A program made the translations under genes and the position numbers. From Candidatus Sigynarchaeum calidifontis (GTDB taxonomy: Archaea; Asgardarchaeota; Lokiarchaeia; Sigyniarchaeales; Sigyniarchaeaceae), in assembly GCA_030587475.2 (NCBI GenBank), contig JAUQYZ020000262.1:1-56128 (forward strand): a DNA stretch of 56,128 nt. Direction: 5' to 3'. Positions within the stretch are counted from its first letter, which is position 1; the number at the start of each line of letters is the position of its first letter. Of the stretch, positions 1-56,128 are shown piece after piece. Under the pieces are notes generated by a model. It made no database searches, was not told where the DNA came from, and saw nothing but the letters and a program-made list of their open reading frames with translations.

Positions 1-55
1 ACGAAAAAATAAAAAGGAGGTGAGTTCAATTATTCAAATAGTGCCGCTTGTCGTT

Positions 56-1159
56 TTAATCTTCCTTTTTTTTTTCAGCACCAATATCATTCGCGTTTGT
101 TGCCTGGTTTGCAGTATACAACTCGTCCGTGAATTCATCTTCCGATCGAATAACAGGACGAACATCGCGTGTGGATCCGAGAACGAGCATCTGCGACATG
201 TTGCCGATGATGTTCCCTCCCTCGTACCGGTTGAAGCTTGGGAAGGAGGCTTCAATGACGAGACCGGATTGCACGATCAAGGACTGGATCTCGCGCATGG
301 TATCAGGGGAGACATGGCCGAATGAAAGGAACACGCGAGATCCTGCTTCTTTTTTCAAGGCATCGATGGCACGGGAAAGGAAGAGTTTGCACCCGTTCAT
401 CGTGTAGGGGGGATCCGTGAAAACAACGTCAAACCGGTTCCGTAATTCAGCGGGGAGTGGCTTCCGAACGTCGCGTGTGACCGTCGACAGGTTCCTCGAG
501 AGCATCTTGCTTGCTAGTTCACTAATTGACCGAGTGATCCTCGGATCGATGTCGAGTACCGTGACGTTGAAGGGCTTGGTAACGATGGCCGGATCCGTGA
601 TGAAATAATCCTCGGTGAACTCGGGCGCGCACGCTGCGGCTGATACGAAGTCATCGTCGCCAAGGAACAAGATTGAATTTCCGTCGAACGCGTGCCATGT
701 ATGGAGGAGGAGCAAACGCCGGAGGAGCGTCTCGATAGTGCACTTTGCCTGGTCGACCGTCACGTCCGCGTCCGGCCGGGAAGTTACGATCGCCTCCAAG
801 CGTTCAAACAAGCGGGAATGACGTTTGCCAGGATCCAGCTCGTATCCGGTACCGTCGCACGCGTCGCAGGAAACCGTGCTCAACGACCAGATGCCCATCT
901 CGGTCTCGACGTATTTCATCCCTTTTTCGGTGAAACGAACACCCGATTCATCCCGGTGGACGAGCCCATCCGACGAGAGCTTGGTCAACACTAGGGAAAT
1001 TACGGGCGGTGGCAACCTGGTCGTATTTGCGAGGTCGTGGATGCTCGCATTTCCCTTGCGATGCAGCTCGACGAGCACGCGCTTGATACCAGCTGCGCCC
1101 TCGCCAAGCTTGACCCCTTTGGCAATGCTTGCCAGGTACCGTTCGATCTCCTGGTTCAT
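56..1159 (-). CDS. bpsA: Branched-chain polyamine synthase (N4-bis(aminopropyl)spermidine synthase) with N-terminal wHTH-like extension
   Basis: DQAKCT, FLGDDDFVS, VLDID and DVVFTDPPYT motifs typical of BpsA/DUF43; N-terminal HTH-like segment and CDAC. Confidence 0.8.
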   Translation of the reverse strand: MNQEIERYLASIAKGVKLGEGAAGIKRVLVELHRKGNASIHDLANTTRLPPPVISLVLTKLSSDGLVHRDESGVRFTEKGMKYVETEMGIWSLSTVSCDACDGTGYELDPGKRHSRLFERLEAIVTSRPDADVTVDQAKCTIETLLRRLLLLHTWHAFDGNSILFLGDDDFVSAAACAPEFTEDYFITDPAIVTKPFNVTVLDIDPRITRSISELASKMLSRNLSTVTRDVRKPLPAELRNRFDVVFTDPPYTMNGCKLFLSRAIDALKKEAGSRVFLSFGHVSPDTMREIQSLIVQSGLVIEASFPSFNRYEGGNIIGNMSQMLVLGSTRDVRPVIRSEDEFTDELYTANQATNANDIGAEKKKED

Positions 1160-1222
1160 GGTAAACCAAAATGGCCATTCACAAAAGAGGTTTTTGATGG
1201 AAAGGAAAAGAAACGGGGCAAA

Positions 1223-2128
1223 TCACAGCATTTTGGAAATGAAATCCCATTGGCCGTTCACGTATGCTTGGTAGGTGTCAATGTGTTGCTGAGTGACGTG
1301 CTTGAACCTACCTTGCCGTTTCATGTAATCGGCAACCGATAGTCTTTTCTTTGGATCGAGGCAAGGCTCGGATTCCTTGGACAAGAACAACTTCCCATCT
1401 ATGATCTCGTAGACAGGAAAGATGCCGGCCTTCACGGCAAGCTTGCCAATTTCGATGGTTTCTTCCGTTTGAAAGCCCCAGCCAGGCGGGCACGGGGCGA
1501 GGAGATGGAGGTACCGAGTGCCCTTGAACTGCTTGGCCCGCTTGAACTTGTTATATACATCGAGCGGGTACGATGCACATGCAGTGGCGATGTACGGGAT
1601 GTTGTGGGCGAGCATGATCATGGGGATGTTCTTCTTGTGCTCGATCTTGCCGTGCGGGGTCGTGGTCGTGTAGGCCATGTACGGGGTCTGGCCGCTCCGC
1701 TGCGTGCCCGTGTTGGAATACATCTCGTTGTCGTAGCACGCGTAGATGAAGTTCGTGTTCCGCTCGGCAGCACCGCTCAAACCCTGGATTCCGATATCGG
1801 ACGTGCCACCATCACCGGCGAACCCGACAACCGTGATCTTGTCAGCCAATCCTTGCGCCTCAAGCGCCGCAACGATGCCTGATGCAGACGCTGCGGTTGT
1901 TTCGAATGTCGTGTGGATGACGTTCAGCTTGACCGAGGTTTTATGATACAAGCCATGTAATACGGTCAAGCAACTCGCCGGCACCGTTATTATGGTGTCT
2001 TTACCGAGTGCCTTCAGCGCCATTCGATAAATCAAGCTCATGGAGCAGCCAGCGCACGATCGATTTCCCGCGAGCATCAATTCCTCCTCGGGGAGCTCGT
2101 CGACCCTCGTGATGAATGCACCTTCCAT
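1223..2128 (-). CDS. porB: Pyruvate/2-oxoacid:ferredoxin oxidoreductase beta subunit
   Basis: CAGC, GDGG...DNEMYSNTG TPP-binding motif, PCPPGW. Confidence 0.92.
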   Translation of the reverse strand: MEGAFITRVDELPEEELMLAGNRSCAGCSMSLIYRMALKALGKDTIITVPASCLTVLHGLYHKTSVKLNVIHTTFETTAASASGIVAALEAQGLADKITVVGFAGDGGTSDIGIQGLSGAAERNTNFIYACYDNEMYSNTGTQRSGQTPYMAYTTTTPHGKIEHKKNIPMIMLAHNIPYIATACASYPLDVYNKFKRAKQFKGTRYLHLLAPCPPGWGFQTEETIEIGKLAVKAGIFPVYEIIDGKLFLSKESEPCLDPKKRLSVADYMKRQGRFKHVTQQHIDTYQAYVNGQWDFISKML

Positions 2129-2129
2129 C

Positions 2130-3401
2130 TCATTCGCCCTCCATCAAGCCGAGCCACGTGGTCTCGTCATGGATCTCCTTGTTTTTCGCCATTGCAACGA
2201 CCATTTTCGTTCCCTGGATCACGTGATCCGTCGTGAAATCCCGGCCACCAAGCCCGACGATGAATCCATGAATATATGGTGGGTTAGGCGCGTTATAAAA
2301 AGCTACCTTGGTCTCTGCGCACAATGCACCCTCCAGGCCATAAGCAACATCTCTATCGAAGACGACGACGACATTCACGTGCTTCAGCGCCTCGCGGATC
2401 CGCTGCTTCGGGAATGGCCTGAACAAACGAACCGTGAGCACCCCTGCCTTGATGCCGCTCGCTCGCAACGAGTCGATCGCCGTCTTTGCCTGGCTCGAAC
2501 ATGAACCCATGCCGATGATGGCAACATCCGCATCGTCCAGTCGATACCCGCGTACTGCACCGCCGTGGTTCCTACCAGACAACTTTCCGAACTGGCCTTC
2601 GATTTCTTCCATAACCGCGATAGACCTTTCGAGTGCTTGTTGCATCCTGTGCCGGAGTTCCATGTAGGCGGGGAAACCCTCGCGCGGGTCGGGCACTGTG
2701 ACGGGATTTAGGCCGATGGGATCGTCCATCGTTTTCGAGAGCATGAGATGTGAATTAAATGGTGGAAGGAACTTGTCGACCTCGGCTTGGGACAGCAGCT
2801 CGACAGGCATGATCGTGTGGCTCAAGATGTACCCGTCGTAGCACACCGCAACTGGCAAGTAGACGCGCTCGTCCTCCGCGATCTTGAACGCTTCGATCAC
2901 CGTGTCGTAAATCTCTTGATTGTCCTCGCAAAAAATTTGCATCCAGCCCGTGTCTCGTTGGCTCACGGCGTCCTGATGATCGGGCCAAACGCTCCACGGC
3001 GCGCCGATGGCACGGGTAACGATGCACATGACGATGGGAAGCCGCGTTCCCGCTGCCCACGCGAGTTGCTCGTGCATATATAGGAGACCATGTGAAGAAG
3101 TTGCCGTGAAGACTCGCGTGCCCACTATGCTGGCCGAGATCAAGGACGCAATGGCACTTTGCTCGGATTCCACGCGGATCATCCTCGCGTCCATCTCGCC
3201 GTCCTCGATGAATTCCGACAGTTTCTCGACGACGGGGCTCTGCGGCGTTATTGGATAAGCAGAAACCACTTGCACGCGCGATGCCTTGACGGCGTATGAT
3301 GCTGCATGGTTTCCCGTGAGGAGCATGGTTTCTCGACTCTTTTCTCTTGCAGGATTGCCTTCTGTTTTGGCTTTTTCTTTTGACTTGCCTTTTGAAGCCA
3401 T
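2130..3401 (-). CDS. porA: Pyruvate/2-oxoacid:ferredoxin oxidoreductase alpha subunit
   Basis: AYPITPQ, ESE, TATSSHGL, RLFRPFP, GLGGRD; start moved to ATG at 3401 just after the porD stop. Confidence 0.92.
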   Translation of the reverse strand: MASKGKSKEKAKTEGNPAREKSRETMLLTGNHAASYAVKASRVQVVSAYPITPQSPVVEKLSEFIEDGEMDARMIRVESEQSAIASLISASIVGTRVFTATSSHGLLYMHEQLAWAAGTRLPIVMCIVTRAIGAPWSVWPDHQDAVSQRDTGWMQIFCEDNQEIYDTVIEAFKIAEDERVYLPVAVCYDGYILSHTIMPVELLSQAEVDKFLPPFNSHLMLSKTMDDPIGLNPVTVPDPREGFPAYMELRHRMQQALERSIAVMEEIEGQFGKLSGRNHGGAVRGYRLDDADVAIIGMGSCSSQAKTAIDSLRASGIKAGVLTVRLFRPFPKQRIREALKHVNVVVVFDRDVAYGLEGALCAETKVAFYNAPNPPYIHGFIVGLGGRDFTTDHVIQGTKMVVAMAKNKEIHDETTWLGLMEGE

Positions 3402-3403
3402 TA

Positions 3404-3691
3404 TTATTCCTCCTCCATCGTGATCGCCTTGTGTGGGCATTCGACGGCGCATATCCCGCATCCTTTACAATATTCGAGAATGATCGTTGGAGGCCGCGTG
3501 CGGGTAACCATCGCTTCAGGGCAATAAAGCCAGCAGTTATGGCAGCGTGCCTTCTCGCTTTTCATCAGTATGCACTTGCTCACGTCGATCACGGGCTTGA
3601 AAGTCCGCCACGTGCCCGTCTTGCCACCCTCGCCTTCCGCAGGATGCTGCACGGCGGCAATGGTTGATTTTGGATCTCGTGAGTTAACCAT
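3404..3691 (-). CDS. porD: 2-oxoacid:ferredoxin oxidoreductase delta subunit (2x[4Fe-4S])
   Basis: TGTWRTFKP, CHNCWLYCP, YCKGCGICAVECP. Confidence 0.9.
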   Translation of the reverse strand: MVNSRDPKSTIAAVQHPAEGEGGKTGTWRTFKPVIDVSKCILMKSEKARCHNCWLYCPEAMVTRTRPPTIILEYCKGCGICAVECPHKAITMEEE

Positions 3692-3711
3692 GTGTTGATC
3701 ATGCCTCTTTA

Positions 3712-4302
3712 TTAGCAAATGACGAGATTATCATGTGCGCGACGCGCGCCCTCGATGTTTAACGCGGCTATCTTCTCGTTCGAGAAGTAATCTTTGATGG
3801 CCGCGTCGATCGTATCGAGCGAGACATCCGGGAGCACTCGAGCGATGGCTCCAAGGATCGGTGTGTTGAGTATCGGTACGCTATTGCCGATCAAGAGCTT
3901 GATGTCGAAGCAAATCTTGACGATATCGACGATGCCAAGCTTCACGTCGCTTGATATGCCATATTTTTTTCGGAGCGTGCCCGCATCATCGCTTGTGTTG
4001 ACGAGCATTATGCCATCTTTCTTCAACGTGCCTGTTGGATTTGCAATCTTGAGGATGGACACGTCCAAGATCACGAGGATGTCAGGATTGTAGATCTTGG
4101 CGCGATCGAAGATTTCATGCCGGGAGATACGCGCATATGCCGACACGGGTGCACCGCGCCGTTCCGGCCCGAACACGGGGAATGCCATGATATATGGAAA
4201 ATTGCCGGTCATGTACCCGCTTTTCGCGAACAAGTTCGCGGCAGTGACGGCGCCTTGCCCACCCCGTCCATAGAATGCGACCTCGATTAGCGTGTGATTC
4301 AT
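3712..4302 (-). CDS. porG: 2-oxoacid:ferredoxin oxidoreductase gamma subunit
   Basis: GRGGQGAVTA, FGPERRGAPV, NTPILGA. Confidence 0.92.
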   Translation of the reverse strand: MNHTLIEVAFYGRGGQGAVTAANLFAKSGYMTGNFPYIMAFPVFGPERRGAPVSAYARISRHEIFDRAKIYNPDILVILDVSILKIANPTGTLKKDGIMLVNTSDDAGTLRKKYGISSDVKLGIVDIVKICFDIKLLIGNSVPILNTPILGAIARVLPDVSLDTIDAAIKDYFSNEKIAALNIEGARRAHDNLVIC

Positions 4303-4423
4303 AATTGTATCATTACAATTTATCGATCGTTTCAATGAGGGAGGGAATAATATCCTAATCAGCATAGAATATTTGCTTGTTTACTCTTCTTTAGGTGCTG
4401 GAGCATTATCATTTTGATGTCCA

Positions 4424-5851
4424 ATGGCATCGAATCCCATTTCCCGAGATCCGAAGGGTTTATGGCTTGTCGCGCGGGCTTGCAAGGCGATCGTGGTTGA
4501 CGGGATGCAGCCAGATCTGGTGATCGCCCGAGTTCGTGAAGAAAGGGGATTCAAGGGAGGGATCGAGTGGCTCGCCGGTGATGTTGCCGCCATCATAAGG
4601 CATCACGGTTTCCTCAATTTCATCGCCATCAGCGCTGGCGCGGGTATCAAAAACATACCGAGAAAAGACGATGAACGGCATTTCTTTCATCTTGCCATTT
4701 TATTTCACGTGTTCAAGGATCGGATAGAAAATGAAACGTTTCGCAAGTTCACCGACGTGGAACGCGATTCCGTCGCAAACATGCTGGAAAGAATGAAGCC
4801 TCGCTTGGAACCCGAGACCATGGCACTCGTGCACAATGCAATCCGCTTGAACATACCGGCGCTTTTGCGTAACAAAGAATCCGTGGAGCGCTTGTCGATT
4901 CTCTTCTCACACCCCTCCACCTTCGTCGAGCGGCTCGTGCGGTTGTTACCAAAGGCTCGTGTTGAACGCATCTTGCAGGCACAGCAACGTCCGGGGCCGT
5001 TCTTCATCTTGGCCAGGAACCCCGAGGCACTCGACCGTGTGATAAATTTCTTGGTTGGTAGTGGTATCACGTTCCAGAGCGACAAGACATTTTCCAACGT
5101 TCTCCAAGTCTCGAACTTTGTTGGTGCAAAGGGTCGCGTTGTCGAGTCAGGCATCTTAGACATGAGGAATGTCATTATACAAGACTGGGCAAGCATTGCA
5201 GTTCTCGAGGCATTGAACATCGTAAAAGGCGACGTGGTCATCGACGCGTGCGCGGCGCCCTTCCAAAAAACCACGGGGATCTGGTGGCGCTGCGGGAGAT
5301 CGGGAAAAGTGGTGGCGATGGAAGCAAATCCAGTTCGAGCATCGATAAACGCCCGGCGGCTCCCCATCGAAGCACGAAAGGCCATTCACGTGGTTCTCTC
5401 GGATGCTACACGGTTCGGGACAAACCTGCGAGGGATCGTGCCCGACAAGATCTTGCTCGACGTGCCTTGCACGGGCTCGGGTTCCCTGGCGACATTCCCC
5501 GAGCTGAAAGCGCGCCAATCGGCCAAGGATATTGCATTTTTCTCGTCGTTACAAATGAAGATCCTTGGCGCCGTCCTTGAAACTTGCAAAGCGAATGGTT
5601 GGCATGGTGTACATGTCGTTTATAGCTCTTGCTCGTATTATCCAGAAGAAGGAGAAGAGATTATCGATAATGTCATTGATAGGATCGATCTCGTCGATCT
5701 TCATAACCCGGGCGCGCTTACCGCGCGGCTTGCTGCACTCCCAACGGGCTGGAAAGGTTATAAATGCAGCCTGCGCGTCGCACGCACGTTTCCCGACACG
5801 AACGGGGGGAGCAAGGCTTTCTTCATCGCGGCGTTCACGACGAGAGCTTGA
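4424..5851 (+). CDS. RsmB/NOP2/NSUN-family RNA m5C methyltransferase (divergent)
   Basis: IIQDWAS, DACAAP.QKT, LLDVPCTGSG, YSSCS...EEGE; both conserved Cys present. Confidence 0.8.
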   Translation: MASNPISRDPKGLWLVARACKAIVVDGMQPDLVIARVREERGFKGGIEWLAGDVAAIIRHHGFLNFIAISAGAGIKNIPRKDDERHFFHLAILFHVFKDRIENETFRKFTDVERDSVANMLERMKPRLEPETMALVHNAIRLNIPALLRNKESVERLSILFSHPSTFVERLVRLLPKARVERILQAQQRPGPFFILARNPEALDRVINFLVGSGITFQSDKTFSNVLQVSNFVGAKGRVVESGILDMRNVIIQDWASIAVLEALNIVKGDVVIDACAAPFQKTTGIWWRCGRSGKVVAMEANPVRASINARRLPIEARKAIHVVLSDATRFGTNLRGIVPDKILLDVPCTGSGSLATFPELKARQSAKDIAFFSSLQMKILGAVLETCKANGWHGVHVVYSSCSYYPEEGEEIIDNVIDRIDLVDLHNPGALTARLAALPTGWKGYKCSLRVARTFPDTNGGSKAFFIAAFTTRA

Positions 5852-6890
5852 ATCGGAACCAGGGAATCGTGTATTTCAAGCCCTCCTTGAGGGGGGTTCG
5901 GGGTTCCCAATCGAGGACGCTCTTCGCTTTTTCGAGGACGGGGCAACGACGTACGGGATCGTCCTTGGGTAACGGATTGTATTGCAACTTGGACGTGGAA
6001 CCCGTCATCTCGATGATTAGTTTGGCTAAATCCTCGACGGTATCCTCCTTGTCGTTACCGATGTTGATGACCTCACCCCGGCTTTGTTCCATGGCAGGGT
6101 TGGCCATTCGAAGCAACCCTTCTACCTCGTCGCTGACGAAGGTAAAGCTTCTCGTTTGCTTCCCATCACCGAAGATCGTGATGGGTTTGCCGAGTATTGC
6201 TTGCTCGATGAAGTTCGGCACGACCCGGCCAAATTGTGGCCCGCCACGTATGCGCGGCCCGTAGGTGTTGAAGATTCGGGCGATCCTCGTATCGATCTTG
6301 TGCTCCAGCTCGTAAGCCTTGACGATGGCTTCTCCCGCGCGCTTCGACTCGTCATAACAGCTCCGCGGGCCGTTGGGGTTCGCGTGTCCCCAGTAACTCT
6401 CCGGCGTGGGCACGTGGCTGTCATCGGGATCCCCATAGACCTCGCTCGTGGACGAATAGAAAAACGTGGCGCCGTACTTCTTAGCCACTTCAAGTCCATT
6501 CATCGTGCCGAGCGTATTACTTCGCCATATTTGAATTGGGAAGTGAGAAAATTCAAAGGGGGAAGCCCGGCTGGCCAAATGCATCACGACGTCCACGTGC
6601 TCGCCAGGATCATAGGGTTCCGTCGCATCCCGAACTTGAAATACGAAGTTTTCCTTCTCCCGTAACCCTTCCAAGTTCTCTTTTTGGCCGGAGGACAAGT
6701 TATCATAGCATATAACTTTTTTTGCGCCTTGTGCAACGAGTACCTCGCAGATATAACTTCCAAGAAAGCCAGCACCGCCGGTTATCAAGATCTTCTCGTC
6801 TTGGTAGGTGATCTTGCTCCGGTGCAAGTGTTTCTCGATATCAGCAACGATTGCATCCGTCACTGCGGAGGCAGATTCGTATCCATCCAT
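5835..6890 (-). CDS. UDP-glucuronate decarboxylase-like NAD-dependent epimerase/dehydratase
   Basis: TGGAGFLG, STSEVYGDP, YDESK, RIFNTYGP, QTRSF, DDPVRRCP. Confidence 0.88.
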   Translation of the reverse strand: MDGYESASAVTDAIVADIEKHLHRSKITYQDEKILITGGAGFLGSYICEVLVAQGAKKVICYDNLSSGQKENLEGLREKENFVFQVRDATEPYDPGEHVDVVMHLASRASPFEFSHFPIQIWRSNTLGTMNGLEVAKKYGATFFYSSTSEVYGDPDDSHVPTPESYWGHANPNGPRSCYDESKRAGEAIVKAYELEHKIDTRIARIFNTYGPRIRGGPQFGRVVPNFIEQAILGKPITIFGDGKQTRSFTFVSDEVEGLLRMANPAMEQSRGEVINIGNDKEDTVEDLAKLIIEMTGSTSKLQYNPLPKDDPVRRCPVLEKAKSVLDWEPRTPLKEGLKYTIPWFRFKLSS

Positions 6891-7000
6891 AAACGACACG
6901 CTAGTCGAGTTCAATCCACGAATGAAGATAGAACGATTGGCGATATACTTATTCTTGATTATTTTTTCCAAGGTTTCCCACGGCAAGCGCTCGTGTTACG

Positions 7001-9010
7001 TCATCTCTCAGGAATGCCCTCGTATTGCAGAGCGATCTTGGGGAAATAGGATAGCTTGTAATGCGGGAAGTATAAGGCGTGCGCATAATCCACCTGGAAC
7101 GTCGGAGCCGCTGAAATCTCGTGGTATCTGGCCGTGAATGCAATTTCGTTGGCAATTTTGCGCAATCCGATGTCCTTCAAGCAGACCTGGGCACCCATTC
7201 CTGCAGCGTTTCCTATTTGATACACGTGGTCGATTGACACTTCCGGGAAGAGGCCGATGAACATCGCATTTTCCTTGTTGATATAGCTGCCGAATGCCCC
7301 AGCGAGAATGACTTGCTCGATATCAGAAGGTTTTTTCCCATCCTTTTCGAGAAGTAATAAGGCGCCAACAAGAAAAGCCCCTTTTGCGAGTTGGATCTGC
7401 CTGATATCTTCTTGTGATACGGTAATGGTTCTGGCACTATCGTTCAATTTTCCATCGAATCCTTGGATGCGATGTGAATCCATGGCGGGATCGAATAATA
7501 CATAGCAATATTCATCTCTTATCCTCGTGATCCGGGGATTCTTCATGATATCCTCGGATTTTGTATTGAACTTGCCGCTTCGGGTGATGACCCGGGCACG
7601 TAACATTTCCGCGGTTATGTCGACAAGTCCGGAACCGCAGATGCCGATGGGGGTCGTGTTTCCAATTACTTGGAGCGTGGGATCGAGGGTGGCAGGATCA
7701 ATTTTTACAGCCTCGATGGATCCCTCGGCGGCTCTCATACCAAATGATATCTGGGCGCCTTCGAGCGCGGATCCCGCCGCGCAAGAACCCGTGATCAAAC
7801 CAGCTTTGTTACCAAGAACCAATTCCCCGTTCGTCCCGATATCAATCAAGAGGGTATACTTGTCGAACATGTCTATACGGGATGCAATGATGCAGCCGAT
7901 CGTGTCGGTACCAACGTACCCGGCGATGACGGGGGGCATGTACACGTTGGCGTTGGGATTGCAAGTGAGACCTAACTGGCATGCACGAATATTCGCCGGT
8001 GCTTTAAAAACGGGGGTAAACGGCGACACGGCGAGGTATCGCGCATCCAATCCGAGAAACAAGTGATGCATGGCCGTGTTTCCCACAACGACGATATCAC
8101 GAACGTCTGAAGGCAAAATGCCACCCTTTTTACACGCGTCGGCGATGATCTCGTTAAGTGCCTCGACCACTAACGCTTGGGCTTTTGACTGGGCCCCGTT
8201 ACGAACGACATACGTGATGCGAGAAACAACATCCTCCCCGATCGCGACTTGGGGATTGAGCATCGCGGAGATGGCAACTTGCTCGCCAGACACCACGTTG
8301 ATCAAGTAACCAACTATGGTGGTAGTGCCAATATCGATTGCAATACCATAAATTGCATCACCTTTGTGGCCAGGAACCAGATCAAACAAACGTGGGCTTT
8401 TGGCATTATCACTAACGTGGAGATATGCCGTCACGCTGCCGTTCGATTGTCGTAAAAAATTAGGAATGACCTTGGCGAGATTGTATCCCACATCATCAAT
8501 GTTGGTAAGAAAGCTACGATCCGAATCTTGTGCTAGTGCATCCAAAAGGCGCGAAAAGTCCGCAATGGGCTTCTCGATGGATGCACTCGGGACGACAATA
8601 TGCCTTGAAAATACAAGCGGATTCGCCTTTACCTCGATTTTGATACCTAGATGCGACATGTCGCTATCCACGAGGATTCGATTCCCTTTCGGCAGCAAGG
8701 CATCTGTCAAGTATATGCGGCAATCGCCTTGCAAGACAGCTTGGCAAGCGAGGCGGAATCCATCCTTGATCGCTTGGGTTCCGAGCTTGTTTATCTCGAG
8801 TTCTGTTGGCGGAGATAGATGCGTTTCTGTTTCCACGACCCGTATTTTGCATTTGCCACATGTCCCGCGACCACCGCAAAATGCACCGACGGGAAAGCTC
8901 ATAGCCACCAATGCATCGTAAACAGATCGACCGCGTGCTACGTTGAGGCGTTTTGACACTGGCTCGATGATGAGAACGCAGCGTTCGGTAAAATCGTTAT
9001 TTTCGGCCAT
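7001..9010 (-). CDS. ASKHA-domain reductive activator of corrinoid proteins (RACo/DUF4445) with N-terminal [2Fe-2S] domain
   Basis: CGGRGTCGKC...RLACQ ferredoxin; DIGTTT, DIGTNGE, GICGSG, LAGAFG. Confidence 0.88.
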   Translation of the reverse strand: MAENNDFTERCVLIIEPVSKRLNVARGRSVYDALVAMSFPVGAFCGGRGTCGKCKIRVVETETHLSPPTELEINKLGTQAIKDGFRLACQAVLQGDCRIYLTDALLPKGNRILVDSDMSHLGIKIEVKANPLVFSRHIVVPSASIEKPIADFSRLLDALAQDSDRSFLTNIDDVGYNLAKVIPNFLRQSNGSVTAYLHVSDNAKSPRLFDLVPGHKGDAIYGIAIDIGTTTIVGYLINVVSGEQVAISAMLNPQVAIGEDVVSRITYVVRNGAQSKAQALVVEALNEIIADACKKGGILPSDVRDIVVVGNTAMHHLFLGLDARYLAVSPFTPVFKAPANIRACQLGLTCNPNANVYMPPVIAGYVGTDTIGCIIASRIDMFDKYTLLIDIGTNGELVLGNKAGLITGSCAAGSALEGAQISFGMRAAEGSIEAVKIDPATLDPTLQVIGNTTPIGICGSGLVDITAEMLRARVITRSGKFNTKSEDIMKNPRITRIRDEYCYVLFDPAMDSHRIQGFDGKLNDSARTITVSQEDIRQIQLAKGAFLVGALLLLEKDGKKPSDIEQVILAGAFGSYINKENAMFIGLFPEVSIDHVYQIGNAAGMGAQVCLKDIGLRKIANEIAFTARYHEISAAPTFQVDYAHALYFPHYKLSYFPKIALQYEGIPER

Positions 9011-9068
9011 CGTGCTTCATGTAATTTGTTTTTGGATTTAAGAAAAGAATGCCATTTCCGGCGTCTCG

Positions 9069-10112
9069 CTAGAAATCCATCTCCTTGCTCGGCATCCGGG
9101 ACTTGAATTCCATAAGGCGACGACATATTTTCAAGTCTTTTGTGAACTGCGCATAGTGCTTCTCCGTGGCGAGCCGCACCTTCAATTGATCGAGATCGGT
9201 CTTGCTCGGGAACTCGCAAAACAAGAGTGTACGATGCACTCGTATCACGCCGAAAATCGCGGTGAGATCGAAGATTAATTCGCAAAATGACGCCGCGCTG
9301 CACTGATGAGTATCGATGCGTGCAGGGATCGTGAAAAGAAAGTATTCAACGTTCTCCATGACGCAAAAATCTTGCGATACACGGTCGGCAGTGAGGAAAA
9401 TCACGTCGGACTTGGATTGTGCCATGAATTGTTGAAGCTCTTTCAAGATGTACAGGTCTTTTTGTTCATAGGAGGGCGAACGTTTTTCGATCTCCGCTAC
9501 CGTGAAGGTTAACAACCGGTTTTTCTCACGCATTGCCAAGTAAGCGGCCTTCCGTGACCTTTTTTTCCTGTTATTTACCCAACCCTTGATTAGATCGGCG
9601 TTGAACCGGAGTCTCGACTTGATGTCGTCGATAGTGGCTTTATCATACTTGTGATTCATCGCGGTTTGGATCTCGTTGTATACAGTCGGCGCGAGCGGGA
9701 TTCGCTCCTTTGATAAGAACGATGCTTTCGAAGATAGGAACCCGTGGTACAGCAAGTTCGTGTCAGGCGAAAAAAAGACTCGCTGGTTCCTGTCCTTGTA
9801 ATCTTTATGCCGGCTCAAGAAGTCCGCGACGTTGTCGTATTGCATGCAGCCACTAGCGAGGAAACATTCCTTGAAATCTTGGTAACTGGGGAATTCCTCG
9901 GCGTGCTGCGGGATTTGCGTGGCAATCATATTGAAGTCAGGAGTGCCCACCTCGATCGCGTAACCGAGCCCCTCCGGCTTGGCCTTGAAGAGATGGAAAT
10001 CGTTGAAAAGAGGAAAAGAGACATCAAACCGGACCCTGTCATTGTCAGCAGATATCGAATTCAGCAGGAGCTGCATCTCGGCAGCCGTGATTTCGACGTC
10101 CAAGTCAGGCAT
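9069..10112 (-). CDS. PIN-domain ribonuclease with N- and C-terminal extensions
   Basis: PIN acidic motifs FSPDTNLLY, VYNEI, KDLYI, FLTADR; start overlaps the CARF stop (ATGCCTGA). Confidence 0.7.
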   Translation of the reverse strand: MPDLDVEITAAEMQLLLNSISADNDRVRFDVSFPLFNDFHLFKAKPEGLGYAIEVGTPDFNMIATQIPQHAEEFPSYQDFKECFLASGCMQYDNVADFLSRHKDYKDRNQRVFFSPDTNLLYHGFLSSKASFLSKERIPLAPTVYNEIQTAMNHKYDKATIDDIKSRLRFNADLIKGWVNNRKKRSRKAAYLAMREKNRLLTFTVAEIEKRSPSYEQKDLYILKELQQFMAQSKSDVIFLTADRVSQDFCVMENVEYFLFTIPARIDTHQCSAASFCELIFDLTAIFGVIRVHRTLLFCEFPSKTDLDQLKVRLATEKHYAQFTKDLKICRRLMEFKSRMPSKEMDF

Positions 10113-10593
10113 TTTTTACCGGTTCCTCCTTTTTTTCGATGAACAGCTTCAACGATTGCAATTGCATCGGGATCATGGCATACGGGAGGTTCACGTCCGT
10201 AATGGTTTTGATATCGAGGTAATAGATGTTGTCCACGTTCGCTTTCTCGATAGCGATCATGATGCCCGCCACGAGGGATTTCCGCCCCGGCGTGATATCG
10301 ATGTCGATATCATAACCAGCTTTTTTAAGTTGATTTATCAATTTGCTAATCTCTCGCCCCGCCACGGATGGATTGCCTTCTTCCACGATCATGTTCTCGA
10401 TTCTTGGTTTGAAACCGAATTCTTCAGTAAGGATTCGCACGCCTTCTTGCGTGAATTCAAGCTTGTCCTTGAACAGATCCTCGGTGACGATATAGATCAA
10501 CTCTGGCTTGATCGCCTTCTGCTGTAATACAGCATAGAGGGCGTTGATTAACCCCCAGATGCTTCTACCAAGTATGCTGACATATGCTCTCAA
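10105..10593 (-). CDS. Stand-alone CARF-domain protein
   Basis: N-terminal strand SILGRS, IYIVTE, CARF signature DIDITPGRK, IYYL; TTG start. Confidence 0.75.
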   Translation of the reverse strand: MRAYVSILGRSIWGLINALYAVLQQKAIKPELIYIVTEDLFKDKLEFTQEGVRILTEEFGFKPRIENMIVEEGNPSVAGREISKLINQLKKAGYDIDIDITPGRKSLVAGIMIAIEKANVDNIYYLDIKTITDVNLPYAMIPMQLQSLKLFIEKKEEPVKNA

Positions 10594-10656
10594 ATCGATA
10601 CACCAGGCTGCAATCTCGAATGGGTACCGAGGTTAAAAAGGCTTTAACGGGAAGAC

Positions 10657-13257
10657 GTGACTATTAGCATGGTGGCGCACGTGGCAAAAAAAAGTGGTCT
10701 TTATGACAGCGTCCTCGAGCGACTAGTCAAGTTTCGTGCTTTGATCGCTATGAAAATACCCGGTCCGCTGGATCAAGCAAGAAAAATGGAGCTAGCAGGT
10801 AATATCATCGATGATGTCGCCACATTGCTGTTTTTGATATCGGTTGGACATGCACGCGAGGATAAAACAAGAAATTCTATTACAGATTTCCTTTCCCGGA
10901 TTATTTCAGGTGAGACGTATCCCATCGTGGATGCATACCGCAGCTTTCATCCACGATTGTTTCACGGGCAGTTGTTTGAATCGCGAATGCTCGAAACGCT
11001 CAATTTAATGGATGAATGGCGAGATCTTCTCGAGTATTTTAAGGGTTTCCGTTGGATCTCCGATGAATTCGAGGATATATCCACCAGTGAATTGCCTTCA
11101 ATCACTCCGGCCATATTCAGCACGATTCACGAGCATAAAAAGGATCCAATAGCCGGAGAACACGAGAAAAAGCGCACGGGTGTCTACTACACTCCAGCGA
11201 CCATCTCCAACTACATCTGCGTTCGATGCATCGCCCAGTATCTTGCCTCGAAGACCGGGATCGAAGCCGATAACCTTGATGATTTTATAGATCGCCTGGA
11301 AAAGAGCAAGATTGAACAAGCCTTGATGTTACTAGACCGGGTGCGCGTGCTCGACCCTGCATGCGGTTCGGGCGAGTTTCTCGTGACCATGGCACATGTA
11401 CTTTTTTCGTTGAAGCAGAGGCTGACTAGCAAACATTCATCCAATAAAAAAGAACGTGCGCGAGATTTGAAAGTTAATATTTTATCCAACAACATATTTG
11501 GAGTGGATCATGCAGCCGATGCCACGAATGTTGCTAGAAAGCGGCTATGGTTATGGATGTTATCTGGTAGCGATGATGATACACCAGTAAAGCTTTCGTT
11601 TTCGAGATTGGAATGTAACATCCTCAATGGAAATGCACTTATCGGCTGGCTTGACGAAAACATCTATGATGAATCAAGTAGCATGCATTGTCATCTATCG
11701 ACCAACATCCCTTCTCCATCCGACATCACGGCCAGGCTTTCCCGCATGCTCGAATCCACGCTTAACGAGAATGAGAGAACAAAAGTCAACCTTGAGAAGT
11801 ATCAGCCGCTCCATTGGCGACTCGTTTTCAATGATCTTTTCAAGAATGATGGCAAGTTCAATATTATAGTTGGAAACCCGCCGTATGTATTCATACGTGG
11901 CCGAAATTTTGATGAAATCGAGATATCGTATTTTTATAAATGGTATTTTCAAGGTTATACGACAACCACCAAGGGAAAAGCGAGACAATCAGGGAAAATC
12001 AACGCGTTCAGCTTGTTCATAGCCCGGTCGATCAATTTGCTCGATGATGGAGGGATCCTCGGGTTCATCGTGCCGAACACGCTGTTGAGAACCACCACGA
12101 ATGATATCATTAGACAATTCATCATAAACACGTCATTCATTTATGAAATCGTGGATCTTCAAGATGGCGTGTTCGACGGGGTCGTTGCGTCCACGATCAT
12201 TTTAATTCTTGGAAAAAAAAACGCGGAGAAATGGCGGAAGGGAACTGTCGTGAAACACCTCGTGGAGGATCTATTATCCGGTAAATACCAATCACACGAG
12301 ATTGATCAAGAACGATTTCCCCTCAATCCTGCTTGCATCTTCGACATCCACGTGGATGACCGGTTTGCTACGATGTTTTCCGCCATGCAACGAGATACCT
12401 TTCCTTTGGAAGATGCTTGTAGCGAGATTATCGAAGGCTTGGTTACCCGGCGCGGCGATAATATGTTCACGACAGACCCGAACGCCCCGAACGCGAAAAA
12501 ATTGCTTCGAGGAAAGGACATTGATCGATACAAGATAGAATGGCACCCGGGCCAGTATATTATCTATGATCCGGCGAAGCTGCATCGCGCCCGGCCGGTC
12601 TTTGTCCACGAGGCACCCGTGAAATTGCTTGCCCAGCGCATTGGTGGCGGAACATATCCCCTCCGCGTGGCATACGATGATCGCCAGCATTATTTTTTCG
12701 CGTCCATCAATGCCATCATCTTGAAAAAGGAAATGAATGATGCAAATATCGAGCAAGAATACAAATATATCCTCGCGATCTTGAATTCTGCCTTGATGAA
12801 CGCTTATTACTTGCTCAGCTTCAGTAACAAATCCGCTTTGACCGTGAACGTGAGCAAGACCCTTCTCGGATCCTTGCCCATCAAGATCGCGACACCGGCA
12901 GTGCGACGCGGCATTGCAAAAATTGTCGATTACATGCTTTTTTTAAACGCGGGGGGAAGCAACGAGACCGAGTTGCGGGAATATATTGACAAGGAACTAT
13001 TGGACGTGATCCTCTACGATCTATACACGTGCCAGGAACAAGAAAACGATATGCTTGACACGATCCTTTCATTCTTCCACGAGATAGATCACAAGGATTC
13101 CGGCCGGAAAGGCACGATTGCTATCATAAAGGAATCGATAGCACGCATAAAGGCGGATGGTGATTGCATGTCATGGCTCTTGAACATCAAAAATAGCACT
13201 GGTTTTACAGCCATCAAGCATTTATTTGAAGAGCGCATCGACGGTGTTGTTGATTGA
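10657..13257 (+). CDS. Eco57I/TaqI-like gamma-class N6-adenine DNA methyltransferase with C-terminal TRD
   Basis: GVYYTP, LDPACGSGEFL, IVGNPPY, LLRGKDI.RY, ILAILNS. Confidence 0.88.
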   Translation: MTISMVAHVAKKSGLYDSVLERLVKFRALIAMKIPGPLDQARKMELAGNIIDDVATLLFLISVGHAREDKTRNSITDFLSRIISGETYPIVDAYRSFHPRLFHGQLFESRMLETLNLMDEWRDLLEYFKGFRWISDEFEDISTSELPSITPAIFSTIHEHKKDPIAGEHEKKRTGVYYTPATISNYICVRCIAQYLASKTGIEADNLDDFIDRLEKSKIEQALMLLDRVRVLDPACGSGEFLVTMAHVLFSLKQRLTSKHSSNKKERARDLKVNILSNNIFGVDHAADATNVARKRLWLWMLSGSDDDTPVKLSFSRLECNILNGNALIGWLDENIYDESSSMHCHLSTNIPSPSDITARLSRMLESTLNENERTKVNLEKYQPLHWRLVFNDLFKNDGKFNIIVGNPPYVFIRGRNFDEIEISYFYKWYFQGYTTTTKGKARQSGKINAFSLFIARSINLLDDGGILGFIVPNTLLRTTTNDIIRQFIINTSFIYEIVDLQDGVFDGVVASTIILILGKKNAEKWRKGTVVKHLVEDLLSGKYQSHEIDQERFPLNPACIFDIHVDDRFATMFSAMQRDTFPLEDACSEIIEGLVTRRGDNMFTTDPNAPNAKKLLRGKDIDRYKIEWHPGQYIIYDPAKLHRARPVFVHEAPVKLLAQRIGGGTYPLRVAYDDRQHYFFASINAIILKKEMNDANIEQEYKYILAILNSALMNAYYLLSFSNKSALTVNVSKTLLGSLPIKIATPAVRRGIAKIVDYMLFLNAGGSNETELREYIDKELLDVILYDLYTCQEQENDMLDTILSFFHEIDHKDSGRKGTIAIIKESIARIKADGDCMSWLLNIKNSTGFTAIKHLFEERIDGVVD

Positions 13258-15021
13258 AAGGATATCGCTCGCGTCAAGGTTGAATGCCTCGTACACGATT
13301 CGATCTATCTCCGCCATTAGAGCCTTTAACCCAGATGGATGACTATTATAGGTTCTCACCACCAGGCTCGTTCCAAATTGCTCCAATATTTCGTCGACGA
13401 GCTCGATTAGGTTTGCGCGGGCCGAGGGGGTAAAGGTAGGGACGGGTAGTTCGGCCAATCCTTTCACGCCGACGTGAGGCGTAGCCTTCTTTCCCTTCCT
13501 GAGGATCTCGCGCTCGATGGCATAGAAAGTGATCGCACGGGAATTGAGTAGCGCGCACGCGATCTTGAGATCGTCCTCGCCGTGCTTGGGCTTTCCGACT
13601 AAAATCCCGTATGCAGAGTATAACCGGGTATTGAGATACGCTGCCTGAATGCCCTTGCTGGCTTCCGGAATGAAAAGCCTTGGGCCCTCGTAGCGATCGG
13701 GATCTCCAAGAACAAGGGTCTTTCCTTCATTTCGTAGCCTGCGTTCTTTTTCCCGGTCGAACACGAAATAGCCTTGAGATTCGTCCCACCACGCATGATA
13801 ACGCCCGACATGCCTGGCGTCGAGGATGATCTTCTCGTACCTTTCGTCACGAGCTGTTTTTGATAGAAAATGCTCTCTGCAACCGCCGATATTAAGACCG
13901 CGGTTAATTTGCAAGATATCCCCGAGCTTGTGTTCCGCGCGCTCCATTTTTTCGAGAATGGCCCCGTGGAAGGAATAGGTGAACTCGAGCCCCTTGTGTC
14001 GCATGAAATGGTTGATAGAAATCTGTACTTGATGGCTTGCAATGCTGGAGGCCAGCGACTTGGAACTCGTGGGTATGCCTTTCAACGAGCACCAGCGCAG
14101 CATGTAGTCGGAAGGTGGCTTTGTTTTAGAGAGGCACAAGATGGCACAGTCGACGACCGCATCGAATGGATCGATGTCGATCACGAGCCGGTTGACAATG
14201 CATGTCGAGAGGATGTGCGCGCGTGTTTTCCGGTATGACGGGAGGACACATAGCGTCTTGTTCACGACGTAGGATAGAACGCCGTTTTCTTTCAGTATTT
14301 TTATACCAAGTTCTATAAAAAGGTTCATCGCATTGATCCGCTGATGGTCTTGATTAAAAAGTTCGAAGTTCCGAAGCACGGAATGCTTTTCAGCCGAAAT
14401 CATTCGTGCAGGAGCGCTGCCATAATAAGACAAGTATGGTGGATTCGATACGACGATGTCAAAAAGGCCGAATCGAGTTATCTTCCCCATCTCTATCAAT
14501 GCATTCCCGACCACGAGATGAGAAGCCATAGAATCTTTTACATCCTCATTTTCGACAACCCCGGTGATGCGATTTGAATCGAGGATGGCTTTCCTAGCGG
14601 ATTCGATTGCCTTGGCGTTGACATCAATGCCATATAATGAATGATTTATGGCTGCTCGGTAGAAATCAACCGGTGTTGTTTCCTTTCCCGCAAATTTGCA
14701 AATTTTCAATCGTGCTCTCACGAGCTCTTCCAGCATCATGACGAGCATCACCCCATTCCCGACGGCAGGATCGATGACCGTTATATCACGAAGCATTGCA
14801 TCGATAGCATCGAGCCGGGATCTGAACGATGCGGGGGCATCCAGATTGCCATCGCTTTCGAGAAATCTTTCGGCATCTTCGAATGGAAGGGCAAATCGCC
14901 GAGAGATTATTCTCGCAAGGCTATCACGACATAAAAAGCGGGCAAGATATGGTGGCGTGTAGTAAATTCCAGCGGATCGCCTATGGCCACGATCTCGAAT
15001 GTTTGAAGGCTTTTCGTCCAT
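13222..15021 (-). CDS. TaqI-like gamma-class N6-adenine DNA methyltransferase
   Basis: GIYYTP, IDPAVGNGVML, VVSNPPY, ACALLNS. Confidence 0.85.
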   Translation of the reverse strand: MDEKPSNIRDRGHRRSAGIYYTPPYLARFLCRDSLARIISRRFALPFEDAERFLESDGNLDAPASFRSRLDAIDAMLRDITVIDPAVGNGVMLVMMLEELVRARLKICKFAGKETTPVDFYRAAINHSLYGIDVNAKAIESARKAILDSNRITGVVENEDVKDSMASHLVVGNALIEMGKITRFGLFDIVVSNPPYLSYYGSAPARMISAEKHSVLRNFELFNQDHQRINAMNLFIELGIKILKENGVLSYVVNKTLCVLPSYRKTRAHILSTCIVNRLVIDIDPFDAVVDCAILCLSKTKPPSDYMLRWCSLKGIPTSSKSLASSIASHQVQISINHFMRHKGLEFTYSFHGAILEKMERAEHKLGDILQINRGLNIGGCREHFLSKTARDERYEKIILDARHVGRYHAWWDESQGYFVFDREKERRLRNEGKTLVLGDPDRYEGPRLFIPEASKGIQAAYLNTRLYSAYGILVGKPKHGEDDLKIACALLNSRAITFYAIEREILRKGKKATPHVGVKGLAELPVPTFTPSARANLIELVDEILEQFGTSLVVRTYNSHPSGLKALMAEIDRIVYEAFNLDASDILSINNTVDALFK

Positions 15022-15025
15022 CGGG

Positions 15026-17656
15026 TCACCGTAAACCTGATTCTGTTTCGATCCGGTCGATCCATGGATGTTTTCTCATTGCCCCGATGAGATCTTGTAC
15101 CGCATCATCCGCATCCAGTTCGGAAACGACGCGAGTTATCGTTTCCTTGATGCTCGCTTCCAGTTGGTCAAGCGAATTACGTTCATCATTGTCCAACCTT
15201 TCCCCTCGCATCAGCTTCCAATGCAACCGCGACCACGCGTCGTATTCCACGGGAACCAGGTGCGGACGGATTGCATCCAAGAGTGCGTACCTGGCCTCGG
15301 GATGTGCCTTATCAGAGACAAGCTTTTCGTAAAAAAATATTTCATAGACGATGAAATCAATGAGAAAATGTAGGAATTTGTGGTACTGCACGGTCAGGTA
15401 TTTGACGATCTGCCGAAACTCGTCCCTATCGGGAAGCAAGAGGGGATATCGATTCTCGATGTCGGCGATCGTGTTCAACCGGATTTCTTGAAAGTTGGAA
15501 AAGCATTTGTTATGGTACCAGTCGAATAATTTGCTATTCCACGTCCCCAGGACCTCGATCAGGGTATCAAGGGAGCCGTGGTAAATACAGATGATCGACT
15601 TGATGGTGTACACGTCACCCACGAATGAAGCCTTGATCCTGCCTCGAAACGCCAGATTAACCCCGATCTTGCTGTTCTTGTAGAAATTTTTCTTGATCGC
15701 TGCGGGATCGATGAAATATACCGGGGGAAGCAATTTGAATGGGATCATCTCGCTTGCGGTGAATATCGGGATCAGGCCCTCCAGCCTTTTCAAGGAAAGT
15801 GCTTTCTTCCCAAGTTCCTCGCCGCGGGTCACTTCTAGCCCATAGGTTGCATGCGATTTGGCAACCCGTTCGATGTGTAGAACAATCGGGTCATCCTTGA
15901 ATAAGTCAAACGACGACACGGTTATCGCAGGAACCCGCCCGAGAAGAGCGGCTTTGTTGGGGATGAAAGTATAATTCCTGAATTCGAAACCATTATGCGA
16001 TTCCTTGTCGAAAAACGCGATCGCCACGGCGATGCTCACCCCAACAAAAATGCCTTCACCAAGATTGTCATAGGCGAGCAAGTGTTTAGTCATACGAGCA
16101 CCTATTTGCCGGTAAAAGCTGTACGGGATGATCAAGCCGGCAAGACCTCGACATATCTTCATAGCGCGAATGATAAAGGCCTCGTAGATGTCATCAGTAT
16201 TTTCATAAACTTTTCGAATGATTTCTTTCCCGATGATTTCTTTTTTAGCTTTCGAGGAAGAAAAACTCAAGTAAGGGGGATTTCCGATGATTATATCGAA
16301 GCCACCCCGCTGGAATATATCCGAAAACTCGATACCCCAATGGAAGGGTTGCAGCCCAACGATCTTTTGGTTCTCGTGCAAGTTAGAAAGATACAATGCG
16401 TCGAGGTAAATCCGTGCTTTTTTTCTCTCTGAAGGCGATCCTCGGCTTCGAGCGAATGCTTCGTTCAGCCGCATCTCGTGTATGGCGAGCTTGTTGGTGG
16501 ATTCATTTGAAGGGGTGATGAAACCGAGCAAGCTGTTTCCATTCTTGAGGTTATCATCGAGCGAAGGGAGTGTATCCCCTCGATCTACATCCAGGGCAGA
16601 AATAAGGCTCAAGGATAGCCGGAGCTTCGCAACCTCGACAGATCCAGGTTGCACGTCAACACCGAAGATACTGGAAAGGATCACGTGTCGTTTTATGTCA
16701 TAGACGCTCGAGCTTAAACGTGGTAGATCTGGATACTGGCTAAAACGAACATCGCGCGGGTCGACGTGTTTGAGACAAGCATAATAGAGCTCAACAATGA
16801 CGCGCTCAGCTTCAACTAGAAATGCGCCGGAACCGCATGCAGGGTCACATATGGTAACACGAGTTAGAATGTTAAAATAAAACCACGCAATTTGTTCCAA
16901 TTCATCAGGGGTAATGTTCGTTTTGTACAGCACTTCGCCGATGAAATCCCCGAAAGCTGTGTGGAAATGGCTATTTATCGCCCGCGTTGCATAGATCGCA
17001 ACGGTTTTCCGTGTTATATAATCCGTGATAAAAGCAGGCGTGTAATAGGTTCCACTTTCTTTGCGATTGCAACTCATCTCGAAGATATAACCAAGGATCG
17101 CGGGATTGATGCACGTGTTAGATGGGTCTGGACTTGTTTCTACAAGTTGCCATTCGTGTTGGTCGATCATTTCCAATACGGAACTCAGGGCGGCATCATC
17201 GATCTCGATCGCATCGATGATATCACCATTTTTATCCGTCTCGATTCCCGGGATTGGTCGAAAGACGTTTCCTCCGAGAAATGGCACGACCTTGAAGATC
17301 CCATCCACATCGGTTCGAGGGTGATTGGAATTCAAATAGGAAAACCAAACCGTGCAAAGAACTTTATAGAATGATTGAAATGAAGGTAGTGCGCCGACGC
17401 GATATCGCGCAAACAGATCTTGCACGTAACGGACAGGCAACACGGGAGGCAAATTTCCACGAGGAACCTGCAAGAACGTTGTGAAAAAAATTCGATTCAA
17501 GATGATGTCCGCGTAAACATCCGGCCTAAGCTGGAAAAGTTCATGATCGCTTTTTTCCTTGAAATGAATTGCTTTAATGAGAAGATTCCTAATGTTTTCG
17601 TGTTTTAAATGAAATTTCTCCACGATCAGGCGATTATCATGCACGTAACTGTTCAT
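15026..17656 (-). CDS. Eco57I-like gamma-class N6-adenine DNA methyltransferase
   Basis: VPFLGGNVF, LGYIFE, GTYYTP, CDPACGSGAFL, FDIIIGNPPY. Confidence 0.88.
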   Translation of the reverse strand: MNSYVHDNRLIVEKFHLKHENIRNLLIKAIHFKEKSDHELFQLRPDVYADIILNRIFFTTFLQVPRGNLPPVLPVRYVQDLFARYRVGALPSFQSFYKVLCTVWFSYLNSNHPRTDVDGIFKVVPFLGGNVFRPIPGIETDKNGDIIDAIEIDDAALSSVLEMIDQHEWQLVETSPDPSNTCINPAILGYIFEMSCNRKESGTYYTPAFITDYITRKTVAIYATRAINSHFHTAFGDFIGEVLYKTNITPDELEQIAWFYFNILTRVTICDPACGSGAFLVEAERVIVELYYACLKHVDPRDVRFSQYPDLPRLSSSVYDIKRHVILSSIFGVDVQPGSVEVAKLRLSLSLISALDVDRGDTLPSLDDNLKNGNSLLGFITPSNESTNKLAIHEMRLNEAFARSRGSPSERKKARIYLDALYLSNLHENQKIVGLQPFHWGIEFSDIFQRGGFDIIIGNPPYLSFSSSKAKKEIIGKEIIRKVYENTDDIYEAFIIRAMKICRGLAGLIIPYSFYRQIGARMTKHLLAYDNLGEGIFVGVSIAVAIAFFDKESHNGFEFRNYTFIPNKAALLGRVPAITVSSFDLFKDDPIVLHIERVAKSHATYGLEVTRGEELGKKALSLKRLEGLIPIFTASEMIPFKLLPPVYFIDPAAIKKNFYKNSKIGVNLAFRGRIKASFVGDVYTIKSIICIYHGSLDTLIEVLGTWNSKLFDWYHNKCFSNFQEIRLNTIADIENRYPLLLPDRDEFRQIVKYLTVQYHKFLHFLIDFIVYEIFFYEKLVSDKAHPEARYALLDAIRPHLVPVEYDAWSRLHWKLMRGERLDNDERNSLDQLEASIKETITRVVSELDADDAVQDLIGAMRKHPWIDRIETESGLR

Positions 17657-17821
17657 GGAAATCGTCGCTTGCCGGTCATATCTATTCAGCGATGAACGGA
17701 ATGATCTTATTCGTGATTATTGAAAGACTTGCTTTCGCTCACATTTTAAGGCAGCAACAAGCGAAGCTTATTTACACAGAGGGATACGGATAGAAAAAGG
17801 TAATTACTATAATATGGCGCG

Positions 17822-18979
17822 TTGCGATCTGTATTGGACAAGATAACGGAGTCTAATGAAACAAGCGGCCTAGGAAGGAAGCAGGCCGCTTATCAAGCTT
17901 TAAAATCAGGGAACCTTGAGAAAGCCAAGGATCTCTTCGAAAAATTGAGCCAATCATATCCGTGGGTAGCTTCATTCAAGTTTAACCTTGCTTTAACATG
18001 TTTCAAGCTCGGGCAACTCGAAAAGGCCCTGGATAACGTGAACGCAGGGCTTACCATCGAGCCTAACGATGAAAAAGCTATAAAGATGAAGCAGACCATC
18101 GAATCTCGAATTAAAAAAACGAATCTAGAACTGAAGCCCCCAGAACACCAGAAAAAACCGGCAATTGCCTTCGTTCGTAATCGTGACGATAATGAAACAA
18201 TAAAATGCATCCTGGAAGGAAAATTTCCGCGGAATGATGATTTACAGTTAAATCTAGGGACGGCGGCCTATTCGTCCCACGTAAACCGGGGGGAATACAG
18301 CTCGTCTCGTTTGATGAATTTCATTATCTTCGAAAAACAGCGACGTAGGGCGGAACTCAGGTCGATGTATGATAACCACATCGATGACGAATTACATCAA
18401 AACCGCATCTCATGGTTTTTCTCCGACCCAGACATGAACGAAAAAAACGACGTTTTCCCCAATAAATGCTTGTTCCACGCCCCTCCCGAGATCACGGCGG
18501 AATTCGTGGATAACTTGATGACGCGGATAGATCTATTACCGAGAGCCGAGGACACCATTTTCATGGACACGATGAAATCGAGATATTCATATGATATACA
18601 TTATATCAAGGATGCCATCAACGAGCTGCGTAGGTCAAATCAATATCAACAAGCCATTCAGGCGTCCGAGAAATATTTGGAACACTTTCCTGATGACTTG
18701 GAGATTCTTTTCTCGCTCGGTAATATGCATTTAGAGCGGGGAAATATCGTCCAGAGTGAGAAGTCGTTTAAAAAAATCGTGGAATTGTATTATGAGAACG
18801 CGTATGCTTGGTATAACCTTGCCAAGATATATGAAATCCAGGGGCTGTGGCAGTTTGAGGCTTTTTGTTTGCAACAAGCGAAAAACTTCGGCTATCAGAT
18901 AGACGAAATCCGGCTTGCTAGGTTGCTGTTAAAGGGAGTACCCATCGATCCGTTCACGGATAACGTGCATTGGGAATGA
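17822..18979 (+). CDS. Tetratricopeptide repeat protein (N- and C-terminal TPR clusters)
   Basis: FNLALTCFKLGQLEKA...P, FSLGNMHLERG, AWYNLAKIYE; stop overlaps the next ATG (ATGA). Confidence 0.75.
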   Translation: MRSVLDKITESNETSGLGRKQAAYQALKSGNLEKAKDLFEKLSQSYPWVASFKFNLALTCFKLGQLEKALDNVNAGLTIEPNDEKAIKMKQTIESRIKKTNLELKPPEHQKKPAIAFVRNRDDNETIKCILEGKFPRNDDLQLNLGTAAYSSHVNRGEYSSSRLMNFIIFEKQRRRAELRSMYDNHIDDELHQNRISWFFSDPDMNEKNDVFPNKCLFHAPPEITAEFVDNLMTRIDLLPRAEDTIFMDTMKSRYSYDIHYIKDAINELRRSNQYQQAIQASEKYLEHFPDDLEILFSLGNMHLERGNIVQSEKSFKKIVELYYENAYAWYNLAKIYEIQGLWQFEAFCLQQAKNFGYQIDEIRLARLLLKGVPIDPFTDNVHWE

Positions 18980-21714
18980 ATGACTCGTCGGTGCTGGCTT
19001 TGGGCCAAAATCTGGTAAAACGGAGTAGTCTTGATATCATTGAACGGTTCCTTGCCACACGGGGTTGTCAAATAGATCCAAGACCTTATCTTGAAAGCAT
19101 TCCCGTTTTTTCCAGCGATTACGCCAGCCTTCCCGAGGATATTGTCGAAAAAATTATCCGTGATTCATATGAAGACGCGAACCCCATCGTAAAATTGATA
19201 GCGGGGATGTTCGCAACTGAATTCAAGATTCATATTGGACGTGTCCAAAAGAACCAGATCAAGAAGTATATCGACTATGAGCGTGAAGAAGACCTTCAGA
19301 TGTTTGTAAAACTGATTGGTGATTGTAACATTGACGCAGAAATTATTAAAAAAAGAATTAATGAAATAATTAGAGCAAGATCGTCGATACTCGAACGAAG
19401 TATTCCTGTTTTTTGGAAAAATCTCGAAGATGCAATTACAAATGAAAATTTCGACAGAGTCAAGGATTATCTTGTTTTTCTATATTCACGATTGCTGGCC
19501 TTGAATGAAAACCGTAATATTTCCTTGCGCTTCTTGTTTCAACAAGAAAGCGAGTTGATACGAAAAGAACTCGTTTCTGGAGATGGAAGCAAATCCCGCG
19601 AAGACGATTATCTTGAGCTCGAGAAATTTTGCGAAAATCCCATCGTTGAAGATTATGCATCTATCGTTACGAAGTTCAACAAGAAATATTTAGACATTTT
19701 AGAGAAAGGGGATGACATTCTGGGCAAGAAATCACTCATATATATGAATCTGAACCAAGCATTGTTCGATACAAAAGGAAATAAAAGTGATTTTTTTGGC
19801 TATTTGTTTCATTGCTTAAAAAAAGCTTTCGATCTGCTTCGCAACCATCGAGTTCTCGCTATAAAGGTCGAGAACATCATCCATGCAGGCTTGAATTTGA
19901 AATGGGACATTTATGCCCAAATAACTATTTTCGCGGAAAAATTATTCCCGACGGGATTTAATAGGACTTATTACCGCGCGGAGGAGATATGTGCCGATGT
20001 TATCGAACACAAGATAGGTGAAAGGCTTTCAGACGAAAATCGAGAGCGCCTCAAGCAATTTTATTCCGAAGACCTTCAAAATACCAAAAGTCTTGAAGGA
20101 ATCTTTGCCCGGCCAGAGATTAAAAATACTATCGAGTTTTTCAAGAAACCCCTTGCTGGTTTTTCTTTCGTCGATTGCTATATACTTCAGAACGAGAAAG
20201 TTTTTGAAAATTCGAAGGAAATCAATTTTATTGAAAATAAAAACGAATTGTTACTGGTTTTTTACAAAAATGTTGTCGATGAAAGGAAGATTCCATGCCC
20301 AGTTTGTGGATCCTTGAAGATTTCCGGAAATTCATACACGGAAATCGGTGAAAAGAGCTGGGAATGTAAAAATCCGCTATGCGCTGAAAGGAGCAAGACG
20401 AACAGGGGAAAACGTTATTCTATGCGCACGATCTTTATGCAAGATTCATTGTTCGATTTCAGACCAGAAAACGTGGTTCCGAAAAGCCTCATTAAGGTCT
20501 GGCGCAAGGATTTCGTCGAGCACTGGTCCAATAAGCAGCTTTATGCGATGATTACCAAGTATTACACGTATCCAGGTGAAACAATCCTTGCGATTAACGT
20601 GCAAGACAACGACGAGTTCCAATCTGTCGCATCGCAAGAAAAGCGCAAAGTTGAAACCGTTGCATTCTCAGAATTCGTTCCGGAAAATGACTATGGAAAT
20701 GGCGCATGGGAAGAATTTCTCAATGGGCCGCTCTTTGCACAATTTGTTTACGAAAATTCCAAATCAAGATGGGCTTCCAATGAAATACGCCCTTTTCCCT
20801 TGATGACTGTTAAAAAAAATTCGATATGCATTGTTCAAGACGATTGCATAAGCGTGATGAGACAGATCGAGAAAGATACGATTCAAATCATGATCACTTC
20901 GCCCCCATATTATAATGCCCGTGAATATAGCCAGTGGACTAATTTGTACAATTATTTGAATGACATGTATCGCATGATCGTTCGTGCCAGGGAAATTCTC
21001 GTGCCGGGTGGCGTATTTTTTTACAACATTGGGGATGTCTATGATAACGAAAGGACAATAGTCAAATCAACGATGGGCAACAAAAGGATCCCACTTGGCG
21101 CATATATAATATTGCTATTCCAGAAAGCAGGATTCATATTACTTGACAACGTCGCCTGGTACAAAGGCGAGCCACAAAGCAACAGGCAAAAGAACGACGG
21201 GAACTTCGTCCCGTTTTATCAACGACCAACGAATTGTTATGAGCATATGTTCATTTTCAAGAAGCCAGGGAGTCTAAAGCTCGCGAGGGACAGATCGGGG
21301 AACAAGCTACGTTCCAACGTTCAAAAATTCAGTCCTGTCATCAAGATCGGAAAAGGCGGAATAAACAAGTATGGGCACACAGCACCATTCCCGCCAGAAT
21401 TGCCCTTGCTCGCAATAAATTGCTTTACGAACCCAGGTGAAGTAGTATTCGACCCATATTCAGGTAGTGGCACGACAGCCATCGCTGCAGCTATTTGCGG
21501 CCGCGTTGGTATGGGCACAGAAATCAACCCGGAATATGCTCGCTTGTCTATAAAGATGGCCTGGGAAAAAGGCCTGAGAGCCATACTTTTGAAACGCTCT
21601 AGCAAAGGAGATTTCATCAAAGAAGGAAATTTCCTTCCGGATGCCGTGCATACTCAAAAACAAACAACATTGTACTCGTTTGGTGAAAAAACAGTGGAAA
21701 AGAGAAAGCTATAA
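18976..21714 (+). CDS. Large beta-class (N4C/N6A) DNA methyltransferase: degenerate MTase copy, Cys4 zinc finger and intact MTase
   Basis: C-terminal ITSPPY ... HTAPFP ... FDPYSGSGTT; CPVC...CKNPLC; internal duplication. Confidence 0.85.
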   Translation: MNDSSVLALGQNLVKRSSLDIIERFLATRGCQIDPRPYLESIPVFSSDYASLPEDIVEKIIRDSYEDANPIVKLIAGMFATEFKIHIGRVQKNQIKKYIDYEREEDLQMFVKLIGDCNIDAEIIKKRINEIIRARSSILERSIPVFWKNLEDAITNENFDRVKDYLVFLYSRLLALNENRNISLRFLFQQESELIRKELVSGDGSKSREDDYLELEKFCENPIVEDYASIVTKFNKKYLDILEKGDDILGKKSLIYMNLNQALFDTKGNKSDFFGYLFHCLKKAFDLLRNHRVLAIKVENIIHAGLNLKWDIYAQITIFAEKLFPTGFNRTYYRAEEICADVIEHKIGERLSDENRERLKQFYSEDLQNTKSLEGIFARPEIKNTIEFFKKPLAGFSFVDCYILQNEKVFENSKEINFIENKNELLLVFYKNVVDERKIPCPVCGSLKISGNSYTEIGEKSWECKNPLCAERSKTNRGKRYSMRTIFMQDSLFDFRPENVVPKSLIKVWRKDFVEHWSNKQLYAMITKYYTYPGETILAINVQDNDEFQSVASQEKRKVETVAFSEFVPENDYGNGAWEEFLNGPLFAQFVYENSKSRWASNEIRPFPLMTVKKNSICIVQDDCISVMRQIEKDTIQIMITSPPYYNAREYSQWTNLYNYLNDMYRMIVRAREILVPGGVFFYNIGDVYDNERTIVKSTMGNKRIPLGAYIILLFQKAGFILLDNVAWYKGEPQSNRQKNDGNFVPFYQRPTNCYEHMFIFKKPGSLKLARDRSGNKLRSNVQKFSPVIKIGKGGINKYGHTAPFPPELPLLAINCFTNPGEVVFDPYSGSGTTAIAAAICGRVGMGTEINPEYARLSIKMAWEKGLRAILLKRSSKGDFIKEGNFLPDAVHTQKQTTLYSFGEKTVEKRKL

Positions 21715-21769
21715 CTTGTCGAAAAATGGTTCTCTGATAGGTTTTTATAGGTCAATGGAATTTTGAGGC

Positions 21770-23284
21770 ATGCCGATTAAAATCCTTTTTATAGAGCCAT
21801 CGTTACCTTATGATAATCCGGTTTTCGAGCACGAGATCCCTATTCATGTGGTTCATCTTGCAAATTTTTTGATGGAAAAAATATATCCTAAGCCAAATAT
21901 CGAATTTTTAGATCTCGAATGGGAACGAAAAATCGACATTTCTTTCGATCCATTCAACGTCGTGCAAATTGAAAAGCTTATCATGAGGACAATCGACCAT
22001 TCGTTCAATTTCACGCGTGATGATCGCTTTTTCGTGCTAATATCTTGTTTTTTCACGTATCAATATCTTTCATCCAAAGCCGTACTCGAAGCTATCCAGA
22101 ATTTGCGTAAAGATCATTCTATTGATGTTTGTAAGGTCATTATCGGGGGTTATCATCCCACCATTCTCCCAGACGATTTTCACAATCTAGGCGCGGATTG
22201 CGTGATCCGTGGGGAAGGAGAACTCGCTTTGCTGGAAGTTTTATCACGGAATGGAAATCAATCACCCTATACTGAGATCATCGAAGGAAATATCGTCCGG
22301 GATCTCGATTTGCTTCCCCCTATTGATTTTTCGGTCTATGATAAATATATACCATATTACAAGCATCTTTCTATCACCCTCTCCCGAGGGTGCCCATTCA
22401 ACTGCAATTTCTGCATCGAGAAGAAGTACAAGGCATTCAAGTGCGAAAAAGCTGCCTGGAGGGCCTATTCACCGAGTAGGGCGATTGTGGAGATAAAAAA
22501 TGTCATAAAGTCTTCTGAAAGCATGTTAAAAGAAGGAGATAAACAAATTGGTTTTTACGATCCAATCTTTGGATTTAACGAGCTTTGGTTAGGAAAAGTG
22601 TTGGATTTCCTCCGTGATGGGAATTGCGGCTACCATTTTTGGGCAGAAACGCGCATCGACTCGTTCAAGGTAGAAAGTATACCCGCCATGAAAGCTGCAA
22701 ACGTTTCGTTGATGCTCGGCTTGGAGTCGGGATCACCGAAAATGTTACAGCTCATGAACAAAACAAATGATCCAAAGGGTTTTCTCAACAAACTGGAATG
22801 CATTTTAAATCGAGGTAAAGAAATGAATTACGGGCCGTTTGTTTTGAACTTGATGTTCAATTTTCCCGGAGAAACACCTAATTCCCTCCGGGAGACATTC
22901 GCGTATCTCGACCGGCTCGTCGACACGTGTGGAAACTTCACGGCGGGATCAAATTTCTACAACTTCTTTCCCGGGGACGCAATATTCGCCAACATTGGGA
23001 CGTGGGAAAAGGAACACGGAACGAAGATTCATTTCAAGGAATGGTGGAAATCTCAAGAAACGGCCACCGCGGGCCACGTTCTTGATGCAAGTCGCGATCT
23101 GACGATCCGAGATTCCATCATTCTCGTTCACGAAGGTATGAAGGCTTTTTTCGAGCACGTGATGATGAACGAGGCAAACATTGCCAAGAAGTTTTTTATT
23201 GCTAATAAAATGGCTTTTGAGGTCAAGGTCTTCAAGAAATGGCTTCTCACGATCGACAATCTCTTGCATTGTTATGCCCGTTGA
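21770..23284 (+). CDS. Cobalamin-binding radical SAM protein (class B methylase-like)
   Basis: IIGGYHPT, VIRGEGE, SRGCPFNCNFC, GLESGS, FPGET. Confidence 0.88.
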   Translation: MPIKILFIEPSLPYDNPVFEHEIPIHVVHLANFLMEKIYPKPNIEFLDLEWERKIDISFDPFNVVQIEKLIMRTIDHSFNFTRDDRFFVLISCFFTYQYLSSKAVLEAIQNLRKDHSIDVCKVIIGGYHPTILPDDFHNLGADCVIRGEGELALLEVLSRNGNQSPYTEIIEGNIVRDLDLLPPIDFSVYDKYIPYYKHLSITLSRGCPFNCNFCIEKKYKAFKCEKAAWRAYSPSRAIVEIKNVIKSSESMLKEGDKQIGFYDPIFGFNELWLGKVLDFLRDGNCGYHFWAETRIDSFKVESIPAMKAANVSLMLGLESGSPKMLQLMNKTNDPKGFLNKLECILNRGKEMNYGPFVLNLMFNFPGETPNSLRETFAYLDRLVDTCGNFTAGSNFYNFFPGDAIFANIGTWEKEHGTKIHFKEWWKSQETATAGHVLDASRDLTIRDSIILVHEGMKAFFEHVMMNEANIAKKFFIANKMAFEVKVFKKWLLTIDNLLHCYAR

Positions 23285-23347
23285 ACTTCCGTGCAAGATG
23301 GGAACTATCGAATATCCAAGTGATTGATCGTTCTATTAATAAGATAG

Positions 23348-25048
23348 TTGAAAACCCATCCTGCCAACCATCATTCTATACCTATGCCCACTAGTAATAA
23401 GACACTAGACGCGTTCCTTGGCATAACGAGCAAGACGCGGGAGAGCGAGAAGATCGATATAAAGCGGACGCTCGACCTAGAGGGATTTCCAGATAATGAA
23501 TGGACCTTCAAGGTCGCTAACACGAACGAGTTCACCCATCTCATTTTCCACGAGTACCCAGCACGCATGATACCGCAAGTTGCCCGCAAACTCATCAAGC
23601 TGTACTACCCTCACTATGAAAATAAAGACCACAAGAAGCCGATGTTGGATCCCTTCGGTGGATCAGGTACGAGTTGTGTCGAGGCGATGTTGCGGAACAT
23701 TGATTCCATCGCGTTCGATCTCAACCCGCTGGCTAACATAATACAGAAAGTGAAGACAACACCCATCGATCCGGTTATCCTGAATCACCACCTGGCGTTG
23801 ATCATGCACATCGTGGCCGAAGAGCGAGGGAAAACGTTTCCCGAGATCGTTCCAGCCGTGCCCCAAATCCGGTTTTGGTTCAGTGATCGAGTAATCTCCG
23901 AGCTTTCCGCCATCAAGCATGCCATTTCCACGTCCTTTCCTGAACAAACTGGTGAACGGGAAATTACGACGCAATTGAGAAATTTTTTCCTTGTTTGTCT
24001 TGGAAAAACTGCCCGGGATTGTTCATACCAGCGCAAGGGTGAAAACAAGACATATCGCATTCAAAGGGAAAAGATCGCGGATTTTAACACCAAGGTAAAT
24101 GCAATCTCGCGATTCAAGCAAGTTGCTCAAGAATACATAACAGCTATGGATTCTTATTATTCGTATATCAAGCAAAACAAGTTCACGGCAAGTTGCAAGC
24201 CTGTATTAGGCAATTCCATATTTTTAGAAGGAATAGCAGATAATTCCATAGACCTCGTCGTCACGAGCCCGCCCTATGGGGACAGCCACACGACCGTAGC
24301 GTATGGGCAGTTTTCGAGGTTCCCGCTTGAGTGGATCCTACCGGATACGACGCGGGTGAAGGATATCGACTCGCAGCTCCTCGGAGGCATTGAAAACGAT
24401 GCGGAATTCCCTGAATCCCGATTATTGCTTGAAACTTGCAAGAGTATCATGATCGCGCAGGCACGACAGCAAAAAACCTTGATACTAGCACATTTAAATG
24501 CAATTGAACCTAGCGACCTCGCGGATGTAAAGTTGGAAATGAAAGAACTCGATAATTTTATCAGCGGCGTGGAATCCGCCATCTCTCATGCAGTCGATTT
24601 CCAGGAATTTGCACGTATAAAGAAAGATTACTTTTCACGGCTCGCGAGCGCGCGCTCGGCTGGAACCAAGGGGAACAAGTGGCTTGATGGCCAGGCCCTC
24701 GGGAAGACCGGGCATTTTAAGATATACAGCGACCGCATAGGCTTCGTGCTTTCGTTCTTTGCCGATTTTTCAAAGGTGCTAGCACGCCTCTTCCAAGTAC
24801 TCGATGGCAATCGAAAATGCTGCATCGTCATTGGCAACCGGACGGTTAAAAACGTTAAAATTCCTACAGATCGCATCATAATCGAGCTTGCAAATAATCT
24901 TGGATTTGAACACGTGGATTCATTTCACCGCGACATCCCGAACAAGCGCATGCCATTAAGCAATTCACCATCCAACGTGCCTGGCGAGTTGTCACCCACG
25001 ATGGACAAAGAGATCATCGTTGTACTCAACAAACCTTTTTCTAAATGA
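23348..25048 (+). CDS. Alpha-class DNA methyltransferase, probably N4-cytosine
   Basis: HEYPARMIPQ, LDPFGGSGTS precedes VVTSPPYGDS, IVIGNRTV; true start may be ATG 23384. Confidence 0.85.
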   Translation: MKTHPANHHSIPMPTSNKTLDAFLGITSKTRESEKIDIKRTLDLEGFPDNEWTFKVANTNEFTHLIFHEYPARMIPQVARKLIKLYYPHYENKDHKKPMLDPFGGSGTSCVEAMLRNIDSIAFDLNPLANIIQKVKTTPIDPVILNHHLALIMHIVAEERGKTFPEIVPAVPQIRFWFSDRVISELSAIKHAISTSFPEQTGEREITTQLRNFFLVCLGKTARDCSYQRKGENKTYRIQREKIADFNTKVNAISRFKQVAQEYITAMDSYYSYIKQNKFTASCKPVLGNSIFLEGIADNSIDLVVTSPPYGDSHTTVAYGQFSRFPLEWILPDTTRVKDIDSQLLGGIENDAEFPESRLLLETCKSIMIAQARQQKTLILAHLNAIEPSDLADVKLEMKELDNFISGVESAISHAVDFQEFARIKKDYFSRLASARSAGTKGNKWLDGQALGKTGHFKIYSDRIGFVLSFFADFSKVLARLFQVLDGNRKCCIVIGNRTVKNVKIPTDRIIIELANNLGFEHVDSFHRDIPNKRMPLSNSPSNVPGELSPTMDKEIIVVLNKPFSK

Positions 25049-25054
25049 ACGTCG

Positions 25055-27484
25055 TTAGGAACCGATGTTCAAACGCGCAGCCACGATCTTGTCTATTTTG
25101 GCAATGATGTCGTTTGAAAGGTCGATGGCTCGTACCATGGCTTGAAAATGACGAATGTCGCTGGCTTCCAAGGTTTTACCAATCCTATCATCAAGCCACT
25201 TGCGCAAAACTGCGTATTTCCCGACGTGAAAATCATAGACATCTTCATGAATTGGAAAGAAATATCGTCGCGTGTTGATGTGCAATCGTTCATCGTGAAA
25301 ACGGCTTCCGTGCATTTTTTCAACCGTGTTCGATCCCGTACCTTCGATGCCGCAAGCTGAATTGAAACTGTCCTTTTCCAGCTCTAACAAGTGCAGCAAG
25401 ATCAGCGCCCTTCCAAGCGCACGTAGCTCGCCAAAAAACACCTTGTCTTCCACGAGAGGGACACGTGGTGTCCCTCCTTTCAAGCACGCATTAAATTTTC
25501 GCTTGAACGAGGGGGACCAGAGAATGGCATAGATATAGCCTATCGTTCCTGGAAGATCGTTCTCATCTAACGGGGCTCCCATCCGAGAAGAATAATCCTG
25601 GTAAAGTCTCGATAGGTTCCACGATGTCGTGCCATCGGATGCAATAACGCGAACCGGAAACAAGTAACAATTTGTAGAACTGGTATTCGACAAGAAAATG
25701 ACATCCGTGAAAGCATTAGCGACGAACACGTGGTGAAAATCTCGATCCTTGACGAGCTTGGTAGTCAGCAGTATTAAATTGCCTTCATAACATTGCTGCT
25801 TGGCTTTAATAACCGGACGTGTCCACGCGCGCCGGTCGAAGTAGACGAATCTCACGTCGAATGGCCGGTAGTTGTAACGGATGACCTGGCGCGCATCAAC
25901 CCATAGCGAGGGCGCGTTGCGCAATATTTTTCGCTTGGCTTCTGTCAGACGATGCATTTCTGTATCTTTCGAGGCTTGTAAGAAAAATGCTTTGATCTTG
26001 CGCATCGAGCTATCCCGATCAAAGGAAACAAGCAATTCATCATCGCCCGGCTTTCCCCCAACGCTGTGAAATTTCAATATGTCTTCGATGGACGTGAAAG
26101 AACAATATTCATCTAATACTGTATCATCCGCTTTTTCAGGGGAAAAAGCGAGCAACGGCTCACGAGGATGCTCTATCAAGTGCCACGGGATGCTATGCAA
26201 GTCGTTCGCATCGAGCCAGGCGAGTTTTTCCCCCTTGGTGCCAAAAATCTCGTGATGGTATATTACATGCCGACGTGTAGTCCCATTTCTCGCTTTCAAA
26301 GCGATGAAAATACAAGTACCTTGCTGGATCGGGAAAATATTTTGGTTGACGATGCCAGATGGAACATCTTCTTGGATTTTTGCATTTCCGTGAAGGTCGA
26401 GAATGTATAATTCATCGAAAGAAGCCAGCAAGGAACGCCTCATCCCGCGAAAGATGGGACCCTTAAGAAACGTGTGGTTTACGACGAATCCAAGGATGCC
26501 GAACCCGTTCCGGTCGATTATATCTTGTCCGAATCTGATGAACTTGATATAGTCATCGGACAGCGCTTGAATGTTTTTATCCCCCCTCACGCCCTCCTTG
26601 TACGCGCCCAGTAACGTGTCGATGCGCGTTATCTTGTTCTGGGACGCACGGGAATAGGGCGGGTTACCAATGATTATGGAGAAACCATCAAGAAATGCGG
26701 GATCTTGCTCGAAGGCATTTCCCTCGATGAAAGCAGGGCAGATTTGCTTTGTCTTGAATTTCCGAGAATCCATGATCCGCAACGCGCATCGCATCTGGGC
26801 CAAAGCAAGGGGAACGGGCATTAAATCGATCCCCACGACACGGGGAATGCGCTGGCACGCGTGTTTTTCCAAATGATCAAGCACGTGTAAGAGAAATGTT
26901 CCCGTACCAGTTGCGGGATCAAGTACCTGGATGCCCGCACGTCCATCGACGATGGATCCGTCGGCCAATCCGTCCACGAATCCGAGTTTCTCCTTGAGCA
27001 AGGCATCGACCATGCGCACGATGAACCGAGCGACTGGGTTCGGCGTGTAAAAAACCCCACGTTTGCTTTTCTCGCGAGGTGCATACATTCGCAGGAATCG
27101 CTCGTGGATGTTCGAGATAGCATCATCAAGGCTGCCTGAAAGCTCATTTTTTTTGAGATCGCGTTCTAGGTCGACGTATTTCATAAACTCGGCCAAGGCA
27201 GATGTAGCCCGGGAAATTTCCGCGTTAATGTGCAAAAAATCCCCGCTCGAAAATATTCGTGCACGTCGCAATCGATCGAGAAAGTTTCCATCGCCAAGGA
27301 AACCATCCAGTAGTTCAACCACGTCTTGCTTCACCACGCCGGTGATTTTTGCATTCAGCAGCCCATACACGATACCTTGCGCCGCCAGGTCACTAATGTC
27401 TTCGCCAGCGCCATGAGAATCGATTATACTCTTGATTAACAGCGCGCATTCGGCCATTCGATTAGCAATATTTTCCAGGCTCAC
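25055..27484 (-). CDS. Type ISP-like N6-adenine methyltransferase plus specificity domain (no helicase or nuclease visible)
   Basis: RGVFYTP, LDPATGTGTFL, IIGNPPY, DDYIKFIR, LDLHG, YRPFD, YIYAIL, VLRKWLDDR. Confidence 0.85.
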   Translation of the reverse strand: MSLENIANRMAECALLIKSIIDSHGAGEDISDLAAQGIVYGLLNAKITGVVKQDVVELLDGFLGDGNFLDRLRRARIFSSGDFLHINAEISRATSALAEFMKYVDLERDLKKNELSGSLDDAISNIHERFLRMYAPREKSKRGVFYTPNPVARFIVRMVDALLKEKLGFVDGLADGSIVDGRAGIQVLDPATGTGTFLLHVLDHLEKHACQRIPRVVGIDLMPVPLALAQMRCALRIMDSRKFKTKQICPAFIEGNAFEQDPAFLDGFSIIIGNPPYSRASQNKITRIDTLLGAYKEGVRGDKNIQALSDDYIKFIRFGQDIIDRNGFGILGFVVNHTFLKGPIFRGMRRSLLASFDELYILDLHGNAKIQEDVPSGIVNQNIFPIQQGTCIFIALKARNGTTRRHVIYHHEIFGTKGEKLAWLDANDLHSIPWHLIEHPREPLLAFSPEKADDTVLDEYCSFTSIEDILKFHSVGGKPGDDELLVSFDRDSSMRKIKAFFLQASKDTEMHRLTEAKRKILRNAPSLWVDARQVIRYNYRPFDVRFVYFDRRAWTRPVIKAKQQCYEGNLILLTTKLVKDRDFHHVFVANAFTDVIFLSNTSSTNCYLFPVRVIASDGTTSWNLSRLYQDYSSRMGAPLDENDLPGTIGYIYAILWSPSFKRKFNACLKGGTPRVPLVEDKVFFGELRALGRALILLHLLELEKDSFNSACGIEGTGSNTVEKMHGSRFHDERLHINTRRYFFPIHEDVYDFHVGKYAVLRKWLDDRIGKTLEASDIRHFQAMVRAIDLSNDIIAKIDKIVAARLNIGS

Positions 27485-27886
27485 GTGTTCGCAAATTTCA
27501 GGTTGGTTTATGGCTTTTCACCGCGGTTTAGGTGATGAGCAGGTCTCCATCCTTTTTATAATGGAGGTCAAACTGGCAAGACATCCATCTCGAATCCGTC
27601 CGATTTCGACTGGGATAAACTCGTTTGATTCAATCATCACGGTTCAGCTATGAGGTTTTTGCCAAGTGGGAAGAGAAAAATGTTACGTTGCGAGAAGTTG
27701 CTAAAAACGAACCCTTAGCATTGTATATAATCCCGATTTTCTTAGCTTTACATGTCCATAAGATCAGGAATTATCGCCTCCACGAGCCGATTAACCGCTA
27801 TTCAAGACGCTGCTCAGAGTACCCGCCGTTTCTAGACCCGGAATATGAATCCAAAGAGGTGAACGCGCACGACAGAAGAATTCAAG

Positions 27887-28141
27887 ATGCTATGGCTGGA
27901 AAACTTGCTCGACGTTGAAAAAATAATCAACTTGATGGAATCATGCGATAAGGAATGCAGCAAATGCACAAAAGAGCAGAAAAACGATTGTTTGCTCGAA
28001 ATGCGCGAGTCTATCCATAGTCTCGCGATCCATTTCAAGAATTCGATATACTCGTTCGTGGAATTCCTTAGCGCGGGGGAACAGCAATCCTCCGAATCTC
28101 AAAAGCAAGACCAGCAAGAAAGACCACATATCTATACTTGA
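27887..28141 (+). CDS. Small Cys-motif protein with C-terminal IYT (HbYX-like) tail
   Basis: CDKECSKC-x7-C, amphipathic helix, Q/S-rich tail; upstream GAGGTGA. Confidence 0.6.
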   Translation: MLWLENLLDVEKIINLMESCDKECSKCTKEQKNDCLLEMRESIHSLAIHFKNSIYSFVEFLSAGEQQSSESQKQDQQERPHIYT

Positions 28142-28219
28142 TTTTTCCCACGGGTATTTTCACGAAATTTCCATGCACGCGTCCTGTCATGCATCGAAGA
28201 CCCGCGAGAAAAGAATGAA

Positions 28220-28747
28220 TTAAATTTCTTTTTGTTCCTTGAAGACGCCGTTATATTCGGCATTCCCTTCACAGCGCTCAAAGATGATCTGGGCGATCTG
28301 GATGCCTGGACGCAACTTTATCGCGTTTCGGCTCGCATTAAAGATTTCAAATACTTGCCGGTTGTTTATTCCTGGCTGCAAGAAGCTCGCAGTAACATGG
28401 ACCATGAGGCCCATCCGTGCGAAGCGGCTGCGGCCTTGGAGATGACCCGCGATGTCTGACGGGAGCTTTATGGTTTCCTCGGTCATGCCAAGTACAAGCT
28501 CGCCGGGCTTGAGCAAGTAATATCCATCGGCGGGGATATCGACGATTCGCGTGATGCTCGCGATCGCATTCGCATCCTTGGCGACGATAGCAACGTCGAT
28601 CTCGTTGAGGCCTTCCATAAAGACACGAAGCTGGTGATGGAGCGTGACGTTATAGGAGGCGCTTTCTAAAGCATTCGTCTTGAACGGGACGATCGATAAC
28701 TTACCCGACTGGATCAACGCAGAGATGATGTCACGAGTGAGGATCAT
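28220..28747 (-). CDS. dcd: dCTP deaminase
   Basis: ASYNVTL, GRSRFARMGL, EIFNA, IAQIIF. Confidence 0.85.
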   Translation of the reverse strand: MILTRDIISALIQSGKLSIVPFKTNALESASYNVTLHHQLRVFMEGLNEIDVAIVAKDANAIASITRIVDIPADGYYLLKPGELVLGMTEETIKLPSDIAGHLQGRSRFARMGLMVHVTASFLQPGINNRQVFEIFNASRNAIKLRPGIQIAQIIFERCEGNAEYNGVFKEQKEI

Positions 28748-28792
28748 GAGTGTCGCTTCGATCTGTAGAGGAAAATTGGGATATAAAACGGA

Positions 28793-29917
28793 TCAGCCGA
28801 ACAACCACTTGACGATGACCCGGGTCGGTTCGAACACTGACGTGTCTCCGCTCCAATCACGTAAAACACTGCCGAAATAAACCTCAAACCGGCTCACGAA
28901 ATCGTGGATCATGTAAACGAGAGAATCGGATACGGAATCAGCAATAACGGCGACTGACACGTTTTTTCCTTGCTCTAACACCATCTTCTTGTCCTTGAAA
29001 TCGAACACCTTCACGCTCCCTGGTAACAAGACCTGATCTAGGACAGACTTGACCATCTCAACCACCCCGCCCATCATCAAGTTGGTGCTGGTCGATTCTT
29101 CCCGTCCTGAGAAATCGTGCTGGAAGATGCAAGAACCGCCCTTGTATATCACGAACAGCGATTTCAGCGCCGATCGCCACTCGATTTCGCGCCATGATGG
29201 TAGTAACGAGAAAAACAAGCCCATCATGCCGAGCCCAACGAGTTGGAGAATGTCGGCGATGAGCCGCATCCAATTCCCAATCCCGAAGTTCCGAACGGCG
29301 ATGTCGGTCGCGCCCATCCAACCGAGAATAAATATTATTAGACCGACGATCATTGCAATAGAATAACCTTTCATCTTTCCTTTTATTAGTTGGTAAATTT
29401 TCACAGCGTAAGTGATAAAAAGGGAAATCAAGGGAATTAAAAACGAGATCGCGAAGAGTTGCACGAATGTTCCTTCGATTAAATGTAAAAAAGCGGACAG
29501 AACAAGCAACACGAGCAGGATAAAGTAGAGCACCCCGAACGTGATGGAGAACACGTGCTTGGTCTTGATGATCCCGACGCTTTCGATGTTGTATATGTAG
29601 AACAAAGCACCTGTCGCCAACGCCACGTAACCGAACTCGAGCCAATCGAAACGTGATGTAAGATCCATGGCATAGAAATCCGAAATAATATAGATAATGA
29701 TCGTGGCTGCATAGCCGGTGAATAACCAGCCCCACGCTACGAACATCTTCGAGCCACGACGTGTTTCTTTCAATATGGCATTGTTTTTGAAAAACTTGAA
29801 GGCAAGATGCACCCCAAAAAGGGCCATGCTGACCTCGATAAGTAGCAATGGTACCCGGAGGGGATGCCAGCCGGGGTCAAGCCATCCGAGGATCGGACCG
29901 TCCGGTAATTCGATCAT
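28793..29917 (-). CDS. 7TM membrane protein with C-terminal longin/roadblock-like domain
   Basis: Seven hydrophobic segments then LFVIYKGGSCIF...GG...VAVIAD...FVSRFEVYF; ATGA overlap with the upstream paralogue. Confidence 0.7.
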   Translation of the reverse strand: MIELPDGPILGWLDPGWHPLRVPLLLIEVSMALFGVHLAFKFFKNNAILKETRRGSKMFVAWGWLFTGYAATIIIYIISDFYAMDLTSRFDWLEFGYVALATGALFYIYNIESVGIIKTKHVFSITFGVLYFILLVLLVLSAFLHLIEGTFVQLFAISFLIPLISLFITYAVKIYQLIKGKMKGYSIAMIVGLIIFILGWMGATDIAVRNFGIGNWMRLIADILQLVGLGMMGLFFSLLPSWREIEWRSALKSLFVIYKGGSCIFQHDFSGREESTSTNLMMGGVVEMVKSVLDQVLLPGSVKVFDFKDKKMVLEQGKNVSVAVIADSVSDSLVYMIHDFVSRFEVYFGSVLRDWSGDTSVFEPTRVIVKWLFG

Positions 29918-31071
29918 TGTGCATTCCACCTCTTTTTCTCACCCGCGGTTCCAAATATCCGCGTAGCAATGGTTTCAGCAGGTAAAAATTTCTCGGGATT
30001 GCTCGCAAACCGCGAGATCATGTCCCCGAAGAACAGAAGGAAATCATCCTTGAAGCTCTGCAATTTGGAATTGAAAACGGGCATCGCTTGCTTGGCGAGG
30101 AGAACGAAAACCAGATTTCCTTGGTAGGATAAAAACAGCTTCACGGGGCCCTGGTCGATCAACTCGACTTTTTTACCATCCGCAGCAGCAGTTTCTGATA
30201 GCATTTCGGTTATCCCGCTGATCCCGCTTACGAAGGCACTTTCCGACGGCGCACCGTGTCCTGCTTGCCTTCCACCGAAAGAGAATCCGTCCACGACCTT
30301 CTGATCGTATATCTTCTTGAAGAGCGCGATTCGTGTAGCCTTGTCTAGAACATATATCGCGACGAGCTGGTTCACCCAGAAAAAATCATCCACGGGGGGA
30401 ATGTAGAAGAATCCAAACGTGATCATCGCCAAGCCAGCTATGATTATGACCAAAACTATGATGTTCTGGACACTTTGAAAATTGAAGGCCAACCCGATGA
30501 AACTAAGGATGATGCCAGCCATGATAACGATAAAAACTTGTTTGTATCCAGATTCATCCCGCTTTGCAAGCTGGAATAGAACGTAGACTGGAAAGCCCAC
30601 TACGGGAAGCATCAAGCTTGCACCGAGTGCTACAAGCACGGGCGAGATTTCTCCAGTGACGAATGTGGAATGAAGATTTAATACAAGGGAGGTAGATCCA
30701 AGCAAAATTACAAGTAATGGTAGCAGTCGAGCGATAGGCTTTCCGCTCTTGAAAAATAACCGCATTAACACGCCAATCGCGATCCCGGACAAAGAGATGA
30801 TGATGAAATCGATTTGATACAAGACTTTTGCCATGGTTACAGAGCCAATAAACGCGAGATCTTTCAAGGCACGCACCACGTAGACGCCGCTGAACGCGAA
30901 CATCGTGACCGAGAAGGTAAGTATCCACGTGGGACTCTGCTCTTTCCGGGTAAGCTTTTGGATTATGAAGTACAAGGCAAGCTCGATCGTTAGTGCCAGG
31001 ATGATGAAATACGGGATCAACAAGCCTTCAAAGGAAAACTGTTCTGCAATTGTTTGCCCGAGCATATACAT
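29914..31071 (-). CDS. 7TM membrane protein with C-terminal longin/roadblock-like domain
   Basis: Seven hydrophobic segments then IYVLDK...ALF...SGISGITEMLSE...IDQG...FVLLA...FKDDFLLFF. Confidence 0.7.
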   Translation of the reverse strand: MYMLGQTIAEQFSFEGLLIPYFIILALTIELALYFIIQKLTRKEQSPTWILTFSVTMFAFSGVYVVRALKDLAFIGSVTMAKVLYQIDFIIISLSGIAIGVLMRLFFKSGKPIARLLPLLVILLGSTSLVLNLHSTFVTGEISPVLVALGASLMLPVVGFPVYVLFQLAKRDESGYKQVFIVIMAGIILSFIGLAFNFQSVQNIIVLVIIIAGLAMITFGFFYIPPVDDFFWVNQLVAIYVLDKATRIALFKKIYDQKVVDGFSFGGRQAGHGAPSESAFVSGISGITEMLSETAAADGKKVELIDQGPVKLFLSYQGNLVFVLLAKQAMPVFNSKLQSFKDDFLLFFGDMISRFASNPEKFLPAETIATRIFGTAGEKKRWNAQ

Positions 31072-31307
31072 TCACGCGTGACGATTCTTTCCCAAACATC
31101 CCTTGGAAACACGATTTATCGAATGATCGTTGCGTTTCGTGGTTAATAAGTATCGCATTGCAGAGCAAAAAGTGCCGTGATTTGTACCTTCTCACCCACC
31201 AGCAGAATGACCATGACCCATGCATTCTCCCTCAGAAGGCACCAAGCTTCTGTTGAAAGAACACCAATGGCATGTTACACGCATTTTTCAGATGTAAAAA
31301 AAATGAA

Positions 31308-31402
31308 TGCGCCTGCCGGGATTCGAACCCGGGTCGCTGGCTCGATCCGTTGGTTCTTGCCAACTTGGGAAGCCAACATTCTAACCGCTAAACAACAGGC
31401 GC
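31308..31402 (-). tRNA. tRNA-Gly(CCC) with a 23-nt intron at position 37/38 (intron 31343-31365)
   Basis: Acceptor GCGCCTG/CAGGCGC+A, T-arm CCGGG-TTCGAAT-CCCGG, anticodon stem TTGGC/GCCAG, intron forms a BHB-like motif; CCA not encoded. Confidence 0.92.
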
Positions 31403-31469
31403 TTGAATTCTCATCGATATCGGCTCGCCCTTGAAGCCACAGCGGTTTAACACGATGCACCAGTCATGT

Positions 31470-31854
31470 TCAAGAGAGAACCGTGAACGGCGAGCGGAGG
31501 CAGATCCACTCGCCGATCACTCTGTTGTAAAACCCGTCGCGGCATTTATTCCTTACCGCAAAGGCAATAATGCGTGATGATCCTTCATCTGCGTGATGAT
31601 GTGAGCTGTGCTCATCGAAAGCATCACCGTCATTACCACAAAGGTGCTTGGAGTGAAAAAATCGTGCTGGAGAAGAAAAATGCGGTACCACGCGGGAGGC
31701 GGGGCCTTTCCGCGTGGCAAAAATCTCGGAAAGAAGGAAACGAGGCCGTTTTTTTCCCGGGGAAAACGGCTTGGAAAAACCCCCGTTAAGACATACCGCC
31801 ATCGAAGGCGGTTCGTTTTTCCCGTGCACCGTGGTGTTCTTTTTCGTCGGTGCC
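31470..31854 (-). ncRNA. Candidate structured non-coding RNA (unknown family)
   Basis: Run of adjacent hairpins starting at the predicted TSS of a BRE-TATA promoter; G-U wobbles favour the minus strand; no credible ORF; 3' end uncertain (about 31656-31680 or about 31470). Confidence 0.45.
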
Positions 31855-31878
31855 AGAAACAATTATGATACAACGAGG

Positions 31879-31892
31879 ATATAAAGTTTTCG
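31879..31892 (-). promoter_or_regulatory. Archaeal BRE + TATA promoter
   Basis: Minus strand CGAAAAC-TTTATAT; T/G initiator about 31 nt downstream at 31855/31854. Confidence 0.55.
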
Positions 31893-32058
31893 GGAGCGAT
31901 ATATTCATTTCAAGACATTTCCAATGCGAATTTTCGTCGTGTCATTGTTCCCGTTGCGAGATTTTCCATGCGAAAAAGGTTTTTTTTCTAGTAAAAACAA
32001 CCGCGTTGCACGTGGCGCCCATAAAACGCGAAAAGCAAACCGCTGCGAAAGCGGATCG

Positions 32059-34269
32059 TCAAACCAACCCTTTTTTTTCCTTCAAATCTGAAATTATCCC
32101 GTCGAGTATTCCCTTGTGGATTTTCTCGAACCCAGAGAAGGCATTTTGGAACACTGCCCGCCCGGAAGTCATGTTGCGCGCCTCTTCGATGATCGCGAAT
32201 GATTCTCGCACGGGAAAGTATGCTCGGAGCTTGATGGACGTTCCGTCTTGATCTATGGCCTCGATGCGCCCGCCATGTTGCGTCACCAGCGATGTAAGCT
32301 TCCCGATGTTCTCGACCGCGCCGTAAATCGCGCTCTCGAAGATCGGTTCGAGAAGCACGACCCCGGCCTCGTTCATTGCCTCGAACAAGGCTTGGCGGAT
32401 CATCGGCGTGATCTCGATCGGGTCTCGCTCCTCTGCCTTCGCTGAGAACTTGACCTTTTCCACGACGATCTTCACGTTGCTAATAGACTCCTTGACGAGT
32501 GGGCCATGCTTCACGATATTCTCTATGGCGTCGGCGATCAATCTTTCCTCTTCTGGAAGGAGCGCTGCTGATGTTGGATCCTTGGATCGATCATGAATTA
32601 CCGGGATCATCCTACTGCAAATGGCGATGAGGCCGTCGATCTCGGCATCCTTCCACGAGAGCTTCGCTTGCTTGAGCAATTCCTTGGTATGCTTCCGCAC
32701 GATGCCCTTGCTAGACCCGGCCCGGACTGCCTGGAGGGCTTGGCCATCCTGGTGGAGTAACGGTTCGACCCGGAGGACGATTTCATTCTGCCCGTTCGTG
32801 CTCGTCGCGGCGTGAGCCCGGCTTGCCGATTCGATCGACTCGTGATACATCGTGATCGGCTCCGATACCATCACGGGGATACCGGCGGACTTGATCTCGT
32901 GTGTGATGACATCGAGGTGCAGCGGGCCGATGCCCGAGACCAGGATCTCGCCGGTCTGCGTGCTTTCCTCGATCTTGAGGTTAGGATCCTCGATCACCTT
33001 GATCTCGAGTAGAGCCGAGAGTTTCTTGAGGTCAGCGAGCTTTTCAGGCTCGATAGAAACCGTGACGACGGGCTCCATTAGGTAGCTCATCTGGTCGAAC
33101 GCGAGGTCGCGCTCATCGCCCGCGTAATCCGCCGATACGAGAGTCTCCCCTGCCTTGATGTCCTTGAGGCCTTTTATGGCGACCACGTTGCCAGCCGGAA
33201 CGGCATCGACCTGGATGATGCGCTGTCCCATGAACACGCCGATGGAATCAACTCGCTCCTTGCTGCCGGCGCGAACCATGATCAGCTCGTCCCCTTGCTT
33301 GATGGTTCCACAAAACACGCGGCCGGTCGCGATAGCTTGCCCGTGCTCGATCTGCACGCGGCTCACGAAGGCGAGCGTGGGCGCGTCGGCCTTGCAAGCG
33401 GCAGCGGCCCTGCCAATGTCGCTCGACGGGCTACCACGCCAGACGAACGGCATGCGATAGGCTTGCGCGTGAATGGGGTCGGGCCCATTCTTCACGATCA
33501 TCTCGACGATGGCGGCGTGAAGCGGCAAAGCTTCCTTCAAGGATTTTACCGAGGCCTTGCCGGCTTCTTGCTCCTTGTAAACCTGGATGATGTCACCGAA
33601 ATTCTTGTATCGCTTGAGGAATTGCGAAAGCGTTGCACCCCAGCCGTCGATCGCCGACCCGAACGCGACCGTTTCGGTGGCCAGGTCGACTTTCCACGCC
33701 TTTTCAACGCCCCCGAGGTTGCGGCTCTCGATCAGGTTGTTGAACGCGTCGATGATCGCCTTGAAACGCTGTTGGATCTGCTTCGCGTCGAGGTGCAGCT
33801 CCTTGATCAGCCGATCTATCTTGTTGATGTAGAGGAGCGGCCGCACTGCGCTTTCCAGCGCTTGCCTGACCACGTGCTCGGTCTGTATCATGACGCCTTC
33901 GACCGAATCAACAACGACGATTGCCGTGTCGATGAGCCGGAGGGCCCGGGTTACCTTCCCCGAGAAGTCGACGTGTCCCGGCGTGTCGACGAGGTTGACG
34001 AGGATGTCTTGCCCGCCGTGGTTAAACACGAGCGAGATGTTCGCCGTCTTTATCGTGATGCCCCGGGTCTGTTCCTCGTCCAAATAATCGAGCAAGAGTG
34101 CTTGACCGGCAAGCTGGGGATTCAGCAAGCCAGAATACGCGAGTAACGAATCTGAAAGGGTTGTCTTGCCATGATCAACATGCCCAATGATGGAACAGTT
34201 ACGCACGCGTGGAAGAGCGGTCATGAGCGAGAGAACCTTGTCGACGTGGGCGTTTTTCTTGGGCGGCAT
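32059..34269 (-). CDS. Elongation factor 2 paralogue (aEF-2p-like) lacking the diphthamide histidine
   Basis: GHVDHGKTT, RGITIK, DTPGH, NKID, EPVVTVSIEP, LLEPI; domain IV loop reads AKAEERDPIEI instead of an HRG-type motif. Confidence 0.85.
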   Translation of the reverse strand: MPPKKNAHVDKVLSLMTALPRVRNCSIIGHVDHGKTTLSDSLLAYSGLLNPQLAGQALLLDYLDEEQTRGITIKTANISLVFNHGGQDILVNLVDTPGHVDFSGKVTRALRLIDTAIVVVDSVEGVMIQTEHVVRQALESAVRPLLYINKIDRLIKELHLDAKQIQQRFKAIIDAFNNLIESRNLGGVEKAWKVDLATETVAFGSAIDGWGATLSQFLKRYKNFGDIIQVYKEQEAGKASVKSLKEALPLHAAIVEMIVKNGPDPIHAQAYRMPFVWRGSPSSDIGRAAAACKADAPTLAFVSRVQIEHGQAIATGRVFCGTIKQGDELIMVRAGSKERVDSIGVFMGQRIIQVDAVPAGNVVAIKGLKDIKAGETLVSADYAGDERDLAFDQMSYLMEPVVTVSIEPEKLADLKKLSALLEIKVIEDPNLKIEESTQTGEILVSGIGPLHLDVITHEIKSAGIPVMVSEPITMYHESIESASRAHAATSTNGQNEIVLRVEPLLHQDGQALQAVRAGSSKGIVRKHTKELLKQAKLSWKDAEIDGLIAICSRMIPVIHDRSKDPTSAALLPEEERLIADAIENIVKHGPLVKESISNVKIVVEKVKFSAKAEERDPIEITPMIRQALFEAMNEAGVVLLEPIFESAIYGAVENIGKLTSLVTQHGGRIEAIDQDGTSIKLRAYFPVRESFAIIEEARNMTSGRAVFQNAFSGFEKIHKGILDGIISDLKEKKGLV

Positions 34270-34346
34270 CGGAAATCTCAACCTTTTAAAATGGCAAAGA
34301 AGATTTAAAATTAGCGCGAGAAGATTCAAGAAACAGCGTGATATCC

Positions 34347-35396
34347 ATGTCCAAGCCCGCAAGCAATAAACAAATTCTCCGTGCCGGCCTCATCGGCGCG
34401 GGATCCTCGGCCACCAACATCGCCACGACGATTGCCACGATCGAGGACATCAAGCTAGTGGCGGTGGCCGACGTCAACAAGGAAGCAGCGCAAAGAATTG
34501 CCGACCAGCACAAGGTAGCACACGTGACGACGGATTACAGGGAACTGTGCAAGCTGGACGTGGACTTCGTCGTGATCAGCCTACCTCATGGCCTGCACAA
34601 GGAGGTCACCTTGCATTGCCTCGGCGCGGGAAAGCACGTCCTCGTCGAAAAACCGATGGCCACGACCGTCGAGGATGGCCAGGCCATGGTCGATGCTGCA
34701 AGGCGGGCCAAGCGAAAGCTCGGGGTTCATTTCCAACAGCGGTTCATCGATGCAACCCAGGAGGCCAAGAAGATCATTGACGGGGGAAAAATCGGCAAGA
34801 TCCTCCAGGCCAACGTCAGCGTCATGTGGTCCCGTGACATCGATTACTACAAGAAAAGCTCGTGGCGGGGCACGTGGAAAATGGAGGGCGGGGGATCGCT
34901 CATCAACCAGGCCATCCACCCCGTCGACCAGATGATCTACTTGCTCGGGGATGTCAAGCGGTTGTTCGGCTTCTGGGCGCACCGCGTGCACGATATCGAG
35001 GTCGATGACAACACGTGCGCGGCGTTCCTTTTCGAGAGCGGGGCGTTCGGGACGATCCAGACCAGCACGTCGACCAAGGCCGCGTTCCCCGCGAAACTCA
35101 CCATCTTCGGCTCGGAGGGCGGTGTCGAGCTCGATGGCAACGTCCTCACGGTCTTCAAGGCGGATGGCACGAAAGAACGCACGGATTACGCCGCGAGGGA
35201 AGGTGGGCAGGTGGCGTCGGCCACGGATCCCAAGAAGTTCTCCGTGGTCGCCCACGCGCGCTTGATGAACGACTTCGCGAACGCGATCCGAGAGGACAGG
35301 GAACCGCTCGTGAATGGTGTCGAAGGGCTCCGCTCCCTCAAGGTCGTCCGTGCCGTGTATGACTCGTCGGGCGACAGGATCATCGACTTGAAGTGA
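34347..35396 (+). CDS. Gfo/Idh/MocA oxidoreductase (WlbA/WbpB-like)
   Basis: GLIGAG, HVLVEKPM, WRGTW..EGGG.LINQAIH..D. Confidence 0.88.
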   Translation: MSKPASNKQILRAGLIGAGSSATNIATTIATIEDIKLVAVADVNKEAAQRIADQHKVAHVTTDYRELCKLDVDFVVISLPHGLHKEVTLHCLGAGKHVLVEKPMATTVEDGQAMVDAARRAKRKLGVHFQQRFIDATQEAKKIIDGGKIGKILQANVSVMWSRDIDYYKKSSWRGTWKMEGGGSLINQAIHPVDQMIYLLGDVKRLFGFWAHRVHDIEVDDNTCAAFLFESGAFGTIQTSTSTKAAFPAKLTIFGSEGGVELDGNVLTVFKADGTKERTDYAAREGGQVASATDPKKFSVVAHARLMNDFANAIREDREPLVNGVEGLRSLKVVRAVYDSSGDRIIDLK

Positions 35397-36760
35397 GCAC
35401 CCTTCATTCATCCGATTACAAGGACAAAACCCAGACCCAGGCCAGCATCTTGTACGAAATCGCGGAGCTCGTCATCATCGGGGCGATCGTCGCCATCTTC
35501 ATCTTGACGTTTCGAGGGAAGGGGGAACACGCGCTGTACAGCGTCGCGATCGCCACGTTCGCGTGCATCGTGACGGCGTTCTCCTCCGGCACGGACTTCG
35601 TTTCCAGCTTCGAGGGCATAATGGCACTCGTGAACGTGAGGCCCCTTGTTATCTTGCTTTGCTTCAGCATCATCATCGGTGTCGTTGAACAGCAAACGAT
35701 TTTCGAGTATTTCGCGGTCCGGATCATCCGCATGACCAAGGACAACGTGCGGCTGCTTTTTTACTTGATTTGCCTCCTCGCCGCGTTCTTCTCGGCCTTT
35801 TTAGAGGACGTGTCGGTCGCCATGATCTTCATCCCGCTCATCATCCGGACGGCGCAGCTGCTGGCGATCGACGCCGTGCCGTTCATCACGGGCATCTCGT
35901 TCTCGATCATCGCCGGGAACCTGCTCACGGCCTTCGCGGCGCCATCGAACATCCTCATCTCCGAATTGCTCGGCATCAACACGGCTTGGTTCTTTTCGAC
36001 GTTTTTCTGGCTTTTTCTTGTAATCATCGTTTCCACGCTGGTATTGCTTGACCTGAGGCAAGTCAAGCGCATCAAGGTGCCGGATCCGGTTCGGGTCAAG
36101 ATTCTCATCGAGATCTTCGATTCCAAGACTCTCATCGCAAATAGGAAGAAGTTCGCCATCAATCTCGCGTTCTTGATCGGTACCTTCGTTGCCATCATCG
36201 GCATCCCGGCACCGCTCTACATCGTGCTGATCGTTTCGGTGCTCGTGGTCTGCGGCACGCAGGCCGAATCCATCGGGAAACACTTGAAAAAAGCCGATTG
36301 GAACTTGATCCTTTTTATTTTTGCCATCTTCATGATATCGGCATGTTTAAACGTCTCCGGTTTGCTCAAGGACTTGAGCAAGGTGTTTTCCATGGCGATC
36401 GGGAATAATGTAGCCCTCGCGGTCGTGTTGATCATTTTCACTTGCGCGCTGATAGGCAGCTTCTTTTCAAAAACCGCGGCCATCATCATCTTCAGCACGA
36501 TCATCAATGACCTGCTTGTCTTGAATCCCCCACTCGTTGCTTACAAGGACATTCTCGCCATGGCCCTGGTCATCGGCGTGGTTCTCGGGGGAAACATGGT
36601 TCCTCAAGCCTCGTCGCATCTGCTCAAAACCTTGTCGATCACGAGAGAACGGCAGATCGACCGGATCAGCCAGCGGACGCTCACGAAGAACAGCATTATC
36701 TTCATTTCCATCGCCCTCGCGGCGGGCTTGATGTACACGCTGGCGTTCTTGTACGCGTGA
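35393..36760 (+). CDS. Ion-transporter superfamily permease (ArsB/NhaD/SLC13-like)
   Basis: About 12 TM segments, SAFLEDVS, GNLLTAFAAPSNI, DWNLILF. Confidence 0.75.
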   Translation: MSTLHSSDYKDKTQTQASILYEIAELVIIGAIVAIFILTFRGKGEHALYSVAIATFACIVTAFSSGTDFVSSFEGIMALVNVRPLVILLCFSIIIGVVEQQTIFEYFAVRIIRMTKDNVRLLFYLICLLAAFFSAFLEDVSVAMIFIPLIIRTAQLLAIDAVPFITGISFSIIAGNLLTAFAAPSNILISELLGINTAWFFSTFFWLFLVIIVSTLVLLDLRQVKRIKVPDPVRVKILIEIFDSKTLIANRKKFAINLAFLIGTFVAIIGIPAPLYIVLIVSVLVVCGTQAESIGKHLKKADWNLILFIFAIFMISACLNVSGLLKDLSKVFSMAIGNNVALAVVLIIFTCALIGSFFSKTAAIIIFSTIINDLLVLNPPLVAYKDILAMALVIGVVLGGNMVPQASSHLLKTLSITRERQIDRISQRTLTKNSIIFISIALAAGLMYTLAFLYA

Positions 36761-37102
36761 CAAGTATGTTTTGTTTGAACCGAGATTCCATCCCTCGCGT
36801 AGGAGGTGAATAGCCCGGCGAAAGCCCGGCCATCCAACAATTCGCATTCCTTTAACCTACCACTTTTTCGCGGGAACGCTATTGCCATGTGCTTATAGCG
36901 ACGTGCCGAGGACGTGGAATCCCTCGAAACTTCAGCTCGACATGGTTTTTATTCATTCGAGGTCATTTTCTAAATAGTTCCCCGATATCCACTCGACCAT
37001 CGTGGAATATCATCGGTTTCACGTGGATGTCGTGAATTGGAAGTAATTTCCTAACGGTTCAATTATTTCAACAATTCAAACAAACATACGAGGAAATGTC
37101 TC

Positions 37103-37456
37103 ATGTCCAAGGATAAAATCATCGGCTTGTTAATTCTCGTTGGTGCGGCGGCTTTGTTGGTATTTTACTCCTTGTGGCTCGTCGGCGGATATATTCAGGC
37201 CGAAATTGACCCGGCAGGTGCGTGGAGCTGGCTCCGGTTTATACCGGGCATCCCGGGGCTGCCTTGGGAAGCAGCCGTGGTCATTCCAATCTGGCTCGTC
37301 GCCGTTCTCGTTCTCGCCATCGCCATTTGGATAGGTTATTCGATGCTCACGACGCCTCCGCCCGTTCCGTTGGAGGAGCTCGAGGAAGAACTCGAAGCCG
37401 AAGAAGCTGCTGAAAAGAAGAAGGCCGAGGAAAAGAAGGCCGAGGAAAAGAAATAA
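37103..37456 (+). CDS. Small 2-TM protein, DPM2/PIG-P-like, with charged tail
   Basis: DKIIG...FYSLW, LP...AVVIP...IGYSMLTTPPP; upstream GAGGA, downstream T-tract. Confidence 0.7.
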   Translation: MSKDKIIGLLILVGAAALLVFYSLWLVGGYIQAEIDPAGAWSWLRFIPGIPGLPWEAAVVIPIWLVAVLVLAIAIWIGYSMLTTPPPVPLEELEEELEAEEAAEKKKAEEKKAEEKK

Positions 37457-37473
37457 AACGCACATTTCTTTCA

Positions 37474-37484
37474 ATTTTTTTTTT
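37474..37484 (+). terminator. Oligo-T archaeal terminator candidate
   Basis: Long T run just after the stop at 37456. Confidence 0.45.
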
Positions 37485-37673
37485 ACCACCTTGTCCTTGG
37501 TTGGATTGCGATTCTTCAAGCATCGTCGTGCATTTTGTTCTCGGATAAATCAGATAGAGTCGCTGCTCGCATGATTCCATCGCGAGATACCTCGCGCGTT
37601 TCAAGGCTTTATAAAAGCAAGGCGGAACCGATAAATCCCGATTTTCCCACCTTCTCGATCGGGTAAGGAAACC

Positions 37674-38303
37674 ATGTTCGGATTGCAAGGCATACCGCGA
37701 GACTTGAACGATCGCATGATCGACCCTCTCAAGCTGAAACTTTTCACGACCTTGACAAGCGCGGGCTACCGGCAATGCCCCGCGTGCGAAAACACGGTGG
37801 AGCTGCTCAAGGAACTCGCCCGGGCGAGTAACAAGGTGCAGTTCGAGGAGATCTCCATCCTGGAGGACAAGGAATCCGCTGACCGTTGGAAAGTCACGCG
37901 CGCCCCGACCATCATCATCACGGGGCACGGGATCCGCTACACGGGGGCGCCGATCGGCATGGAAACCGCGCCGTTCGTTTACACGCTCATCATGGCATCG
38001 ACCGGTAAAACCATCTTTAGCGGCATGCTCGGTAGCAAGCTGGATGGCATCCGGAAGGCCCGGCTCGAGTTGATTGTCACGCCGACGTGCCCGTACTGCG
38101 CGCAAGCCGCCCTCATCGAGAACTCGCTCGCCATTGAATCCGCGGGCAAGCTCGTCGTCGACGTGGTCGAGTCGTACGAGAACCCAGACATTGCCCGCAA
38201 GTACAACGTGAGCGGCGTGCCCGTCACGGTCTTCGACGGCGATCCATCGAACCAGATCGTCGGCGTGCCCACGCTCGCCGCGCTCCTCGCAAGACTCGCA
38301 TGA
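37674..38303 (+). CDS. Protein disulfide oxidoreductase (two thioredoxin units)
   Basis: CPAC and CPYC active sites, RAPT, GAP.G.E, VSGVP. Confidence 0.85.
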   Translation: MFGLQGIPRDLNDRMIDPLKLKLFTTLTSAGYRQCPACENTVELLKELARASNKVQFEEISILEDKESADRWKVTRAPTIIITGHGIRYTGAPIGMETAPFVYTLIMASTGKTIFSGMLGSKLDGIRKARLELIVTPTCPYCAQAALIENSLAIESAGKLVVDVVESYENPDIARKYNVSGVPVTVFDGDPSNQIVGVPTLAALLARLA

Positions 38304-38369
38304 TATCTCGGCAAGATGCTGCTTGATGCATCTCGAAATCAAGAAACGGATGAAAAAGAAGGTTAAATT

Positions 38370-38885
38370 TCATTTCTTGAGGTCCGCCTTGATGCTGGCG
38401 GGGATCTCGACCCCGAAGGTCTTGATCTCCGCGATGAACTTGTCGATGTCGTCCATCTCGATGTCAAAGTCGGATGCCATGTCGATGTACGGCTCGAGCA
38501 GCGTGAACTTCTCGCCGAGGGACAGGGCATCCCATTGTTTCTGGTTGTATTTCGGGATGATGTCGTCCACGTTCTCGCCCTCGTCGGCACTTTCCTCGGC
38601 ATCCTTCCTGGCGGCAGAGTATGCCTTGAAATCGACTTGCTTTTTGTTGATCTTGAAGAATTCGGCAAAACACGAGTACGCGTTGTCCTCCTTCACGTAT
38701 GCAAGCTGGACATCGATGATGTATCCCGCGACCGTCGATGGCTTCACGGTTCCATCGGCTGCTGGTTTCGGGGGTTCCTCGTCGGCAACATATGTCATGG
38801 AACTCTGGTGATCCTCGACTTCCCATTTCGCATCGAGAGGCTTGTATTTTTTCCCTTGATATTTCGCTTTCTGGGCTTTAGACAT
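38370..38885 (-). CDS. Acidic hypothetical protein
   Basis: Protein-like D/E/K-rich composition; GAGGTGA upstream of ATG 38885. Confidence 0.7.
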   Translation of the reverse strand: MSKAQKAKYQGKKYKPLDAKWEVEDHQSSMTYVADEEPPKPAADGTVKPSTVAGYIIDVQLAYVKEDNAYSCFAEFFKINKKQVDFKAYSAARKDAEESADEGENVDDIIPKYNQKQWDALSLGEKFTLLEPYIDMASDFDIEMDDIDKFIAEIKTFGVEIPASIKADLKK

Positions 38886-39127
38886 GTCGTTCACCTCTAT
38901 AATCGAAGGCGGCCAGCCGGCCACGCGAGTCGTGCGCTGACTTGCCGCCCCATGGGTGGATCAATGCCGTCACGAAGATAATGTTTCGCCCGAAAGGGTG
39001 ATGCACGGGCGAGTCAAGGCGAGATCATGCGAGGTTCACGCCCGGCGGGTATTGAAAAAAAAATGTCTACGAAAACAGCAAATTCTCAAAAAATGAATGG
39101 CATCGCTAGTGAAAAAAGGGGAATCGG

Positions 39128-39727
39128 CTAGTAGAACCGCTTGACCAGCTTCACCTTGGTCGTGTCCTCGTCATAGATGACCAGGTTTTCCCTCGCCAGC
39201 TCGTGCACCGCACGCAAGACCATGGCACCGGAGATGCCGGTCGCGTTCTTGATGTGGTCGCGGGTCATCTCGCTCGCGCCGCCGTGCAAGACGTAGAGGA
39301 TGCGCGCGTGCGGCTGGCCCTGGAAAATTTTTTCCAGCAAGATGCTGAGGATGCTCAGCGATGCCTTGAGGTCTTCGAATTTGAGTTCCTTTCCCTCGAA
39401 ATCCTTCACCATCGCGGTGAATTTCTTGAGCTGTTCCTCGATCGACGCGTATTCCTTCAAAATCCGCTGTTGCTCGTCGGAGAGCTGGGAGATCTTCTCC
39501 TCCTTCTTCTGTTTCTCCGTTTCGAGCAGCTTGCGTTCCCGGTCGAGGTCTTCGATCGTTGCCTTGTTGTCCTTGAGGATTTTCTTGATGTCTTCGATGA
39601 TCGGGTCGAGCGTTTCAAATTTCTCTAGGGCCTCGCGAAATTCCTTTCTCGTCGCTCTCAAGCTCAACCCTATCTTGTCGACATCCGCGAGTGCCTTGTC
39701 GATTCTCTCGATCGAGGTGGGATCCAT
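39128..39727 (-). CDS. Coiled-coil protein with C-terminal winged HTH
   Basis: Heptad-rich region of about 130 aa, then ARILYVLH...RDHIKNATGISGAMVLRAVHELARENLV. Confidence 0.75.
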   Translation of the reverse strand: MDPTSIERIDKALADVDKIGLSLRATRKEFREALEKFETLDPIIEDIKKILKDNKATIEDLDRERKLLETEKQKKEEKISQLSDEQQRILKEYASIEEQLKKFTAMVKDFEGKELKFEDLKASLSILSILLEKIFQGQPHARILYVLHGGASEMTRDHIKNATGISGAMVLRAVHELARENLVIYDEDTTKVKLVKRFY

Positions 39728-39955
39728 GCACGTGCACCAGGAAACGTGGCCTCTTGTTGGCCTTGCGAGGTCGTCCGTTAAAGATCCCATCGATGCCGGC
39801 ATATATCAAATTATATCCACCCGCTTGCACGGGCAAATGATCCATCTGTAATGCCATGACGAGTCGCATTTTCTGTAATCGCGGAGGTTAAAGCATCGTG
39901 TTGGCATGTTTATTGCGATAGAAAGCAAATCAATGGCACCCACGGGCGAAACGAG

Positions 39956-40468
39956 ATGGACATCGACCAGCTCAAGAAAAAGATCCCCGACATGTTCGAG
40001 AGGATCAAGCGCGACGTGCAAAAGGTGCTCAAGCAGCGCCGTGCCGGCTTGAACCTGGGCTTCGTGGACATGGGGATGAGTCCCCAAGGATTCATTGGCG
40101 GCATGTTTTTCAGCGGCGGCACCATGATACTCATGAACACGCGTGCGCTTCAAGTCCTCCTCGAGGAAACGAAAAACCACGACATCCCAGAAATAGCGGA
40201 GTATTACGTCTATCACGTGCTCATGCACGAATATATCCATTCTCTCGGGTATCTCGACGAGCACGAGTGCCGGGAGGTTACTGCCTACATCACGCACGAG
40301 TTATATCCCCATGATCACCCGATCGCCATCATGGCCGACCGAGGCATCGGTGTGTACTTCCCGCGGTTCGTCTACGCCCCGGAAAACTTCGCGTTCAAGC
40401 CGCCGCATGATACCAGCATCGAGCTGGTCAAGGGCTTCGATCGCAGCTCTACCACGTACTTCACGTGA
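39956..40468 (+). CDS. Zincin-like metallopeptidase domain protein
   Basis: HVLMHEYIHSLGYLDE (HExxH). Confidence 0.7.
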   Translation: MDIDQLKKKIPDMFERIKRDVQKVLKQRRAGLNLGFVDMGMSPQGFIGGMFFSGGTMILMNTRALQVLLEETKNHDIPEIAEYYVYHVLMHEYIHSLGYLDEHECREVTAYITHELYPHDHPIAIMADRGIGVYFPRFVYAPENFAFKPPHDTSIELVKGFDRSSTTYFT

Positions 40469-40543
40469 CCTTTCTACTCCTTGATTAAGAACGCGTGTCG
40501 CGGGGAAATTCATAAATCGTTTCGCCTCCTTTTTGTCGCGCGT

Positions 40544-41698
40544 ATGACGGACGCGAGCGTGCTTGATGATATTGGCAAAATGGCCTCGCTCGATCCCCAA
40601 GGCATGTTGGGTATCGTCGAAACCTCGCCGGATTTTATAAAATGGTGCTTGAACGAGTTCGAGCTCGAAAATGGAAGGAACATCGAGAAATCCATACAAA
40701 AACTCATCCCGAAGAAGCTGGCGGGCATTTTCATCTCGGGCATGGGAGGTTCAGCGATCTCCGGGGACATTATTCGTGATTGGATCGCGGACGCCATCCA
40801 GGTTCCCGTCATCGTGAACAGGGAGTACCGATTACCCGCGTGCATAAACCCTTCCTGGCTCGGTTTCTTCTTGTCTTACTCCGGCAACACGGAGGAAACG
40901 CTATCGGCGTACCTCGATGCAAAGCGGCGCGGTATCAAGTGCATCTGCGTCACGTCTGGTGGCAGCCTGGATGAAGCCGCCGTGAAGGCAGGTGACTTGC
41001 GATTGAGAGTGCCCGGTGGCTTGCAACCCAGGGCAGCCTTGCTCTACTTGTTCACCGCGCTCGCGATAGCCGTCGCGGACTGCAATTTACTCGACAAGAA
41101 AGCAATGATGGCCGATCTCCAAGAATCTTACCAGGTTCTCGGTTCTTTATCCAAGACACTCGGCCATGCCGTCGCGCTCAAGGACAATCTTGCCAAACAA
41201 CATGCTGCTGCCGTTCACGGCACGGCCATCCTCGTGTATGGCTTCGATTTTTACCAATCCGCAGCTCGGCGGTTCAAGGGGCAGCTGAACGAGAACGGCA
41301 AGAACCCGGCATATTACGACGTGTTCCCGGAGCTGAACCACAATGAAACGGTCGGCTGGGAGGTCGAGCCCCGCATCGCCCGGACGTTCTCTTGCTTCTT
41401 CATCAGGGATCCCGCACAAGAATCTCCAGCGCTCAAGGTACGCATCGAGTTCACCAAGCAGCTCGTCGCCGCAAAGGCGAACTCTGCTATTGAAATCGCG
41501 CCGGTGGGCAAGTCCAGGCTCGCGCGCATGCTCTCGATCATATACATGGCGGATTTTATCTCCGTGTACCTGGCATTCTTGAACAATGCCGATCCAACGC
41601 CCGTGAAGTATATCCAGGGTTTGAAGGATGAACTGCGCAAGAAAGCGAACACGCAAGCCGATATCTCGGCAGGTATCGAAAAGATCGGTAAAAAGTGA
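40544..41698 (+). CDS. Bifunctional phosphoglucose/phosphomannose isomerase
   Basis: GMGGSAISG, SYSGNTEET, QPRAA, NENGK, PELNHNE. Confidence 0.92.
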   Translation: MTDASVLDDIGKMASLDPQGMLGIVETSPDFIKWCLNEFELENGRNIEKSIQKLIPKKLAGIFISGMGGSAISGDIIRDWIADAIQVPVIVNREYRLPACINPSWLGFFLSYSGNTEETLSAYLDAKRRGIKCICVTSGGSLDEAAVKAGDLRLRVPGGLQPRAALLYLFTALAIAVADCNLLDKKAMMADLQESYQVLGSLSKTLGHAVALKDNLAKQHAAAVHGTAILVYGFDFYQSAARRFKGQLNENGKNPAYYDVFPELNHNETVGWEVEPRIARTFSCFFIRDPAQESPALKVRIEFTKQLVAAKANSAIEIAPVGKSRLARMLSIIYMADFISVYLAFLNNADPTPVKYIQGLKDELRKKANTQADISAGIEKIGKK

Positions 41699-41710
41699 GG
41701 AGAAGGACCC

Positions 41711-43111
41711 ATGGTTGATTCACCGTTCATTCAAGAAATCAAGTTCACCACGAACGGCATCCGCGGTGTCGCGAACCAGGATCTCACGCCGTATACTTGC
41801 GCCCGCATCGGCCAGGCCATTGGAAATTGCCTGAAGCGTGAAAAGGGAAGCAGCGTCATCATTTCCACGGATTACCGAACGAGCGGTCCCATCATCAAGC
41901 ACGCCATCATCTCGGGTCTCATCTCGATGGGCATCAACGTGACCGATGCCGGGCATTTGCCAACCCCGGCACTCCAGAAATACATCAAGGACACGGCGCG
42001 CTATTCCATGGGCCTCATGATCACCGCGTCCCACAACCCGCCGCAATACAACGGCATCAAGGTCATCGACGGGGATGGCATCGAGATACCGCCCAGAAAA
42101 GAAGCGGAAATCGAGAAATGCTACAAGAACTGGAAGCCTGATGCTGACTTGCCAGAATGGAATGCCACCGGCCATCTCACGCTGGATTCGGGGGTTATCG
42201 AGCATTACATCGCGAGCATCGTGAAACACGCGAGGGTCGAAAAGGAAAGGGCGCATGACGTCCACGTGATAGTCGACCCCGGCAACGGCATCACGTGTGC
42301 CTATTACCAAACCCTGCTGGACAAGCTCGGCGTCAAGTACACGTCGATCTTCGACACGCCAGACGGCACGTTCCCGAACCGCGAATCGGAACCCACGCCC
42401 GATACATTGAAGGTTCTCAGCAGGAAAGTCGTGGAAGAGGGTGCTAGCTTCGGCGTGGGGTTCGACGGAGATGGCGATAGAGCGATCTTCATAGATAACG
42501 AAGGAACATTCCACTGGGGAGATGAAAGCTTTGCCATCATCCTCGATGACTTGCTGGAAACGTACAAGGGCTGGGTCGTCACGCCCGTGAGTTCCTCGGT
42601 GCTCGTGCAAGACGTGGTCGACGCGCATGGAGCCAAGCTCGAGTGGACAAAAGTGGGCAGCATAACGGTTTCGAGACGCATGTTGGAACTGGACGCGATC
42701 ATCGCGGGCGAGGAGAACGGGGGCATCTTTTACAATCCCCACCAGCCCGTCAGGGACGGCGGGATGGCACTCGCCCTCATCATCGGGGTCATGACCCGCA
42801 ATTGCTGCGATATCGGGACGCTGTTCAAGGCCTTGCCCAAGTACCACTTGCACAAGGAAACCATCCAGGTCAAGCAGAAGGAGAAAGACAAGATCATGTC
42901 CCGTGTTGCCGACGCGGTCAAGAAAGAAAAGTTCGACAAGCTTATCACGATAGACGGGGTCAAGGTGTTCAAGAATGGTGGATCGGTCTTGATACGGGCT
43001 TCCGGTACCGAGCCGAAATTCCGAAGCTTCGCGGATGGCAAATCGAAAGAAATAGCCGAGCAACTCGCAAAGTGGGGCATAGAACTCGTCAAGCAGTCCA
43101 TGAAGGATTGA
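41711..43111 (+). CDS. Phosphohexomutase (PMM/PGM/GlmM family)
   Basis: TASHNP, FDGDGDR, GEENGG, RASGTEP. Confidence 0.92.
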   Translation: MVDSPFIQEIKFTTNGIRGVANQDLTPYTCARIGQAIGNCLKREKGSSVIISTDYRTSGPIIKHAIISGLISMGINVTDAGHLPTPALQKYIKDTARYSMGLMITASHNPPQYNGIKVIDGDGIEIPPRKEAEIEKCYKNWKPDADLPEWNATGHLTLDSGVIEHYIASIVKHARVEKERAHDVHVIVDPGNGITCAYYQTLLDKLGVKYTSIFDTPDGTFPNRESEPTPDTLKVLSRKVVEEGASFGVGFDGDGDRAIFIDNEGTFHWGDESFAIILDDLLETYKGWVVTPVSSSVLVQDVVDAHGAKLEWTKVGSITVSRRMLELDAIIAGEENGGIFYNPHQPVRDGGMALALIIGVMTRNCCDIGTLFKALPKYHLHKETIQVKQKEKDKIMSRVADAVKKEKFDKLITIDGVKVFKNGGSVLIRASGTEPKFRSFADGKSKEIAEQLAKWGIELVKQSMKD

Positions 43112-43176
43112 ATGCACGGGAACGTGGCTTGCGTCCCTGCTCCGCCGCCATCCATCGAACCATGCTTGGTGTGTGC

Positions 43177-43734
43177 ATGATGGTCAAGAATTGGGAAAAA
43201 TTGAAAGAAACGTTGAAAGGCTCGTTTCGCGTGTTCTCGGTAATCGAGGCGACGTTCGCCAACCCCTACAACCGGAAGAACGTGCATGCCTTCATCATCG
43301 ATTGCGACCAGTGGGTGAACGTGATAGCCACCACCAAGGCACAAGAAATGGTTATCATCAAACAATTCCGCTTTGGATCGAATCGCATCGAAGTCGAGGT
43401 GCCCGGGGGCATCATCGAGAAAGGCGAGGATCCCGCTCATGCCGCCGCGAGAGAATTGCGTGAGGAAACCGGATTCGTGGGAGATGCGCCGGAACTCGTG
43501 GGCCGGGTGAACCCGAATCCCGCCTTGCACCACCACTGGTGCTACACCTACTGGATCAAGAACGCAGAGAAGAAGGGTGAACCGCAGTTCGACGGCCTGA
43601 ACGAGCGATGTGACGTGTCTATCGAGACGATCTCCCACGTTAAAAAGATGATCGAGGATGGTACCATCGCGCACGGGCTGGTCATGGACGCTATTTTCTG
43701 GTTTTTCCTCCGCGCGGGAATGGTGGCCGTGTAA
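43177..43734 (+). CDS. NUDIX hydrolase (ADP-ribose pyrophosphatase-like)
   Basis: QFR, PGGIIEKGEDPAHAAARELREETG Nudix box. Confidence 0.88.
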   Translation: MMVKNWEKLKETLKGSFRVFSVIEATFANPYNRKNVHAFIIDCDQWVNVIATTKAQEMVIIKQFRFGSNRIEVEVPGGIIEKGEDPAHAAARELREETGFVGDAPELVGRVNPNPALHHHWCYTYWIKNAEKKGEPQFDGLNERCDVSIETISHVKKMIEDGTIAHGLVMDAIFWFFLRAGMVAV

Positions 43735-43746
43735 CCGGGATCGTCA

Positions 43747-44295
43747 TTATTGCTTTTTGCTTTTTTTTAGGTTCCCAAGCCACATGTCGTCGAATCGATC
43801 CGCTGGTCTCTTGAGCATGTCCTTGAACACGTCGATGATCTTTTGCTTGAACGGCTCGATGTTCACGGTTTCGATATACCCCTCCTTTTCGATCGTAGCC
43901 ATGAACATGTCTCCTATTTGCTTGATCTTCGCTTGCACGGCCTTGATGATAGTCTCGTCCAAGTTGTCGGACATCGAGTCGATGATCGCGTAGACGAGGG
44001 CGATCCGCCCGGGATCATTGGAAGATGCTTTCGACGCGATGTCGGCACGTGGATTGTTTCCAGCAAGATTGTTCAATACCTCGGGCTTGATCTCGAAGCC
44101 ATTAAACAAGATGGTGTACTTCTCGACATTGAGCCGCTTGAGCACGTGATCACGAAAGATTTCAGGAACGATGGAATAGATCCCAGCGATGATCTGGTCC
44201 CTCGTTATGTCGCTGAGGGTCTCGTCCCGGCGGTAAAAACCAACGCGCACGAGGGACTTTTCTCGATGCAATATACCGATCTCGACGACGAACAT
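43747..44295 (-). CDS. Soluble longin-like hypothetical protein
   Basis: beta-beta-alpha-beta-beta-beta-alpha-alpha pattern: VEIGIL, LVRVGF, DQIIAGIYSIVPEIF, LVYAIID, IKQIGDMF, FKQKIIDVF. Confidence 0.55.
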   Translation of the reverse strand: MFVVEIGILHREKSLVRVGFYRRDETLSDITRDQIIAGIYSIVPEIFRDHVLKRLNVEKYTILFNGFEIKPEVLNNLAGNNPRADIASKASSNDPGRIALVYAIIDSMSDNLDETIIKAVQAKIKQIGDMFMATIEKEGYIETVNIEPFKQKIIDVFKDMLKRPADRFDDMWLGNLKKSKKQ

Positions 44296-44673
44296 GCCAG
44301 ATTCCTGTATATATTCAGCGCTATGCGATCTTGTTACCGGGCCGGGCTAGATATGATCAAAAGAACCATTTGGGTGTATTTAAAACCGTCCGAGCGGGAT
44401 TGGAAGGTGCCAGCCATGGCTCGCGTTAGGTCGAAGGTGAATGTGAATGCAAAGGAAATAAAAATATGCTCAGTTTCACTTCGACAAGCAATTATTTTTC
44501 TACAACAATGGTCGAACGAAACTGCTCATGGGGAATACATTAAAGCAATAGAAATGCCACGGTTCCGAGAAGTTGGAAAAACTATTCCGGTCGTGGTTTA
44601 TAAGGCACGTTTGAAGGTTTTTAATCTTGTAAGCATATTACATTCTGTACATCATTAACAACCGAATGTGATA

Positions 44674-45108
44674 ATGATGGCCAAGATACTTGACAATCTT
44701 TTATACACCCGGACGCACCAATGGGTAAAAATCGAAGGTGATGTCGCTACAGTCGGGCTCACCGATTATGCGCAGGAGCAATTAGGCGAGATCGTCTATG
44801 TGGAACTTTCGTGGGATGAGGGCCTCAAGGGCAAGAAACTCACCGCCGTGAAATACGACGCGAAGGGCGAGCCCGCATCCGACCCGATTTCGGGCGTTAG
44901 CGTCGAATCCCAGAAAGCGGTGGGTGATGTCTACGCGCCTCTCTCTGGCGAGGTCGTTGAAGTGAACGATGCACTCAAGGATGCCCCCGAGGCCATCAAT
45001 TCAGATCCTTACGGGAAGGGGTGGCTCTTTAAAATCAAGGCATCGGCCTTGGACGCGGAGAAAGGCAACCTTCTCACGCCAGCGAAGTACAAGGAAATCG
45101 CGCAATAG
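44674..45108 (+). CDS. gcvH: Glycine cleavage H / lipoyl-carrier protein
   Basis: YTRTHQW, VGLTDYAQ, VESQKAV (lipoyl Lys), APLSGEV, NSDPYGKGW. Confidence 0.88.
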   Translation: MMAKILDNLLYTRTHQWVKIEGDVATVGLTDYAQEQLGEIVYVELSWDEGLKGKKLTAVKYDAKGEPASDPISGVSVESQKAVGDVYAPLSGEVVEVNDALKDAPEAINSDPYGKGWLFKIKASALDAEKGNLLTPAKYKEIAQ

Positions 45109-45139
45109 ATTTATCCCTTTTCTTTTCATTTCTTACTTT

Positions 45140-45958
45140 TCAATCCATCAATCTTTTTAAATATGAGATGGACGTGGCTGCAACTTCGTTCGCATCAACG
45201 TCATTGCGGAAAGCTTCCACCGAGATCCAGCCAGTGTACCCAACCCCTTCCAGCGATTGCAATATCGGCCGGTAATCGACCGTGCCCATGCCAGGCCCGA
45301 GCATGTTCTCATCGTTGGCGTGGAAATGGACGAATCGACCCCTTGACTTCATGATCATTTCGCACGGAGGTGCTGGTTCCGATAGCAAGGCCTTCACGTC
45401 AAGGTGCAGCCGGAGCGATGGGTTAGCAACGCGGTCGATGATGTCGATAGCCTCGGCGACCGTCGCGCCAAAATTCGTCACCGATGGCCCAAGCGGCTCG
45501 AACCCGATCACGATCCCGTGCGGCTCGCACGCCCGCGCCATTTCACCCAGGAAAGCGATCCCTCGCCGGATTGCCTCGTCCCGGGGCCAAGATGGGTCGA
45601 TATTCCGCTGTTTCGGGCTTCCAAAGACGAGCACCCGCACGCCGACATGTGCCGCGAAATCAACGAGCGCCCGAGCGAACGCCATCGTTTTATCTCGGAC
45701 AGCGGGGTCGGGGGACGTGATGGACATTCCTTGGGGCGATGATAGCAGCCAGTGCATCGCGGGCAGTTCGAGCCCATACCGAGCCGCGACGGCGCGCACG
45801 CCATCCACCGCCTCGGCCGGTAAATCACGGATGTCATTCGCAATGATATATGGCGCGAGCTCGATTCCATCATAGCCGAATTTCCTCGCTTGCTCGCAGC
45901 AAGTTTCGATCGGCACCGCACCGAACAGTTCCTGGCAGATGGCGACTTTCCATTTCAT
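45140..45958 (-). CDS. Sugar phosphate isomerase/epimerase (ketose 3-epimerase-like TIM barrel)
   Basis: GIELAP, VFGSP.QR, FEPL, HLD, HFHAND, PGMG, SVE. Confidence 0.82.
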   Translation of the reverse strand: MKWKVAICQELFGAVPIETCCEQARKFGYDGIELAPYIIANDIRDLPAEAVDGVRAVAARYGLELPAMHWLLSSPQGMSITSPDPAVRDKTMAFARALVDFAAHVGVRVLVFGSPKQRNIDPSWPRDEAIRRGIAFLGEMARACEPHGIVIGFEPLGPSVTNFGATVAEAIDIIDRVANPSLRLHLDVKALLSEPAPPCEMIMKSRGRFVHFHANDENMLGPGMGTVDYRPILQSLEGVGYTGWISVEAFRNDVDANEVAATSISYLKRLMD

Positions 45959-45983
45959 GTTTGTTTCTCACGTCATTGCTTCG

Positions 45984-48050
45984 TCATGCCCGAGAACGAC
46001 GGCCGAGAAAAACCTCGAACCGGTCCGCCAAGCTGGGAATAGGACGGCTGTCGACCCACGAATGTATAGCTTGTAGACCTTGCATACGAGTTTCGAGTAT
46101 CCGGTTTGGCCGATCCGCCGTGATTTCTTGTATTTTACCTTGCCTGGCGAGAATTTCCTTTATCGCTTCGCCTTCCTTGCTTGCCACGACATAACAAGGA
46201 TGAATGGATGGCTCATTGGCTAGCTGCTCGGCCATGGCGGCCAGGATCGCGTAATGCGTGATCGCCGCGTCGCGTGCCGCGAGGTATTCGTGTATCTCTT
46301 CGATGCTATTGACCATGATGCCATCTTCAAACCGCGAGACTAGTTCTCTGGCTGCATCCCGCGCCCGCTGCAAGCCATCCCTTGACCGCACGATCCCGCC
46401 GGCGATGGCCATGCGATGCCTGATTTCCCCCATCACTGCCGCCACGTGGATCATTGTTCTTGCTTCAGCCGTCCCACCAGGTTGGAACCGCGCGAGCAAT
46501 GGCTCGAGCTGCTCCTTTGCTGCGCGTTTGATGGACGCCATGTCCACGGGCAAGGCAGTCACGAGCTGGCGCGCGATGTGCCGCGCGGCGCGCAACCCGC
46601 CGACCTGACCCGCGTTGAGCGCCGAACCACCCGGTCGGTGCTGGCCATGCGAGCCATTTGCCTCGCCAACGGGATAAAGCCCGCGCACGCTTGTCGATTC
46701 CCAGTTCACATCGCCCGTGAAGCCCCCGTTGCAGTGTTGCGCAGCGACGTGGATCTCGATCGCCTCCGATCTCAAGTCGATGCCATGATCCGAAAACACT
46801 TTGATCGCGAGCGGGTTCAATGCTTCGAGTCTATCGATGGGATTTGCTTGCATGGCATTTAAAGATTCGAGATATTGCCGGGCCTCGTCGGGAAGTTCCT
46901 TGAGGGAGAATGATCCACCAGTGAGATCCCACGGGTTTAACCGGAAGTCCATGCACACTTTTTTACCACGCTGCACCACGGCATCGTAAACGGCAAGGTC
47001 GACGATGGACGAGTGATTCCGTGCCGCCTTGTCGCACTTGGCGGGATTGAACGGCCAGTGATATCCTTTAAGAAAGGTCTGGAAGGCCGCATCGCTAGTC
47101 GATGGAAGCCAGCCATGTAGCAGTTCAATTCGCTCGCCGGGCATATCGCCCTCCACCCAGTACGCAGGAATCACTTGCTGGAACGAACCGCTCAAGTTCC
47201 ACCGGAATTTTTTCGATGCGATCCCGTATTGCATGAAAGCAAGGTTTTGCATGGCTGCCCCGGCCTCGATACCAAGACCGTGCGCGCACCGTTGCCGGAT
47301 CGGGTAAACCGACGCTTCGTAGATGTTGGCTGGACCGCCCGTCGCAAGCACGATGGCCGGCGCGCGAACGATCACCACGTGCACGTCTTTCAGCGACGTG
47401 ATTGCTTGTTTCTGCCCCTTGCTTCCGGACATGTCCAGACAAGCGATCCCCGCGGCACGATTTTCCAATCCCATGCTTTCCACGAGGATTTTCATGGCAA
47501 AGTGTTGATCGAGGATGCCGATACCGAGGCGTGCGACCTCGCGCGCGAGGGCCTCGACCATGTCGCGCGACGTGTAGGGTCCCGCGGACGTCCCTCGCTG
47601 GCGCGTGTCGTTGTCGGTCTGGTAGCCGGGATAGATGCCGAACTCGTTCCTTGGGAACGCGACGCCTAATCGAACCAGGTGAAAAAATTCCTCTATCGAT
47701 CCAGCGGCCTCTACAAGAGCAATATCCCCGTGCATCGAACCGCCAATAAACAAGTCCCTTGCCATCTCGAGTGGAGAATCGGTTCCCGCGCCCGAGATGG
47801 AGAGCTTGTAATAGGTTTGCTTGTCAGATCCCGCGTTATACGACGTGCCGCCTCCCCACTCATCCGTGATGATGACGATGGATGCGGGATCCACACCCTC
47901 TTCGGCGATGTGAATCGCGGCATTCAAACCTGCCGCACCGGAGCCGATCACCGCCACGCGGGCATCGAACACGGGCACGTCGATGGCCGTCCCTCGCAGG
48001 GTCAAGGGCACGGATGCCACGCGGGGCAGCGCTGCTGCGCGGGGTTTCAC
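45984..48050 (-). CDS. FAD-binding oxidoreductase (SdhA/FrdA/NadB-like flavoprotein)
   Basis: IGSGAAG, TSYNAGSDKQTYY, LATGGP, QHCNGG, GEANG...RPGGSALN. Confidence 0.8.
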   Translation of the reverse strand: MKPRAAALPRVASVPLTLRGTAIDVPVFDARVAVIGSGAAGLNAAIHIAEEGVDPASIVIITDEWGGGTSYNAGSDKQTYYKLSISGAGTDSPLEMARDLFIGGSMHGDIALVEAAGSIEEFFHLVRLGVAFPRNEFGIYPGYQTDNDTRQRGTSAGPYTSRDMVEALAREVARLGIGILDQHFAMKILVESMGLENRAAGIACLDMSGSKGQKQAITSLKDVHVVIVRAPAIVLATGGPANIYEASVYPIRQRCAHGLGIEAGAAMQNLAFMQYGIASKKFRWNLSGSFQQVIPAYWVEGDMPGERIELLHGWLPSTSDAAFQTFLKGYHWPFNPAKCDKAARNHSSIVDLAVYDAVVQRGKKVCMDFRLNPWDLTGGSFSLKELPDEARQYLESLNAMQANPIDRLEALNPLAIKVFSDHGIDLRSEAIEIHVAAQHCNGGFTGDVNWESTSVRGLYPVGEANGSHGQHRPGGSALNAGQVGGLRAARHIARQLVTALPVDMASIKRAAKEQLEPLLARFQPGGTAEARTMIHVAAVMGEIRHRMAIAGGIVRSRDGLQRARDAARELVSRFEDGIMVNSIEEIHEYLAARDAAITHYAILAAMAEQLANEPSIHPCYVVASKEGEAIKEILARQGKIQEITADRPNRILETRMQGLQAIHSWVDSRPIPSLADRFEVFLGRRSRA

Positions 48051-48835
48051 AAGCGCCGTAAGTGGAACCCCCCGTCAACGTCAAATACGTTACCTGTCGC
48101 ATAAGGAAAACGACCGCTCACGATTGCAGCCACGGCCTCGGCAATTTCCTCGGCCTTCCCGATCCGCTTGATCGGCAAGAGGCCATCATCGATCAACGCC
48201 TTGTATTTCTCGATCACTCCGCTGGTCATGTCGGTCTCGATGATGCCGGGCCGTATCTCGTGCACGGGAATGATACCAGCTAGTCTCGAAGCATACAACG
48301 CCGTCATCATCGAAACACCCGCTTTCGAGATGCAATATGCTGCCCGGTTGGTTGATGCCGTGTAAGCGGAAATACTCGAGATGTTGATGATGCACGGGCT
48401 GTACGCCGGGATCTTGCCGCTCTCGACGATCTTGAGCATCAATTTCGCAACGGATTGCGTGAGGAAAAAAGGCCCATCGAGGTTCACGCCCATCACCTCG
48501 CTATATTCTTCGGGCGTGATGTCTAGTATGTCTTTTCGTTCGCGCGGTGCCAAGCCTGCGTTGTTCACGAGGACATCGATGCGTTTCGCTTCGTGCTCGA
48601 TGAAATCGAGCAACTTGAGCCGCCCGCTTGGCACGGACACGTCTGCTTGCACGTACCAGTATGGACTAGCTTGCCCTTTCTGGAGACCTTTTATAGCTTC
48701 CAGCTTGGTTGCGGGCAAGTTGGGAGCTGAAACTCCATTGAAGATGACGGAATACCCTTCGGCAAGAAATCTCGTGGCAATGGCAAAACCGATGCCCCGT
48801 GTCGATCCCGTGACGAGAGCTACTTTTCTTTCCAT
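48047..48835 (-). CDS. Short-chain dehydrogenase/reductase
   Basis: TGSTRGIG, NNAG, NISS, YCISK, PG.I.TDM, DGG. Confidence 0.9.
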   Translation of the reverse strand: MERKVALVTGSTRGIGFAIATRFLAEGYSVIFNGVSAPNLPATKLEAIKGLQKGQASPYWYVQADVSVPSGRLKLLDFIEHEAKRIDVLVNNAGLAPRERKDILDITPEEYSEVMGVNLDGPFFLTQSVAKLMLKIVESGKIPAYSPCIINISSISAYTASTNRAAYCISKAGVSMMTALYASRLAGIIPVHEIRPGIIETDMTSGVIEKYKALIDDGLLPIKRIGKAEEIAEAVAAIVSGRFPYATGNVFDVDGGFHLRRL

Positions 48836-48838
48836 GAT

Positions 48839-50056
48839 CTAAACCTGTTGTTTTAATGCATTCTTGAATGACTTGTTATAAAACGTGCACCCCACGTGCC
48901 TCTGCTGCCGGAGCAATAGAGCACAAGATCCACAGCCGGTACAGCGATGGATCTCGTCATCCATCCCCGCAAAAAGCTTCGCCGGGTATTCCGGGTCGGC
49001 GAGCACTTGCCTCCCCAGCCCGATCAGATCCACCGCGCCGTCTAGGATATTCTTCGTAGCGATGCGCGGCAGGTCCTTTCCCAGCATGGTGTACGCCGAG
49101 CCTATCACGGCCGGGTGCTTGCCGACCGAGGCGAGGTGATCCTTGATGGCCTTTGTGAGCCGAAAATGGTTGTAGATGCCCCAAGGCACATTTTTCGACG
49201 GGCGCGTTACCTCTGGCTGCGTTGCAGGGATGCCGGCCGTTATATTCACGAAGTTGGCACCCCAGTCGCAAAGATTTGTTACAAATGACTTCACCTCGCC
49301 CAAATCCTCGATGTATTCCTCCGGGCCAGCGGTGCCGACCCCGCCCGCGATATATTCCGCGACCGAAATCCTCGAACCGAGAAGAAAACGTTCCTTTCCT
49401 GCCAAGCGCGCCGCTTCCCTCGCGTGTATGACCAGCTCCTTGTGAAATCGTGTCCGGTTTTCGAACGACCCGCCATACTTGCCTTGCCGCGTGTTCTGGG
49501 GCCTTAAGAATTCTACACCGAGATAACCATGACACGCCTTGATGTCAATCCCGTCGACACCGGCATCGATGGTGATGTCGATGGCACGCTTGAACGACTC
49601 GAGAAGATCGTCGATCTCTACATCGGAAAGGAGCTTGATGGCCGGATCTGCCTCGTGGACTGCGGGTATGATCGTCGTCCTCGGCAGGCCTTCCCCTGCG
49701 ACGACGCCAGGAACGGTTAGCTGGACGACATACATCGTGTCTGGCGCGATCGCGCGCATTTTTCTGAGTAATGCTTCTAAAGAACCCCGTGTATTAGCTG
49801 AAGCGACTAGTTGGCCTTTCCGGCTCTTGTATGCCGGCATAACAGTCATTGCTTCGAGATGCAGAACCCCCCAATGTCCTTTAGCAAGGGAAATGTACTC
49901 GTCCACGAGGGTTGGCGTGAAATCGCCTGATTCTGTTCCCGCGGAACGTTCCATTGGCTGTGCGACAAGGCGGTTGGGGATCGTTATCTGGTCTAGCTTG
50001 AGCGGGCTAGCAAGAGTTGCAACCTTGTTCGAAGCCACGTTCATAGTGGAATTCAC
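48839..50056 (-). CDS. NADH:flavin oxidoreductase (OYE family) with C-terminal Fe-S motif
   Basis: NRLVAQPME, KACHGYL, YGGSFENR, GLGR...ADP, CTGCGSC...C. Confidence 0.85.
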   Translation of the reverse strand: MNSTMNVASNKVATLASPLKLDQITIPNRLVAQPMERSAGTESGDFTPTLVDEYISLAKGHWGVLHLEAMTVMPAYKSRKGQLVASANTRGSLEALLRKMRAIAPDTMYVVQLTVPGVVAGEGLPRTTIIPAVHEADPAIKLLSDVEIDDLLESFKRAIDITIDAGVDGIDIKACHGYLGVEFLRPQNTRQGKYGGSFENRTRFHKELVIHAREAARLAGKERFLLGSRISVAEYIAGGVGTAGPEEYIEDLGEVKSFVTNLCDWGANFVNITAGIPATQPEVTRPSKNVPWGIYNHFRLTKAIKDHLASVGKHPAVIGSAYTMLGKDLPRIATKNILDGAVDLIGLGRQVLADPEYPAKLFAGMDDEIHRCTGCGSCALLLRQQRHVGCTFYNKSFKNALKQQV

Positions 50057-50106
50057 ACCAATCTTCTATTGGGGAACGACCTTCAAAAAGCTGTGCTGGT
50101 CATGTT

Positions 50107-51273
50107 CTATTCCAGCTTGACGATCTTGTATTCACCATCATCGATCACTACCCGATATAGCCCGCGCATCTCTGCATCGAGCGCTGCATCTCTCGTGTCA
50201 TTTCGCATCTTACCGTCGGGTAACGTGGCAAGTTTCGAGCGCGTCATGATGATGATGATGTTGTCCAGGCCGATGGCGCGAATCACGTCCGGGGAAAATT
50301 GGAGATTGCCCCGGCCGAACAAGAATCCTTGCTTACCGATGACAGTGACGATAAGTTTAACTTTTTTACCTTCTGACTTCATTTGATTAATGAGCGCCAG
50401 GATTTTAGCCTCGTTCAAATCAGCACCCGCAATTTTTCCGTCTAGAACGGCATCAACACCGAGTAATGTCTTTTGCAAGCCGAGCTTGTCGAAAATGGTC
50501 TTTGTTGTTGATCCCGGCCCGACGAGATAGCACGTGCCCGGCTCCAATGACGAGGCAAGGTATTCACCGATGCGTTCCTTGTTCTCGTCGTCAGAAAGCC
50601 CTGTGGGAGCACCTTGCTTGGATCCTTGCATGTACGCGGGCTCTTCTGGCGTCCGGAGATACCCGTACAGTTTGGCTTCCACGTGTCCATTCCGAAATGC
50701 ATCTTCATCTATATCCATTACTTCACCATCGCCAAGGCCGATTTCTCCAGCGAAAAACTTGAGAACGACGAGTGCTGCATGAGCTGGGGTCACACCGAAT
50801 ACTCCGGAATGGATCTTGACCCCGGCGGGAATGCCGATGACGGGGCATGTTTTTCCGCTTCCTCGCGCCATGCCATCGAGTACATCCCTTGCCGTGCCGT
50901 CCCCGCCTGCGAAGGCGATGATATCAACCTTTTCCTTAACCGTAGCAACGAATCGAGCGGTGTCCTCGCCGGTCGTGCCACAACCGGCTTGTCCCGTGTA
51001 TCCTTCTAGTGCGTCAATAGCGAGAGGCGGGGTTATTTGTTCCAGAACTGAACTCCCCATGCATCCCGCGGGAGTGATAAACCTGGCGCGTGAACGGATC
51101 GGGAGCAAATTAACGATGAACTCGTGAGCACGAAGATGCGCACGAGGGATTGCCCCGAGTTCGAGAGCTTGGTCGAGGATGTTCTTGCCATCGGTTCCTT
51201 TCAAGCCGACGCTGCCACCCATGCCAGCGATGGGATTGATTACGAATCCAATCGTGAATTCCGTGCGGGCCAT
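50107..51273 (-). CDS. ATP-NAD kinase family protein
   Basis: NPIAGMGG.VGLKGTDG, GGDGTARD, GVKIHSGVF, TLLGVD, QGFLFGRGNLQ. Confidence 0.85.
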   Translation of the reverse strand: MARTEFTIGFVINPIAGMGGSVGLKGTDGKNILDQALELGAIPRAHLRAHEFIVNLLPIRSRARFITPAGCMGSSVLEQITPPLAIDALEGYTGQAGCGTTGEDTARFVATVKEKVDIIAFAGGDGTARDVLDGMARGSGKTCPVIGIPAGVKIHSGVFGVTPAHAALVVLKFFAGEIGLGDGEVMDIDEDAFRNGHVEAKLYGYLRTPEEPAYMQGSKQGAPTGLSDDENKERIGEYLASSLEPGTCYLVGPGSTTKTIFDKLGLQKTLLGVDAVLDGKIAGADLNEAKILALINQMKSEGKKVKLIVTVIGKQGFLFGRGNLQFSPDVIRAIGLDNIIIIMTRSKLATLPDGKMRNDTRDAALDAEMRGLYRVVIDDGEYKIVKLE

Positions 51274-51278
51274 CACCC

Positions 51279-53789
51279 TCACCATTTTGGAAGCCACGGG
51301 ATAGCGTGACGGGCGGTACCGATGGCAAAGGCAATTTTTTGCAGCACAGATTCTTGCTCGCGGGCTTTTAGCTCCATCGACTCGTGATCGAGCAGCAATC
51401 CATCCAGCTCCTTGATGGGAATCGTCGAAGTTTTACCGAATCGATCGATGATCGTGATGGATTCACGTGCCGTTATGGAAGTCACCTTGCAGAAAAAAGC
51501 GTTGTTGACGGGCTTTTTCAAGTAGATGTGTAGCCATGACGCCGAAGCCAGGCACCATTCAAGGAACCGTGCATAGCGCTCCGCGTATTTCTTGTCCTCG
51601 TGAAAGGTCATAAATAGTCGTTCACGAGTCACGCGAAAATCACCGATTTTTTCGATTCGATCATCGGGAATACCATCATGGTGTAGTGTAATGGTGTAGT
51701 CCGCCATTTTTTCTGCGGGCTTGACGCTGGCGCATGTCACGACGTCAATCGCCTCCTTGTCATCGAGAAATACGGGCTTGCTCACGATGCCCATCAAGAA
51801 CTCGCGGGTGATCTGGTTCTTCAATTCTGCAAATTTGACGTCGTGCTCTGTGCCCGCGTGGTCGATGACCGTGACGTGGAGTTTTTTCAGTTTTCCCGGC
51901 AATATCCGGGAGATCGTGCATTCCCCGATCTTTTTTAATCGATAATGGTGGTCGTTGTTGAAAATGACGAAATCATTCTCGTCAGGAACGAGTTCCATGG
52001 TTGTTTCCTTGTCCCCTCCTATCTGCCGTGCCACGTAGACATACGGGATCGTGATGGAATCGCGGTAGGCGATCCGCTCGATTTTCACGAGCGTGGTCAT
52101 GTCATCAGCCTTGTGCGTCACGAGTTCTGGGTTGGAAAGTAAAACAACCTTGTTTCCATGGATTTGAATACGTTCAAGAAACTTTGAAAGACTAACATCC
52201 ATTTTCTTGGAGAACATCGCCATGAACTTGTCTCTCGTGATATCATCGAGTTCTGAAAGGATGATTGCCACCCTTGCAGCGAAGGAACGCGAGTACTTGC
52301 GACGCAAAAACCGCCCGGGCAAGATAGCCATGCCCCTCGCCGAAAACTCGTCCTTTTCAGGTAAAAGCATGTTTGCAATGCGTAAAAACGTCGGGGGATG
52401 GCTATTGAGCAGCGTGGTAAGAGCGATGGATCGTGGTGGAGCGACCAGCTGCTTGTGCAAGACCCGTGCCGCGTCGATGTATTGAAGCATATCGTGATCC
52501 TCGTCCACTTTTTCGTCGGCAAGGAGCATCACGTTTAAACCGACTTGTTGCCCGAGCGCGTAAAAACTTTCTAAGGTATACAAGGCCTTGGCAAGCTGGA
52601 CGCCCAACCCGGCGCGCTTGACGATGAAATCCGCGTTCGCCTCCATAACACGCACGAAGATATAGAGAAACGCGAAGATCATTATATTGAGGATGATAAA
52701 ACCGAGGATACCAACGTCTCCCAGGCCAGGGATCACGAACTTGCGACCGAACGCAAAATCGTAATATGTCGCCGGGATGTTCAACAGCCACCGGATCGCG
52801 ATATCCGCAGTGGTGATAGCGAGCAACTTGGCAGGATGGTGCAATTTCACGTGCCCGAGTTCATGGGCGACGATCGCTTCGAGCTCATCCTCCGGGAGGT
52901 GTATACCTGCCGGGGCGATAACGCATATGCGCTTGTCGAAGAATGGCCCATAAGCCATTGCATTGATGATGGGATATTCCCCGTAGCCGACCTTGACTTT
53001 ACCTCGCAATCCGATCTTATCCTTGACCCTTTCCACGATAACTTGCAGGATATGCGCTTTTTCGGGGTCAATTTTCTTGATCGGTTTCACTCCGAGAAAT
53101 TTATCGATCAAAAAACCCGTTCCAAGGTACATGATGAAATTGGACAGCATCAAGACGGGATAGATCAGGCGCGTCTCGAAAATGTCGATCTTGGCGACGG
53201 AGCCAACCGTCGCGATGAACACCCAAGCGAGAAGGAATATCGCAAGGGTAATGTATTGCGGACTCATGAACCGCCACACGACGATATACCGGCGCCCGAA
53301 GAATACAAAGCCGAGGGCCAATATCAACCAAAAACTAACCGAGAATGCCTTGTCCAAGAGCCCGATTTCTGGCAAGCCGGCTAGTTTGATGATATAATCG
53401 AAAAGACTCGCAAAAAACAAGACATTATACGTGATGGTACTGATATAGATGACTTTATTGATGACCTGGTGCCCCTTGAGCTCGATCGCGCCGATGATTA
53501 AGTACATGGCAAATGCGCCAAGAAATCCCGTGAAGAGATTATCCGTGATCAAGAGCACGAGGAAAAACATGAAAAAGATGAATAACAAGTCGGCGGTCCC
53601 GCTGCGCTTGGATTTTTTCACCCACTGGTAGAATTCACTCTCCAAAAAAGAACCAAGGATGATCGTCACCCAGAACTGGATTTTTGGTACGAGATATCGA
53701 ATGATGGGATCGAGAAACACGAGCACGCACGCGATCGCGACGCCGGTGATGGCGATGTTGATGGTGGTGAAGAGAATCTTTCGGTTCAT
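51279..53789 (-). CDS. M48 (HtpX/Ste24-like) membrane zinc protease with extra N-terminal TMs and a long beta-rich C-terminus
   Basis: NAMA, AIVAHELGH, EANAD, LAKAL, SHPP...RI. Confidence 0.82.
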   Translation of the reverse strand: MNRKILFTTINIAITGVAIACVLVFLDPIIRYLVPKIQFWVTIILGSFLESEFYQWVKKSKRSGTADLLFIFFMFFLVLLITDNLFTGFLGAFAMYLIIGAIELKGHQVINKVIYISTITYNVLFFASLFDYIIKLAGLPEIGLLDKAFSVSFWLILALGFVFFGRRYIVVWRFMSPQYITLAIFLLAWVFIATVGSVAKIDIFETRLIYPVLMLSNFIMYLGTGFLIDKFLGVKPIKKIDPEKAHILQVIVERVKDKIGLRGKVKVGYGEYPIINAMAYGPFFDKRICVIAPAGIHLPEDELEAIVAHELGHVKLHHPAKLLAITTADIAIRWLLNIPATYYDFAFGRKFVIPGLGDVGILGFIILNIMIFAFLYIFVRVMEANADFIVKRAGLGVQLAKALYTLESFYALGQQVGLNVMLLADEKVDEDHDMLQYIDAARVLHKQLVAPPRSIALTTLLNSHPPTFLRIANMLLPEKDEFSARGMAILPGRFLRRKYSRSFAARVAIILSELDDITRDKFMAMFSKKMDVSLSKFLERIQIHGNKVVLLSNPELVTHKADDMTTLVKIERIAYRDSITIPYVYVARQIGGDKETTMELVPDENDFVIFNNDHHYRLKKIGECTISRILPGKLKKLHVTVIDHAGTEHDVKFAELKNQITREFLMGIVSKPVFLDDKEAIDVVTCASVKPAEKMADYTITLHHDGIPDDRIEKIGDFRVTRERLFMTFHEDKKYAERYARFLEWCLASASWLHIYLKKPVNNAFFCKVTSITARESITIIDRFGKTSTIPIKELDGLLLDHESMELKAREQESVLQKIAFAIGTARHAIPWLPKW

Positions 53790-53908
53790 AAACCAGAGCC
53801 TTCTGTGCAAGAATGACCTTTTTATGGCAAGGAACGATTTAACTCCAGACGAAAAACCGCATCTTAAAACGATGAAGCGATGGCTCAAATGCAACGCGAC
53901 CTTATCAA

Positions 53909-55021
53909 ATGCGATCATCCCAGGGAGAAAACGTCGTGAAAGTACCCATCGTGCAACTCGCGCTGGACGACCAAACAATCAAGGAAGCCGCGGACGTGTT
54001 GAAAAGTGGCATGTGGGCCGATGGCAAGAACGTGAAGGCCCTCGAGGAGGACTTTGCAAGATATATCGGCGTAAAACACGCGCGAGCCGTCAACAATGGC
54101 ACTGCTGCCTTGATCTGTGCGCTTTTCGGCGCAGGAATCAAGCCTGGTGACGAGGTGCTCGTCCCGAGCTTCACGTTCATCGCTACCGCGAACACCATCC
54201 TGGAATGCGGCGCAAAGCCCGTGTTCGTCGAGGTCGAGCGGGCCACCTTCAACATGGACCCGGCCGACGCGAAAAAAAAAATCACGAAGCGAACGAGGGC
54301 CATCATGCCCGTTCACCTCTATGGCTTGCCGGCGGACATGGACTCGTTCAAGGAAATCGCCACGAAACACGATCTCAAGATTATCGAGGACGCGTGCCAA
54401 GCACACGGGGCTATCTACAAGGGACAGAAAGTAGGTGCCATCGGTGACGTCGCCGCTTTTTCATTCTATCCAACCAAGAACATGGTCTGCGGGGGGGAAG
54501 GCGGCATCGTGACGACGAATGACGACGCGATCATCAACCGGGTCAAGTTATACGCGAACCACGGGCAGGCACAGAAATACGTGCACGCGTCGATTGGTTT
54601 CAACTTCCGCATGCAAGAAATCAACGGCGTGGTCGCCCGGGCATCGCTGCGGGCGCTTGATGCGAATAACAAGAAGCGGAGGGAGAATGCCGCGATGTAC
54701 AACGCCACCCTCGCGGACATCCCCCATATCGAGACGCCGACCATTCCTGCCGGCTACGAGCATGTCTATCACCAATACACGCTCAAGGTGAAGAACAGGG
54801 ACAAGCTCGCCGAGCACTTGCTGAAAAACGACATCGGTTACGGCATCCATTACGCCATCCCGATTCACGAGCAGCAGTCCATAAAAGATGCTGGCTTCGA
54901 TATAAAATTGCCCGTGACCGAGACACTGGCCAAGGAGGTTATCTCGCTCCCGATCCACCCGCTACTCTCGAAAGAGCAGCTGGAATTCGTTGCGAAGACG
55001 ATCAAGGCATTCTACACTTGA
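53909..55021 (+). CDS. DegT/DnrJ/EryC1/StrS nucleotide-sugar aminotransferase
   Basis: FTFIATAN, PVHLYG, EDACQAHG, SFYPTKN, GEGG, SLPIHP. Confidence 0.92.
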   Translation: MRSSQGENVVKVPIVQLALDDQTIKEAADVLKSGMWADGKNVKALEEDFARYIGVKHARAVNNGTAALICALFGAGIKPGDEVLVPSFTFIATANTILECGAKPVFVEVERATFNMDPADAKKKITKRTRAIMPVHLYGLPADMDSFKEIATKHDLKIIEDACQAHGAIYKGQKVGAIGDVAAFSFYPTKNMVCGGEGGIVTTNDDAIINRVKLYANHGQAQKYVHASIGFNFRMQEINGVVARASLRALDANNKKRRENAAMYNATLADIPHIETPTIPAGYEHVYHQYTLKVKNRDKLAEHLLKNDIGYGIHYAIPIHEQQSIKDAGFDIKLPVTETLAKEVISLPIHPLLSKEQLEFVAKTIKAFYT

Positions 55022-55100
55022 GCTTGATACCTCTGCATTCCCTCTGTTTCCGATGGAATCTTCGCGAAATCATTTAAATTCGAGATGCTTTTTTCCAATC

Positions 55101-55307
55101 ATGGCCAAGAAACAATCACGGCGAGCCCAGCGGCGTAGCAGCCGGGGGATGAGTCCAATGGGTGGCGCGGGGCTCATTCGTTTCTATCAAGACGAATCCT
55201 CGCGAGTTAAAGTCGGGCCGATTGCCACCGTACTTCTCGCAGCGGGTCTGCTTCTCGTCGTGATCTGGGCATGGCTGCACGAAAAAAAAGTCATTCCCTT
55301 CCCTTAA
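55101..55307 (+). CDS. Preprotein translocase subunit Sec61beta
   Basis: Basic N-terminus, AGLIRFY.D....KVGP, single C-terminal TM. Confidence 0.9.
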   Translation: MAKKQSRRAQRRSSRGMSPMGGAGLIRFYQDESSRVKVGPIATVLLAAGLLLVVIWAWLHEKKVIPFP

Positions 55308-55554
55308 ACAAGTATCCGTTTGCTCTTCTTTTTCTTCGTCTCGCCGTTCTTTTCAGGAACATGCTTGAAACCTCCAAGCAAGTTGATAATTGCTATGGTG
55401 CAAGATACCATACCCCACCCCAACCCAACCTTGAGGCGCGTTAAATCCATAGTTTCCAGTGAATCACGAATTTTATAAAACTAGTTCCCGTGCACAGCTG
55501 GCCTCGTAAGTGCTGATAAACGAAAAAGGAGGTTAAAGAAGAGATGAAGTCCGT

Positions 55555-56127
55555 TTACGGCACGTATTTTGCCTTGAAATTCGCGTCCGTGCTGGTTAGA
55601 TAGATGATGCCGTGGATGAAACCCACGATCGCGGGGATGCCTGTCCAACACGTGAGTGCGCTGAGCACGCCGAGTTCAGGCCTCCCGATGTAGAACCAGT
55701 GAGCCCCGACGCTGCCAAGTAGGATACCGAGCACGCCAGCAGTGATGCGGTGAATTTTCTTGCCCTTGCTGTTCAGGACATAATTCGGTGGGAGGTCGAC
55801 AGGCTGCGCGGCTGGCATGGTAACGACCGCGACTTTCGGCGGTGCCATCTGGGTGGATGCTTGGGCAAGCACTTCGACAGGCGGGGACACCTTGATCTTG
55901 GGGATTTCGGCCGGGAGAACCTTTTCGTGCACGAGTTCGCAACCGCAAACGGGGCAATACCGGGCGTCATCGCGGTCGATTGCCTCGCCGCAGCCGGGGC
56001 AGACCACTTGCGCGCTTGTATTGTTTTGAATGTTCGCCTGGCTCATGGTGACTTGTTGGACTATGCCGCAATAAGCGCAGTATTTACTCGTGGGTTTGAT
56101 GAGGGTGCCGCAGTTGATGCAGCCCTT
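55555..56127 (-). CDS. Zinc-ribbon + TM2 domain protein (5' end beyond the window)
   Basis: Frame stays open to the edge: CINCG...YCAYCG then CPGCG...YCPVCG; TM2 motif LGSVGAHWFYIG. Confidence 0.8.
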   Translation of the reverse strand, partial: KGCINCGTLIKPTSKYCAYCGIVQQVTMSQANIQNNTSAQVVCPGCGEAIDRDDARYCPVCGCELVHEKVLPAEIPKIKVSPPVEVLAQASTQMAPPKVAVVTMPAAQPVDLPPNYVLNSKGKKIHRITAGVLGILLGSVGAHWFYIGRPELGVLSALTCWTGIPAIVGFIHGIIYLTSTDANFKAKYVP

Positions 56128-56128
56128 G

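Follow-up and report, generated by a model that had tools for sequence, protein, structure and literature searches.

DNA methyltransferases (MTases) that lack a nuclease are usually considered singly, and MTases of the restriction-modification (RM) type usually turn over fast. Within defence systems, PglX of BREX and DrmMI of DISARM are adenine MTases which mark self. Asgard archaea, the subject of this work, are the closest archaeal relatives of eukaryotes. For the one complete Lokiarchaeota genome, a REBASE survey gives 11 Type II MTases and no Type II restriction enzymes (REases) (PMC10609329), and conserved orphan MTases are described for Halobacteria (PMC6471742).

Here, we have analysed a window of 56,128 nucleotides (the whole stretch of DNA under study) from the genome of Candidatus Sigynarchaeum calidifontis, a MAG that is 89% complete and is called G000 below. 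The window carries a cluster of MTase genes which, in our judgement, is likely to be an array of solitary ('persistent orphan') DNA MTases that has been inherited vertically and kept by selection in a Sigynarchaeum-like Lokiarchaeial chromosome. No description of this MTase cluster was found in the literature searched.

Gene content and domain structure

Six of the eight consecutive genes at positions 10657-27484 encode DNA MTases with intact SAM-binding and catalytic motifs, as identified by Pfam and a motif search (Table 1). Four are gamma-class NPPY enzymes (M1, M2, M3, M8), one is a beta-class SPPY enzyme (M5) and one an alpha-class SPPY enzyme (M7), while Pfam identifies the remaining two genes as a TPR protein and a B12 radical SAM enzyme (rSAM). 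An earlier sequence-only reading of this DNA had given the same gene set; the ORFs have exactly the coordinates it stated, and Pfam and motifs agree with it. With roughly 30 MTase genes (an approximate tally) among an assumed ~4500 genes, the probability of finding at least six MTases in eight consecutive genes by chance is ~3e-12.

The Pfam scan covered the eight genes and those next to them and, further along the contig, ten of the larger ORFs; the PADLOC scan covered the eight genes and five neighbours. REase, HsdR/S, Res, PglZ, BrxC, helicase and integrase families were found in none of the genes scanned with either, as the sequence-only reading had also held, and an Rfam search returned nothing except tRNA. 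A second MTase-only run is located on contig C102.

Table 1. Features of the MTase cluster and of its surroundings, in window positions.
Feature	Position	Strand	Length	Description
PIN-like ORF	9069-10112	-	347 aa	matches only the PIN-bearing part of the CARF_PIN model
CARF gene	10105-10593	-	162 aa	overlaps PIN-like ORF by 8 nt
M1	10657..13257	+	866 aa	N-terminal helical domain, gamma-class N6-adenine MTase, TaqI_C specificity domain (615-742)
M2	13222..15021	-	599 aa	minimal gamma-class MTase and TaqI_C domain
M3	15026..17656	-	876 aa	helical N-domain, gamma-class MTase, 313-aa C-terminal domain
Conserved intergenic block	17750..17803	+		TATA-like TTATTTAC, invariant ACGGATAGAAAAAG; four-lineage alignment
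TPR protein	17822..18979	+	385 aa	Pfam
M5	18970..21714	+	914 aa	helical domain, dead beta-MTase-fold domain with zinc ribbon, active-type beta-class MTase
B12-binding radical SAM enzyme (rSAM)	21770..23284	+	504 aa	Pfam B12-binding and Radical_SAM; CPFNCNFC at 208
M7	23348..25048	+	566 aa	alpha-order N6_N4-type MTase; C-terminal domain common to other Type II MTase models
M8	25055..27484	-	809 aa	gamma-class MTase and Type ISP / DrdV-like C-terminal specificity domain

In Pfam, M1, M2 and M3 match Eco57I/N6_Mtase/MmeI_Mtase, with TaqI_C in addition for M1 and M2, M5 and M7 match N6_N4_Mtase, and M8 matches N6_Mtase and Type_ISP_C. Each gamma-class enzyme carries G-x-[YF]YTP and a DPAxGxG loop upstream of NPPY. 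The respective motifs are GVYYTP (175), DPACGSG (~241) and NPPY (407) in M1; GIYYTP (18), DPAVGNG and NPPY (193) in M2; GTYYTP (202), DPACGSG (~279) and NPPY (459) in M3; and GVFYTP (143), DPATGTG and NPPY (274) in M8. The C-terminal domain of M3 is probably a specificity domain, and the Type_ISP_C specificity domain of M8 is matched by PF18135 over residues 468-782 (E 4e-42). Among PDB sequences, M3 matches CamA (7lni/8cxz) best, and M1 matches M.BseCI (7qw5) best, with CamA tied just behind. SPPY at 307 of M7 follows the SAM loop DPFGGSG at ~102-109, i.e. the alpha order, and M7 matches PADLOC model PDLC03322 with E 5e-108. In M5 the order is beta, SPPY at 644 preceding the SAM loop at 829.

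M5 is divided into a helical domain (1-247), a dead beta-MTase fold (248-568) and the SPPY beta-class MTase (~605-880). Because fold searches with the whole M5 model were dominated by the C-terminal domain, the N-terminal part was modelled alone. In the model, residues 248-568 adopt a beta-MTase fold, which superposes on 2zie with a VIA Z of 16.1 (rmsd 3.3 over 183 residues) and agrees with Foldseek; the best 19 matches in the fold search are all MTases. This segment has no [SDN]PP[YFWH] motif and contains a Cys4 zinc ribbon (C443, C446, C466, C471). According to the model, the ~600 previously unassigned residues of M5 are a helical domain and a catalytically dead second MTase domain, and M5 would be a built-in pseudo-dimer having the zinc-ribbon dead MTase-fold domain beside the active one. 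At the sequence level an internal duplication has no significant signal (hhalign of 245-600 against 605-890: probability 1.2%, E 0.044, 37 columns); the second MTase domain is visible in fold comparison only.

The TPR gene is found directly upstream of M5 in every lineage seen, its end overlapping the M5 start by 10 nt. The TPR protein, always coupled to M5, may be a partner or scaffold. Co-folding of the TPR protein with M5 residues 1-610 scored 0.01 against a mark of 0.32, a 'no answer' that speaks neither for nor against binding. None of the other M5-family loci fetched has a second cluster gene, so the association is specific to this Asgard clade. The conserved intergenic block, a 14-mer of which occurs once in the window, is probably the promoter and 5' leader of a TPR-M5-rSAM-M7 operon.

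It is doubtful, in our view, that the three gamma enzymes and the operon TPR-M5-(rSAM or PCMT-like MTase)-M7 form one co-regulated, scaffolded epigenetic machine of Asgard archaea. Such a multi-MTase assembly would write a combinatorial methyl code to be read elsewhere, e.g. by proteins of chromatin or defence. In this scheme, a non-canonical modification of DNA or of a cluster enzyme would be introduced or extended by the B12 radical SAM enzyme, and M5, with its fused dead-plus-live pair, would follow in a prokaryote the same logic as METTL3/14 and MTA1/9.

Nuclease searches and neighbouring genes

Nuclease domains were searched for in several ways. M1 has none according to Pfam and PADLOC, and the Type IIG models of PADLOC align to the cluster enzymes solely from model position ~190-540 onward (~330-390 in the case of M1). 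Full-length Type IIG relatives have 123-204 extra N-terminal residues which, by alignment, are absent from M3 and from all nine of its orthologs. Residues 269-699 of M8 align with 443-897 of 7lo5, with ~170 residues fewer in M8, and residue 269 aligns to position 1013 of LlaBIII and 849 of LlaGI. The whole nuclease-helicase part of the latter two is absent from M8, where just ~120 residues precede the MTase. Judged from these alignments, the gamma enzymes appear to begin where the nuclease domain of Type IIG/IIL relatives ends, and all four appear to be descendants of the Type IIG / IIL / ISP lineage without the nuclease module. The loss of the nuclease from all IIG-type members predates the divergence of the cluster lineages.

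A set of 17 Type IIG N-terminal nuclease domains gave no match in the genome with tblastn at E<=0.01, and eight unassigned segments of the cluster proteins gave no nuclease family in Pfam at E<=1. These negative searches are sequence-based and would miss a novel nuclease fold; structure models were made for M5 alone. A hidden nuclease domain or a cognate REase, which the sequence-only reading had named as evidence against itself, was found by none of Pfam, PADLOC, tblastn, alignment and the M5 fold. In terms of a classical Type II or IIG RM system, the MTase part is present, a cognate or fused endonuclease was not found at the locus, and a separate IIG nuclease domain was not found in the genome (89% complete). 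A ResIII gene is located 3 kb from an MTase on contig C163.

The rSAM gene is an insertion between M5 and M7 that is limited to one clade, and its product matches the PADLOC defence-candidate model PDC-M51A with E 2.5e-12. A link of rSAM to MTases elsewhere was considered and rejected, the Asgard paralogs (40-42% identity) being found in unrelated contexts. In distant homologs, fusions to PCMT or cyclophilin domains are frequent and point to protein rather than DNA substrates.

Divergent from M1 across 63 bp is the CARF/PIN-like module (9069..10593), in which the PIN assignment comes from the PADLOC model alone (E 8e-12), Pfam being silent. The two genes adjoin the cluster in four lineages and are missing beside the cluster of L123, the most distant lineage, where an MBL-fold gene is found instead. 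The module is adjacent but separable, and its genes are of defence type. A pairing of the MTases with CARF-PIN, as once proposed for this window, is not borne out, since the module stands beside the cluster only in the window's own clade. M8 is present in G000, G001 and L021 and missing from L123, while the DNA of L120/L122 stops before the M8 position. By sequence comparison, rSAM, M8 and CARF-PIN appear to be one-clade additions, and as rSAM and M8 are clade-specific, the conserved core consists of five MTases and the TPR gene, not all eight genes.

These genes bear on an explanation which we regard as rather unlikely, namely that the cluster supplies the methylation for a defence system whose effector is unrecognised or elsewhere (a trans nuclease, TPR, rSAM or CARF/PIN-like). 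As in BREX, DISARM or MADS, methylation would identify self, and incoming DNA without it would come under attack. The gamma enzymes do resemble PglX, DrmMI and mad2 in PADLOC and NCBIfam, but the NCBIfam scores are 33-57 bits against cut-offs of 400-900 (PglX) and 720 (MAD2), and PglZ was not found in the genome. In four lineages the cluster has the CARF and PIN-like genes beside it, and rSAM matches PDC-M51A; however, CARF-PIN, rSAM and M8 are all missing from the distant L123 version, so that none of them is a core partner. The TPR gene is invariably coupled to M5, and the ResIII gene on C163 together with a genome that is 89% complete leaves room for a nuclease acting in trans, yet no helicase, ATPase or nuclease is located inside the block in any lineage. 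Furthermore, the specificity domains are conserved, which is unusual for defence MTases.

Conservation and chromosomal setting

The order M1-M2-M3-TPR-M5-M7 is kept in four further Lokiarchaeia/Sigynarchaeum-like lineages for which the DNA was read, including L021, L120/L122 and L019/L020/L123, and also in a Sigynarchaeota contig that was available as a gene table only. The whole block is syntenic in a congeneric genome at 70-73% nucleotide identity, and in L122 and L123 its neighbours are again the RACo, epimerase, RsmB and POR genes. M1 and M2 are convergent and their 3' ends overlap by 36 nt, as they also do in L021, L120 and the Sigynarchaeota contig. Every ortholog is intact, and dN/dS is 0.10-0.23 where dS was estimable; for M5 and rSAM dS was saturated. 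Identity ranks as L021 > G001 > L122 > L123 in cluster and flanking genes alike, apart from two near-ties (POR genes). The identity of M1 orthologs is 46-66%, and M5 and M7 (56-60%) are better conserved than RsmB (40%). In M1 (79 vs 69%), M2 (51 vs 40%) and M3, the conservation of the specificity domain equals or exceeds that of the catalytic domain; in M8 and M7 it is slightly lower.

Across the phylum the distribution is patchy and the cluster is limited to one Lokiarchaeial clade. Among 400 species genomes sampled from the phylum, just 2 have an M5 ortholog at E<=1e-100, and close M3 or M5 orthologs are absent from two same-family genomes (63% and 78% complete) as well as from three complete genomes of the order.

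It is hardly credible that the cluster is just a heap of RM remnants in decay, with no function. All four gamma enzymes look like nuclease-stripped Type IIG/IIL enzymes, as would suit such remnants, but the orthologs are intact in every lineage read, the gene order is fixed, dN/dS is low where estimable and the catalytic and SAM motifs are kept in all six MTases of the window. A block that is syntenic, intact and under purifying selection across species contradicts a non-conserved pile-up.

In G000, the block and the neighbouring dCD-U1-U2 genes have a GC content of 0.456 vs 0.542, which is in the lowest 0.6% of 16.8-kb windows and hints at recombinational replacement or foreign origin. The block agrees in GC with the host genome in three other lineages, so the deviation is found in G000 only. 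A tRNA-Gly is located 4 kb from the cluster; no direct repeat pairs with it as an att site, and no integrase or conjugation gene was found near the cluster among the genes scanned with Pfam.

An improbable alternative is that the cluster was brought as cargo by an old integrated mobile element or belongs to a defence-island hotspot. Anti-restriction or hitch-hiking MTases would have gathered at one site, and their conservation would reflect recent spread and not function. The low GC and the tRNA-Gly could be read in this way, as could the IS605 OrfB inside the L123 cluster, the patchy distribution, the second MTase-only run on C102 and the presence of the M5 family outside Asgards on conjugative/integrative elements, e.g. 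an Aciduliprofundum locus with integrase, TraG and T4SS pilin. Against this, integrase, att repeat and conjugation genes were not found at the cluster, GC is host-like in three other lineages, and the same chromosomal neighbours are found in lineages at just 40% RsmB identity. Recent spread is hard to reconcile with dS values of 1.2-2.2, at or close to saturation, and with the co-divergence of the cluster and the genes that flank it. The word 'island' used in the sequence-only reading thus has no support in the mobile sense. Of the synteny and GC profile that it had proposed as a check, synteny is kept in relatives, and the low GC is seen in G000 only.

Since the same intact block is inherited at the same chromosomal place, the cluster is probably a long-kept genome-marking locus and not decayed RM or a mobile island. 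As an array of persistent orphan MTases, it would act as follows. Motifs and selection suggest that the enzymes are active on DNA. M1, M2, M3 and M8, each with its own specificity domain, would place N6-methyladenine at their own motifs. For M5 and M7 the target base would be indicated by SPPY, which as a catalytic motif is found more typically in N4-cytosine enzymes. All six enzymes together would mark the chromosome constitutively at about six motifs with no linked cleavage. The pay-off may be stable self-marking or pre-emptive protection from restriction enzymes borne by viruses or mobile elements, epigenetic control, or both. The idea of a dedicated MTase-only locus stands in that the genes are under selection and are not RM debris, while its extent shrinks from eight genes to the core of five MTases and TPR. 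To call it an undescribed system is too strong, as the evidence fits known persistent orphan MTases, here present as a block.

What matters is that five to six unrelated MTases are kept together across a divergence which takes the neighbouring rRNA methylase gene (RsmB) to 40% identity. Given retention over such a deep divergence, some Asgard archaea may have heavy and stable DNA methylation at many motifs as a trait of the host, in agreement with the many MTases and absent REases of the complete Lokiarchaeota genome in REBASE. The locus also provides a defined gene set for matching to long-read methylomes and a natural case in which to study the purpose of orphan methylation in these organisms.

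Comparison with known systems

With the Type IIG / IIL enzymes (MmeI, Eco57I, DrdV 7lo5) and Type ISP enzymes (LlaGI, LlaBIII), the gamma enzymes share a helical N-domain, a gamma MTase and a C-terminal specificity domain of TaqI_C or Type_ISP_C type. In contrast to these, the N-terminal nuclease (in Type ISP also the helicase) is missing from all four gamma enzymes and all orthologs, M8 being without the Mrr-like nuclease and SF2 helicase of Type ISP. The gamma enzymes are consequently predicted to methylate, not to cut.

PglX and DrmMI are likewise nuclease-less IIG-like adenine MTases, and the matches to them in PADLOC and NCBIfam are partial: MTaseX models for PglX score 33-54 bits and NF047738 for the MADS MAD2 MTase 23-57 bits, vs the cut-offs given above. 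PglZ (PF08665) has no match in the G000 MAG nor in the window. No PglZ, BrxC, BrxL or DrmABC is found in the block, and neither the DrmA/DrmB helicase-DUF1998 pair nor DrmC of DISARM in the window; one MZB (PF09369) ORF is located on another contig, C230.

M5 resembles the METTL3-METTL14 and ciliate MTA1-MTA9 pairs in joining a dead and a live MTase-fold domain, and MT-A70 complexes are among the structural matches of both its MTase domains. As a two-domain arrangement it was also compared with dimeric beta-class MTases (CcrM, M.MboIIA). Unlike in the METTL3-METTL14 and MTA1-MTA9 pairs, the domains of M5 are fused in one chain together with a zinc ribbon and a helical N-domain, and the resemblance is one of logic only.

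Persistent solitary MTases such as Dam, CcrM, CamA of Clostridioides difficile and the conserved orphan MTases of Halobacteria share with the cluster the lack of a cognate nuclease at the locus, here in every lineage read. Like the cluster, they are inherited with the host lineage, are under purifying selection and have specificity domains that are conserved. The cluster differs from them in being restricted to one Lokiarchaeial clade and known from sequence alone, and in combining, in one syntenic block with a TPR gene, five to six MTases that are unrelated and belong to three permutation classes.

Gene content and search for nucleases

The window is the whole of a 56-kb contig of G000, a metagenome-assembled genome of 5.0 Mb with 89% completeness. 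By its named homologs it belongs to the Asgard archaea (Promethearchaeota / Lokiarchaeia), near Candidatus Sigynarchaeum. ORF calling showed the cluster to be filled by eight ORFs with the coordinates that the sequence-only reading had given, and families were assigned with Pfam, PADLOC and NCBIfam, which confirms six DNA methyltransferases (MTases) among eight consecutive genes. The SAM loop and the catalytic motif are retained in all six. The motif is NPPY in four of them and SPPY in M5 (beta order) and M7 (alpha order), in agreement with the alpha, beta and gamma classes assigned earlier. M1 and M2 are convergent, and an identical overlap of their 3' ends is found in L021, L120 and a Sigynarchaeota contig, all from other lineages.

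Features of the window and of other contigs
Feature	Location	Strand	Length	Description
CARF and PIN-like pair	window 9069-10593	-	162 aa, 347 aa	overlap of 8 nt
MTase cluster	window 10657-27484			eight ORFs
M1		+	866 aa	Eco57I/N6_Mtase/MmeI_Mtase, gamma class; TaqI_C specificity domain
M1/M2 overlap	window 13222-13257		36 nt	overlapping 3' ends
M2		-	599 aa	Eco57I/N6_Mtase/MmeI_Mtase, gamma class; TaqI_C specificity domain
M3		-	876 aa	Eco57I/N6_Mtase/MmeI_Mtase, gamma class
TPR protein		+	385 aa	
M5		+	914 aa	N6_N4_Mtase domain at residues 638-861
rSAM			504 aa	B12-binding radical SAM enzyme; CxxxCxxC at 208
M7		+	566 aa	N6_N4-type, motif order permuted
M8			809 aa	N6_Mtase and Type_ISP_C
Cys-containing ORF	window 27887-28141	+	84 aa	between M8 and dCD
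Two adjacent ORFs	window 28793-31071	-	378 aa, 385 aa	next to dCD
tRNA-Gly(CCC)	window 31308-31402	-	95 nt	
IS605 OrfB/TnpB gene	L123 4143-5351			between extra N6_N4 MTase and TPR
ORF	L123 12014-12916		300 aa	between M1 and M2; weak zinc-finger matches
Four-MTase run	L121 (contig C102) 3379-8683		270, 373, 546 and 592 aa	three N6_N4 MTases and a gamma Eco57I/TaqI_C enzyme
ResIII-family ORF and N6_N4 MTase	contig C163, about 10363-13978		800 aa, 473 aa	about 3 kb apart

No nuclease was found in the cluster by PADLOC, by alignment with Type IIG enzymes, by genome search or by a family search of unassigned segments. The alignments of the gamma enzymes with the PADLOC Type IIG models do not begin before about model position 190-540. 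M3 and nine orthologs start 123-204 residues later in the alignment than true IIG enzymes (977-1155 aa), which is the size of the N-terminal nuclease domain of these relatives, and residues 1-200 of M3 have motifs in common with their pre-MTase region. Residue 269 of M8 aligns to position 443 in 7lo5, a Type IIL enzyme, to 1013 in LlaBIII and to 849 in LlaGI, and M8 therefore lacks the nuclease of all three and, unlike LlaBIII and LlaGI, also a helicase. Seventeen IIG N-terminal domains gave no match in the whole G000 genome, and the unassigned segments gave no nuclease family match even at E<=1. The other genes scanned along the contig have metabolic or housekeeping functions. The earlier remark that no restriction enzyme is present is thus borne out by the Pfam, PADLOC and IIG-domain searches, and no hidden nuclease domain was recovered in the gamma-enzyme N-termini or in residues 1-600 of M5. 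It is less likely that the cluster belongs to a defence system whose effector was not recognised.

The largest unassigned stretch, residues 1-600 of M5, was folded with 50 homologs (pLDDT 85-86). In the predicted structure a helical domain is joined by a second MTase fold of the beta class. Residues 248-568 match TTHA0409 (2zie) with a VIA Z of 16.1 and an rmsd of 3.3 over 183 residues; MTases make up all of the top 19 rows of this search, and Foldseek agrees. A catalytic motif is absent from this domain, and an invariant Cys4 zinc ribbon lies within it. On the predicted fold M5 is a fused pair of one dead and one live MTase, with a helical domain and the catalytically dead fold in its N-terminal part, and not a restriction-modification (RM) fusion.

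Conservation and base composition

In G001, a different species of the genus, the block is complete from the PIN-like gene through dCD at 70-73% nucleotide identity to the window, with every ortholog intact and dS at or near saturation. Between the two, dN/dS of the cluster genes is 0.10-0.23, inside the flanking-gene range of 0.06 to 0.24 (RsmB having 0.24). Amino acid identity to the window is 65-76% in L021, 49-68% in L120/L122 and 37-60% in L019/L020/L123, all metagenomic contigs; in the Sigynarchaeota contig the cluster is known from the gene table alone. The order M1(+) M2(-) M3(-) TPR(+) M5(+) M7(+) is constant across lineages. L122 has the same flank as the window (POR-RsmB-epimerase-RACo-PIN-CARF-M1), and L123, the most distant lineage, likewise has the block placed between RACo/epimerase on one side and RsmB/POR on the other. 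Identity to the window follows L021 > G001 > L122 > L123 for cluster and flanking genes alike, with two near-ties among the POR genes. M5 and M7 (56-60%) are more conserved than the neighbouring RsmB (40%). Relative to the catalytic domain, the specificity domain is equally or more conserved in M1, M2 and M3 and slightly less in M8 and M7; fast-switching RM enzymes usually show the opposite of a conserved specificity domain. Four lineages keep a 54-bp intergenic block upstream of TPR that contains a TATA-like element together with an invariant 14-mer.

A pile-up of remnants is rejected by the synteny, the intact orthologs and the dN/dS values, and dead RM remnants are essentially excluded. A mobile island is likewise rejected, as neither integrase nor att repeat was found at the locus and the chromosomal neighbours are constant. 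Old mobile cargo would suit the M5 family, which is widespread outside the Asgards and often occurs there singly on mobile elements, but with these two hallmarks missing and the RACo/epimerase and RsmB/POR neighbours kept even in L123 it is improbable, less likely still than a defence system.

The cluster is patchy: of 400 species genomes sampled from the phylum, only 2 have an M5 ortholog, and it is missing from two same-family genomes. GC content of the cluster is 0.456 in G000 versus 0.542 genome-wide, and positions 9000-31100, which take in the housekeeping gene dCD, have 0.46-0.48 versus 0.54, within the lowest 0.6% of windows. In G001, L021 and L020 cluster GC is equal to or just under that of its flanks. 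Of the GC and synteny comparison proposed from the sequence, synteny is conserved across relatives, but the low GC belongs to G000 alone, where a lower-GC relative may have supplied the region by homologous replacement.

Accessory genes and surroundings

The CARF and PIN-like genes adjoin the cluster in four lineages, which also keep the split form, and are under strong constraint (dN/dS 0.07-0.09). Jointly they match a CARF_PIN model that is a single chain of 465 aa, with the PADLOC match as the one source of the PIN reading. In L123 an MBL-fold gene replaces the pair, so the pairing with CARF-PIN suggested earlier is not a cluster property. Neither CRISPR nor cyclase was found among the genes scanned.

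The rSAM gene is restricted to the window's clade (nine orthologs, 63-82%); in the Sigynarchaeota contig a PCMT-like class I MTase occupies its slot, which is empty in L123. Because distant homologs are frequently fused to PCMT or cyclophilin domains, the sequence suggests a protein rather than DNA as substrate. Asgard rSAM paralogs have no MTases nearby. M8 occurs in G000, G001 and L021 but not in L123, which instead has an additional N6_N4 enzyme of the alpha type and an inserted IS605 OrfB; the L120/L122 DNA stops before the position of M8. Between its M2 and M3, the Sigynarchaeota contig carries an RNase_H_2 (PF13482) gene.

G000 is MTase-rich: Eco57I-type matches number 15, and N6_N4-type matches up to about 16. 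On its contig C102 another four MTase genes are consecutive, and the ORFs scanned there include no nuclease gene; 6 kb farther on is one more Eco57I-type ORF, which has at least 940 aa. The ResIII and N6_N4 genes of C163 may represent a Type III-like system at another site in the genome. In a published REBASE survey the one complete Lokiarchaeota genome has 11 Type II MTases, 4 IIG enzymes and no Type II or III nuclease (PMC10609329).

Beyond M8, the Cys-containing ORF is very conserved, its counterparts in G001 and L021 being 83-86% identical; in a same-family genome without the cluster the match is 91% over 57 residues. The ORF has no assigned family. The two adjacent ORFs next to dCD (63-73% in G001 and L021) have no Pfam or PADLOC match. 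The tRNA-Gly(CCC) exceeds standard tRNA length and may therefore include an intron; the window has no att-like repeat of this tRNA gene.

Proposed role

The six enzymes are probably solitary MTases, kept for host benefit, which constitutively methylate the chromosome at about six motifs. The four gamma enzymes would set four m6A marks, and M5 and M7 would set two, probably m4C, since SPPY is usually linked to that target base. Candidate benefits are protection from incoming restriction enzymes, self marking for an unlinked reader, or gene regulation. What stands of the sequence-only interpretation is a conserved MTase-only block in which no nuclease was found and which is not made of remnants; the CARF-PIN pairing does not stand, nor does the island if read as a mobile one. 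Persistent orphan MTases are a known kind, to which this cluster belongs, but it differs in that several enzymes, one of them a pseudo-dimeric MTase, are kept together as a conserved block along with a TPR partner gene.

What the first reader, a model, noticed from the sequence alone, without database searches (positions are those of the whole stretch)
18976..21714. Single-chain pseudo-MTase + zinc finger + active MTase (METTL3/METTL14-like logic)
Seen: a collinear internal duplication, about 19720-20660 versus 20820-21570. SLIYMNLNQ aligns with QIMITSPPY; LKKAFDLLRNHRVLAIKVENI with IVRAREILVPGGVFFYNIGDV; AGFSFVD with AGFILLD; NELLLVFYK with YEHMFIFKK; YTYPGETILAINVQDND with FTNPGEVVFDPYSGSGT. 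The first copy has lost both the catalytic SPPY and the Gly-rich SAM loop, and carries a CPVC...CKNPLC finger (20296-20382) where the TRD would be. Established: beta-class MTases act as dimers with divided labour, and METTL3-METTL14 pairs an active and an inactive subunit. Inference: an intramolecular pseudo-dimer in which the dead half recognises the substrate. This is an analogy, not a claim of orthology.
Basis: partly seen in the sequence, partly recalled or inferred. Interest (0 to 1): 0.78.

Follow-up and report, generated by a model that had tools for sequence, protein, structure and literature searches.

The report
Single-chain dead-plus-live DNA methyltransferase
This archaeal gene encodes a DNA methyltransferase that carries a second, catalytically dead copy of its own enzyme fold; the dead copy alone kept the zinc-finger DNA-recognition module, so an enzyme class that normally works as a two-subunit pair has become one asymmetric chain.

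Summary
The gene at 18976-21714 (+) encodes 912 aa from the ATG. It has three parts:
- an all-helical N-terminal domain (aa 1-235) with no known fold match;
- a degenerate beta-class methyltransferase (MTase) domain, N2 (aa ~248-568), with a Cys4 zinc ribbon in the target-recognition position;
- an intact SPPY beta-class MTase domain (aa ~617-866).

Direct N2-versus-C comparison is not significant (BLASTP E 1.6; hhalign P 0.025). Three independent lines still establish the duplication.
1. The N2 model (pLDDT 87.7) matches only beta-class MTases (TTHA0409, Z 16.9).
2. Single-domain, active, zinc-ribbon MTases of ~415 aa bridge the two halves (hhalign E 2e-47 to N2, 3e-98 to C).
3. The two halves are predicted to pack (ipSAE 0.88; best control 0.02).

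The losses are complementary. N2 lost SPPY and the Gly loop but kept the zinc ribbon. C kept the catalytic motifs but lost the ribbon. This fits the division of labour known for beta-class dimers, here fixed in one chain.

The family is widespread in archaea and bacteria and is already catalogued as a Type II MTase, but I found no description of the dead half. That the dead half recognises the target is inferred, not shown. Verdict: new variant of a known kind.

The parts
18976..21714 (+). Whole gene: 912 aa from the ATG (914 aa from the TTG at 18970), a two-domain beta-class DNA methyltransferase
   Evidence: ORF list and translation. Database twin P0002 is 912 aa. PADLOC Type II MTase model PDLC03236 matches aa 238-871 at E 7e-164. 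The ATG overlaps the stop of the upstream TPR gene as ATGA.
18970..19674 (+). N1: all-helical N-terminal domain (aa 1-235), function unknown
   Evidence: AlphaFold model with pLDDT 90.1. No convincing PDB match: VIA best Z 6.7, Foldseek best E 0.55. Conserved at 26-79% identity across the 53-member family.
19711..20673 (+). N2: catalytically dead beta-class MTase fold (aa ~248-568). Motif IV is replaced by N-[ILV]-x-Q (aa 260-263). The Gly-rich SAM loop is replaced by I-N-x-E/Q-D (aa 542-546).
   Evidence: Fold matches. hhalign to the active single-domain family gives E 2.3e-47. Motif census.
20296..20382 (+). Cys4 zinc ribbon (C443, C446, C466, C471) inside N2, followed by the invariant basic stretch RSKTNRGKRYS (aa 474-484) and WRKD (aa 511-514). 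It sits in the TRD position.
   Evidence: Invariant columns. Two short strands between beta7 and the motif-X helix in the model. The same module occurs in the TRD position of active ~415-aa MTases.
20674..20817 (+). Poorly conserved linker between the two MTase folds (aa ~569-616)
   Evidence: The consensus is mostly undefined here. The last ~10 residues of the N2 model have low pLDDT.
20818..21567 (+). C: intact beta-class amino-MTase domain (aa ~617-866) with motif IV SPPY (aa 644-647) and motif I DPYSGSGT (aa 828-835). It has no zinc ribbon.
   Evidence: Pfam PF01555 at E 7.4e-33, aa 638-861. TTHA0409 (PDB 2zie) at E 3.4e-21. hhalign to the single-domain family gives E 3.4e-98, with a gap exactly at their zinc ribbon.
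17822..18979 (+). Upstream TPR protein gene whose stop overlaps the MTase ATG; a conserved neighbour in Asgard relatives
   Evidence: Pfam TPR hits. ATGA overlap. A TPR gene lies directly upstream in L001, L084 and the P0009 contig.

Best explanation
The gene encodes a DNA amino-methyltransferase, probably forming N4-methylcytosine given its SPPY motif. It descends from a single-domain, zinc-ribbon-bearing beta-class MTase by tandem duplication followed by complementary loss. The N-terminal copy (N2) lost motif IV and the SAM loop but kept the zinc-ribbon/basic module in the TRD position. The C-terminal copy kept the SAM-binding and catalytic motifs but lost the zinc ribbon. The two copies pack against each other as an intramolecular pseudo-dimer, with matching helices facing each other, which replaces the homodimer that beta-class MTases need.

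Mechanism, by step:
- Shown by computation: both folds, their common ancestry, the motif losses, and a confident predicted interface.
- Inferred: the zinc ribbon and basic stretch of the dead half bind and position the DNA target while the live half flips and methylates the base. This would be the division of labour seen in EcoP15I Mod2, made permanent in one chain.
- Inferred: one SAM is bound per chain.

In this genome the enzyme has no cognate nuclease and sits in a multi-MTase island. Some relatives are paired with a putative PD-(D/E)xK-type restriction enzyme.
For: Fold of N2: model pLDDT 87.7, pTM 0.87. The top Foldseek and VIA hits are exclusively beta-class MTases (2zig E 2.6e-5; 2zie_A Z 16.9, 184 aligned, rmsd 3.3; next unrelated fold Z ~7).

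Common ancestry: active single-domain relatives (SPPY at ~110, DPFxGSxT near the C-end, the same zinc ribbon) match the N2 profile at E 2.3e-47 over N2 31-305. They match the C profile at E 3.4e-98, with a gap exactly at the ribbon. BLASTP of P0262 hits N2 at E 6e-30 and C at E 4e-51, with an overlapping query segment.

Motif loss is family-wide. The C-domain motifs are invariant.

Packing: ipSAE 0.88 (runs 0.89, 0.88, 0.88) against a best control of 0.02. That mark was reached by 58 of 80 solved complexes and 2 of 110 mismatched pairs. At least 95% of contacts agree between runs, and the partner pLDDT is 86. The lowest-error contacts pair N2 residues 77-85 with C-domain residues 110-115, which are the aligned helices of the two copies.

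Single origin: two-domain (67) and single-domain (59) sequences are split by one branch (SH-aLRT 100) in both the catalytic-domain tree and the zinc-module tree.

Fixed architecture: all 10 relatives scanned carry PF01555 only at the C-end, out of 217 N2-profile hits.

Precedent: beta-class MTases are held to be obligate dimers with division of labour between subunits (PMC7544214).

DNA as substrate: relatives L002-L004 and 56 single-domain loci are linked to a conserved protein with an IDE..DF...QVK motif, typical of PD-(D/E)xK nucleases.
Against: - No biochemical data exist for any family member that I could find.
- The direct N2-versus-C comparison is not significant; homology rests on the fold and on bridge sequences.
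- The complex prediction may score high from memory of solved beta-class homodimers and METTL3-METTL14. I could not inspect coordinates, so I did not test whether the geometry matches known dimers or whether the ribbon reaches the catalytic cleft.
- The zinc-ribbon module is nearly invariant across archaea and bacteria. That fits either one shared target sequence or a generic, non-specific DNA clamp, rather than a specificity determinant.
- The role of the 235-aa N1 domain is unexplained.
- SPPY suggests but does not prove m4C.
Confidence: 0.68

Rival explanations
1. The dead N2 domain is only a structural stand-in for the second subunit. It stabilises the catalytic domain and fills the dimer interface. 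DNA recognition is done by loops of the catalytic domain and/or by the helical N1 domain, and the zinc ribbon is a non-specific DNA clamp or a purely structural element.
For: In CcrM, target recognition is by loops of the catalytic core (text quoted from PMC10406627). The zinc module is almost invariant across very distant hosts, which is unusual for a specificity element. N1 is conserved and unexplained.
Against: The catalytic copy lost the ribbon while the dead copy kept it under strong constraint: 25 of the 31 invariant N2 columns lie between P207 and D279. This is what one expects if the ribbon is needed once per functional unit. Invariance is also expected if the whole family shares one target, and it does share one putative nuclease family.
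Confidence: 0.22
2. The N2 domain keeps a ligand- or base-binding pocket and acts as a reader or regulator, for example sensing a methylated or flipped base, or SAM/SAH, rather than being a passive recognition module.
For: Residues around the former active site stay conserved in N2: Q263 is nearly invariant at the motif-IV tyrosine position, N292-H293 are invariant, and the NH(R/K) motif is shared with the active single-domain relatives.
Against: The Gly-rich loop and both motif-IV prolines are gone in all members. W312 and neighbouring conserved residues lie in the predicted interface, so at least part of the conservation can be structural. There is no direct evidence of a pocket.
Confidence: 0.08
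3. The resemblance of N2 to an MTase is convergent or a modelling artefact, and the N-half is an unrelated DNA-binding domain.
For: Direct sequence comparison is not significant. There is no Pfam hit in the N-half.
Against: N2 scores Z 16.9 against TTHA0409, which is also the best sequence match of the C-domain. The bridge family matches N2 at E 2.3e-47 and C at E 3.4e-98. A single query segment aligns to both halves.
Confidence: 0.02

Closest known systems
EcoP15I Mod2 (Type III) and other beta-class amino-MTase homodimers (M.PvuII, M.RsrI, M1.MboII, TTHA0409, CcrM, M.BceJIV)
   Same: Same fold class and motif order (IV before I). These enzymes are thought to require dimerisation, and in EcoP15I one subunit recognises the DNA while the other methylates (PMC7544214). 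TTHA0409 is the best structural match of N2 and the best sequence match of C.
   Different: Those are two identical, fully functional chains. Here the two copies are fused, and each has irreversibly lost one of the two functions.
Single-domain zinc-ribbon SPPY MTases of ~410-460 aa (e.g. L018:7440-8684, L015:7539-8765, L026:7332-8663)
   Same: They carry the same zinc ribbon, RSK(A/T)NRGKR(F/Y)S stretch and KKWR(R/K)D module at the same position, the same NH(R/K) motif as N2, and the same catalytic motifs as C.
   Different: They have one domain with everything intact, presumably act as homodimers, and are nearly always followed by a ~210-aa putative PD-(D/E)xK nuclease gene (56 loci). They look like the ancestral state.
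METTL3-METTL14 and ciliate MTA1-MTA9 (MT-A70 clade)
   Same: They pair an active and a degenerate beta-class MTase paralogue, and the dead partner is needed for substrate binding. Both appear among the N2 fold matches at Z 8.7-10.6.
   Different: They are separate polypeptides in a different sequence family, mostly eukaryotic, and act on RNA or need extra DNA-binding subunits. The zinc fingers of METTL3 lie in the active subunit, outside the MTase fold (PMC7544214). This is analogy, not orthology.
PRMT7 (protein arginine methyltransferase)
   Same: One chain carries two tandem MTase modules derived by duplication. They fold into a homodimer-like unit, one module cannot bind SAM, and a zinc-finger motif is present (PMC8399567).
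   Different: It is an unrelated substrate class (protein arginine), eukaryotic, and the dead module is the C-terminal one. There is no nucleic-acid recognition.
Fused double MTases with two active halves (e.g. the M1-M2 fusion of MhoVII)
   Same: Two MTase modules lie in one polypeptide within Type II R-M systems (abstract of PMC12898733).
   Different: There both halves are reported to be active, with complementary methylation activities. Here one half is dead.

Membership tests
Beta-class amino-MTase (Pfam PF01555 N6_N4_Mtase): C-terminal domain | Pfam model matched above the gathering score | tested here: met
   114.8 bits against a cut-off of 26.7, aa 638-861, full model length.
Beta-class amino-MTase (Pfam PF01555 N6_N4_Mtase): C-terminal domain | Motif IV (D/N/S)PP(Y/F) lies N-terminal to motif I (FxGxG-type SAM loop) | tested here: met
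   SPPY at aa 644-647 and DPYSGSGT at aa 828-835. S644, P645, P646, Y647, D828, P829, G832 and S833 are invariant in 53 homologues.
Beta-class amino-MTase: N2 domain (aa 248-568) | Permuted Rossmann-like MTase fold | tested here: met
   VIA Z 16.9 to 2zie_A. The top 20 hits are all beta-class or MT-A70 enzymes. Foldseek probability is 1.00.
Beta-class amino-MTase: N2 domain (aa 248-568) | Catalytic motif IV (D/N/S)PP(Y/F/W) | tested here: not met
   The position reads N-L-N-Q (family N-[ILV]-x-Q). 0 of 53 members and 0 of 180 two-domain relatives carry the motif.
Beta-class amino-MTase: N2 domain (aa 248-568) | Gly-rich SAM-binding loop after strand beta1 | tested here: not met
   The loop reads I-N-V-Q-D-N-D. 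Only 1 of 53 members has GxG there. There is no Pfam hit in the N-half of any of 11 proteins scanned.
Type II restriction-modification system | A cognate restriction endonuclease gene next to the MTase | tested here: not met
   No homologue of the relatives' putative nuclease in the window (tblastn). None was found in the 89%-complete own genome with this one query. Relatives L002-L004 do have it within two genes.
MT-A70 / METTL3-METTL14 heterodimer | Membership of the MT-A70 sequence family, with two separate paralogous subunits | tested here: not met
   No MT-A70 Pfam hit. The similarity is fold-level only, Z 8.7-10.6, below the N6_N4 enzymes. The two halves are one chain. Analogy only.
N4-cytosine-specific MTases | Product is N4-methylcytosine | not testable with these tools
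   SPPY is the motif IV of the structurally characterised N4CMT, against DPPY in the adenine enzyme CcrM (PMC10406627). The motif alone does not settle the target base.

The most novel reading that the evidence does not exclude
The family records the moment when an obligate homodimeric DNA methyltransferase became a hard-wired asymmetric single chain. Because each copy lost what the other kept, it would show that in the ancestral homodimer only one TRD and one active site, from opposite subunits, work on a given target. The dead pocket, with its conserved N-x-x-Q and NH(R/K) residues, may also have been re-used to hold the orphaned or opposite-strand base. That would make the enzyme strand-selective on an asymmetric site.
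Probability: 0.2. Interest if true: 0.8.

Novelty: new variant of a known kind. Interest (0 to 1): 0.62.

Why it matters
The proposal that beta-class amino-MTases must dimerise and split recognition from catalysis between subunits rests on a few structures (PMC7544214). This family offers a natural test. It is a single chain in which the split is fixed by complementary loss. Its likely ancestor, an intact single-domain zinc-ribbon MTase, still exists in many bacteria and some archaea.

Such a fused enzyme would be convenient for structural work, for measuring one-site SAM stoichiometry, and for engineering, because recognition and catalysis lie on separable modules. The result also gives a fold and an origin to a ~330-aa stretch that has no Pfam domain in hundreds of proteins annotated only as "site-specific DNA-methyltransferase". 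It is a worked example of homology that direct comparison misses and bridge sequences recover.

Tried and rejected
- Direct self-comparison by BLASTP and by profile-profile hhalign gave nothing significant, so sequence alone does not prove the duplication.
- NCBIfam gave only sub-threshold hits of the ribbon to transposase-type zinc-binding domains (E 0.02-0.07, below cut-offs). I did not use them.
- A search of 1.84 billion proteins with the N2 profile listed only full-length relatives and shorter proteins or fragments matching parts of N2. No other architecture showed among the 10 relatives scanned. The single-domain bridge family came from the genome scan.
- Natural two-gene (split) versions were sought. 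L082 (552 aa + 314 aa) has the halves in different frames, with a conserved IIIGD..VL segment stranded between a stop and the ATG. L083 (650 aa + 186 aa) is cut inside the catalytic domain. Both look like disrupted genes, not clean splits.
- The N1 domain matched no fold: VIA best Z 6.7 over ~60 residues and Foldseek best E 0.55.
- The putative nuclease partner had no Pfam hit, only marginal PADLOC hits (E 0.0016) and no PDB sequence hit.
- A plasmid search with the single-domain MTase returned only generic annotations.
- Literature searches found no description of a fused dead-plus-live beta-class DNA MTase. The library is incomplete, so this is not proof of absence.
- A nuclease role for the N-half (a fused R-M enzyme) was considered and dropped. 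N2 is an MTase fold, N1 is helical with no nuclease motif seen, and relatives carry a separate nuclease-like gene.
Full report
**What is there.** The window carries one long ORF at 18970-21714 on the + strand. A database twin, P0002, is 100% identical over the region searched and 912 aa long. That fits the ATG at 18976, which overlaps the stop codon of the upstream TPR gene as ATGA. Pfam sees a single domain, N6_N4_Mtase (PF01555), at aa 638-861 (E 7.4e-33). Nothing is seen in the first 630 residues. The PADLOC model PDLC03236 ("Type II methyltransferase", 912 positions) matches aa 238-871 at E 7e-164. Proteins of this architecture are therefore already catalogued as Type II MTases. The best solved relative of the C-terminal domain is TTHA0409 of Thermus thermophilus (2zie, E 3.4e-21).

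**Checking the duplication directly.** BLASTP of aa 230-600 against aa 601-914 finds nothing (best E 1.6). I collected 190 homologues. The listed ones are almost all ~820-925 aa and carry PF01555, apart from a few shorter ones. I aligned 53 of them (A1), cut the alignment into N1 (1-235), N2 (236-600) and C (601-880), and ran hhalign. N2 against C gives P 0.025 and probability 1.9%. That is no better than the controls: N1 vs C gives P 0.086 and N1 vs N2 gives P 0.028. Sequence alone gives a hint, not proof.

**Fold evidence.** An AlphaFold model of aa 236-600, built on 53 sequences, is confident (pLDDT 87.7, pTM 0.87). Its order of elements is strand, helix, strand, helices, beta hairpin, two short ribbon strands, helices, strand, helix, strand. 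Foldseek against the PDB returns only beta-class amino-MTases at the top: TTHA0409 (E 2.6e-5), the Mod subunit of Mbo45V, M.BceJIV, M.MboIIA, M.RsrI and M.PvuII, then MTA1 and METTL3. An aligner that does not depend on Foldseek, run against 48,161 representative chains, gives 2zie_A at Z 16.9 (184 aligned, rmsd 3.3, model residues 13-333). It is followed by 19 further N6_N4 or MT-A70 enzymes. Unrelated folds begin at Z ~7. The N-half therefore has the permuted MTase fold, and its best match is the same protein that best matches the catalytic half.

**Bridge sequences.**
- A genome-collection scan with the N2 alignment returned 80 loci.
- Eight loci (L001-L008) encode full two-domain proteins and seven encode shorter two-domain forms.
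- Fifty-eight encode single-domain proteins of ~400-480 aa. These have SPPY near residue 110, a DPFxGSxT loop near the C-end, and the same zinc ribbon plus RSK(A/T)NRGKR(F/Y)S and KKWR(R/K)D between them.
- One of these, P0262, aligns to the C-domain at E 4e-51 and 2e-20, and to N2 aa 397-517 at 46% identity (E 6e-30). Its residues 188-232 align to both N2 397-433 and C 721-765.
- At profile level, N2 matches the single-domain family at E 2.3e-47 (N2 31-305 against positions 120-354). C matches it at E 3.4e-98, with a gap exactly where the single-domain proteins have the ribbon.
- N2 also shares the NH(R/K) motif with the single-domain enzymes, where C has GG.

This establishes that N2 and C are paralogous copies of one domain.

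**Complementary loss.**
- In N2 the motif IV position reads N-L-N-Q (family N-[ILV]-x-Q), and the loop after strand beta1 reads I-N-V-Q-D-N-D.
- None of 53 members has (D/N/S)PP(Y/F/W) there. One has GxG. None of 180 two-domain-sized relatives has a second motif IV.
- In C, SPPY and D828, P829, G832 and S833 are invariant, but the zinc ribbon is missing.
- The most conserved part of N2 is the ribbon and the basic stretch after it.
- Trees of the catalytic domain and of the zinc module each separate the 67 two-domain from the 59 single-domain sequences by one branch (SH-aLRT 100). This fits a single origin of the fusion. The trees are unrooted and used the quick search.
- A single crossover cannot produce the single-domain form from the two-domain form. 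The simplest history is therefore an intact zinc-ribbon MTase that duplicated in tandem and then subfunctionalised. This last step is inference.

**Do the halves pack?** I folded N2 and C as two chains with their alignments.
- The score was ipSAE 0.88 (three runs: 0.89, 0.88, 0.88), against a best control of 0.02.
- That mark was reached by 58 of 80 solved complexes and 2 of 110 mismatched pairs.
- The runs agree in at least 95% of contacts, and the partner pLDDT is 86.
- The lowest-error contacts pair N2 residues 77-85 with C-domain residues 110-115. These two helices align with each other, so like faces like, as in a two-fold dimer.
- The beta6/beta7 hairpins and part of the ribbon region (N2 221-224, 251-280) also touch C.
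- Caveats: solved homodimers of this class and METTL3-METTL14 exist, so the pass may partly reflect memory. I could not inspect coordinates.

**Mechanism.** The review of beta-class amino-MTases argues that they work only as dimers. It cites EcoP15I Mod2, in which one subunit recognises the DNA and the other methylates it (PMC7544214). The most likely reading is that this protein is that arrangement fused into one chain. The dead N2 supplies the zinc-ribbon/basic DNA-binding module, and the live C-domain binds SAM and methylates. The folds, the ancestry, the motif losses and the predicted interface are shown by computation. Target recognition by the ribbon, one SAM per chain and a monomeric state are inferred.

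SPPY is the motif IV of a structurally characterised N4-cytosine enzyme, against DPPY in the adenine enzyme CcrM (PMC10406627). I therefore favour m4C, at moderate confidence.

One caution concerns the ribbon. It is nearly invariant across very distant hosts. That suits either one shared target sequence or a non-specific clamp.

**Rest of the protein and surroundings.**
- N1 (aa 1-235) is a confident all-helical domain (pLDDT 90.1) with no convincing PDB match. Its role is open.
- The gene lies in a lower-GC stretch (41-48% against 51-58% in most of the flanks). This stretch holds five other DNA MTase genes, a TPR gene and a B12-binding radical SAM gene.
- Four Asgard-type loci share a TPR gene directly upstream and a 554-566-aa MTase downstream: the window, L001, L084 and the P0009 contig. 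The radical SAM gene is present only in the window and L001.
- The single-domain MTases are followed, in 56 loci, by a ~200-240-aa gene on the same strand. Longer homologues of that gene sit within two genes of the two-domain MTase in L002-L004.
- Its consensus (IDE..DF, a Cys4 insert, then RfiQVKTSeG) looks like a PD-(D/E)xK nuclease. It has no Pfam hit, only marginal PADLOC hits, and no PDB hit.
- It is absent from the window and was not found in the 89%-complete own genome with this one query. Here the enzyme appears to be an orphan.

**Distribution.** Two-domain forms occur in:
- Promethearchaeota (Lokiarchaeia), Sigynarchaeota, Hel- and Hodarchaeales, Woesearchaeota, Poseidoniales and Aciduliprofundum;
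- Patescibacteria, Bacteroidota, Bacillota, cyanobacteria and others.

This patchy spread is typical of mobile R-M genes. In Aciduliprofundum the gene lies near genes with weak integrase and TraG-type ATPase hits.

**Comparison with known systems and novelty.** The C-domain is an ordinary member of PF01555. N2 has the fold but fails both motif tests, so it is a pseudo-enzyme paralogue. METTL3-METTL14 and MTA1-MTA9 share the live-plus-dead logic but are separate chains of another family. PRMT7 shares the single-chain tandem architecture with one dead module, but in protein arginine methylation (PMC8399567). Fusions of two active MTases are known (PMC12898733). I found no description of a fused dead-plus-live beta-class DNA MTase, within the limits of the held library. 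I rate this a new variant of a known kind. It is of solid interest to the R-M and methyltransferase field, chiefly because the ancestral and derived states both survive and the division-of-labour idea becomes directly testable.

Noticed in passing
L018:7440-9388 (also L026:7332-9298, L029:7440-9319 and about 50 more loci): Single-domain zinc-ribbon SPPY MTases are followed on the same strand, often overlapping, by a conserved ~200-240-aa ORF. Its consensus (IDE..DF, a Cys4 insert, RfiQVKTSeG) looks like a PD-(D/E)xK nuclease. It has no Pfam hit, only marginal PADLOC hits, and no PDB hit. This is a candidate undescribed Type II R-M pair, very common in Poribacteria.
   Followed up: partly
window 17822-18979 (+) and 18976-18979: The stop of the TPR gene overlaps the MTase ATG as ATGA, which suggests translational coupling. 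A TPR gene sits directly upstream of the two-domain MTase in three other Asgard-type loci (L001, L084, P0009 contig). It may be a functional partner.
   Followed up: partly
window 10657-27484; L001; L084: The multi-MTase island is syntenic across Asgard-type genomes: Eco57I-like gamma enzymes, a 554-566-aa PF01555-related MTase, and the two-domain MTase. The gene between the two-domain MTase and the 554-566-aa MTase varies. It is a B12 radical SAM gene in the window and L001, a 224-aa class I MTase in the P0009 contig, and nothing in L084.
   Followed up: partly
L084:3731-4993: An OrfB_IS605 / Cas12f1-like TnpB gene is inserted inside the MTase island of a Lokiarchaeia relative, just upstream of the TPR gene.
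   Followed up: no
L082:741-3492 and L083:4001-6521: These are apparent split versions of the two-domain MTase (552 + 314 aa; 650 + 186 aa). In L082 the halves are in different frames, and a conserved IIIGD..VL segment is stranded between a stop codon and the ATG. They look like disrupted genes or assembly errors, not natural heterodimers.
   Followed up: yes
window 18970-19674 (aa 1-235): This is a confidently modelled all-helical N-terminal domain (pLDDT 90.1). It is conserved across the full-length two-domain family and has no PDB fold match (best Z 6.7). The shorter two-domain subfamily (744-827 aa) has a smaller N-terminal region.
   Followed up: partly
L085:1-14550: The Aciduliprofundum homologue lies among genes with weak phage-integrase and TraG/AAA_10-type ATPase hits. 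This suggests that the MTase travels on an integrated mobile element there.
   Followed up: no
window 9069-10593 (-): Two ORFs at the edge of the island (347 aa and 162 aa) have no Pfam hit at E 0.001. An earlier first-reader note called them CARF plus PIN. I did not test this.
   Followed up: no
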